Positions 1 to 43,334 are shown, counted from the stretch's first letter. The stretch is DNA of 43,334 nt from Nitrososphaeraceae archaeon (GCA_035297365.1 DATGZA010000078.1:1-43334), one strand, 5' to 3'. The notes: generated by a model from the sequence alone, not told the origin. Numbers and translations: made by a program.

Positions 1-2
1 AT

Positions 3-1157
3 AGTGATATAGAAAAAATTTTAAGAAATAATATAAATTTTTCATCTAAATCTGGACTATTTCAAGTACCTGAAGAATATCAAGAAAACCTTAATCGTCC
101 AAACCTTTTAAACTCAGATCCTCCATATCATAGAAAACTGCGCAGTATTGTTGATACATTATTTGTTCCCATAGAAATATCCAAATTAGAACCACGCATT
201 GAAAAAATTGCAAATGATCTGGTGAATAAGATTATTGAAAAAGACAATAATACTGTGGATATAATCGCCGATTTTGCTTATCCATTACCTGCAACTGTAA
301 TTGCAGAATTATTGGGAGTACCCTCTGAAGATCAAGATACTTTTCGTAAATGGGCTGATACTATAGTTAATCTTGAAATTGTTAATGATATTGATTCTAT
401 CAGAAATGCAGACAAAACTGTGAATGAAATGGACATTTACTTTAGTAAATTGGTGGAGAAAAAAGAGAAAAGACCAACCAATAATCTTATCAGTCATATC
501 ATTAGAGCTAAAGTAGATGGACATTCTTTATCTGAAAAAGAAATACTTAATTTTTGTGGTCTTCTTCTCAATGCAGGACATATTACTACAGTTAACCTAA
601 TAGGAAACTTGGTTTTCTCATTACTTGAAAATCCTCAAGAATTTAAAAGATTACAAGAAAATCAAAATTCCCTAATCAAAACTACCATAGAAGAGACTTT
701 ACGTTATCGATCACCAGTACAATTTGTATCACGTACGGCAATTGATGATATAACGTTATACGAAGGGGGAGAAAGAGTAAATAAAGGAGAAGAAGGAAGG
801 CAGAAACAAAAGATACAGAAGGGTCAAAGAATTATACTATTTCTGGGTTCTGCCAATCATGATGAATCCATATTTCCGGATCCTGACAGATTTGATATTA
901 CTCGTAAAAACTTGCGTCATTTGGGTTTTGGAACAGGAATCCATTTTTGTTTAGGTGCACCTTTAGCCAGACTTGAAGGACAAATAGCGCTAAGAATAAT
1001 TCTTGAAAGATTTGAGAATCTGGAATTTAATTTTGACTATACTGATAGACAAGATCTATATACAAAGATCAGTCCATTAAGGAGTTCATCATTAAAGAGT
1101 TCATTTTTACTTGGATTATCGCATCTTCCTGTACGCTTTAAACCTCCGAGTATATAA
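3..1157 (+). CDS. Cytochrome P450, 5'-truncated by the window edge
   Basis: The frame of ORF 222..1157 stays open back to base 3 (…LLNSDPPYHRKLR…). It has the I-helix AGHITT, the ExxR motif EETLR, a PDRF motif and the heme-ligand motif FGTGIHFCLG. Confidence 0.95.
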   Translation, partial: SDIEKILRNNINFSSKSGLFQVPEEYQENLNRPNLLNSDPPYHRKLRSIVDTLFVPIEISKLEPRIEKIANDLVNKIIEKDNNTVDIIADFAYPLPATVIAELLGVPSEDQDTFRKWADTIVNLEIVNDIDSIRNADKTVNEMDIYFSKLVEKKEKRPTNNLISHIIRAKVDGHSLSEKEILNFCGLLLNAGHITTVNLIGNLVFSLLENPQEFKRLQENQNSLIKTTIEETLRYRSPVQFVSRTAIDDITLYEGGERVNKGEEGRQKQKIQKGQRIILFLGSANHDESIFPDPDRFDITRKNLRHLGFGTGIHFCLGAPLARLEGQIALRIILERFENLEFNFDYTDRQDLYTKISPLRSSSLKSSFLLGLSHLPVRFKPPSI

Positions 1158-1342
1158 TAAAAAATTGTAGATATTTCATATTTTGATCTATACCGTTTTG
1201 ATCTATGCTATTGTAATTCTGGATACAGGGGGCTACTCCGAATCGGTCAAAGACACTTTATAAGATGGATAGAATTGAAAAAATCTTGTAAAAGTGAGCA
1301 CAGAACATGATAGAATTTTATATTATGACTATTACTTTACGC

Positions 1343-1358
1343 TTAAGTTAACAGGGCC
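1343..1358 (-). mobile_element. Possible solo IS6-type terminal inverted repeat
   Basis: TTAAGTTAACAGGGCC resembles the IS ends TTAACTTAACAGATCC (18613-18628) and TTAACTTAACAGCACC (25887-25902). No transposase is recognisable next to it. Confidence 0.3.
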
Positions 1359-1583
1359 CCTTTTTGACAAATCTTTTAATCTAGCAAACCTAATTATCAC
1401 AAATTAGCTTTTAAACAAATCAAAATCATTATCAACAAGTACAATTTTTCAGGACCATTCAATAAAACCTCAAGGCTCTTCGTATTGCTAAAATGAATTT
1501 ACATACTATCATTAGATGATATTTCTCTGTGATTCGATATTTTCCGTGATTTAAGAATACACGAAATTTACGTCGCCAGCAAT

Positions 1584-2279
1584 TTATTTAACATTCTTAG
1601 TAAATTTACCCCTAAATAATAAGGCTATAAATGAAGTTCCTATGAAAGTAGCAGACCAATAAATCCATAAATCATTTGTAATTCCAGATAATAAAGCAGG
1701 TGCTAACGACCTAGCAGGATTCATAGAAGCACCAGAAATAAATGCCAAGAAAAAGATATCTAAACCAACAATACTGCCAATCATTATTCCACCAAAACCT
1801 CTCAAACCTTTTGTATAGACTACAATACAAATAACAAACATTAACAATGCAGAAGCCAAAACCTCTGTTCCAAATATCAAAGGAAGAGGATAACTATAAT
1901 TTGGCGCATTAGCACCTAAATTGGCTTCATATCCTATAAAATACTTTACAAATAGACTTGCTAAAAGTGCTCCAATAATTTCGGCAACAAAATAATATAC
2001 TAATTGAAATTTTTTTATATGACCAGTTATTAGAAATGCTAAAGTCACTGCAGGATTAAAGTGTGCCATAGATATTTTACCAAAAACATATACTCCTATT
2101 GTAACTCCCATCAATGGAGAAATAGCAATAAATGGAAGTCCTAATACCCCTCCAGTTTTTGTATCAATAACTACTGAACCGGTAGCTAATACAACTACAA
2201 TAAATGTTCCAATAATTTCTGCAAAAAATATCTTTTGATCAGATGATAGTCTATTCGTTAATTTCCAAAGTTGAGACAA
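1584..2279 (-). CDS. MIP-family aquaporin/aquaglyceroporin, probable arsenite channel
   Basis: Two NPA motifs (HFNPAVT, SMNPARSLAP) and about six hydrophobic helices. It is the last gene of the arsM-arsC cluster and overlaps arsC. Confidence 0.92.
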   Translation of the reverse strand: MSQLWKLTNRLSSDQKIFFAEIIGTFIVVVLATGSVVIDTKTGGVLGLPFIAISPLMGVTIGVYVFGKISMAHFNPAVTLAFLITGHIKKFQLVYYFVAEIIGALLASLFVKYFIGYEANLGANAPNYSYPLPLIFGTEVLASALLMFVICIVVYTKGLRGFGGIMIGSIVGLDIFFLAFISGASMNPARSLAPALLSGITNDLWIYWSATFIGTSFIALLFRGKFTKNVK

Positions 2280-2709
2280 GTTCTTTTATCCTCTTCTCTA
2301 TTTCATCTCTTATCTCCCTAACTTCCTCTATAGATTTCCCTTTTGGGTCATCTAAATTCCATTCTATAACCTTTGGTAGGAATATTGCAGGACAGAAATT
2401 TTTGTCCATACATCCCATATTCACTATTGGATCTGAATTGCGAATCATCCCATCAGTTAATTCTTTTGACTTTTGATTACTGATATCTATTCCAACTTCT
2501 TTCATTGCTTGTACTACTATGGGATTGATTTGTGATACAGGTTTTATTCCTGCACTTTGGGCTTTAAATTCTTTGGAAGTGTGTTTTTTAAAAAATCCTT
2601 CTGCCATCTGACTCCTTCCCGCATTTTCAACACATACAAAAAGAACCGTTCTATCGTTATCGTTGTTGTTGTCGTCATTACTTGTTTTAATTTTTGGAAA
2701 ATAATTCAT
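2251..2709 (-). CDS. arsC: Arsenate reductase, LMW-PTP fold (thioredoxin-coupled type)
   Basis: P-loop CVENAGRS, a downstream Cys pair (GCMDKNFC) and WNLDDP; located between arsM and the aquaporin. Confidence 0.9.
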   Translation of the reverse strand: MNYFPKIKTSNDDNNNDNDRTVLFVCVENAGRSQMAEGFFKKHTSKEFKAQSAGIKPVSQINPIVVQAMKEVGIDISNQKSKELTDGMIRNSDPIVNMGCMDKNFCPAIFLPKVIEWNLDDPKGKSIEEVREIRDEIEKRIKELVSTLEINE

Positions 2710-2725
2710 GATTCTATCACTCGTA

Positions 2726-3508
2726 CTAATTTGTTATTGCTTTAACTATTATACTAACGATTTTCCTTCCGTCCTTAAAATTGGTTTCATTCATATATGT
2801 TCTTTCATTTAATATCTCGATGTTTTGGAATCCCGCATCTCTAATACTTTGCAAGTAATTTTCTTTTGTTAATGCACCGTCAATGCAACTACACCAATTA
2901 TCAGTATTGATATCCTCTTTAATAATTTCTTTAGTTGTTATAAGGTCAGAAATAATCATTCTTCCTTTTCCCTCTTTTGTCAAAATCCGATAAATTTCTT
3001 TGAAAGTATTTGTCTTATTAGATGTCAAATTAATAACACAGTTACTTATTACAACATCTACTGAATTATCGTCAATTGGAATTCTCTCATCTATGTCTCC
3101 ATTTCTAAATTCTACATTTCTATAGTTATTAGCAATTGATGCCCTTCTTGCTTTTTCAAGCATTTCCTCAGTCATATCAATTCCGATCACTTTTCCTTCA
3201 TTGCCTACCAGTTTAGATGCTAAGAATGCATCAATTCCAGCACCTGAACCAAGGTCAACTACAGTTTCACCTCTTTTTATATTTGCAAAATTTAGGGGTG
3301 TACCACATCCTAATCCAAGAATTGATTCTTCTGGAATTGACTTTAATTCAGTATCGTCATATCCAATCTTAGACGATATCTGCTGTTTAGAAACATTGTT
3401 TGCATCACAGCAAAGCTCTACTGGACTACAACAAGAATTGATATTACCATTTAACGCAATTTTTGCATAATTTTCTTTGATTTTTTCTTTGAGCATTTCT
3501 TTTTGCAT
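2726..3508 (-). CDS. arsM: Arsenite S-adenosylmethionine methyltransferase
   Basis: LGLGCGTP, SAM motif VVDLGSGAGID, ISNCVINL and WCSCIDGA, plus N-terminal CC pairs. Confidence 0.92.
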   Translation of the reverse strand: MQKEMLKEKIKENYAKIALNGNINSCCSPVELCCDANNVSKQQISSKIGYDDTELKSIPEESILGLGCGTPLNFANIKRGETVVDLGSGAGIDAFLASKLVGNEGKVIGIDMTEEMLEKARRASIANNYRNVEFRNGDIDERIPIDDNSVDVVISNCVINLTSNKTNTFKEIYRILTKEGKGRMIISDLITTKEIIKEDINTDNWCSCIDGALTKENYLQSIRDAGFQNIEILNERTYMNETNFKDGRKIVSIIVKAITN

Positions 3509-3568
3509 ATTTATGTTTACAAAGGAAACTATTTAAATTATCAAGATGACCATATTATACAAAGTATC

Positions 3569-3955
3569 ATGAAAGAAACAAAGGGACAAAAAGTAAACAA
3601 ATTACGAGTTTATAATAATGATAATTGCAGTTTTGCAGGATATGATTCTCAAAAACTAATGTTACAGACAACAAAACTTCGAAATTTGATAACAAAAAGA
3701 GGAACATTCGAAATGCTAATTCCCTTATGTTGCACAACCAATCCCGTAAGATATAAACAATTCAGAGAATTATTGAAAGGTATTAGTAGTAAAACTCTTG
3801 CTCGGAGATTAAAAGAACTTGAAAAAGATGGTATACTAGAAAGACATGCATATAACGAAATTCCACCAAGAGTAGAATACAAAATGACTAAGAAAGGTCA
3901 AGAGTTAGTAGAGTCGATCTTTACTTTATTTCAATGGATGATAAAATGGTCCTAG
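3569..3955 (+). CDS. HxlR-family winged-helix transcriptional regulator, divergent from arsM
   Basis: GISSKTLARRLKELEKDGILER…EIPPRVEYKMTKKG is the HxlR signature. ATG 3569 is preferred over 3503, which overlaps arsM. Confidence 0.88.
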   Translation: MKETKGQKVNKLRVYNNDNCSFAGYDSQKLMLQTTKLRNLITKRGTFEMLIPLCCTTNPVRYKQFRELLKGISSKTLARRLKELEKDGILERHAYNEIPPRVEYKMTKKGQELVESIFTLFQWMIKWS

Positions 3956-4060
3956 GGTAATTACTCAAGAAATTAGATATATATTGAATTGTGTTTCATT
4001 TTTATTATAATAAAACACAAACTACTGAAAATAGAAAGGTTTATAGATCATCTTTTTCTA

Positions 4061-4133
4061 TAATATTTTGAATCCATTTTTAGTAGTAATATCACAACGG
4101 AAACCACTGGCCCCATTGAACTCTGGGTTCCAA
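4061..4133 (+). repeat. att-like site A (arm type L2 plus core CCACTGGCCCCA at 4104-4115)
   Basis: 4061-4113 is identical over 53 bp to the reverse complement of 26365-26417. Confidence 0.85.
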
Positions 4134-4226
4134 TCTTATTTTTACTAGAATGTATTTATGTATTAATCAATCCTTGCAAGAATTTTGAATATAATAGTAA
4201 TATTGAAAATAATTTTATAAAGATGA

Positions 4227-4270
4227 AAAGGTCCTGTCGTATTTGAATCCTTCGATATAGCTGGACCAGC
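4227..4270 (-). repeat. Degenerate att-like site
   Basis: The minus strand GCTGGTCCAGCTATATCGAAGGATTCAAATACGACAGGACC aligns loosely with ACTGGTCTCATTTGATAGAAGGGTTCAAATCCCACTGGCCCC (15962-16003). Confidence 0.4.
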
Positions 4271-4315
4271 TAATTATCTGTTATGTAGTTTCATTTTGTA
4301 TAAAATGGCTCATTA

Positions 4316-4500
4316 TTATTTGTCCATTATGATTTTGCTTTTAAGTTGGTTAAATTCTTCCTCTGTAATTATTCCTTGGTCTCTAAGTTTTGCAAATTTT
4401 GTTAATTCATCAGCAATAGAATTTGATGGGGGCAATGGTTGTTGATTATTGGTATCTATATCTATTGGTCTTGTTATTTTTTGTGTTGGTATTAAATTTT
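4316..4500 (-). pseudogene. C-terminal SHOCT-domain gene remnant
   Basis: The minus strand translates …SNSIADELTKFAKLRDQGIITEEEFNQLKSKIIMDK*, a typical SHOCT motif. No intact start is visible. Confidence 0.7.
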
Positions 4501-4603
4501 TCGGAATCTTATTATTTTGTAGGTATTTTTGAAATCAGGATAAGTCAAAAGTTTATCCTGATCTAAAAAAATTGTGATAACAGCACAGTATTTTCATGAT
4601 TAT

Positions 4604-4801
4604 TCAATCTTGAATAAACTCAGAATAAAAATTATCCTTATCTGATTGTAATACATGTTTTGCAGTAACTAAATAAATAATATATTTGTCATCCACCTTT
4701 ATTCCAACAAAAAATCCAGTACCTTGAGCAACATATTTCTCATTTTCACGGGTAAAAATAAAAGTGATACATTTCTTTATTTGAGCAAGGTAATGTTCTT
4801 C
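4604..4801 (-). pseudogene. Trypsin-like serine protease N-terminal remnant
   Basis: The minus strand translates …YVAQGTGFFVGIKVDDKYIIYLVTAKHVLQ…, the GTGF and TAKHV catalytic-His region, then stops. Confidence 0.65.
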
Positions 4802-4829
4802 AATTATAAATTATTTTATTGCATCTTTA

Positions 4830-5075
4830 TACAAGCAGGTTCATATACTTGAATTGGATATTATATTTTGTAAGAACAAGAGCAGGAAAATAGCATAAAT
4901 GTCTTTGAAACTCTGTACAACAATAAGAATAATTCAAAACATTCCTCATACAAAGAATATTGAAATTATAAATAACTTGAATATATGAAAATTAATAGTT
5001 ATTCAGAACATCATCAAAATAATAATTTAAAAGTTATAATAAAACTTGATAATTTGAGAAAAGAGATAAAAGATA
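4830..5075 (+). pseudogene. Gene 5' stub, copy 1, probably integrase N-terminus
   Basis: Direct repeat of 10385-10660. It reads MSLKLCTTIRIIQNIPHTKNIEII…SEHHQNNNLKV with a frameshift. The integrase identity is recalled from Nitrososphaeraceae integrase N-termini and is not verified. Confidence 0.55.
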
Positions 5076-5204
5076 ATAATGTCAGTTAATTAACATAAGA
5101 ATTATCATAAGAGAATCATAAAGCGCAGATTAGATACTAATATAATTGCTACATATGATAATTAGATAAAAAAACAGAAATAGTACTATTTTTATAATTC
5201 TTTA

Positions 5205-7457
5205 TTGTCTGTGGAAAGTTTTGAAGCAGTAGTAATAGGTTCTGGATTTGGGGGAACAGTACTTACACTTTCTTTAGCCAATAAATTTGAGTCCGATAAT
5301 ACCTCAAATAATATTGACAAAAAGGTCTGTCTTTTAGAGAGAGGACAATGGTGGTTGTCACATGAAATTAATTATACGCCGCCTGGGGAAAGAAGTCCAT
5401 CATATCATACAAATATGAGGGAATTCCTTGATGATAATAAAAGACCCTATCATTTTTGGCCTTATCCTGATACTATAAGGGGAAATATAGAAATTGCATC
5501 AGCTGCCCGAGCAATAAGTAAGACAGGTTTGTATGATTACAGGGTTCTTGGCAACGTTCATGTCATAGCTTCTAGTGGTGTGGGTGGTGGTTCTCTGGTG
5601 TATTCTAATGTTACTATTGAACCGGCAGATCCAAGTATTTTTGTAAATTGGCCTACACAAAAAATACTTGATGATCCTTTAGACAAAAAATTTTCTTATA
5701 AAGAAGTATATGGTAATGATGCATCGCTATATGCAAATAACTCTTTGGACATTGACAAAATTGTAGATATAGATACGGAGAATATCGATTATTTTGATAT
5801 TGCAAGAAATTTCATTGGTGTTAACAAAATTACTACCAATTCAAGTTTGACAAAGAATAAACTTGAAAAGACAAAAGTTTTTCAAGAAGCTGGGCAGGCC
5901 CTTTTAGATGCAGGTAATACAAGTATTATCAATGTAATCGATATTGCAGGCAAAAAAATTGGTGATTTTGATGCAGATCTCTCAATAACTAATGTTCCTA
6001 CTGGTACATTTAGTTTTGATAAAAACAATATGAAAAACTCTCATCCATGGATATCTGAAATTAATAAATATTCTTCCATAACACAGACAAATGAATGTCA
6101 GCGACAGGGAAGATGTAATTTAGGCTGTATTCCAGGTGCTAGACACACATTAAATAAAAGATTATTTAACGTAATACATCCTCAAACTGGCAATCCAAAA
6201 CCACTTGAGATTAAGGAATTGTGTGATGTTTATGATATTGAATTTGTGAATGGTGAAGGATATAAGATAAGTTATTTTCAATATGATAAAACTACTGAAA
6301 ATAGAGTACAAAAACAAATAATGACAAAGATCTTGGTAATTTCAGCAGGTTCATTAGGTTCTACTGAATTACTTTTGAAATGCAAGGAACGTGGTCATCT
6401 ACAACTAAGCAATATTCTTGGAAAGAGATTCTATACCAATGGAGATTTGTTTGCATATATGACACTTAATAAGAAAAAGATTGATATCACAAGAGGACCG
6501 ATTAATACTTCCCATATATCATTCAAAAGTCCTGGAGATAGTACATATTACACTATAGAAGATACGACAATCCCAAAGATAGTAGCACCGGTGTTTGCAA
6601 AAATACTCGAACTGAATGCTAATTTGCAGTCAGTAAATTTTGGCAATATTATTAATATTTTGATCAATAACTTATCTTTGTTACCAGGATTAAACCTATC
6701 CAATCTTTCTGGCTTGTTATCATTAAACCCACTGCAATCCTTAACATCATTGTTTACCATGATTTGGAACAATAATAATATCAGAAATTTTCTTAGTCAA
6801 AATTTAAAAAGTATTTCTCCTACAGATAATTCTACTCGGAAATTCTTGGAAGGACTATTAAATTCGGTAACCATCGATATCAAGGATCAATTTGCATCTC
6901 CAGAAGAAAGGATGTCAAAGTTTTTTGTATTTTCGTGTATGGGAAGAGGTGAAAATCCAGGTACTTTAAAACTTAAAGCAAATTGGCAAAACATGGAAAA
7001 TACAAATGATCCAGGAGAAAAATTGTCTGTAGATTGGCCTGCCAATGCTAACAATAATGTATTTACAAATATAATGGTTGGAGTTAAACAATTAGCAGGA
7101 AAAATAGAACAAGGTGGAGATACACGAGTATTTACTCCTCTGTGGAACTTTAACAATCCTCAAAAAAGCACTTCTGTAATTCTTCATCCATTAGGCGGTT
7201 GTAACATGGGAGACGATGTTAACAGCGGAGTAGTAAATAGCTATGGTCAGGTATTTTGGAATGACGGTTCAGCAGATAAAACAAAAGTTTATCCCAATTT
7301 ATATGTAGTTGACGGATCAATAATACCTGAACCATTGGGCGTAAATCCTTCATTGACTATATGTGCTGTTTCTTTTAGAGCGGCCAAGCATATTTTGGTA
7401 GATATTTCTGAAGTACCATTATCATCAAAAGAAGCAAATAAATTTTTACCAAAATGA
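5205..7457 (+). CDS. GMC-family FAD oxidoreductase, cholesterol-oxidase-like (GMC1)
   Basis: VIGSGFGG dinucleotide-binding motif, LERG, GVGGGSLVY, CQRQGRCNLGC, HPLGGC and YVVDGSIIP…GVNPSLTI. Confidence 0.9.
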   Translation: MSVESFEAVVIGSGFGGTVLTLSLANKFESDNTSNNIDKKVCLLERGQWWLSHEINYTPPGERSPSYHTNMREFLDDNKRPYHFWPYPDTIRGNIEIASAARAISKTGLYDYRVLGNVHVIASSGVGGGSLVYSNVTIEPADPSIFVNWPTQKILDDPLDKKFSYKEVYGNDASLYANNSLDIDKIVDIDTENIDYFDIARNFIGVNKITTNSSLTKNKLEKTKVFQEAGQALLDAGNTSIINVIDIAGKKIGDFDADLSITNVPTGTFSFDKNNMKNSHPWISEINKYSSITQTNECQRQGRCNLGCIPGARHTLNKRLFNVIHPQTGNPKPLEIKELCDVYDIEFVNGEGYKISYFQYDKTTENRVQKQIMTKILVISAGSLGSTELLLKCKERGHLQLSNILGKRFYTNGDLFAYMTLNKKKIDITRGPINTSHISFKSPGDSTYYTIEDTTIPKIVAPVFAKILELNANLQSVNFGNIINILINNLSLLPGLNLSNLSGLLSLNPLQSLTSLFTMIWNNNNIRNFLSQNLKSISPTDNSTRKFLEGLLNSVTIDIKDQFASPEERMSKFFVFSCMGRGENPGTLKLKANWQNMENTNDPGEKLSVDWPANANNNVFTNIMVGVKQLAGKIEQGGDTRVFTPLWNFNNPQKSTSVILHPLGGCNMGDDVNSGVVNSYGQVFWNDGSADKTKVYPNLYVVDGSIIPEPLGVNPSLTICAVSFRAAKHILVDISEVPLSSKEANKFLPK

Positions 7458-7576
7458 AAGTAAATGAATGAACTTCTAAATTAATAGATGAGATATAACA
7501 CAATTTATCAATCTAAACATCACTTCATTTAACACTACTCTTGAAACATATATAATTCATTATCAAATATCAAATG

Positions 7577-7637
7577 ATTTCTATTAAATATGGTAACATA
7601 GATATTTCAAGGTATGATATTTTTCGGCGCCGAAAAA
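7577..7637 (+). repeat. 61-bp repeat ending in the palindrome TTTTTCGGCGCCGAAAAA, copy 1
   Basis: 58/61 identical to the reverse complement of 31195-31255. Confidence 0.85.
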
Positions 7638-8373
7638 TCATTATAAATTAGAATGTATTTCATTTTTAAAAAATATATATAAAATTAAGGAGATTTCAAT
7701 CAAACATAAAACATAAATGGTTACTTTAATTTCAATATCTATAGCAAGTAAATTTAGACCAATAATATAAATAATTAATGAATGTTTTTAAGATATGCAA
7801 GAGGATTGGCACTAACCATTTAATACTGGTATATTTTGAAAATTTAGTTAGAGATATTCTAAAATTGAGGCTTGTAAACTCTGATGAAAATCGCTTTTTC
7901 TTAAAGTGCATTCTTTGTTTATCCTCTCTGTTCATTCAATGAAACAATATCACGAGCTACATATGGAATTTATTGTAATTATCCTGATTGATATATGATA
8001 GTTAATATATAAAATAAGATGTTATTTACAATCAAATTCAATTATAATAAACATAATCCATACAAAAAAGACCTATAATCAAATACTTGTCTCATTTTTT
8101 AAGAGTGACTAATAACACTCTTAGAATCTGATAAGGAGGTAAAAAATTAACGATCAGGTAGCTGAAAAAAATCGAGGACCATATCTATCAGATAACCATT
8201 CACTTAAAGGTTCAAATCATTTTTACTCTAATGATCCTGTTGGATATTAAGCTGCAATTAGATTTTTTTAAAAATTATAAAATATAAATATGATTTACAA
8301 TGAGGCTAACAAAATATTAAATTTAGATACTTGATTTAAGGAGAAAATTGTTTATTAATAATGATTTACTAAT

Positions 8374-10131
8374 TTGACAATAATATTGTCAACATCTATT
8401 TTTGATATAAAAAAAATTTTAAAAGATGGGAGTTGGTTTAAGGATAATCATGGAAGGTACCTGTTATTTAGAGGAGTGAACTTTGGTTCTAGAAGTAAGT
8501 TATCTCCTTATATTCCAATAGTTTCATTAAATACACATGATATTAATCAAGTAGATTTACAAAAGGAAATTAATCTTGTAGAAAAAAATCTAGATCATTT
8601 AAAGGATCTTGGGTTTAATGTAATTCGGTTATTGATTATGTGGAAAGCAATAGAACCTTTTCCTAATCAACATTTAGAAGAATTGTTACCAGAAGGTAAA
8701 AATTATTTGGATATGATTAAAGTAATAATTGATACCCTTCATGAAAGAAGGCTTTTTGTTATTCTGGATTTTCATCAAGATATAGCTCATGAAGTTTATG
8801 GTGGAGATGGATTTCCAGATTGGGCATTGGCTATTGATGAATTGCATTGGAAACCTGTTTTTCCATTATCAGAAATTCAAAAAAGGACATGGTATTTGTC
8901 TTATTATATCAATCATTTAGTAAAACATACATTAAGATCTTTTTGGAATAATAGTTTAAGAAATATAGAATTTGGTCTTGAGAATTATCCTGTCAGAACT
9001 CATTTAGAAAAAACAATTGGTCAAACAATAAAATATTTTAATCAACTTTATAGTGACTCTAATGGTCCTGTAATTATTGGGATAGAACCATTTAATGAAC
9101 CTCACCAAGTAGGATTAGAAAGAAGAGATTTTGAGTCTAAAGTTTTGAGAGAATTTTATATCAATGTAATCAACGAGATAAAAAAATTTGATGATAAAAT
9201 TTTTATTTTTATGGAACCACGTACAGAATGGAATATTTATACATCACCATTTTCTGATTCAATAGTAGATCGGACAGAACCAATATCAGAACAAATTGAA
9301 TTGGATATTGATAAAAATTTTCTATTTAATCAGAACGAAATTTTTACTTTCTTACCTACAGATAATGAATTTCTGGATTACTTTAAAAAACAAGGCGTAT
9401 TTTCATTTCATTATTATGATCCACAGACACTATCCAGCTCTTTAATAAATCATCCAGATGACATGAACAAAAAAAAATTGCAATGGCCACAACTTTTTCA
9501 GAAGATGAAAGACGAGGCAATTGCTAGAAATCTAATTCCATTTCTAACAGAATTTGGAGGGAGTGATGATTGGAAAAATCTTGAAACTAATCTGGAACCT
9601 AGCGATGTTTATAAAAGAGAACAAATACGTGCATATATGGATCTACAATTTAAACAGATAGAGGATTATCTTCTGAATTCTACTTATTGGAACTTTGATC
9701 TTTATAATACAAAAGACGAAAAAGATAATTGGAATTTAGAAAATTTCTCTTTATTGGGTCCTAACGGATCTCCAAGGAACTTTGATATTGTGGCTCGTCC
9801 TTATCCAATATGTAGTTCAGCAAAACCAAAATTGCTATATTTTGATTTAAAATCTAAATATGCAGCAATAATTTTGGGAGGTCATGTACAAGACAAACCT
9901 ACAATATTATACGTACCAGCTAAATACCATTATCCGAGTTTTAGAATTTGGGTAACTAGTTCTGATATTCAATGGAGAAAATTGGAACAATTATTATACT
10001 GGTATCCAGATAAAAGTAAACAATTCAATCAGATTATTATAGGACCAAATAAGGAATTAGATATTAATCTATTGCCTTTTCAAGTAAGAGAATTAATGAA
10101 ATATACAACTTACACATTTAAGTTTAATTAA
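8374..10131 (+). CDS. Glycoside hydrolase family 5, endoglycoceramidase/EGCrP-like
   Basis: FKDNHGRYLLFRGVN, LGFNVIRL, LDFHQD…GGDGFPDW, acid/base NEP, HYYD, nucleophile TEFG and C-terminal RPYP. Confidence 0.88.
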   Translation: MTIILSTSIFDIKKILKDGSWFKDNHGRYLLFRGVNFGSRSKLSPYIPIVSLNTHDINQVDLQKEINLVEKNLDHLKDLGFNVIRLLIMWKAIEPFPNQHLEELLPEGKNYLDMIKVIIDTLHERRLFVILDFHQDIAHEVYGGDGFPDWALAIDELHWKPVFPLSEIQKRTWYLSYYINHLVKHTLRSFWNNSLRNIEFGLENYPVRTHLEKTIGQTIKYFNQLYSDSNGPVIIGIEPFNEPHQVGLERRDFESKVLREFYINVINEIKKFDDKIFIFMEPRTEWNIYTSPFSDSIVDRTEPISEQIELDIDKNFLFNQNEIFTFLPTDNEFLDYFKKQGVFSFHYYDPQTLSSSLINHPDDMNKKKLQWPQLFQKMKDEAIARNLIPFLTEFGGSDDWKNLETNLEPSDVYKREQIRAYMDLQFKQIEDYLLNSTYWNFDLYNTKDEKDNWNLENFSLLGPNGSPRNFDIVARPYPICSSAKPKLLYFDLKSKYAAIILGGHVQDKPTILYVPAKYHYPSFRIWVTSSDIQWRKLEQLLYWYPDKSKQFNQIIIGPNKELDINLLPFQVRELMKYTTYTFKFN

Positions 10132-10340
10132 ATGCTTCTCCTTATTTTTTATAGTGTATCATAATTTTTATCACATTTTACAAATTGGAAAATAAAGCTT
10201 GGTACAAAAAAACAAGATAATTGTGTACTTGTACATTTCCGTACTCTTTTTCTCATAAGCGGGTTATTCCAGTTGAGTTTTGGTTTATTTTCACATTATA
10301 TCAAATTACAGAATAAATTTAAATGTTATTTTCATAACAA

Positions 10341-10402
10341 AGTCCAAAAATTGTGTCAAATTTGTTTCACCTCCTACTGACCCCATTCTATAAGTGGGTT
10401 CA
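10341..10402 (+). repeat. att-like site B (arm L1 GTCAAATTTGTTTCAC plus variant core CTACTGACCCCA)
   Basis: Shares the L1 arm with the sites at 13136, 17726-17771 (minus) and 42736. It is followed by TTCTATAAG-TGGGTTCA. Confidence 0.75.
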
Positions 10403-10462
10403 TTTACTTTGAATTTGATAATATATTTTGTAAAAACAATAAGGAGAAGAGAAATAGTCTAA

Positions 10463-10660
10463 ATGCCATTAAAATTATCTACAACAATAGGAAAAATCCA
10501 AAACATTCCCAATTCCAAAAATATAGTGATAATAAACGAATTTCTTGAATATATGTGATGTAATGGTTCTTCAGAGCATCATCAAAATAATAATTTAAAA
10601 GTTGTAATAGTATTTGGCAGTTGTTTGGGAAAAGATAATTCATGTATGTTATTATTGTCA
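10463..10660 (+). pseudogene. Gene 5' stub, copy 2, probably integrase N-terminus
   Basis: MPLKLSTTIGKIQNIPNSKNIVIINEFLEYM*CNGSSEHHQNNNLKVVIVFG with an internal stop; lies about 80 bp downstream of site B. Confidence 0.55.
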
Positions 10661-10922
10661 TCTATATCACTATTAAAATTCTCAATCATCTGAACATCCT
10701 AAATAAATATATTGTTTTGATTTATAACTATTTTTAAATAATTTATTCAAATTTTATTTCCGACATTTCGATTCTATAGTAATATATTGTTTCAATGAAT
10801 ATCATAACAAGTAACTGTTGAATTTAGGGGATAATCTATTATTATAAATATCCTATATAATCGAAAAATATGACTGTATATTCAATGTAATGTTTTTAAT
10901 ATCAAATAATTTTTCTTTATTA

Positions 10923-11807
10923 TTACATTTTTTCCAGTGATTGCCAAACTCCAGGTTGAATTCTTTCATCGATATATTTCCATATTCTAGGGGATATCTC
11001 CAATTCTGAGAATCTCTTTCTTAGTGATGGATGCATGCTAATATATATTCCATGACTAGTAATAATCTGGTTAGGCTTTGCTAGTTTAGTGAATTTTGCT
11101 GCCATACTAATACCGTAACCTAAAATATCGGTATAGGATTTTTCACCTAAAATATAATGAATAATTGAATGTTCACTAGCATCTATCCCTATCCTTACTT
11201 TCAAGGGGTCATAATTATACCGTCTTAAAATAGGATTTATCGCTTGGTCAATAATAGTAATCATATGAAATGCACAATTTATTGCGGAACTATAGGAAAC
11301 AGAATCGTTTGATTCTATAGGAAAATATATTATCACGGCATCTCCAACATATTTTAATATCTGTCCATTAAAACTTGAGGCGGCAACCGACATTTCTTGT
11401 GTAAACATCTGTATTATTGTAGCTAACTTGTCGACTGAAAAATCTCTAGTCATCAAAGTAGAATCAACCAAATCAACATAAAGTGCTACAAGTTTCAATT
11501 TAGAACCCACATGCTGCTGCAAAAACTGTTCAGCCATTTCTATTTTTGGCTTAAATCTAGAACCCTTTTCAAATGCTTCCAAGATTCTTGTTTCAGTTTC
11601 GGCAACGTATGTTTGAATATCTGTTATTTGTGGAAAAGTATTATTATCATCCAAAATTGTTTTGTCTTTATCTGACATGTATCTCGACAATTTACTTTCT
11701 CTTTTGCAAAAGATTATTTCATTCGTAATTGTAGATAACAAATCGACAAAATCCAATTCCTTTTCTTTAAAAAATGAATTATCAGAATTCAATTTGCGAA
11801 ACTTCAA
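10923..11807 (-). CDS. Class III adenylate/guanylate cyclase domain protein
   Basis: ALYVDLVDST (first metal Asp), LKYVGDAV (Lys plus second Asp), KVRIGID and DILG. Confidence 0.85.
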   Translation of the reverse strand: MKFRKLNSDNSFFKEKELDFVDLLSTITNEIIFCKRESKLSRYMSDKDKTILDDNNTFPQITDIQTYVAETETRILEAFEKGSRFKPKIEMAEQFLQQHVGSKLKLVALYVDLVDSTLMTRDFSVDKLATIIQMFTQEMSVAASSFNGQILKYVGDAVIIYFPIESNDSVSYSSAINCAFHMITIIDQAINPILRRYNYDPLKVRIGIDASEHSIIHYILGEKSYTDILGYGISMAAKFTKLAKPNQIITSHGIYISMHPSLRKRFSELEISPRIWKYIDERIQPGVWQSLEKM

Positions 11808-12043
11808 GTTTCTCTAATCTAAAAGAAATCAATACTTACATAAAAAGCCAACCTATTATCTAAAAAAACCACTATCGCAGAAAACCTGATGTAAAGTTGA
11901 TAATTAAAGAATAAGACAATCTATTGTTTACTGCTCTCATTTAATAACTGTTCTAATGAATAAATAAATTATATTCTATTATATTTGAGAAACAATTAAA
12001 GAGTTGAACATAGTAGAATGTACTAGGAAATTAGTGTGTTATA

Positions 12044-12886
12044 ATGGATTATGTTTGCCCTAACGTCTTAGTCAGTACACAATGGATAAATGATCATTTA
12101 AACGACCCAAAAGTACGATTTGTTGAAGTTGACTATAGTCCTGCTACAAGCTATATGCTTGGGCATATTCCCGGAGCTGTCCTCTTTGATTGGAAAAGAG
12201 ACATAATTGATTCATCTAAGAGAGATGTAATCTCAAAAGAAGATCTAGAGCATTTATTACAACGGATAGGTGTAGACAATGAGACAACACTAATTGTTTA
12301 TGGTGATTTGAAGAACTGGTTTGCAACATTTGCTTTCTGGATTTTCAAGTATTATGGATTTCAAGATGTTAGATTAATGAATGGTTCACGGAAGAAATGG
12401 TTTGACGAAAACCGACCACTTAGTTTAGATATTCCATCTTATCCAAGAGGGAACTTCAAAGCCTCTGACCCAGATAAAAGTATAAGAGTCTATATGAATT
12501 ATGTAAAAGAGGCATTACGCTCTCAAGACAAGGTACTGGTTGATGTAAGAACTAATGAGGAATATAATGGAAAAACACTTGCTCCAACAGAATATTCTAC
12601 TGAATATGGTCAAATGGGAGGACACATCCCTGGTGCAGTAAATGTACCTTGGGCTAAAATGGTAAATGAAGATGGAAGTCTCAAATCAGCAGATGAGTTA
12701 AAAAAACTTTATGAGTCGCTAAATGTTACACCCGATAAAGAAGTAATAACATATTGTGGGATTGGGGAAAGAGCAGCTTATACTTGGTTTGTATTGAAAT
12801 ATCTTCTTGGTTATCCTAATGTAAAAAGTTATGATGGTTCATGGCTAGAATGGGGTAATACTCTTGGGAATCCTATAGAAAAATAA
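12044..12886 (+). CDS. Tandem-domain rhodanese / thiosulfate sulfurtransferase
   Basis: Two GHIPGA motifs, LVDVR…EY.G, active-site YCGIGER and C-terminal YDGSWLEW. Confidence 0.93.
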   Translation: MDYVCPNVLVSTQWINDHLNDPKVRFVEVDYSPATSYMLGHIPGAVLFDWKRDIIDSSKRDVISKEDLEHLLQRIGVDNETTLIVYGDLKNWFATFAFWIFKYYGFQDVRLMNGSRKKWFDENRPLSLDIPSYPRGNFKASDPDKSIRVYMNYVKEALRSQDKVLVDVRTNEEYNGKTLAPTEYSTEYGQMGGHIPGAVNVPWAKMVNEDGSLKSADELKKLYESLNVTPDKEVITYCGIGERAAYTWFVLKYLLGYPNVKSYDGSWLEWGNTLGNPIEK

Positions 12887-13135
12887 CCATATTTTTAGCT
12901 ACTATTTCCATATAATGGATTTAGATTAGAAATTAAGCTTTTCTTGCAATCAAAAATTAATTACAAAAAATATTGCTTTTCAAAATGTGAGTTAAATAAA
13001 ATATTTTGTGATTTTAACAATAAAATGAAAAAGATGAATGTATTATTATTTTAAAAATAATATTAATAGTAATTGCTTAGAGAAATTACTATCAATTTGG
13101 TTAACATTTTTATAAAAATATAATGTTTATATAGA

Positions 13136-13175
13136 AGTACAAAAAATTAAGTCAAATTTGTTTCACAAACCACTG
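13136..13175 (+). repeat. att-like site C (arm L1 plus truncated core AAACCACTG)
   Basis: AGTACAAAAAATTAAGTCAAATTTGTTTCACAAACCACTG matches the minus strand of 17733-17771; similarity ends inside the core. Confidence 0.75.
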
Positions 13176-13738
13176 AGATAAATACAAAAATGTAGCTAAT
13201 CCTTGTATATTTTGTAGGGCGCATTTAATCATTATAATATGTTAATGTGTGTAACATATTCAATATTGTTATTTGAAAAGTACTGAACATTTCAATTACA
13301 ATGGACCTAGTAGATATGAACCTCTTTATGTGATTTATTTTTTTGGTGTCGAAAAGTCTAGATCTCTTTTATACTAATTTACAGACTGTATTACATTTTA
13401 TTAGCGAACCTTCACACTCTAATAAACTAGCTTTATTTGTTATGAAAATAAAATAATTATGACCCATCCTTAATTAATTGGCAAGTTAGAGTTAACTTCT
13501 ACATTGCGTAATGACGGAATGCGGTCACGATAACGTTTTGTGAGTAACTTAATATATCCTGTATGTTGCGAGTAAGAATAGTTTTTCATAAGCATAATCT
13601 ATTACTAATCCAGAGAATAAGTATTTTCACATTACATGGTAATTCACAGGTTAATGTGGAACTTATTTCAAGATTAACAAGAGCCAAAGTATCTCTTCAA
13701 CTCATAAACTTAAAACCTACCAAAACAAAGTAAAAATA

Positions 13739-14488
13739 ATGAATAAACTTGAAGGAAAAGTCGCAGTTATTACAGGCGGAAGTAGTGGCATAGGCCTTGC
13801 CACGGCAAAGCGGTTCGTCACTGATGGTGCATATGTTTTCATCACAGGTCGACGTCAAACTGAACTTGATGTAGCAGTAAGAGACATCGGTAAAAACGTC
13901 ACCGGTATTCAGGGTGATGTCTCAAATCTGGCAGATCTTGATCGGTTGTACTCGGTGGTAAAGCAACAAAAGGGACACATCGACATTCTGTTCGCCAACG
14001 CCGGGCTTGGAGAATTCGCCACATTAGGGGAAATTTCCGAAGCGCACTTTGACAAAACATTCGGTGTCAACGTCAAAGGACTTTTGTTCACTGTGCAAAA
14101 AGCTATTCCGTTGTTTCAGCACGGCGGTTCGATCATTCTAAATTCATCGGTCGCTGCATCCAAAGGAGTTGAGGGGTTTAGTGTTTACAGCGCAACTAAG
14201 GCCGCCGTACGTTCGTTTGCGCGCACATGGACGGTTGATCTGAGACGCCATAAGATCCGTGTTAACGCCATCAGTCCTGGTCTCATTGACTCACAGGCCC
14301 TCAGTAACTTGATGCGGAATGAGGAACATAGCGAACAACTCAAGAAGAACCTCGCGAGCACCGTGCCGTTGAGGAGGATGGGTACCGCTGATGAAGTCGC
14401 GAAGGTCGCCTCGTTCCTCGCTTCTGATGACAGCAGTTATGTCACCGGCATCGAACTGTTCGTCGATGGCGGTGAGGCACAAATCTAA
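13739..14488 (+). CDS. Short-chain dehydrogenase/reductase (SDR)
   Basis: TGGSSGIG, NAG, catalytic YSATK, IRVNAISPG and VDGG. Confidence 0.95.
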   Translation: MNKLEGKVAVITGGSSGIGLATAKRFVTDGAYVFITGRRQTELDVAVRDIGKNVTGIQGDVSNLADLDRLYSVVKQQKGHIDILFANAGLGEFATLGEISEAHFDKTFGVNVKGLLFTVQKAIPLFQHGGSIILNSSVAASKGVEGFSVYSATKAAVRSFARTWTVDLRRHKIRVNAISPGLIDSQALSNLMRNEEHSEQLKKNLASTVPLRRMGTADEVAKVASFLASDDSSYVTGIELFVDGGEAQI

Positions 14489-15004
14489 GTTATATTAGTC
14501 GTGGGTGTCTTGACGGGAGTTTAAAAATGACAAATAATAGAAACCCATTAATATTTGTGCGTTAGTTTCAAGATGCTAGTCAATGATCAGCGATAGGATT
14601 AAACGGATCAACTCACAAGCCAGACCAGAGAACATATAATGATTGTTTAACCCTATTTAAAATATTAGTCAAGGCACATCCGATCATTTTATGTCACATA
14701 AAGAAAGCTAATCTATCTAGAAGTTTAATATGAGAGATTAGAACCCCCATTCTATGTAGCATTATCATTTTGCTTTCAATTGTAATTAATTATTTCTTTA
14801 TTTGTTAATTTTACAACATTGTAAATAGACATACCCTCCTTCTTAATATGGTCATCTAGTAATGAAATGGTTCAATAGTCTAGTGGTTGAAGACATTGTT
14901 TATTTTTTAAAGACACAATAAGTATTTCAATTTTAAATTATATCTCAATTCATTAATAATTTCTGAAAAAAGGGTGTTATTAGCGTTTTTAAATCTTTAA
15001 AAAA

Positions 15005-15160
15005 TTGAGTAGATTTACATAATTCCACCATTGTTTTATGTGCTATCAGTTTATTTGTATTATAATTCGGGCCAAGATAATACTTATCATTATATAGTTG
15101 AACTTCAGCATGACAATCAAAACATATTGGAATAGCACTTAAATTAACATAGTCATGACA
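15005..15160 (-). pseudogene. Probable HNH endonuclease C-terminal remnant
   Basis: The minus strand translates …NLSAIPICFDCHAEVQLYNDKY…LIAHK, resembling the LCxxCH end of HNH domains. The N-terminal half is absent. Confidence 0.5.
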
Positions 15161-15365
15161 TCTATTAATTAAATTCTTAGTAATGTAAAGATTTCAAATT
15201 TAGTGAATCATTGCTTAATAATAATATAGATTTGAAATATTTTGCGTTCATTCAATAATTGACCTTTTAATAGAAAATTTATAATTTAATTATACTTTAA
15301 TTTAAATATGAGCTTTAACATAATAGAAGACATACTTACAAGATTTCATAACCAAGTTAATAAAA

Positions 15366-15668
15366 TTAATTCTTAATTATTGCTATTTTCCTTACTCCAA
15401 CAGTATCAACAATATAGTAATCATCAGCTATCTGAATAATATCTCCAAGATCTATTTTATTATGAGTTTTCTTTTCCCTGAGAGGTATTCCAAAAGGGAT
15501 ATCCTCTTCTTTAAATTTAAGCCAAATTCTACCTGGGTTTAAGATATTTTTGAATTCTGATTCCCATACTAGATCATATACAGTAAAGAGTGCTTGATTA
15601 CTAATTCTATTATTTTTAATTATCATTTCGATTTCAGGTTCTTTAAAGAAATACACCTTTACCTTCAT
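15366..15668 (-). CDS. Hypothetical protein (100 aa)
   Basis: ATG-started ORF with globular-looking composition; no family recognised. Confidence 0.6.
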   Translation of the reverse strand: MKVKVYFFKEPEIEMIIKNNRISNQALFTVYDLVWESEFKNILNPGRIWLKFKEEDIPFGIPLREKKTHNKIDLGDIIQIADDYYIVDTVGVRKIAIIKN

Positions 15669-15961
15669 AATTTAATTTTTTAGCTATTTTTTGATATTTA
15701 TTAATTATATTATTAATTATATTATTAATTGAACCTGACAATATGAAAATCTTCTAGTCTATGTCTTCATGTGTGTTGGCTAAGTTCGAACTTACCAGTA
15801 GTGTAATATTTCATGTAGTGGGTCTTGTAAAATAATAATAATTAATTAATTTGATAAATGAATTTTATAACAACTGTTTTAGCTAACCATAAGGTTGCAT
15901 ATACTCTGGAAAATATTTACCTCATAAAAATTAAAAGGATCTATTTTAAAGTAAAAAAATA

Positions 15962-16004
15962 ACTGGTCTCATTTGATAGAAGGGTTCAAATCCCACTGGC
16001 CCCA
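15962..16004 (+). repeat. att-like site D: tRNA 3'-end-like GGGTTCAAATCCCACTGGCCCCA preceded by a degenerate half-core
   Basis: T-loop TTCAAAT, T-stem 3' strand CCCAC, acceptor 3' strand TGGCCCC and discriminator A. No tRNA 5' half upstream; lies 51 bp before the integrase at 16056. Confidence 0.8.
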
Positions 16005-16055
16005 TTACTAACCTGTGTCTTTATTTAGACCCATTCGTAATATATTATGTAAATA

Positions 16056-16580
16056 ATGCCAATCGATGACACTTTTACAGAAATTATTTCAGAAATGGGA
16101 CACAAAGAAATGACTCCTTATCTGATGTTTAAATATGCAATTAAAACAGAGATAACTAGGAAATATTATGAAAGAAGATTAAAAAAATTCTTTGACTTTG
16201 TCGAATTTGAACTGACAAATCAGGGTATTGAATCTAGATGTAATAAATTTGTAGAAAAATCAAAAGGTAACACAAATTGGACATTAAGTCAGATAATAAG
16301 GTTTCTACAATATCAAAAAGAAAGGGTTGAAAATAAAGAGATAACAGCGGGGACACTAAAGAATTTTGTCAAATCTATAAAAGTATTTTGCGAAATGTCT
16401 GATATTTCCATTCCTTGGAAAAAGATTACAAGAGGATTACCGAATGCCAGACAGGCTGCAAATGATAGAGCTCCCACTGTAGATGAGATACGCAAACTTA
16501 TAGAATATCCTGATAGAAGAATCAAGCCAATCGTTTATACAATGATATCATGTGGAATTAGATTAGGAGCATGGTCAGAT
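16056..16580 (+). pseudogene. Tyrosine integrase A, truncated just after the catalytic Arg (GIRLGAW)
   Basis: Clearly paralogous to 16593..17705 (TLKNFVKSIKVFCEMSDI, DRAPT, CGIRLGAW). The remaining tail of the ORF to 16670 is largely antisense of integrase B. HxxR, H and Y are missing. Confidence 0.88.
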
Positions 16581-16592
16581 TATTTACCTTTG

Positions 16593-17705
16593 TCAATAGT
16601 TGGGCAAGTCCAGAATATTTTGGACAAAAGTATTTATCTTGAGAATAGTCAAATACTCTACTGCTTTTAGATAATCTGATAAAATTTCTTTTTCGGTTAT
16701 CTTGTAATAACAATCGGAAATTCCAATTGAATGTCCCATCAAGATTTCTATATTAATACTTTTCATGCCTGAAATTTCACATCGTGTCTTGAACCATTTC
16801 CGCAGTCCATGATCTGTCTGAAATTCATATCTATTTCTTTTTAAATTTGCCTTTTTCCTAATTCCTTGGGTCCAGAGAGCATCTTCCATCAATCGTTTAA
16901 TTCCTGAACATTTGAGTTTTTTAGGATTCTTTATGGTTCCATGGTGATAGTATCCTTTTTTTGTATCCCATAACTGCCTCATTATCCAACTATTTTTATC
17001 TATAAATTCACCACAATTTTCACGATATTGCATCCATTTTTCTAGTTCATGGTAAGTTTCAGGAGTTATAAATGAAAAATATTCTTCATCATCTCCAGCA
17101 TAAACAATAATTCTTGCTGCTATGATTTTACTATTACGTTCTATTTTTTGGATATGTCCCCAACGTAGATAATCCCATGCTCCGAGCCTTATTCCGGATG
17201 AGGCCATAGTATAGACAATTCCCTTTACTCGTCTGTCTGGATATTCACAAATTTTTTGCATTTCTTCTATTGTTGGTGCTCTATCCACTGCATGTCTTCT
17301 TATCTTTGGTAATCCTCTTGTAATTTTTTTCCATTGAATAGGGATATCTGACATTTCACAAAATAGTTTTATTGCTTTCACGAAATTTCGAAGTGTTGCT
17401 CCTGTTATCTCTTCCTTCACGACTCTTTCTTCTTGATATTGCCAAAATTTTACTACACAGTTAAAAGCCCAATTTGGATCTTTTGTTCCTTTTCTAGCAA
17501 AATAATTACATCTTTCTTCGATTGTTTTATTTGATTCTAAATTAATATAATTGAATAAAATTCTTAATCTTCTGATATAATAATCTCTAGTCACTTCCGA
17601 TCTAATAGCATATACAAATAATGAATATGCATTAGATCCTTCATAATTTTGTTCTATTTTCATTTTTTTTTGATTCACCTTATTTTTATTTTGCAGTGAA
17701 TCCAA
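16593..17705 (-). CDS. Tyrosine recombinase/integrase B, catalytic residues intact
   Basis: SGIRLGAW (R), HGLRKWF (HxxR), LMGH and CYY (Tyr nucleophile). Confidence 0.9.
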   Translation of the reverse strand: MDSLQNKNKVNQKKMKIEQNYEGSNAYSLFVYAIRSEVTRDYYIRRLRILFNYINLESNKTIEERCNYFARKGTKDPNWAFNCVVKFWQYQEERVVKEEITGATLRNFVKAIKLFCEMSDIPIQWKKITRGLPKIRRHAVDRAPTIEEMQKICEYPDRRVKGIVYTMASSGIRLGAWDYLRWGHIQKIERNSKIIAARIIVYAGDDEEYFSFITPETYHELEKWMQYRENCGEFIDKNSWIMRQLWDTKKGYYHHGTIKNPKKLKCSGIKRLMEDALWTQGIRKKANLKRNRYEFQTDHGLRKWFKTRCEISGMKSINIEILMGHSIGISDCYYKITEKEILSDYLKAVEYLTILKINTFVQNILDLPNY

Positions 17706-17711
17706 TTAGAG

Positions 17712-17771
17712 AACTAATATCACAATGGGGCCAGTGGTTTGTGAAACAAATTTGAGCTGAATTTTGGTCCC
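17712..17771 (-). repeat. att-like site E (arm L1 plus core at 17726-17737), directly upstream of integrase B
   Basis: The minus strand reads GGGACCAAAATTCAGCTCAAATTTGTTTCACAAACCACTGGCCCCATTGTGATATTAG. Confidence 0.85.
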
Positions 17772-17916
17772 ATCATAATCCTACGGTTTGAACTCGCCTG
17801 TAAAGTGGGGTTAGTAATTTTCCTGCAAACTAGAAATGTATCAACGAAAAATCAATCACGAGTAATGAATAGAAAATCAGCTAATAACAATGCTAAAAAT
17901 CCATTTCAAAAATTAT

Positions 17917-18628
17917 GGCTCTGTCAATTTAAGGTAATATTCACCGCTCCTAACTCAAAACAATTATTATTATTGTTTGCTATTGTATGATTATACATGG
18001 ATACAAAGAATTATATCCAGTTATATACTTGAAATAAATTACATTCAATTTGAATACATGAATAATAGTCATCAAAACTTTCTATTCTATCTTTCAAATC
18101 TCGTTAACCGTTCCATTAGACTTTTCTCCATTGAAGAATGTAGATAGTGTTTTAATCCAATTACTTTACATGCTCCATCATACCATGTACCTCCATCTGT
18201 GTATACAATATGTTTTCCATAGTTCGATACAAGAGATCTAATGAATTTTTCAACAAGCATGTTTCTCTCCTCTGAAATGCATATTCCAAGTACAGAACTA
18301 TGAATTGGTTCAATTCATATCCATAACCAGAAATGCTGGTGTCCGATTTGAATAACTGTTTCCTTTATAATAAAGGCAGACACTCTTTTTCTTTTATAGA
18401 TCTGACAGGATCCAAATCTCAATCCAGTTCCATACAGAAACATAACTTCTCTTCTCGTCTCTAAAAATTACTAATGCCTTAAGTATTTCTTAAACTTAAA
18501 CCAAGAAATTATAGATAAAGAGAATACATAACTATAACAGTGGATGTTCTATTTGTTTCAAATCTAACTTTCATACTATAAAGGGAACGTTCTCAGCTAT
18601 ATCTTTTACTGCTTAACTTAACAGATCC
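17917..18628 (-). mobile_element. Degenerate IS6-family element (about 712 bp)
   Basis: Ends GGCTCTGTCAATTTAA and TTAACTTAACAGATCC. The interior is homologous to 25237-25895 (YTDGG.W and DDYY remnants) with many frameshifts. Confidence 0.8.
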
Positions 18629-18805
18629 GAGAGAAAAACAAGCAAAAATTAACATAAAACGCTATCTTGATGAGAAAACCATATTAAACTCCATTTTAAT
18701 AGAAACTTAACTCCTATAATCCAAGTTCTTAAATTCTATTACAGTTATTTTCGGAACATATTAGAAGGTTTTGCTTACTGTCATGCTATTTCCTTTCATA
18801 ATATT

Positions 18806-19594
18806 TTATTTATAATTCTTTAAATTTTCAAAAATAGAAGTTTTATCCTCTTTAAATCTATTTGTAGTGAGATTTTTAACTAAAATTTTAATAGCTGTTT
18901 CATTCTCATTAAGTATATCTGTTAATTCTGTAACAGAAGAAGAGTAAGAAGGCGGTGTATGTTTATCGATAAATGAATAAATTATTTGTCTTTCCGAGAA
19001 TTCAAAATTATCTTTTCCAATTCTATGAATATCTCGTAAAATCATTTGTCTTAATGCCTGAAGATCATTTATTTTACTTTCATGCGCTGATATTTCCTTT
19101 TCAATTTCAATCAAACTATTTTTAAATAAGTCTAATAATAATCCAATTTTGTGAAAATTTTTGTTTTTTTTATTATGATAGTCTACTATTGATTTTTCAT
19201 GTTCTTTATATAATTTTGCATATTCTTTATATCTTGATTCTTTGATCTCATTATTTCTAATATAAAAACCATCTTGTGAGAAAACCATATTTACAGTAAA
19301 AGTGGAAGCAAGCTGATAGTATTTTCTATCAGGTGCACCTAAGTTACTTTCTTGGGTATATGTTTCTATTAATCCAGAGTCTTCTAAAATTTTCATATGA
19401 CGAAGAACAGATTGTTGTCCTATTCCGATAATCTTTGATAGTTGATTAAAGTATAATGGTTCTTTTGAAAGCAAAAATAAAATTTTTCTTCGAGTTGAAT
19501 TTCCAAGAATATCTAAAATTAAATCAGTATTTAGATTATCGTTTTTATAAATATTAGTACCAGATACGCTTCCAGATTCTATTGTGTCTTTCAT
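18806..19594 (-). CDS. ArsR-like HTH regulator with coiled-coil tail (Phr/HSR1-like heat-shock regulator)
   Basis: ILDILGNSTRRKIL…QQSVLRHMKILEDSGLI…GAPDRKYY plus a coiled-coil C-terminus; downstream of the thermosome gene. ATG 19594 is preferred. Confidence 0.8.
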   Translation of the reverse strand: MKDTIESGSVSGTNIYKNDNLNTDLILDILGNSTRRKILFLLSKEPLYFNQLSKIIGIGQQSVLRHMKILEDSGLIETYTQESNLGAPDRKYYQLASTFTVNMVFSQDGFYIRNNEIKESRYKEYAKLYKEHEKSIVDYHNKKNKNFHKIGLLLDLFKNSLIEIEKEISAHESKINDLQALRQMILRDIHRIGKDNFEFSERQIIYSFIDKHTPPSYSSSVTELTDILNENETAIKILVKNLTTNRFKEDKTSIFENLKNYK

Positions 19595-19676
19595 ATTAAA
19601 TACCTTTAATATCAAACCTAATTTTATTCATAATATTAAGTATAAAAAAATAAATTTATTATTAGAAATCAGACAT

Positions 19677-21326
19677 TCATCCATCCATTCCGGATCCCAT
19701 GCCATCATTGCCGTATCCAGAAGAAGGACCAGAAGGTGGTGACTTTGATTTACTAGCAGCAATTACATCATCAATTCTGAGTATCATTGATGATGCTTCC
19801 GTTGCAGCATTGATCACCTGTTCTTTTACTGCTAGAGGTTCAAATATTTCCTTTACAAATATATCAGAAATCTTCGTGTTGATCACATCTATTCCATATT
19901 TTGGTTTATTACTAGTTGAAACTTTAGATCGAAGTTGAACCTGACTATCAATAGGGTCCATACCTGCATTTTCTGCTAAAGTTAACGGAATGGATTCAAG
20001 TGCCTCAATGAATTTCTCTGCTGATAATTGTTCTCTCCCATTTAATCTGGTGGACCATTCTCTGAGTTTATGAGATACAAATGCTTCAGGTGCGCCTGCT
20101 CCTGCAATAATATATGGATATTCAATTACATCTTTTACAGCCATAAGTGCGTCATGAATAGATCTCTCCACTTCATCAATGATTCTTTGCGAACCACCTC
20201 TTACTAAAATAGTTACAGATTTAGGATTTTTACATTCTTCTACAAATACCCATTTATCAGTTTCGATTTGTCTCTCTTCTACCAAATTAGCATATCCAAT
20301 ATCTTCTTTTGTTAGATCATTAAGATTGGTAATCAGTCTGCCTCCTGTTGCTTTTGACAATTTGTACATGTCACTTTCTTTGATCCTTCTTACTGATAAG
20401 ATTCCTGATTTAGCCAAATAATGTTGTGCCATTTCATCAATTCCTTTTTGACATAGTACAACATTGACTCCTGTTGCTGTAATTTTGTCAACCATTGCTT
20501 TTAACATCGTATTTTCTTCGTCTATGAATTTCTGAATTTGTTCTGGATTGTTGATATTTATTTTTGCATCAAATTCGGTCTTTTCAATTTCTAAAGGACA
20601 ATTAACTAATGCAATTTTAGCATTCTCAATTCTCTTTGGCATTCCTCCATGGACTACTTCCTTGTCTAGTACTATTCCTTTAATCAGTTTAGTATCTCTA
20701 ATTGATCCTCCTGCTTTCTTTTCTACCTTGACGTTATCAATATCCACTTTGAACTTTTCATTATCATATTTTTCCACAATAGACAATATTGCGTCTATAA
20801 CAACGTCAGACAATTCTGGAGAATTACTGGCAGTAAGTTTGGATGCCATAGCCGTAGTAGCAATTTTTTTCAAATGGTTTTTATCAGTAGGATCTATCTT
20901 TTCTGCAACTTGTTTTAGTAATTCAATTGCCTTTTCTGCACTTTTTCTATATCCATCTACAATTACAGTAGGATGAACTTTGTTGTCTATCAATTCTTCT
21001 GCCTTTGCCAAAAGTGAACCTGCTAATACAACAACGGAAGTAGTACCATCCCCAACTTCATTATCTACACTTTTAGTAACTTCTACCATCATTTTTGCCG
21101 CAGGATGCTGAACGTCTATTTCTTTAAGAATAGTTGCTCCATCATTTGTAATGGTAACATCTCCTAATGTGTCTACTAACATTTTATCCATACCGCGTGG
21201 ACCTAAACTAGATTTGACCATTTCTGTAACTAATTTTGCTGCGGTAATGTTGTTTCTTTGAGCATCTTTATCCTTTGTTTCAATACTTCCTTCTTTCAAT
21301 AAAACAATTGGAACTTGAGATGACAT
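19677..21326 (-). CDS. ths: Thermosome subunit (group II chaperonin)
   Basis: [26 protein letters not shown] and RIDDVI, plus a Gly/Met tail. Start is probably ATG 21326 (MSSQVPIV). Confidence 0.97.
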
Positions 21327-21340
21327 TCCATACACACCTC

Positions 21341-21470
21341 TTGTTACTAACATAATAGAGATACTCAATTATAAATTTTACTATAATGTGGTTAATTGAT
21401 AATTGATAATGAAATAATATATGAATAAAGATGTAATTATATTCAGATAAACAAATTATGTGAGTAACAA
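21341..21470. promoter_or_regulatory. Divergent thermosome/Hsp20 promoter region with a shared 16-bp motif ATTATGT(G/T)AGTAACAA
   Basis: TTGTTACTAACATAAT (21341-21356) and ATTATGTGAGTAACAA (21455-21470) are 15/16 reverse complements, each on the coding strand of its gene. Confidence 0.55.
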
Positions 21471-21509
21471 ATAAATATTTCCTTGGTAATTATTATCTAT
21501 TGATCAAAA

Positions 21510-22019
21510 ATGTCATCTTCTCAAATATCTCGAAAAAATAAAGACAACCAGAAAAGAGAAATGATGCCACGTAGACCTTTTGATGAACTCTTCGATAACT
21601 TTAGACACGATATAGAGGATACTTTTTTTACTCCTTTTATGAATCCTTTCAAAACATTTGGAACAGCAGGAGGTATGGATTTAATTGAAACACGAGTTCC
21701 ATTATGTGATATAATAGATAAAGGAGATAAATACACAATTTCTTTAGAAGTACCTGGTATGCAAAAGGACAAGATCGAAGTTAAAGCAACAGAAGAATAC
21801 ATTACCGTTTCTGGCATAGATGAAAAGAAAAATGAAAAGGAAGAAGGAAATTATGTTCTTAAGGAAAGAGCATACAGCTCATTCTCTAGAAAGATTCCAT
21901 TTTCCGAAAATATCATTCCTGCTAAAGTTGATGCTAGTGTAGAAAATGGGATCTTAAAAATCGAATTACCTAAACAAAAACCTACATATACCGAAGAAAC
22001 ACAAATAAAGATAAGATAA
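21510..22019 (+). CDS. Small heat-shock protein (Hsp20/alpha-crystallin)
   Basis: PLCDIID, LEVPG…K.KIEV, ERAYSSFSRKI, ASVENGILKIELPK and a C-terminal IKI motif. Confidence 0.95.
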   Translation: MSSSQISRKNKDNQKREMMPRRPFDELFDNFRHDIEDTFFTPFMNPFKTFGTAGGMDLIETRVPLCDIIDKGDKYTISLEVPGMQKDKIEVKATEEYITVSGIDEKKNEKEEGNYVLKERAYSSFSRKIPFSENIIPAKVDASVENGILKIELPKQKPTYTEETQIKIR

Positions 22020-22511
22020 ATTAGAAATATTTCTCTACTTTTTATTTAGTAATTTATTTTTTTAGTATAATGTCATATACTTATAATCTGTTAGAACAAA
22101 ATAGGTGTAAAAAGGTGTATCAACTTTCATTCCTGTTTATTTATATTCAACTTAACATAATTTTCCGGATTTTCATCTGACTAAATTCTAGGTGATAATC
22201 TTTTGATTTTATTAATATTTTTGAATTTTTATATTATATGTACTAACAACATTTGAACTGCGATACACACTGCTATCAATTTGCGTTAGTGCAAATATAG
22301 TAATTATCAATTATTAAAAACATTGAAAATATTTTACTATTAATACTAAACAAATTACGTAATTTATTTAGTACAAATGTCAAATTGATCTTTCGTGAGT
22401 TTTTTAAATATAGATTATAAATAAATAAAGGGAGTTATTTGAGTTGACCGTAATACATGTTTGTTCTGTACTGACTATTCAATGTTGCCCAGAGCCAACC
22501 AGTTAGAAAGA

Positions 22512-22658
22512 TTAAAGTTCCAGCTTTCCATGTTCATACAAATCCTTTGATTTTTTTAGATTCTTATTTACAATTTTTTTTATATCTTCCTCAAGCTCAT
22601 TATTATCAACAGCAATTTTTTTGTCCCGAGTTATATTATCTGAATGATAGAGATACAT
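22512..22658 (-). CDS. Possible small protein (48 aa), below the ORF-track cut-off
   Basis: MYLYHSDNITRDKKIAVDNNELEEDIKKIVNKNLKKSKDLYEHGKLEL*; a 14/16 copy of the heat-shock motif lies about 50 bp upstream (22709-22724). Confidence 0.3.
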   Translation of the reverse strand: MYLYHSDNITRDKKIAVDNNELEEDIKKIVNKNLKKSKDLYEHGKLEL

Positions 22659-22893
22659 AGGCAATTTTGAAATCACCTGATTAAATTAAGTAATTAAAGA
22701 CTATTTATTTCTTACTCACATATTGTGAATAATATATAACATCTAGAAGTTTTAGATATTTGTGAATTTCATCCCTTATCATATACAATACTGCTAGCGG
22801 TGAATATATATTGGAATTATCTAAAAAATAGAATATATTTGTAGCCGTATAAAAATACTTATGAGTGTCAGAAAAAATGTTAGTTTTGGCTTT

Positions 22894-23560
22894 TTAATAA
22901 CATATGTTTTCTAACAGATAATGACTTTTATAAATGTCGATATGTTTTGAAGCATGCAAATTCCAGTTAAGTTTATTTTTAAAGCTATTTATATTAACAA
23001 AATATTTCTCATATTGATTATTTATCTGTAATAAGGCTTTAGTAAAATTGTCTGGTTTTCTTTTTACACACATACCCAATTCTTTACGTGAGAATTCTTT
23101 GAAAAATTCTAGATCGGAAGCAATAAGGGAATTCCATGGACCAATGCATCAAACATTCCATCATATCCCGAGGATACTTTGTATGGAAGCAAAACTATAT
23201 CCGATGCAAATAATAATAAGGAAAATTCTGGATCAGACATATAATTTTTATTCAAACTTATTATTTTATTATTTTTGTAATCTTTTTTAATATCTATTCT
23301 TTCGCGACTATAGTGAAATCTTGAATGATTCATTACTATAGTCCAGCCATCAGGTATCTCCATTTTTCGAACGATATCCCAACTCTTAGTAGAAGTTAGA
23401 AATCCATTTAGTAATGCTATTCTGCCATTTTCTGGTAAAGCCAATCTTTTTCTCGCTTCTTTTTTATCTATGAATGGAATACATGGTTCAGCACCATGAT
23501 AAATCATTTTGCATCCAGCTATAAGATTTGCCATATAGTTCGAAAAAACTATTCCTGCCT
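22894..23560 (-). pseudogene. GT-B (GT4-like) glycosyltransferase pseudogene, 5'-truncated and frameshifted
   Basis: IYHG, KKEARKRLALP, GFLTSTK.W and LFASDIVLLPY…SG.MFDALVHGIP. The C-terminal piece lies in another frame (22894..23079). Confidence 0.75.
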
Positions 23561-23609
23561 AACTCTTCTGCATTATAAATTTGTTAAATTTATGCAAAGA
23601 TCTATAGTT

Positions 23610-23885
23610 TATGAGATGTTTCCAATGATTCAAATGTATGATAATAACAGGAAAGTATATTATTGTACTTTCCTTCCTGTTTCCACCAAATCTGTACTGC
23701 TTTGAATTCAGGAGATCCAACAGGAAAATATTCTGATCTAATGTACCCTTATTTTCAAAGATACTGTTTTGTAATCTCAGTTGAACAATGTGGTGTTGCT
23801 CTATCTACAAATATGATACATTTACCAAATCTTTTTTGTATCTGTTTTAGATAATCAATAAACGTCTTACTGTTAGATAGTATGA
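23610..23885 (-). mobile_element. IS630-family (DDE_3) transposase remnant
   Basis: The minus strand reads SKTFIDYLKQIQKRFGKCIIFVDRATPHCS…YL*K*GYIRSEYFPVGSPEFKAVQIWWKQ, matching the D..H and P..SPE.N..E..W motifs, with stops. Confidence 0.7.
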
Positions 23886-23973
23886 ATTTATGTTTGTTAG
23901 TATTATCAACCATATGTATTATCAATATACTTGGTTGAATGGGTTTATCTGTAGTACAAGAACTCTAGATTTT

Positions 23974-24758
23974 TTAGCCATTGACTAAATAAAATAGGTT
24001 TGAGACTCTTCGCTTAGTCTCAAAAGTAAGATGATAGATTATATGAAAACTTAGATCGACTAAAACAGGTTTGAGACAATAATATGCAAATAATTATGAA
24101 TATTATTGATATTATGGTCAACTTTGAAATTGACTAAAACAGGTTTGAAACATTATTCATCAAGCTGTTTAATATCATGGATATTTAGCCTAAGGAATGG
24201 AATAAAATAGGTTTGAGACTTTTCTTCAAAAATGTGGGGATGCTATAACTCTAAGATTTTAGAAATTGACTAAAACAGGTTTGAGACTATATAGCAAACT
24301 TGTATATATTAAAAGTGTACCTCCTCTCATCACCAATGGCCAAAAAAATTTTTATTGTAAAGTAGGGGAATAGTATAACTCTAAGATTTTTAACTGAGTA
24401 AAAAATTGTTTCAAAAATTCCAAACTTCGAAATTGATTAAAATAAATATGATTGAGACTACTAGGGAGAAGAAAGAAATTAATAAAATCATACACAGTTG
24501 AGAATCACAGTTAAGAATCAACTAAAATGGGTTTGAAACACTTCTGCTTCAGTACCTGCTGTTTTAACTTGATGAATGCTTAGATCGCCCAAAATAGAAA
24601 ATAGATTTGAAACATAAAGTGAAAAAAGAAATATACTGTACTTTGCCTTTGTACGTACTAAAATCATGTGTTTTAAAAATATTTCTGCTTTAAGCGCAAG
24701 TTAATTTAATTATTAAAACTAAAGCCAAAAAGCAAACCATCACAAGACAGATTGAAAC
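23974..24758 (+). CRISPR. Degenerate orphan CRISPR-like array, about 9-10 repeats of ~30 bp
   Basis: Repeat 3' ends at 24006, 24077, 24151, 24219, 24287, (24416), 24458, 24539, 24613 and (24758). Consensus is about (C/G)TTAGAAATTGACTAAAACAGGTTTGA(G/A)AC, with 68-74 bp periodicity in the best part and ~38-44 nt spacers. No cas genes in the window. Confidence 0.7.
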
Positions 24759-25180
24759 AGATCGATATAAGGAATTTTTGACAGTACTGAGATGTCAGAT
24801 CAATAAAAAAAATCTTGTATTTTTTGTTGACTGGATATTTATTTTTATTTTACATTTTCCTAATTTAAATATCTTTTTTTTGCTTACATTTATTTTCAGT
24901 ATAGCAGTGAATCTATATTTTTGGTTATCTTTATTTATTTATTTGAACCTTTATTTTATCATCAGTCAGAATATGAATAACCTTTAGAATCTGGCCGTTA
25001 ATCAACATAATCTATGTTTTACCATCTATCTATGAATCTACGAAGTGCTTAAAAGTGATGAAGAATTCCTTTTCTGATATAAGCAGTGAAGATATAAAAT
25101 AAAGTAAAGAATTTGTTCTCCAAGAATATATGAATGTGAATAAGTACTACAAGCAAGGAAGAGTCTCTGTAACCCAAATA

Positions 25181-25902
25181 GGCGGTGTTAAGTTAACGAA
25201 AGATCTATAGCTGTGGACGTTCTATTCTAACAATATATGTTGTTAAGATTTGTCAGAAATAGAACATCCATATGTATTGTAATGTATTCTCTTTATCTAT
25301 ACTTTCTTGGTTTGAGTCTACGAAATACGTCTAAAGCACTGGAACCTTTTAAGGATCAAAATAGAAGTCATGTTGCTGTTTGGGAGTGGATTCAAAGATT
25401 CGGTTCTTCCCATATTTATAACAAACACAGACGAGTTTGTGCATTCATTATAGATGAAACTATAATTCAGTTGGTGGTCAACATTTCTGGTTGTGGATCT
25501 GTATTGAACCCGTTCACAGATCTGTACTTGGGATCTACATTTCAGAGGAGAGAAACATGCTTGTTGTTGAAAAATTCATTAGATCTCTTGTATCAAGGTA
25601 TGGAAGACATGTAGTATACACTGATGGTGGTACTTGGTATCCACAAGCATGTAACTTTTTGAATCTGAAACATAGATTTCATTCTCCCTTAGAGAAGAGC
25701 TTAATCGAAAGAGTGATGCAGTATTTCAAGGATAGATCAGAATGTTTTGATGATTACTATCCTTGTACCAAGAATAGTATAAAATGTAATCTATCACATG
25801 TATGCAATTGGATCAAATTATTCATTTGTCTGTATAATGCAAAAATCAGAAACAATATTGTATTCAAAATTGGAGGTGAAATAGTCTTAACTTAACAGCA
25901 CC
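25181..25902 (+). mobile_element. IS6-family element (722 bp), transposase split by one frameshift near 25470
   Basis: TIRs GGCGGTGTTAAGTTAA and the reverse complement of GGTGCTGTTAAGTTAA. ORFs 25237..25614 and 25491..25895 together give IIDET, YTDGGTWY and LIER…FKDR (DDE). Confidence 0.88.
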
Positions 25903-26289
25903 GATATTCTAATATATTTTATATAAATATCAACTTTAGAAAAGAAATTTAAATTTTTTAATATAAAGAATAATATTAATTATTCTAGAATAATTCTTAT
26001 TTGATTATGTAACCGAGCACAATTATACATTTGAATGACTTTTAAAAGTGGATTTAATAACTATGAAGCATATCATATTGATTTTTTATCATTGTTTGCT
26101 ACTTCATTACCAATTATTAGTTTTTCGCAAATGGATTATTCTACACATCCTACAATTACACGACAGATACCATCAGCAAATACGCAATCACAACCAAGTT
26201 ATCATCTTAGGGACAATTATTATGAATGATAGTGGAGATACAAAAATTGCATCAGATTTTACAATAGATATAGAAGAAAATACATCCAC

Positions 26290-26417
26290 TTTTTAATTTT
26301 ATTTTTCAATTCATCCTTCTTTTTTATTTGGAGTGAATTCAATTTTAGAACTATTATTACAATAGGGCCAGTGGTTTCCGTTGTGATATTACTACTAAAA
26401 ATGGATTCAAAATATTA
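26290..26417 (-). repeat. att-like site G (arm L2 plus core) followed by a ~70-bp stub of an integrase-B-like start
   Basis: 26365-26417 is identical to 4061-4113 (inverted). Beyond the core it resembles 17655-17725 (TTGTAATAATAGTTCTAAAATTGAATTCACTCC vs TTGTGATATTAGTTCTCTAATTGGATTCACTGC). Confidence 0.85.
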
Positions 26418-26801
26418 AATAAAAAGCAAATAATTAAACATTACGTATTAGAACTCATTTTTAAAATATTTGTATCGATGAAAATTTATAGACATTAAAA
26501 TAGGATCTATTATAATAGGATTGTTAGCATAAGAGCAAACAGAATTGTATAATCTTGCAATTGAAAGAACATTTGCCTTTGACAGAAATACCGATAAGGG
26601 TCCAATCCAAATTGGAGATAGATTTCATGCATATGTAATAGGAAAAGAACTGTATCCACCTGAAGGTTCTGAATGTGAAGAGAGATTGATTATAGATTTT
26701 AGATAAACCCAATCCGTTAGCAGTACGATAAGTAATTTATATAGAATTTGAATTGAATGAAATATAGTTATTGTTAAAATAACTTCCGTATTCTATCTAA
26801 A

Positions 26802-27410
26802 TTATTTTGTAAATTCTCCCACCATTATATAGATTCCAAGTCCTATTAATACAAAAGGCAAAATTAAATGACCAATACGCCATATCCTATTAGCAAGAAA
26901 ACTATGATTTACAAGATAATATCCAATACTACACCAGACTGCTGTCATAATTATAAATATTACAACTAAGATAACTATTTGGTCAATTGTATTTTTGTTA
27001 GCAAATAATGGTGTATAAATTCCAATATTGTCTCCACCATTTGAAAAAGTTACAGCAGCAACACTTAGAAAAGATAATGATGAATTTGGTGTTCTTGTTA
27101 AAGTATTTTTTGAAGTTGTATCTCGTTCTTTTTTCTTTTTATAATATTCTATTAACTTTTTTATACCAATTATTATTTGTATAATACCCATAAAACCTAT
27201 AAGAAATGATGGAATAACTAAGGAAATAAGAGAAGCAATTATACTTATTGTTATTAATAATCCAATTCCAATATATTGTCCAATTACAACTTGGTATTTT
27301 GGAAATTTTAAAGAATTAGAAAAGAATACAATCAGTAGAAAAATATCATCAATGTTTGTAGAGACAAATGCTGATATACCTAAAATCATCAAATAACTAA
27401 AGTCCGTCAT
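26802..27410 (-). CDS. CadD-family cadmium resistance transporter
   Basis: FVSTNIDD, IGQYIG and NGGDNIGIYTPLF motifs; hydrophobic throughout. Confidence 0.88.
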   Translation of the reverse strand: MTDFSYLMILGISAFVSTNIDDIFLLIVFFSNSLKFPKYQVVIGQYIGIGLLITISIIASLISLVIPSFLIGFMGIIQIIIGIKKLIEYYKKKKERDTTSKNTLTRTPNSSLSFLSVAAVTFSNGGDNIGIYTPLFANKNTIDQIVILVVIFIIMTAVWCSIGYYLVNHSFLANRIWRIGHLILPFVLIGLGIYIMVGEFTK

Positions 27411-27748
27411 AAAATAACGATTACTCTGTTATCCATAGATGTAGTAATATAAATTCAATCCAAAAAAATTAAAAATTTAGGGATGTCAATTTTGAATATT
27501 CAAATATGTTGTCCAATATTATTATAGTGTTACTATTTAAATTAACTCAAGTTTAATATTTTTAATCTTTATAGAACGATTAAATAATTATAAAAAGTAT
27601 TAATTTTAATTGTTAGTTTTAAGATTTGATTGTTATTTTATTCCTAAAGGAAATATAAGAAAGGGAATTTATGATGTATCAATGAAAATAATGGTTATTG
27701 GTTAATTTTGATAAAAAAATTATATTCTAAATTAGATAAACAGTAATT

Positions 27749-28456
27749 TTAAACTAAACCTAATCCGAACGCAATAGCCATAATAGCCAATATGATTGCA
27801 CTTACTTTTGGAAGATATTTAGTATAATGAATAATTCTATCCTGAATAGTGGTAATTATTTTAACTGATAAAATTGTAATACCTATTAAAGCAACAGATA
27901 CTGATAGAGCATATACAATCATTAATAATGCTGGATTTACGCCTGCAGCCGCTAGGGAAAGTATTACAAATTCTTCTTCATGTGCAAACCCTAGAATTAA
28001 AGCAGAAATTGCTAATGCGGAGAGAGACGGTAATGTTCTTATTTGATGTGTATGAAGATGGTTATGAAATCCTTCATCTTTATGCCAATGACTATGATCA
28101 TGCTTAATCTCCTCTGAAAACTGATGCAAATGACCATGTTGACTATTTACTAAATCCTCTGGTTTTTCCCTCCAAAACATGTAAGCCAATATTGCGAGTG
28201 CAATTGCCGCAGCGTAGTTGAGATAATTCTGAGGTATATGGATATATGTACTAAATAAGATAAATGCTAAAACTACAACTATGGAAGAAAGAAAGTGAGC
28301 AGAAGCAAGTATGCCGGAACTTAAAATGCTACTTAATAGCGGTCTTTTGCTTTGAAGTGAATATAAAACCGCTACTGTCCATCCATGCGATGGGTTAATT
28401 CCATGTAACAAACCAAAAATGATTATACCAGAGAAGACGGCTATTATTTCTTCCAA
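27749..28456 (-). CDS. NiCoT/RcnA-like nickel/cobalt transporter with His-rich loop
   Basis: GLLHGINPSHG motif, His-rich loop (HGHLH…HDHSHWH…HNHLHTH), GFAHEEE and about six TM helices. Confidence 0.8.
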   Translation of the reverse strand: MEEIIAVFSGIIIFGLLHGINPSHGWTVAVLYSLQSKRPLLSSILSSGILASAHFLSSIVVVLAFILFSTYIHIPQNYLNYAAAIALAILAYMFWREKPEDLVNSQHGHLHQFSEEIKHDHSHWHKDEGFHNHLHTHQIRTLPSLSALAISALILGFAHEEEFVILSLAAAGVNPALLMIVYALSVSVALIGITILSVKIITTIQDRIIHYTKYLPKVSAIILAIMAIAFGLGLV

Positions 28457-28677
28457 TTATGACTACTAGAAATTTATATCTATTATAATCCTTTTTAGAT
28501 AACAATGCAAAATTCTCTATCATCCTTGATTTATCGTCGTATTATTAAGCATTGAATTTTCATTTTATATTATGATCCTTCCCAACAGTATTATACACAA
28601 GTCAGTTTATGGACTATATTGACCTAAAAAGAGGATTTGAAAATTACTTAATATAAGATACTATTGTAAATAATAAA

Positions 28678-31032
28678 TTATTGTAAATTTTGCTCAATAT
28701 GAGATGCTATTCTAAATGCCAATGCACTTATAGTTAAAGAAGGATTGACTCCCAAAGATGTTGGAATTATAGATCCATCAGCAACGTATAATCCTGAATA
28801 TTTAACATTTCCATTTTTACCATTAAATACTCTTCCTAAACTATCAACTACTCCAGTAGATGCATCATCGGACATTGGACATCCTCCTATAGGATGAGCA
28901 GAAATTTGTGTTTTAGACTGTGTATCCCATAAAGGTATTATAAGACTATTTTCTCCTTCTTTTCCTATCTCTCTTGCAAAGAATTTCATACCATTCAAGA
29001 CTTTATCATAAATTTCTTGATCTAAATTATAATTTTTATCTAAGTCTATTTTATTATCTTTTTCATTCCAAAACAATTTTGATTCATTATTAATATCTCT
29101 TCCAATTCCAAATAAAACTAAAATATTAGATACCCGTTCTTCTGGAGATCGATTTAGTTTATTTTTTGAAAAGAGATTGACTAAATTAGAAAAAATATTA
29201 ATAAAAGTTGAAAGAGTAGGAATGTCTAATCCATTTAGTTTAGATAAAATATTTCTGGTTTCTGGATTGTCAAAATTAATGTTGTTAAGAACCATCTGAG
29301 TAAACAATGTGGTGAATGATTTATTGGGTATAAACGGTTTCAATGCAATAGATCCTTTTTGTTCCTTCATAATGTCAAATATAGTAGCAAATACATCTGC
29401 AAACATTCTTGGAATGCCTACATCTTCTATTGAAAAAGTAAAATTGTTATTATCCTTAAATAAGGCTATAGAAGTCTGAGTAGGTCCTCTTGTTGCGTCT
29501 ACATTATATTTTGTAGGATTTATTACTCCAAATAAATCTCCATTGGTCGAAAATTTCTTTCCTAACATATTACTTAAATTAAGTTTTTTAGATTTTAGTA
29601 AAATTTCTGTTGATCCTAATGTTCCTGCTGAAAGAATCACTTGATTGGTTTTAATTACTTTGGTAATACTAGTCTTTTCTTCTGAGGTTAACTCTCGGGT
29701 AGGTGAAAAATCATCATTATCTATTATATAGCGATAATCTAGAAATTTTACTGCGTATTTATAGTCTTGTTCACCCGTTTCATATATTTCTAAAACTTCA
29801 CATAATGGATGTACATCCACTGGTAATTTTTCTTTATTTATAGCATTAACAATCTGTTTATTTAATGTATGACGTGCTCCTGGAATACAACCTATACCGC
29901 ATCTTCCTTGTCTTTGACAAATATTTTTTTGAAGGAAACCAGAATATTTAGTAATATCATCCTGATTGGGACGACCAATATCTGGATTGAAAACATCATT
30001 GGATATATCTGTAATTGATAATTTTGCATTAAGATCAGAAATATTCATAATCTTCTGAGTATTCTTATTGATCCTTTTGGCTGCATCTTGAAAAACTTTG
30101 GTTTTAGGCAATTGAAATGGAGGATTTGATAAGGCGGAAATAGTTGTTATTGGATTAACTCCTATGAATCGTTCTGCAACTGGAAAATATTCGTCTAAGG
30201 AAGGGTTCCCATCATGTTCTGTTGGCCAATTTTCGTATACATTATGATCTGGTTTTTCAGTAATATTAAAGTAAACTAGGGAACCTCCCCCTACACCACT
30301 GGCAGAAATTATGTTCACATTTTTCATCCTTTGAAAATCGTAAAGACCTTCAACTGGGTTTACAGCCCTAGAATTTCCAATAGCAGTTAACATTCCTTTC
30401 AGATCATTGGGATATGCCCAAGTATTAAATGGCATATTATTTTTTATCAAATAGGAACGTAAGGATTTTGAATCTATTGAATTCTGATCTAATGATTGAG
30501 GAATTTCATGACTAATCCACCATTGACCTCTCTCAAGAATACAAACTCGTCTTTTTCCTGATTCCTTTTTATTTTTTTCATCATATTTTTTCGCAATTGA
30601 TAAAGAAATAATTGTTCCCCCAAAACCTGAGCCAATAACTATTGATTCATATGCATTTGGAATTGCTATCTGATCACGAATAACGATAATTTCTATTATG
30701 TTATCTAGATTGTCAATAATATTGCCTTTCCATCTTCTTGCCTTTGCTCCATTAATTATAATTTCCTTTTTTTCCCTTTTGTATCTACTTTTCCAATCTC
30801 TCAATGACACAAATTTTTTTTCTATATCTATCAAAATCAAATAAACATTTGAATTTACCGCTTCGATATCTCTTGCTGGTATTAGTTTAAAGTATCCGTT
30901 ATTATCGGTAATTACAGGAATAGGGGTAAGATTAAGATCTCCAAGTAATTGACGATCCTGAAAGGCTTGAACCGGTATGCCAGATAAAGGTTGATTAGAT
31001 ACGTCATGTACATAACCTTCTATTATAGCCAT
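28678..31032 (-). CDS. GMC-family oxidoreductase, cholesterol-oxidase-like (GMC2), with an extra ~120-aa N-terminal beta-sandwich-like domain
   Basis: Paralogue of 5205..7457 (IGSGFGG, LERGQWW, CQRQGRC..GC, HPIGGC, GVNPSLTI). The N-terminus IEGYVHD…PLSGIPV…TDNNGYF resembles carboxypeptidase-regulatory-like domains. Confidence 0.9.
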   Translation of the reverse strand: MAIIEGYVHDVSNQPLSGIPVQAFQDRQLLGDLNLTPIPVITDNNGYFKLIPARDIEAVNSNVYLILIDIEKKFVSLRDWKSRYKREKKEIIINGAKARRWKGNIIDNLDNIIEIIVIRDQIAIPNAYESIVIGSGFGGTIISLSIAKKYDEKNKKESGKRRVCILERGQWWISHEIPQSLDQNSIDSKSLRSYLIKNNMPFNTWAYPNDLKGMLTAIGNSRAVNPVEGLYDFQRMKNVNIISASGVGGGSLVYFNITEKPDHNVYENWPTEHDGNPSLDEYFPVAERFIGVNPITTISALSNPPFQLPKTKVFQDAAKRINKNTQKIMNISDLNAKLSITDISNDVFNPDIGRPNQDDITKYSGFLQKNICQRQGRCGIGCIPGARHTLNKQIVNAINKEKLPVDVHPLCEVLEIYETGEQDYKYAVKFLDYRYIIDNDDFSPTRELTSEEKTSITKVIKTNQVILSAGTLGSTEILLKSKKLNLSNMLGKKFSTNGDLFGVINPTKYNVDATRGPTQTSIALFKDNNNFTFSIEDVGIPRMFADVFATIFDIMKEQKGSIALKPFIPNKSFTTLFTQMVLNNINFDNPETRNILSKLNGLDIPTLSTFINIFSNLVNLFSKNKLNRSPEERVSNILVLFGIGRDINNESKLFWNEKDNKIDLDKNYNLDQEIYDKVLNGMKFFAREIGKEGENSLIIPLWDTQSKTQISAHPIGGCPMSDDASTGVVDSLGRVFNGKNGNVKYSGLYVADGSIIPTSLGVNPSLTISALAFRIASHIEQNLQ

Positions 31033-31194
31033 TTTATTACTATAAGATTTGTTTCTAATATTTAAGGAAGATGATAATAGAAAATTGAGTCTTTACGTTT
31101 TAGCAACATTATATTAGTATATGATGGTAATTGGGGGATATTATAGAAATTTATAAATTTATCCATCTTATTTTAGATTAGTATAAACAATAAT

Positions 31195-31255
31195 TTTTTC
31201 GGCTCCGAAAAATATCATACCTTGAAATATTTATGTTATCATATTTAATAGAAAT
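31195..31255 (-). repeat. 61-bp repeat, copy 2 (inverted)
   Basis: 58/61 identical to 7577-7637; lies about 160 bp upstream of GMC2. Confidence 0.85.
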
Positions 31256-31647
31256 GACTCATCCTAACAAAAACGTAAATATTATTTGTTTACCTTGTAC
31301 GACTGATAATAAAATATATGATTTGCTATTTATTTCAGAATCTTATTTTACTGATGCAAATATTATAGAAGAAAAAAGAATATCTGAAGGTGATGATATT
31401 TTTATTTGCATCAAGGAATAGTCTTGTAATATTTAAACAGTGAGGTATTGCTCTACCAACGAAAATTACTATTTTACCATATCTTTTCTATACGTGTTTT
31501 TAGGTAGTCAACAACGTATTGCTGTTAAATTTATCACATGGTCTGAATAATACGAATTGATCAACATAATTTTATCCATTTAACTATAAATTTGACTATT
31601 AAAATAGAAAATTTAGTATAATTAAATTATATGTGAAAGTAAGAATT

Positions 31648-32256
31648 TTATTTTATTTTATTTCCTTCTTTGTCATTTATTGACTTTACAATTCCATATA
31701 TTGATTGATTCAAAAAGTGATTCCCAGTATCTTCATTATCTAAGATAAATTTTATTGTATTACCTTTAGAAATTGTAATATTGATATCGGTATTGTTATA
31801 AGGTATTAGATTATTTAGTTTAACGTCAACAATACCAGAGACAGATAAATTCCTATTTGGATCTAACAATACCTTATTATTCTCATCATTGGTTTTGAAA
31901 TTGATGAATTCATGGCTATGCCATTTTGTTCCATCAGCAAGTACTTTTGTAAAATTTACATAAAGTTTTGTTATCGTTCCATTCTTAGCAGCAAGATCCC
32001 AATATCCTGATAGAATGAATTTTTTATCATCTGAAACATTCCAACTGTGGCCATTATCAGTAGTAGCATCTGGTACGAATATCAAAGAACTAATTGCTCC
32101 ATTTATATTAAAAGTATCAGTACTATTTTCAGGGCTAGTTTTCAGAGCACTTGTCTGTCCTAAAACTTGATTTACATTTATCTCAGTTAGGATAAAACTC
32201 AATCCAAGAATAGTTATAAAAGATATTACCAAACTAATTATGTTAAAGACTTTCAT
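31648..32256 (-). CDS. Secreted/membrane-anchored hypothetical protein
   Basis: N-terminal hydrophobic helix followed by a beta-rich domain with HSHE and NHF motifs. Confidence 0.75.
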   Translation of the reverse strand: MKVFNIISLVISFITILGLSFILTEINVNQVLGQTSALKTSPENSTDTFNINGAISSLIFVPDATTDNGHSWNVSDDKKFILSGYWDLAAKNGTITKLYVNFTKVLADGTKWHSHEFINFKTNDENNKVLLDPNRNLSVSGIVDVKLNNLIPYNNTDINITISKGNTIKFILDNEDTGNHFLNQSIYGIVKSINDKEGNKIK

Positions 32257-32394
32257 TTTTGTCTAACTTGATTAGGTTAATCTGATAAATATTGTTTTCT
32301 CCTTTTCTCATGTTAGCCATAATCTATTATCTCATGACAATCAAAAGTTTCAAAATAACTTCGTTTTTGTAAATCTATTGTCAAATATTTAGTT

Positions 32395-33642
32395 TTATTC
32401 TTTTTCTTCTTCAGGTGGTTTTATTTTTCTAAAGTGTATGTATAGAGATATGTCATAGAATATCTTTAGTAATCCTCCTATTATAAAAGGAGCAGATAAA
32501 GATAGAATCCCAATTATATAACCTGTAATTGATGGACTAATCGCTTGCGCTATATTTCTTGATAAATTAGTTATTCCAGCTGATGCTGTTCTTTCATCTT
32601 CTTCTACTACTGCTACAATATATGATTGTCTTGTTGGAACATCCATTTGAGATAAAGCCATTCTTATCATATAAAATACAATTGCTATTTCAACAGTAGG
32701 AGCAAAAGCAAGCAATATTAATAAAATATTAGATGGAATATGAGTAAAGACCATTGTATTTATCAGTCCTATTTTATCTGCAATCTTGGCAGCAACTAGG
32801 TATGAAAATGCTGTAAGCACACTACCTATTGAGAAAATATAAGAAATTGTTGACAGATCGATATCAAATTTAGAAAAAAACCAAAATGAAACTATACTCT
32901 GAATAGCAAACCCTCCAGCAAATGAATCGATAGCAAATAATCCTGATAGTTTAGTGACAATTTTCTTTGATTTTGGATTTAAAGTTTTAGATAGTGGTTT
33001 TAAAGTCTTTTCTTGTTTTTTAATTTCTATAGCAGAAGAAAGTTTTAGATAAATTCCTATCACCAATATTCCTAACAGAGAATAAAAGAGAAACAATATT
33101 TTGATCGCAGAAATTTGATCAAATCCCAATTCATTTTGCTGAATTATAATAGGAAAATTGGCAATCAGAATTCCTGCTCCCATTGCAAATGTTCCTGCCA
33201 TATTGTAAAATCCAAAAAGCGTATTTCTTTTTCTATTATCTTGGATAGTTTGAGGAAGTATTGATTGCTCCATAGAAAGAAAAGCACTTGTTTCTGAACC
33301 TGTTATGTTAAGTGTCCCTACTAAAGCAGCAATAATAAGTGCTATTGGATTTTCAGTTACAAAAAAGATTGCTCCTGAAATAGACATCATAACAGTATAT
33401 AGTAATAGTGTATTCCTTCTTCCTATACGATCAGCATAAAAACTTGCAAATAATGTGAATATAATACTATTTATCAATGTGAGAGAAAGAATTACGCCAA
33501 TTAGAATATCATCAAATCCAATTAACTTCAAATATATTGCAAGAATTACACTTAAAAAACCATATGCAAACGTTCTTACTATTCTGGCACATAAAAGTAA
33601 TTTACCATCTGTTGATATCCATTGAAATAAATTATTTATCAT
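32395..33642 (-). CDS. MFS transporter
   Basis: ADRIGRR and ADKIG motif-A loops, DSFAGGF and SQMDVPTRQSY; about 12 TMs. ATG 33642 is preferred to avoid overlap. Confidence 0.92.
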   Translation of the reverse strand: MINNLFQWISTDGKLLLCARIVRTFAYGFLSVILAIYLKLIGFDDILIGVILSLTLINSIIFTLFASFYADRIGRRNTLLLYTVMMSISGAIFFVTENPIALIIAALVGTLNITGSETSAFLSMEQSILPQTIQDNRKRNTLFGFYNMAGTFAMGAGILIANFPIIIQQNELGFDQISAIKILFLFYSLLGILVIGIYLKLSSAIEIKKQEKTLKPLSKTLNPKSKKIVTKLSGLFAIDSFAGGFAIQSIVSFWFFSKFDIDLSTISYIFSIGSVLTAFSYLVAAKIADKIGLINTMVFTHIPSNILLILLAFAPTVEIAIVFYMIRMALSQMDVPTRQSYIVAVVEEDERTASAGITNLSRNIAQAISPSITGYIIGILSLSAPFIIGGLLKIFYDISLYIHFRKIKPPEEEKE

Positions 33643-33661
33643 AATTTTTATGGTCGAACAA

Positions 33662-34375
33662 TTAGCAGAAGTAATTTTTAATTTGGCTTTTTGTCGGTAA
33701 TGAAATATCATCTATTAGTTTCCATTTGTTTGCTTCTGCAATAGCTTTTCTTTCGCAGTCAGAAATCTTGTTAAATGGATGATAAACCAAAGATGACATA
33801 ATAGATTTCTTGAAATTTGCATGTCCCAATCCTAAACTATGTCCTATTTCATGTTTTGCTATATATTCAATTATATTTTTGTTCAATTGTCGTCCAAAAG
33901 CCTCTTCGCCAAGAAAGATTTTGACATTAAAAACAAATCCATTTGAATCAAAATTAGTTATAGTCTGTCCTGCGACTTTTCCATTATCACTTCCAGTGGA
34001 AATTTCTATATCTATTTTTTCTTTAATATTTGCTTGTTTAAATTCTATTCCTTGTATGTTTTGGTCCCAATAATTTAATGCAGATATGACTAATTTTTTG
34101 GTTTCAGGTTTTGCATTATTTATTTCATACGTCAATATTCCATCTGCAAGTTTATCTCCCCATGTACAACATATTTCTATTTGTTTTTTTACGTTATTAG
34201 GAGAAGAAATTTGAGTGACAGAATAGATAGAATCAAAATTAGATATAATTAAAGTAATACTAGAGAAGACTATAATGAAAAAATACAAGTATTTTATATA
34301 GTTGTTCAATAAATGCACTATAAAATTAACTAATATATTTTGATGCAAAACACAAATATTTTTTTTTAGATACAC
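33662..34375 (-). CDS. Matrixin-like (metzincin) zinc metalloprotease, paralogue 1
   Basis: HEIGHSLGLGH plus Met-turn (SIM) and an N-terminal TM; start uncertain. Confidence 0.88.
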   Translation of the reverse strand: MYLKKNICVLHQNILVNFIVHLLNNYIKYLYFFIIVFSSITLIISNFDSIYSVTQISSPNNVKKQIEICCTWGDKLADGILTYEINNAKPETKKLVISALNYWDQNIQGIEFKQANIKEKIDIEISTGSDNGKVAGQTITNFDSNGFVFNVKIFLGEEAFGRQLNKNIIEYIAKHEIGHSLGLGHANFKKSIMSSLVYHPFNKISDCERKAIAEANKWKLIDDISLPTKSQIKNYFC

Positions 34376-34523
34376 AATAACCTAAATTTACGTGTATGAA
34401 AGAAGAATCTTCTATTTTATTCATTACGATGTCACTTTAGCTAACTCGTTATAAAGAAGAAACATCATCATAATACTATGTTTTTGCAAGTTATTATTAA
34501 TAGTACTAAAACAATATATCTAT

Positions 34524-35474
34524 TTATCTTTTAATTAAATAGCACCCACTTAAAATTACTCCTACTGCAATAACTTGATAAATCGTAATATTTTCATTTA
34601 AAAATACTTTTGCAAATATAATACCAAATATTGAAGATGTTGAAAATAATAATATTGTTTTTACCGTTCCAATTCTTTTAAGACCGTGAAGAAAAAAGAA
34701 TAGAGAACCTCCAATTCCCATTGAGCCTGCAAATACTAAATATGACACATGAATGATGTCAATATCAAATTCCGCAAGACCAAAGACAATAATAGTTATA
34801 ATAAAAAGTAATGATCCTCCAATTAATGTTTTTAAAACTATTATTTTGGGTATGTGAATAGTTTTGGAAAGAATTCTACTTATATTGTTGTCAAGAGCCC
34901 AAAAAAGTGCCGAACCCACAACAAGAATATTTCCTATGTTTAACTCTAGAAAAGAATTTGATGAAAAAAATTGCATATTTGTAGTAAGAATAACAATCCC
35001 AATTAAAACAAGTATCATTGCTAATATTTCACGTTTGATTAATTTTTCATTAAAAAATACAATAGCTAAAAGAATTGAAAATAAAACTTCTCCACTGATT
35101 AGTATTGAAGAGTCCGATGCAGAACTATTTGAAAGACCATAAAAGAAAAGTGATGGTGCTATAACTGCTCCGCAAAGACTTGTAAGTAAAAGCAAAAAAT
35201 AACTTTTATTATTATTTGTCCATTTACTAGTGTTTGAAGGATTTGTAGATTCTAAAGTAGAGCTACTAGAATTAGTAGCTGAAAATTTCATAAATGGGAT
35301 TAAACTTAATCCTGCAATTATATATGTTAGAGATGAAACTGATAATGCATTTAGATCCTCAAGAACTGGCTTTGTTATAGTAGATACTGAACCAAACAGT
35401 ATGGCTGCAATAATTGCAGATAGATAACCAATATGTTCGTTTTTTAATAGGTGTATAAATGTCATAAAAATCAA
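34524..35474 (-). CDS. EamA/DMT-family transporter
   Basis: Two EamA repeats (FFNEKL, FLNENI) and about 10 TMs. Confidence 0.88.
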   Translation of the reverse strand: MIFMTFIHLLKNEHIGYLSAIIAAILFGSVSTITKPVLEDLNALSVSSLTYIIAGLSLIPFMKFSATNSSSSTLESTNPSNTSKWTNNNKSYFLLLLTSLCGAVIAPSLFFYGLSNSSASDSSILISGEVLFSILLAIVFFNEKLIKREILAMILVLIGIVILTTNMQFFSSNSFLELNIGNILVVGSALFWALDNNISRILSKTIHIPKIIVLKTLIGGSLLFIITIIVFGLAEFDIDIIHVSYLVFAGSMGIGGSLFFFLHGLKRIGTVKTILLFSTSSIFGIIFAKVFLNENITIYQVIAVGVILSGCYLIKR

Positions 35475-35525
35475 AAAGATTATTTATACTATAAAATCCT
35501 AAAAGGAAGAAAAGAAATAATTTAT

Positions 35526-36374
35526 CTAACTTGATTTTAAGTTAAATAGAATCTGTAAATTAGGATGTATGTTGGTATGAACGATTTTCATAACATTCAT
35601 CGGTTTCTCCTTATTGTTTATCGCATTATCTAGTTCTAATAATCCATTTTCGAGTTTTTTAAGGTAATCCTGAGTTTTGGTATTATTTCCTGCAAGTGAA
35701 GATGGTGAGATTTCTTTATAATATTTATCTAATGCTTTATTAGAAAAGGCTGATGCACTTTCATAATTAGAGAAATTTAAAAGACCAGATTGACTAACAG
35801 TGTCAGCCGTCGTTGCTAATTTATGTATGTTTGACATGTTGGTTAAATCTATTCCAACATTAAAGGCATCACCGTAATTTTGAAGTGCTGTATCTACAAT
35901 GCTTGCTAATATAAGTGCCTGAATAGTTGAATTATTCAATTGTTCTTGATCTATTCTAGTAGATATTGCTTCTTCTAATATTGCATCAATAGTTTCTACT
36001 GTATTAACAAGCTGTGATTTATCAGGAGATTTAATTTGTATCAATAATGTATTTAATGTATCATCTAACTCGGTTGCGATTCTCTCATTCCTTTCTGAAA
36101 GTTCATCTTTTGTATGAGAATCATAATTTTGAAGAGCGATATTCGCATGTATTTGACCTGAACTTTGGTCACTATTGCCATCGGTAGTGTTTTCTGCAAG
36201 GGCTGATTCAACTTTTATTTTTTCTACAATTGTTAGAAAATGTGCGCTCTCATCCGGAGAGAAATTGTGAGCAAAAGAGTTTTGGAAAGAATGAGAACCG
36301 AGACCAACAGAAATTACAGCAAAAGTGGTTAGCAATATTGTAATAGGCATGTTTTTCAAATTTACCAAAGACAT
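35526..36374 (-). CDS. Secreted helical hypothetical protein X1
   Basis: Signal-like N-terminus then SFA|HNF, DLTNMSN, and C-terminal VHTNIHPNLQ; paralogue of 39225..40124. Confidence 0.8.
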   Translation of the reverse strand: MSLVNLKNMPITILLTTFAVISVGLGSHSFQNSFAHNFSPDESAHFLTIVEKIKVESALAENTTDGNSDQSSGQIHANIALQNYDSHTKDELSERNERIATELDDTLNTLLIQIKSPDKSQLVNTVETIDAILEEAISTRIDQEQLNNSTIQALILASIVDTALQNYGDAFNVGIDLTNMSNIHKLATTADTVSQSGLLNFSNYESASAFSNKALDKYYKEISPSSLAGNNTKTQDYLKKLENGLLELDNAINNKEKPMNVMKIVHTNIHPNLQILFNLKSS

Positions 36375-36467
36375 TCTTTTTGATTTTTATTGTTTAATCA
36401 AATAAGAATTTTATCATTTCTTTGTTAAATTTCAATTTATCTCTCAGGTCTATTTATGTAAATTATT

Positions 36468-37493
36468 TTATTTCTTGATTGGTTCCAATTCAAATCTGGC
36501 ATATGAATCTCCACCTTCTTTTAAAATATTATTAGTAAATTCTTTTAGTTTGAAATTAGCAACAATTATGTGTACGAATCTGTTATTTTGGTCGGTGAAG
36601 TCATCAATCAATATTGCATTTTGTGGGATTTCCAATCCATTTAATTTTCCTATAAATGATGAAACTTTAGATAATGGTGTATAATCTTTTGGTATCACAA
36701 GTTCCTTATGTAAATTAACGACCTGATTTACATAATTCAGGTCCCATGTAAACGGCATTTTAAATGAAATTTTTGAGGAATCTCTGTCATAAACGAAGTC
36801 CTTAATTTCGTCGTAAAATGTCTTTACTATTAAGGTCAAATTACCAAAATTATTGTTGTTGCCGCTGCTATCGTTAGAATATACTTCATCTATTACAAAT
36901 GGAAAATTCTTGCCAATACTTATAAATAAATCCACTTTCTTGTCCGAGCCCAGTTTTAGACCTTTACTTGATTTTTCAAGAATTACAGATATATCATATA
37001 ATCCACCATCTGCAAGTAATTTACTTTTCAGTGTAATTGGATTCTCTGAACTTACTTTTACTAATTCATTTTTTGATACATTTTGTTGTTCTTGTATTCT
37101 CGACGATAGAATTTCATGTATAAGAGAGCTATTTGAAGGAATAAGATTTGCCGAAACTATTCCATCAATAGCATGAAATCGTTGATCAATTATTGTTTCA
37201 TTCTTAAATTTAGCTATTATTCTATAATTGATATCATTTACAGTTTGATTTGTTTTTTCGTCATGCGCTCGGATAATTAGAGTAGGTTTTTTATCATCAT
37301 TTAAAAATGGAGGTTCAAGAATTCCTTCAATTGCGATTTGTCTTCCAGAAAAATCAAAAGGAAGAGATTCATCTCTACTTAAACCATGACCATATATTTC
37401 ATCGAATAAATTAACGGAATTGGTAAAAATAATTGAAAAAATAAAAGCATATGATAAGAATGAAAAAAATATAATATTAAAATTAATGATCAT
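36468..37493 (-). CDS. Secreted/membrane-anchored hypothetical protein Y
   Basis: N-terminal TM then IYG|HGL, GGLY and FKMPFTW; resembles thaumarchaeal surface proteins (recalled, not verified). Confidence 0.75.
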   Translation of the reverse strand: MIINFNIIFFSFLSYAFIFSIIFTNSVNLFDEIYGHGLSRDESLPFDFSGRQIAIEGILEPPFLNDDKKPTLIIRAHDEKTNQTVNDINYRIIAKFKNETIIDQRFHAIDGIVSANLIPSNSSLIHEILSSRIQEQQNVSKNELVKVSSENPITLKSKLLADGGLYDISVILEKSSKGLKLGSDKKVDLFISIGKNFPFVIDEVYSNDSSGNNNNFGNLTLIVKTFYDEIKDFVYDRDSSKISFKMPFTWDLNYVNQVVNLHKELVIPKDYTPLSKVSSFIGKLNGLEIPQNAILIDDFTDQNNRFVHIIVANFKLKEFTNNILKEGGDSYARFELEPIKK

Positions 37494-37778
37494 GATAATT
37501 AATTTTCGAATAATACCAAATATAATATTATAGAAGCCAAAATTTATGGAACGAAATCTTTGTAGATATCGCTGTTAAAGAAATTTAAATTATTTTACCA
37601 AATATTTAGTAAAAGTTAGTTCTTCTGCTTTGAAATTTTATATTTATAATTAGCTATACTAATTTACATAAATTTATTTTTATTTATTTTTGATATTTGT
37701 TCTGGTATTGTACTAGAGAAATGTGTTATAATTTTCCAATGCAATCTTAATATAAATATAAAACTCAATTATTATTAT

Positions 37779-39035
37779 ATGGAAAAAATTCTCAAATTAA
37801 CGCTAATATCCTTTACTTTGATAATTTCAGTTTTTATATATACTGATTTCATATATTCTATTTATTCACAAGAATTTGAGTTCAATCCAAGAAACTATTA
37901 TGATTTTCAAGAAGAAAAAATAGAACAAGAAAATCCAACAACAGAAACTTCAAATTTTAAAGATAAATTTGATATCACAACAGATTTTGAAAGTACAAAA
38001 AATAAACAAGCATCAAAATCTGTAGATCCAGATTCTGAAGATACAGATAAAGAAACTTGCATAGAAGACGGTCAACTTCAACAAGCAGCAGCATTAACCT
38101 TATCATCATCTAATAGTGATATGAATTCTGATTCTTATACTACAGATTTCCATTTTGTAAAAAAATTTGATAAGAATGGAACTCTTGTAGATAGTTGGGG
38201 TACTGTATGTCCAAAAGATGGTCAATTCCTGCATGCTCATGGAATAGCCATTGATTCAAAAGACAATGTGTATATTAGTGATGCAGAAAAGTGCAACATT
38301 CAAAAATTTGATACAGATGGAAATTTTGTTGCTGAATGGGGAACAAAAGGAACAGGTCCCGGTGAATTTTTGCAACCTGAAAGTATGACTGTAGATTCTT
38401 TAGATAATATCTACCTTGCAGAATATTCTGGTAAAAATATTCAAAAATTTGATAGTAATGGTAAATTCCTAACAATGTGGGGTCAAGAAGGATCAAGGAA
38501 GGGTGAATTCAAAAAACCATGGGGTATTGCGGTTGATTCAAAAGATAATGTCTATGTCAGTGATCAGGTACTTCCCCGGGTACAAAAATTTGACAGCGAT
38601 GGTATATTTATAGACATGTGGGGGAAAAAAGGCTCAAAGAAAGGTCAATTTGTACATCAACATGATATAACGGTGGACCCTAAAGATATCGTTTATGTTA
38701 CTGATGGTAGACAGAATTCTAGAGTAGCAGTCTTTGATACTGAGGGCAATTTTATAAAACATTGGGGAAGTGAAGGGAAAGATGAAGGTCAGTTTATTGA
38801 GAACCATGGTATTGTTGTTGATTCAGAAGGTAATGTCTATGTAGCCGATACAAGAAATGTTAGAGTTCAAAAATTTGATCAAAATGGTAACTTTCTAACA
38901 ATGTGGGGATCACTTGGATGTAAAGATGATCAATTTCTAATTCCTCATGACATCGCGATGGACTCTAAAGGCTATATTTATGTTACAGATAGCGGAAAAT
39001 CGCACTTTAGAGCAAACTATGATTGTAATCAATAA
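37779..39035 (+). CDS. NHL-repeat six-bladed beta-propeller protein, exported
   Basis: Six repeats of WG.KG…G.F..P.GIAVDS..NVYV.D…R.QKFD, after an N-terminal TM and an acidic linker. Confidence 0.92.
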   Translation: MEKILKLTLISFTLIISVFIYTDFIYSIYSQEFEFNPRNYYDFQEEKIEQENPTTETSNFKDKFDITTDFESTKNKQASKSVDPDSEDTDKETCIEDGQLQQAAALTLSSSNSDMNSDSYTTDFHFVKKFDKNGTLVDSWGTVCPKDGQFLHAHGIAIDSKDNVYISDAEKCNIQKFDTDGNFVAEWGTKGTGPGEFLQPESMTVDSLDNIYLAEYSGKNIQKFDSNGKFLTMWGQEGSRKGEFKKPWGIAVDSKDNVYVSDQVLPRVQKFDSDGIFIDMWGKKGSKKGQFVHQHDITVDPKDIVYVTDGRQNSRVAVFDTEGNFIKHWGSEGKDEGQFIENHGIVVDSEGNVYVADTRNVRVQKFDQNGNFLTMWGSLGCKDDQFLIPHDIAMDSKGYIYVTDSGKSHFRANYDCNQ

Positions 39036-39224
39036 TAAGAATTAGCAGTATACTGATTGACATAAAATTGTTAATTAATAGAACTTTGAGTTTTATTTTA
39101 TTTTTTTGTTAATATTTGAACATTTGTTACTAATAATTTTAATCCACAATACTGGGTATACCATTTCAGTTGACAAGATATTTGTCAAAACACTTTTATT
39201 CACTTAGCATTTTTTGTTCACATT

Positions 39225-40124
39225 GTGCGAGATCAAAAGTATGTTATATTGTACTTCGTAACGTCATCTATTTTATTGTCATTACTATTTTCGGTTTCTT
39301 TGTCTCTGTTTAATATAAAGTACGAGGCTTTTTCACATAGTTTTACTTCTGATGACTCGATAACATTTCTTGCATTGGCAAAACAAGCAGCAATTGCACT
39401 AGAACTTGCAAAGAAGAATTTTCCACAAAATGTAACAATAGCAATGGAACAATCTGACAAGGCTGCGAGTTTAGTTGGTGATGTTTACTACGTTGATGAT
39501 AATATAGTCGATGATAACGATTTTATTAAAAGATACGAAAAGGAAATGTCCAGTAAAAACAGTACGATTCACTCCTTGTTAGCGGCTGATCTAATTGATC
39601 AGATTCTGCGTGAATACGCGTCAGCTATCGTTTTGGATGTTGATTTGACCAACATGTCTAACTTGGCTGTTTTGGACAATTTCAAAAAAGCTATAAATTC
39701 TGGCATGCAAATCAATTATTCGAGTCCTAGCTATAAACAATATCAAAAACTCATTTCAGCAAATAATACAATTCTCAACTATGACGATTATCAAACATCT
39801 CTTGCATTAACAACGGAAGTGAAAAATATATTTAATTATCTAAAGTCGATAGACCAAAATTCTAATAAATCTAAATCTGATTCTTCGTTGTTAGACAAAT
39901 TGGAAATGGATATAGATACTTTGCATAATATTTTGTTAAACAATGGATCTGCTGGCGAGCTAATGAGATTGGTGCATCTAACTATACATCCTGTATTGCA
40001 AGAGGCATTCAATCTGAAAACTAAAATGAATATGAATATGAATATGGGTATGAATATGATGGATGGACAGAATATGAATATGATGGATGGACAGAATATG
40101 AATATGAACATGACCCAACGATGA
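39225..40124 (+). CDS. Secreted helical hypothetical protein X2 with Met-rich tail
   Basis: AFS|HSF, DLTNMSN and VHLTIHPVLQ as in X1, plus a tail MNMNMNMGMNMMDGQNMNMMDGQNMNMNM. Confidence 0.8.
   Translation: MRDQKYVILYFVTSSILLSLLFSVSLSLFNIKYEAFSHSFTSDDSITFLALAKQAAIALELAKKNFPQNVTIAMEQSDKAASLVGDVYYVDDNIVDDNDFIKRYEKEMSSKNSTIHSLLAADLIDQILREYASAIVLDVDLTNMSNLAVLDNFKKAINSGMQINYSSPSYKQYQKLISANNTILNYDDYQTSLALTTEVKNIFNYLKSIDQNSNKSKSDSSLLDKLEMDIDTLHNILLNNGSAGELMRLVHLTIHPVLQEAFNLKTKMNMNMNMGMNMMDGQNMNMMDGQNMNMNMTQR
40026..40112 (+). repeat. In-frame tandem repeats (ATGAAT hexamers and two 24-bp units) encoding the Met-rich tail
   Basis: ATGAATATGATGGATGGACAGAAT occurs twice, flanked by ATGAAT repeats. 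Confidence 0.9.
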
Positions 40125-40366
40125 AGCTTGTAACCATGAAATATATGTCAAATATTTTTTATAGGGATTGCCAGTTCTGAAATTATATTAATTCTTAATT
40201 ACATGCAAAACTTACGAAATTACTCCATTTAAATTATTTTTTCGTCAAGACAATAGAATTGAATTTTTCATTTATAAGTTGCTATAATCATAGTAAAACT
40301 TAACGACAACTTTTTGAAAAACCTTACAATAAAAAGATTCTGATTATTGTTGGAATATGAAAATCT

Positions 40367-40411
40367 AGAATAAATATACAGAATAAATATACAGAATAAA
40401 TATACAGAATA
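40367..40411 (+). repeat. 13-bp tandem repeat AGAATAAATATAC, about 3.4 copies
   Basis: Exact copies at 40367, 40380 and 40393, with a partial copy at 40406. Confidence 0.85.
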
Positions 40412-40421
40412 TATAATTGGA

Positions 40422-41246
40422 TTGAATAAATATAACACATTGACATCATATTATCATATGCAACATTGTATAAAGATAGTTTTACCTAAATCTTTATTAT
40501 TTATTATTTCTGTTTTTATTATAAGCAAGAATGTTATCATAAAAAGAATTAAATCTAAAATACTTTCAAATATCCCGAATCACAACATAAATAACATAGT
40601 TGGTAACTTTAAACCCTACATTCTAGTAACTCTATTATTTTTTATGCTTTTTACTACAATGATGATATCAGAGATCGATACAGCTTTTGCAAAAAAAGAT
40701 TCAAAAAGAAAAACAATTGATGTGTGTTGTAGTTGGGGGAATTCAATAGGCGATGGAGTATTAACATATTCTATCGAGAAGGGGGAATCAGAATTGGCTA
40801 AAATTGTAAAATCAGCTATTAAAGAATGGCAGAAAGCATTAGGGGAATCAGTACAATTCAAGTATGTAAAAGTTGATGACTCTGACGCAGATATTAAAAT
40901 TGAATTCCAAAAGGGCAAAGGGGTAAAAGTCGGTAAAGCTGTAACATTCTTTGATAATAACGGAAAAATAGATCATGTGGAAATTTCACTTTCTAAAAAA
41001 TCATATGGTCAAAGTTTAAGTCTCTCTCTTTTAGAACATGTTGCAAAACATGAGTTTGGTCATGCCCTTGGTTTAGGACATGCAAATTTCAAAGAATCTC
41101 TTATGTCTGCTCAAGTAAATAAAATTGTACCAAAAATATCTGCATGTGAATTGGAATCTGTCAAGTTTGTTAATAATTGGAAGTCTAATGATGATAAATC
41201 TTCCAAAACTCTAGATAAAGATAGTTTTAGATGCAAGAATAAATAA
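40422..41246 (+). CDS. Matrixin-like zinc metalloprotease, paralogue 2
   Basis: HEFGHALGLGH plus SLM; CCSWG…DGVLTY is shared with 33662..34375. The true start is probably further downstream. Confidence 0.88.
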   Translation: MNKYNTLTSYYHMQHCIKIVLPKSLLFIISVFIISKNVIIKRIKSKILSNIPNHNINNIVGNFKPYILVTLLFFMLFTTMMISEIDTAFAKKDSKRKTIDVCCSWGNSIGDGVLTYSIEKGESELAKIVKSAIKEWQKALGESVQFKYVKVDDSDADIKIEFQKGKGVKVGKAVTFFDNNGKIDHVEISLSKKSYGQSLSLSLLEHVAKHEFGHALGLGHANFKESLMSAQVNKIVPKISACELESVKFVNNWKSNDDKSSKTLDKDSFRCKNK

Positions 41247-41439
41247 CTTTTGGGAAAATATGTCATTATGAATAATCAGATACATTTTCTTTTTTTATCA
41301 ATTTTACGGGTATATTACAATGACATTTCTAAAATGTTTTATTTTTTTATTTCATAGTAATAGCATTTTCATATGATTTAGACCAATATATTATTATAAA
41401 AATAATTTTATATTTTTTATTTGTTTCAATATTCTTAAT

Positions 41440-42080
41440 AGTACAATTAACTTGGACTATTTCACCTCTAATATGGGATAGAAATTTCTTTCTAATTTTT
41501 ACGTTATACAGATAAGTGAATAACTTTATCCAATTGTATACATAATGTAGATTAAGATCCTTAATGCTCTTAAGGGAAAATGGATAATAATCATCAAAAT
41601 ATTCAGTCCTATCCTTGAAATAATGCATAACTATTTCATTCAAACTTTTGTCTAATGGTGAATGTAATAGATATTTTAATGCAAAAAAGTAAATCCTTTT
41701 GGATAATACGTACCTCTCTGAATGTAAACTGTCTGTCTAGCCTATCTGGACACAAGAGCTCTAATAAAATTCTCTGCTACAAACATGTTTCTTTCTTCAG
41801 AAGATATACGTAAAAGCATTTATAAGACGATTTACGGGGATCGATAACAAAAGTCACGGTCTACTATGTGAAGAATGCTTTCAGCTATTATCAATGTAGA
41901 AATGTTGTTGGTTATGTTTATTAGAAAAATATATCTTTGTATGAAATTTCATATATTAACATGATTTATTTTGATGGTTAGACATTACTATCTTTTGCAG
42001 AGACACATAATAGACCTATACAATGAAAATAAAGATAAACATAATACATAACAAAGTGCACATTCTGTTTCTAAATGAAT
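41440..42080 (-). mobile_element. Heavily degraded IS6-family remnant
   Basis: ORF 41347..41643 (MHYFKDRTEYFDDYYP…YNWIKLF…GEIV) and the upstream EERNMFVAENFIRALVSR match the 25181 element; interrupted by unrelated DNA. Confidence 0.75.
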
Positions 42081-42164
42081 AATAATAACTTGATAATAAA
42101 TTTAGAGCTAAATTTACTTGAATGAAGGGGTCTTGGCTAATTATCTTTTCTTATTCAAAAAACA

Positions 42165-42199
42165 ACTGGCCCCACTTTATAGAAGGGTTCAAATCCCAC
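42165..42199 (+). repeat. att-like site H: ACTGGCCCCA-CTTTATAGA-AGGGTTCAAATCCCAC
   Basis: Aligns with 15962-15996. Confidence 0.75.
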
Positions 42200-42377
42200 A
42201 CATTGAGCCTAAAAGCAGTACTAAATCCATTTTAAGTTATCTTGTCTCATGTCTAATCTTTATAAGATTTGAGTTGGATCACATATTCAATATACCTATT
42301 TGAAAGTAATTATAAAAAAATAGCTAACTAAATAGTATCACTAAATTATATATAGTAAACAAATGTTTTACTAAAAA

Positions 42378-42572
42378 TTAGTTGGCTCTTTTTTGTTCAG
42401 ACCAATATATTTTATTATTCTTTCCACACTCATTGCATTTATGTAATGTTTCAATATCATCTCTATTAATTTTATATTTATTTGCTTTTATATGTATATT
42501 ATCTGGTTTTACAGCAATAAATTCAGCTCCACAATAAATACAACTAAAATATTTAATTGTATTAGATGGCAT
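42378..42572 (-). CDS. Small zinc-ribbon protein
   Basis: CIYC…CNEC; ATG 42572 is preferred. Confidence 0.65.
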   Translation of the reverse strand: MPSNTIKYFSCIYCGAEFIAVKPDNIHIKANKYKINRDDIETLHKCNECGKNNKIYWSEQKRAN

Positions 42573-42735
42573 GAAAAATCTATATATCATCTTCTTAATC
42601 TAAATTTACTCTAGATTCTTTAAAATAGCGAAGATATTCCTTATTTTTATAGTTGTTATTGTCATTTTATTTTAAAAAAAATCGATCTATTTCAAGTATT
42701 CAATTTCCTAAATATTACACACCTTTTTTTAGAAA

Positions 42736-42781
42736 GGGACCAAAATTTACGTCAAATTTGTTTCACATCCCACTGGCCCCA
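42736..42781 (+). repeat. att-like site I (arm L1 plus ATCCCACTGGCCCCA)
   Basis: GGGACCAAAATTTACGTCAAATTTGTTTCACATCCCACTGGCCCCA is a close match to site E. Confidence 0.85.
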
Positions 42782-43002
42782 ATGAATTAAAGTATTTTGG
42801 TTGTTGTAGTTGGTAGCGAATAATCATTATAATGATGATAATGTAAACAATGGAATATTCTCCCTAACTTTTGTAAAGTTATTGGTTTAGTTTTTCGATG
42901 TCGAAAAAAAGATCAAGAATTTTGTTTTTCGATTTAAATCAAACTGGATTACTTTAAGAATTGTTAAATAATTGATTGTAATCTATTGGAAAGTACTAGG
43001 AA

Positions 43003-43334
43003 ATGTGTAAAAAGGTGGATAATAGTTTGAAGATAGAAAAAAATGTATTCGACACAAAATTGGTAGCATTAGAAATGGTGACATCAGATATAAAAAAGAA
43101 TTTAGCTGAGGAAATCAGTTTAGAACTAAATAAAATATCATTAGAAAATATCAAAGCAAAATTAATAAAATTATCATCATATCATACTAGACACACTAAA
43201 TCTGAATACATTAATGAAGCAGCAGACTGGTTGAAGAGTGAATTTGAAAGGATTGGATATGAAAATACTTTCTTTCATGCTTTCACAGAAAGAATAGATG
43301 ATAGTGAATTTAAATTGAAAAACATTATTTGTAA
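43003..43334 (+). CDS. Probable M28-family peptidase, N-terminal part (runs off the window)
   Basis: Open frame MCKKVDNS…ISLENIKAKLIKLSSYHTRHTKSEYINEAADWLKSEFERIG…KNIIC resembles the start of M28 aminopeptidase domains. Confidence 0.6.
   Translation, partial: MCKKVDNSLKIEKNVFDTKLVALEMVTSDIKKNLAEEISLELNKISLENIKAKLIKLSSYHTRHTKSEYINEAADWLKSEFERIGYENTFFHAFTERIDDSEFKLKNIIC

Follow-up and report, generated by a model that had tools for sequence, protein, structure and literature searches.

The 12-base motif CCACTGGCCCCA (the core), which recurs along the 43,334-nt stretch of DNA analysed here (the window, a contig of the Nitrososphaeraceae genome G000), is the 3' end of a tRNA-Pro gene, copied at each insertion of a small element there. 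It is very likely that the cores are att scars of serial Campbell-type integration at tRNA-Pro(GGG), followed by decay of the integrases, core-to-core recombination and rearrangement away from att sites.

Cores and arms in the window

Eight matches to the core at no more than two mismatches are found in the window against 0.43 expected, and none of 100 shuffles reached this number. Four are perfect (4104(+), 15993(+), 17726(-) and 42770(+)), those at 26363(-) and 42163(+) carry one mismatch, and the one at 10374(+) carries two. The remaining match, at 4427(-), has flanks unrelated to the other sites and is probably due to chance. At 13170, an L1 arm is followed by CCACTG only, which is half a core. 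All the cores are intergenic, with unrelated genes around them. Neither tRNA genes nor Rfam families were found in the window, and the absence of an intact tRNA had been noted before.

The nine sites listed in the original prediction all exist, one of them at 42163 rather than 42165. The degenerate copy noted at 4227(-) was confirmed as an inverted T-like arm with a decayed core at 4230-4271; its 16-mer match has three mismatches and is weak alone, because 2 of 100 shuffles reach that count. The three left arms (L1, L2 and a tRNA-like arm, here T-like) are also real. The L1 15-mer TCAAATTTGTTTCAC has the four copies predicted, all exact, against 0.00 expected, while the two L2 copies (4040-4103 and 26375-26426), thought to be identical, are 96% identical across 52 nt. 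The right arms are named Rint, Rf, Rc, Ra and Rb, and the integrases IntA, IntB and IntC. The features of the window are as follows.

4040..4165 (+): junction 1, with L2 arm (4040-4103), perfect core (4104-4115) and Rb arm (4116-4165)
4230..4271 (-): inverted, decayed T-like arm and core remnant, ~74% identical to the T-like arm plus core unit (hand count); core 7/12
4819..5056 (+): Rc-type element end that has lost its core and contains a frameshifted IntC stub (4899-5056); head of a module with genes for a GMC-oxidoreductase-like protein (5205-7457) and a GH5 protein (8374-10131)
10341..10640 (+): junction 2, with L1 arm, core variant CTACTGACCCCA (10374-10385) and Rc arm with IntC stub (10463-10558; tblastn match to 10639); it heads a module with a cyclase-like gene (10923-11807, minus strand) and a rhodanese gene (12044-12886)
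13126..13227 (+): junction 3, with L1 arm and half core CCACTG (13170-13175), followed by the recurrent Rg flank; right boundary of a module common to the window and the related genome G017
15950..16054 (+): junction 4, with T-like arm (15950-15992), perfect core (15993-16004) and Rf arm; identity to the tRNA 23 nt
16056..16670 (+): IntB stub of 204 aa, 52% identical to IntA residues 18-202, ending after the GIRLGAW box
16587..16648 (no strand): non-att breakpoint where two convergent truncated integrase genes meet; alignments of relatives end at 16586 and resume at 16649
16593..17705 (-): IntA, predicted tyrosine recombinase, likely start ATG 17663
17676..17780 (-): junction 5, with L1 arm (17738-17780), perfect core (17726-17737) and Rint arm (17676-17725)
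17738..26362 (-): minus-orientation module with an IntA 5' remnant (26259-26342), genes for Hsp20, a thermosome subunit and an ArsR-like regulator, and IS/MITE-like repeats; ends in L1
26259..26430 (-): junction 6, with L2 arm (26375-26430), core CCACTGGCCCTA (26363-26374), Rint arm and 27-aa IntA remnant
26375..42162 (-): large core-free block with CadD, a GMC-oxidoreductase-like gene, MFS, two M10 peptidases, EamA, an NHL-repeat protein and unassigned ORFs
42157..42199 (+): T-like arm with CAACTGGCCCCA (42163-42174); full core after the arm absent
42727..42781 (+): junction 8, with L1 arm (42727-42769) and perfect core (42770-42781); similarity to relatives G014 and G017 ends at the core

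Thirteen L1 arms occur in G000; four adjoin a perfect core, four a core with one or two mismatches and five a core with at least five. The L1-CCACTG-Rg junction breaks off mid-core.

The Ra and Rb right arms carry no integrase remnant and have an inverted decayed site at their end; these ends are kept over 40-200 nt ahead of unrelated cargo. The accretion model set out below does not account for them.

The cognate tRNA and the arrays of related genomes

The core had been read as a tRNA 3' end, with tRNA-Pro as one guess, and this proved right. The cognate gene, on contig C63 of the same genome (71127-71222), is an intron-bearing tRNA-Pro(GGG) with the 3' end ...GTGGGTTCAAATCCCACTGGCCCCA. Minus a 20-nt stretch in the anticodon stem, it is a canonical 76-nt tRNA-Pro(GGG): all 15 of the 20-nt excisions starting at positions 23-37 were called Pro(ggg) by ARAGORN, and over the whole scan of 364 trials, 68 of the 186 calls were Pro(ggg). 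Folded by hand, the tRNA has the stem CCAGC/GCTGG and the loop CTGGGGC. Over the genome, ARAGORN found Pro(tgg) and Pro(cgg) elsewhere and no second Pro(ggg). Identity between core and tRNA end covers 12-23 nt, according to arm type, and 35 nt with two mismatches at a site in G017 (C6). Window and tRNA lie on separate contigs in this assembly, and C63 stops 336 nt past the tRNA.

G017 carries the same tRNA (C8, 91508-91603), and downstream of it lie 15 cores at no more than one mismatch (11 perfect), every one of them on the plus strand from 91592 to 172938 (81 kb) and with the same arm types, which bears out the idea that repeated integration at the core built such regions. Other cores of G017 lie at a distance from the tRNA, on C3, C5, C10 and distal C8; therefore, not every core is within an array abutting the tRNA. 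The scan of relatives that had been suggested showed that 20 of the 24 further genomes in the genus carry the 15-mer ATCCCACTGGCCCCA; none of the 16 genomes from other genera does, and a reversed control gave 0. Across the genus, 29 of the 30 pairs of neighbouring cores spaced by no more than 40 kb point the same way (head-to-tail), with a median spacing of 4.7 kb. The modules are multi-gene, are 0.6-16 kb in size and have genes on both strands; several open with their own integrase stub.

The alignment of G000 to G017 runs at 93.8% over 9.7 kb upstream of the tRNA and terminates at the final tRNA base, past which different genomes continue into Rf, Ra or a native flank. In G001 (C11), the flank following the tRNA, just 274 nt of which are on that contig, reappears after an L1-core in G024 (C119). 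A fixed platform integrase beside the tRNA was not found, and the first element varies among the genomes compared.

Between near relatives, similarity stops exactly at cores and the partners there have been exchanged, as expected if the cores are synteny breakpoints. The module 10374-13227 is 95% identical in G017 but has L2 instead of L1 across its left core, and the two copies end at the same split core. In G014, window 42326-42769 is joined through the core to window 26362->25887, a junction that is the recombinant of window junctions 8 and 6. G014 also has L1-core-Rc against L1-core-Rint-IntA in the window, the L1 sides being 98% identical. Of 87 free alignment ends, 17 lie no more than 45 nt from a core, a zone that makes up 2% of the window length; this test is biased because the loci were picked around cores. 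The cyclase-rhodanese pair is also present, at 78-86% identity, in eight genomes that are more distant, and the DNA retrieved around it there shows no convincing core; some cargo may thus be ordinary genus genes caught up in rearrangement.

Integrases and the assembly of the island

The integrases that adjoin the cores belong to three lineages, nearly all cut down to stubs. In the window, integrase starts lie 20-77 nt from four cores (10463, 16056, 17705 and 26342), close to the 20-80 bp originally noted; that at 10463 is a 31-aa stub, with a tblastn match to residues 1-59 of a 446-aa family. Across genomes, IntA and IntB genes or stubs begin 21-67 nt after Rint and Rf cores, and IntC stubs 71-80 nt after Rc cores. 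G000 has one catalytically complete IntA, plus stubs on C18, C22, C25, C64 and C78, while in five relatives none of 12 matches at 50% identity or more is a full-length, stop-free IntA or IntB. Intact relatives of IntA and IntC lie 55-210 nt after other tRNAs (Met, Arg, Thr and one uncalled).

For IntA, 21 nt separate the end of the core from the first possible start, an in-frame TAA lies just upstream, and homologues start at M15; ATG 17663 is more likely to be the true start than 17705. The view that the att site also forms the integrase 5' region had to be given up, because the core is outside the integrase frame with an in-frame stop between. Residues R173, H299, R302, H325 and Y333/Y334 are in (nearly) invariant columns of alignment A1, with roles assigned by inspection and the lysine left without assignment. 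Compared to its homologues, the window IntA lacks a C-terminal coiled coil of ~55 aa. Its AlphaFold2 model (pLDDT 72) matched XerA best in a Foldseek search of the PDB (9e-8), then XerH, Cre, IntI and lambda Int, with 43 matches at E<=1e-3 and low TM-scores (0.33-0.56). IntA also matches the phrog_1 integrase at 3.7e-5. Against Pfam PF00589, it scores 13.7 bits, under the gathering cut-off of 27.1, as does the homologue P0004 (18.5 bits), while P0022, 73% identical in A1, exceeds it (30.2 bits). By its fold, IntA is a tyrosine recombinase; its catalytic domain appears complete, which makes it the sole such copy in the window.

IntC showed no firm match to recombinases by profile or fold. Its only Pfam match is Phage_int_SAM_4 (E 0.024-0.07), PHROGs and the PDB profile search gave no match, and hhalign against IntA returned a probability of 1.8%. 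The model is poor in the catalytic part, with lambda Int as the best fold match (E 0.48). In favour of a recombinase, one source labels many IntC homologues integrase/recombinase XerD, and the intact relatives lie behind tRNA genes, as given above.

Under serial integration, small circular elements would insert repeatedly into the 3' end of one intron-bearing tRNA-Pro(GGG) gene. The attP of an element would consist of a left arm (L1, L2 or T-like), the core and a right arm, with the tyrosine-integrase gene beginning 20-80 nt past the core; Rint, Rf and Rc would pair with lineages IntA, IntB and IntC. Crossover within the 12-23 bp common to the tRNA (T loop, 3' T stem, 3' acceptor strand and discriminator A) would restore an intact tRNA with the integrase gene just downstream, reading away, and leave a partial tRNA copy at the far end. 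Whenever a further element inserted, at the regenerated tRNA or at an older core, those already present would be pushed outward, giving rise to head-to-tail arrays, in which the cores would be attL/attR sites and hybrid junctions between neighbouring elements. Older integrase genes would decay to stubs, so that what remains would be cargo bounded by cores. Remaining cores may still be substrates for a compatible integrase, which would explain why partners across the same core differ in near relatives, and occasional core-to-core recombination would be superimposed on serial integration.

Three junctions of the window are inverted relative to the rest. This goes beyond simple accretion and needs an extra inversion or rearrangement, placed at 16587-16648 and ~42160. 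At least one non-att rearrangement at ~16.6 kb would have been added to the build-up of the island, so that a plus run (4104-16600) and a minus run (42160-16600) converge.

Alternative readings and known systems

The original prediction likened the region to a loose integron or shufflon. As an active platform, it would be a programmed shuffling device and not a graveyard, with a resident integrase that keeps excising, re-inserting and inverting integrase-less modules. This is improbable. Partners swapped exactly at cores between ~94% identical genomes, and inverted core pairs within the window, are what such a device might leave, but neighbouring pairs are direct in 29 of 30 cases and the orientation switch at 16.6 kb is away from any core. 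A resident enzyme might be seen in the one IntA with a predicted complete catalytic domain; however, it has lost its C-terminal tail, whole copies of IntA or IntB were absent from the 12 matches in relatives, and the integrase beside the tRNA is not conserved. The cores of the G017 array are mostly perfect despite the broken integrases there, whereas those adjoining L1 arms decay (5 of 13 with at least five mismatches). The conserved Ra/Rb ends before unrelated cargo would also fit a platform. At least five window modules, however, begin with their own integrase gene or stub and are therefore decayed autonomous elements, not cassettes.

Just as doubtful is that the plus/minus/plus arrangement of sites arose artificially, when the metagenome-derived draft was assembled or binned. 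G000 is a draft of 110 contigs, and those from the island are short, with breaks at these repeats. The 16.6-kb junction, seen in none of the relatives examined, brings two homologous integrase genes together tail to tail with a near-palindrome inside, yet these genes are only ~70% identical in DNA. Junctions 6 and 8 share little past the 12-nt core, and a match of that length would not mislead an assembler; runs of the same study, which are not independent, contain 0.89-0.99 of the sampled words of 10300-17800.

It is highly implausible that the motif is a dispersed non-coding repeat (MITE or REP-like) resembling a tRNA end by chance, with integration not involved: L1 and T-like arms without a recognisable core do occur on C11, C14, C18 and C38, and the genus has many copies of another repeat, of 715 bp, but tRNA identity extends to 23 nt and beyond (C6 of G017), the array begins exactly at the tRNA, integrase genes follow cores at a fixed distance and orientation, and the native flank of one relative recurs after an L1-core in another.

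Serial integration at a tRNA can also be set against known systems. Integrons and shufflons likewise combine a tyrosine recombinase with many repeated sites bounding gene-carrying segments. An integron was rejected, since a platform integrase, attI and a Pc promoter are all missing, the sites derive from a tRNA and are not attC hairpins, and the modules (0.6-16 kb) are multi-gene with integrase remnants of their own, not one-ORF cassettes. A shufflon requires inverted sites, and was rejected since the sites here are overwhelmingly direct, and are intergenic rather than inside a gene with a swapped end. In streptococci, integrative elements and integrase-less CIMEs accrete site-specifically at one att site. 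As here, tandem elements are parted by att copies and decayed members keep att without an integrase; by analogy, members of the CIME type could in principle be moved by the integrase of a neighbour. The streptococcal arrays are bacterial, consist of conjugation-linked elements and usually hold two or three each, unlike the arrays described here.

SSV-type (partitioning or 'suicidal') archaeal integrases (PMC7253208) have tRNA targets. Their att is inside the integrase ORF, the gene being split on integration. Archaeal tyrosine integrases at tRNA genes and integrase fragments beside att are common to both systems. Partitioning of the SSV type was rejected, since the core precedes the start codon by 20-80 nt and an in-frame stop separates the two; moreover, the stubs begin after the core and do not end at it.

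The closest analogues are the tRNA-seeded tycheposon islands of Prochlorococcus and archaeal tRNA-integrating elements. According to Hackl et al. (bioRxiv 10.1101/2020.12.28.424599), tycheposons are tyrosine-recombinase elements that insert at particular tRNA genes and successive integrations push older ones into an island, which is strewn with partial tRNAs and fragmented integrases and carries adaptive cargo (transport, stress and nutrient genes). Serial integration at the same tRNA site, partial tRNAs, broken integrases and such cargo are the likeness to the present island. Tycheposons reside in a cyanobacterium, whereas the host here is an archaeon of a Nitrososphaerales MAG lineage, and their integrases showed no relationship to IntA, IntB or IntC in the tests run here. 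Density also differs, with 15 cores in 81 kb at one tRNA in G017 against one or two elements per genome in that text. The present genus is known from MAGs only.

For integrated elements of Thaumarchaeota and other archaea, Krupovic et al. 2019 (PMC6563490) describe 3'-distal tRNA targets, including intron-bearing ones, and att sites mostly <26 bp, as here. In its searched text, a tRNA-Pro target is given for a casposon only, and Nitrosocosmicus, hotspot and accretion are not mentioned. Arrays from re-use of one site are known there for tyrosine-recombinase elements, although for its 20 genomes the survey describes single elements or pairs, in contrast to the long arrays found here. The contig is a piece of an ordinary genomic island, unusually crowded and scrambled, in a soil ammonia-oxidising archaeon.

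Core repeats and modules of the window

The window, which is the whole of contig C78 in a draft genome (G000) of 110 contigs, 2.52 Mb and 30.5% G+C, contains eight matches to the 12-mer core CCACTGGCCCCA at up to two mismatches; 0.43 are expected, and none of 100 shuffles reaches eight. The flanks of seven of these matches sort into a few recurring families, while the match at 4427(-), whose flanks fall outside them, is probably due to chance. On the left, the arms are L1, L2 and a T-like arm; on the right, they are Rint, Rf and Rc, which lead into the integrase lineages IntA, IntB and IntC, and Ra, Rb and Rg. The L1 15-mer TCAAATTTGTTTCAC is present in four exact copies in the window (0.00 expected), each with a core or half core 3-4 nt further on, and the two L2 copies (4040-4103 and 26375-26426) share 96% identity across 52 nt. 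The dispersed family of sites reported in the original prediction is therefore confirmed, and its site coordinates all stand, with small corrections only.

Modules, junctions and arm features of the window
1-4035: P450, MIP channel, LMW phosphatase, methyltransferase and HxlR regulator, with L2 at the end
4104: junction 1
4116-4815: Rb unit holding an inverted decayed site
4230-4271: decayed inverted copy of the T-arm-like unit
4819-10373: Rc remnant with IntC stub (4899-5056, frameshifted), GMC-oxidoreductase-like gene, GH5, L1
10374: junction 2
10386-13169: IntC stub behind an Rc arm (10463, 31 aa), cyclase-like gene, rhodanese, L1
13170: half core and Rg
13228-15992: SDR, one ORF, T-like arm
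15950-15992 and 42157-42199: T-arm-like unit
15993: junction 4
16005-16586: IntB stub behind an Rf arm (ORF 16056-16670, 204 aa, 52% identity to IntA)
42162-26375, minus strand: CadD, second GMC-oxidoreductase-like gene, MFS, two M10 peptidases, EamA and NHL protein, with L2 at the end
26363, minus-strand run: junction 6
26362-17738, minus strand: IntA remnant, IS/MITE-like repeats, Hsp20, thermosome subunit and ArsR-like regulator, with L1 at the end
17726, minus-strand run: junction 5
17725-16593, minus-strand run: IntA behind an Rint arm (window copy, 16593-17705, minus strand)

Two runs of modules converge tail to tail at 16587-16648, which is no att site; relatives align up to 16586 and again from 16649. 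Module orientation reverts at ~42160, and junction 8, at 42770, lies on the plus strand. One inversion is not enough to make the array of the window co-directional unless further deletions are assumed, and no IntA or IntB fragments were found in G000 beyond the known copies and stubs. The convergence interval itself involves two truncated integrase genes and a near-palindrome, GTCCAGAATATTTTGGAC, through which both reading frames pass.

Several other repeats were observed in the window. A repeat of ~715 bp occurs at 17916-18628, 25176-25898 (inverted) and 41455-41802 (partial), is multicopy in all genomes of the genus and lies on numerous contigs of G000; an ORF within it has a weak DDE_Tnp_IS240 match (E 0.0025), and the repeat looks like an IS remnant or MITE. 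Between 23980 and 24541 a unit of 22-24 nt resembling TTGACTAAAACAGGTTTGAGAC recurs about seven times, with five of the copies at a spacing of 66-74 nt; these copies may represent a decayed CRISPR-like array or a group of binding sites. The GMC-oxidoreductase-like paralogues at 5205-7457 (+) and 28678-31032 (-) are opposite in orientation and have the same direction relative to their own module runs; just downstream of each lies one half of a 61-nt, 95% complementary match (7577-7637 and 31195-31255). In the window, 35 kb separate the P450 gene (1-1157) from the ORF at 36468-37493, and the two are inverted relative to each other; their paralogues (73-80% identity) adjoin on G000 contig C48 (25876-28660) and on contig C6 of G017, a relative in the same genus (179748-182539).

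The cognate tRNA gene and its arrays

A scan of the G000 genome at up to one mismatch located 15 cores on six of the 110 contigs (C22, C25, C38, C63, C72 and C78). On C63, the core forms the 3' end of a tRNA-like gene of 96 nt (71127-71222; 9569-9664 of locus L001), which lies 336 nt from the contig end. ARAGORN mis-calls this stretch with an impossible 4-base anticodon, and Rfam gives only a weak tmRNA-clan match, the tRNA model not reporting the gene. Folded by hand, it has an acceptor stem GGGGCTA/TGGCCCC, a D arm, an anticodon stem CCAGC/GCTGG with the loop CTGGGGC, a T arm GTGGG-TTCAAAT-CCCAC and the discriminator A, provided that 20 nt on the 5' side of the anticodon stem are excised as an intron of ~20 nt. 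All 15 of the 20-nt excisions that start at positions 23-37 are called tRNA-Pro(ggg) by ARAGORN. Since the excision scan is permissive, with just 68 of the 186 calls from 364 trial excisions falling in tRNA-Pro(ggg), the largest class, the identity of the tRNA depends mainly on the hand fold. The other proline tRNAs that ARAGORN finds in G000 are tgg and cgg, and relatives carry the same intron-bearing tRNA-Pro(GGG) gene. The window, scanned for tRNA genes and Rfam families, yielded none of either. The original prediction's guess at a tRNA-Pro was thus right, and a tRNA carrying this 3' end does exist, on C63.

The arrangement behind this gene is seen in G017 (3.5 Mb in 10 contigs), where the intron-bearing tRNA-Pro(GGG) at C8 91508-91603 is followed by 15 cores over 81 kb, 11 of them perfect and all on the plus strand, with L1, L2 and T-like left arms and right arms as in the window. 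Upstream of the tRNA, G000 and G017 are 93.8% identical over 9.7 kb, and the alignment ends at the last base of the tRNA. What directly follows is the Rf arm in G017 and G012, Ra in G000, G014 and G018, and a different flank in G001; since the latter is found again behind an L1-core in G024, it is likely to be the native downstream sequence. Ra, being the sequence directly behind the tRNA in G000, was considered as the native flank and rejected, as it recurs within arrays and the G001 flank differs. A search of G000 for the native flank, using the G024/G001 sequence, returned T-like repeat matches only and so gave no position for the distal end of the island in G000.

Among core neighbours within 40 kb, 29 of 30 pairs are co-directional, with a median spacing of 4.7 kb (117 sites listed). 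A co-directional array of this kind is what successive integrations into a single site leave behind, and the cores are accordingly read as att scars of Campbell-type integration at tRNA-Pro(GGG). Of the 24 other genomes of the genus, 20 contain the 15-mer ATCCCACTGGCCCCA, and none of 16 from the order's other genera does; its reversed control is absent from all genomes scanned. A 22-mer of L1 plus core matches 52 stretches in the public species-representative collection, all titled as Nitrososphaeraceae or Nitrososphaerales MAGs.

The table of sites across genomes has 61 rows, which represent 60 distinct sites because one G012 site was counted twice. Among these 60, the ORFs behind Rint, Rf and Rc cores are nearly all truncated. 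No IntA match at 50% identity or more in five relatives is full length without stops (0 of 12), and the 8-9 integrase remnants of the G017 array include no intact copy. Next to the 13 L1 arms in G000, the core is perfect in four cases, has 1-2 mismatches in four and at least five mismatches in five. The sites thus act largely as eroding scars.

The block conserved around the core in the 60 sites extends from about -10 (TTCAnATC) to +2 (TT). Beyond it, the TGGCCCC half of the core recurs as an inverted copy at -34 in 17 sites (L1 arm) and at +22 in nine (Ra arm), and as a direct copy at -29 in six (T-like arm), while in L1-core-Rint, TCACA and TGTGA stand on either side of the core as inverted repeats. 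These copies and repeats are candidate integrase-binding elements.

Three integrase lineages

Standard profiles hardly recognise IntA. It scores 13.7 bits against Pfam PF00589, below the 27.1 cut-off; in PHROGs it matches phrog_1 integrase at 3.7e-5, and phmmer and profile searches of the PDB gave E values of 0.1 or worse. Some of its 2,994 homologues at E 1e-3 or better are annotated with PF00589 or named integrase, and the expected R173, H299-x-x-R302, H325 and Y334 fall in conserved alignment columns. The top of the PDB list for its AlphaFold model (pLDDT 72) consists of tyrosine recombinases only: XerA (9e-8), XerH, Cre, IntI, Tn1549 Int and lambda Int. The window copy lacks a C-terminal coiled coil of ~55 residues that is found in homologues of 410-430 aa. 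Viral contigs scanned with the IntA alignment produced 26 pattern matches, none of which was confirmed.

The original prediction had the att site form the 5' region of the integrase as well. This proved wrong for the coding region: the core ends 21 nt ahead of the first possible IntA start, an in-frame TAA lies just upstream of that start, and homologues begin at M15 (ATG 17663). As the core lies outside the reading frame, the integrases are not of the SSV-type partitioning type.

Rc cores are followed by ORFs of IntC, a putative integrase family, that start MPxKLSTTI. Full-length IntC homologues have 430-450 aa, and one source gives many of them the name integrase/recombinase XerD; searches of IntC by PHROGs, Pfam, hhalign, PDB profile and fold found nothing significant. 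Intact relatives of IntC and IntA are found behind other tRNA genes, at a distance of 55-210 nt and directed away from the tRNA: tRNA-Thr (G000 C12), tRNA-Arg (G017 C10), tRNA-Met (G012 C12) and one uncalled (G017 C8). On G000 C12 (33265-34678, locus L072), an open IntC-like gene begins ~210 nt after tRNA-Thr(cgt) and has 24% identity to the comparison protein P0123 over residues 24-435; the arrangement is probably another integrated element.

Changes of partner at cores and their significance

Comparison with relatives reveals changes of partner across cores. The module at 10374-13227 has a 95% identical counterpart at G017 C8 202860-205708, inverted and 30 kb past the array. Both copies end in an identical split core, and across the left core lies L2 in G017 versus L1 in the window. 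Recent transfer of this module was rejected, because the chromosomal background is itself 93.8% identical; the difference between the two genomes lies in the neighbour across the core. In G014, which is 92-98% identical to the window in common segments, window 42326-42769 is linked via a core to 26362->25887. This joint is the recombinant of junctions 8 and 6; the sequence to the right of 42781, which is needed for the reciprocal product, is absent from the G014 assembly. In place of the L1-core-Rint-IntA of the window, G014 also carries an L1-core-Rc whose L1 side is 98% identical. Given a background of ~94%, such changes of core partner are rearrangements since a recent common ancestor, and they are no evidence of recent horizontal transfer of modules.

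Free ends of alignments between the window and the loci taken from relatives fall within 45 nt of a core in 17 of 87 cases, against 2% expected, an effect and P value that overstate the case since the loci were fetched for cores or window matches; alignments shorter than 250 nt and those within the 715-bp repeat were left out. Of the 20 sequencing runs listed as matching 10300-17800, four from one study, one of which may be the source, hold 0.89-0.99 of its words and ten from at least eight other studies about 0.43-0.44, which permits no reading of habitat or mobility.

Two kinds of unusual junction were observed. L1 followed by the first six core bases, CCACTG, continues into one and the same unrelated flank at 13170-13227, on G000 C11 (~31704) and on G017 C8 (~202860), so that homology ends mid-core. 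The right-arm units Rb (4116-4271) and Ra (C63 71223-71414) are short (100-200 nt) and conserved, and each ends with an inverted, decayed T-like arm and core; each is thus bracketed by inverted sites. No integrase remnant was found in either unit.

It is tempting to speculate that the cores are still live, and that an incoming compatible integrase, or the surviving IntA of the window, moves, swaps or inverts integrase-less modules in trans, but this is unlikely. If true, the tRNA-Pro(GGG) island would be an archaeal cassette-exchange platform common to three integrase lineages, and the Ra and Rb units, running from a core to an inverted decayed core, would represent the termini of dedicated non-autonomous elements. 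At least five modules of the window, however many cores they adjoin, open with their own integrase gene or stub, which makes them decayed autonomous elements and not cassettes. The original prediction was right about origin and accretion, and the secondary recombination it invoked is plausible; its analogy with an integron or shufflon is wrong.

The finding does not amount to a new type of recombination system. From streptococci, accretion involving att-bounded elements that lack an integrase is known. Integration at tRNA 3' ends, short att sites and arrays formed by re-use of a site are among the features described for archaea, including Thaumarchaeota, in PMC6563490. The tycheposon model of Prochlorococcus, as outlined in 10.1101/2020.12.28.424599, has a tRNA as seed, successive integrations that build an adaptive island, and partial tRNAs and fragmented integrases scattered throughout; the islands described here resemble this outline in their tRNA seed, partial tRNAs and fragmented integrases. 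A literature search for such arrays in ammonia-oxidising archaea, with supplementary tables outside its reach, returned general works and no description. Particular to the present case are the setting in an uncultured soil genus of Nitrososphaerales, the density of 15 cores in 81 kb, and the convergence of three integrase lineages, all poorly recognisable, on one tRNA-Pro(GGG) end.

For annotators, there is a caution that common tRNA finders miss the intron-bearing tRNA-Pro(GGG), and the integrase families documented here are scarcely recognised by standard profiles. A practical marker of island boundaries in fragmented MAGs is the combination of the L1 arm with the last 12-23 nt of tRNA-Pro(GGG). 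In biological terms, the arrays explain how soil ammonia-oxidising archaea of an uncultured lineage build and turn over a flexible gene pool, which includes chaperones (a thermosome subunit and Hsp20), metal and arsenic-related genes, GMC oxidoreductases, a GH5 glycosidase, peptidases and transporters.
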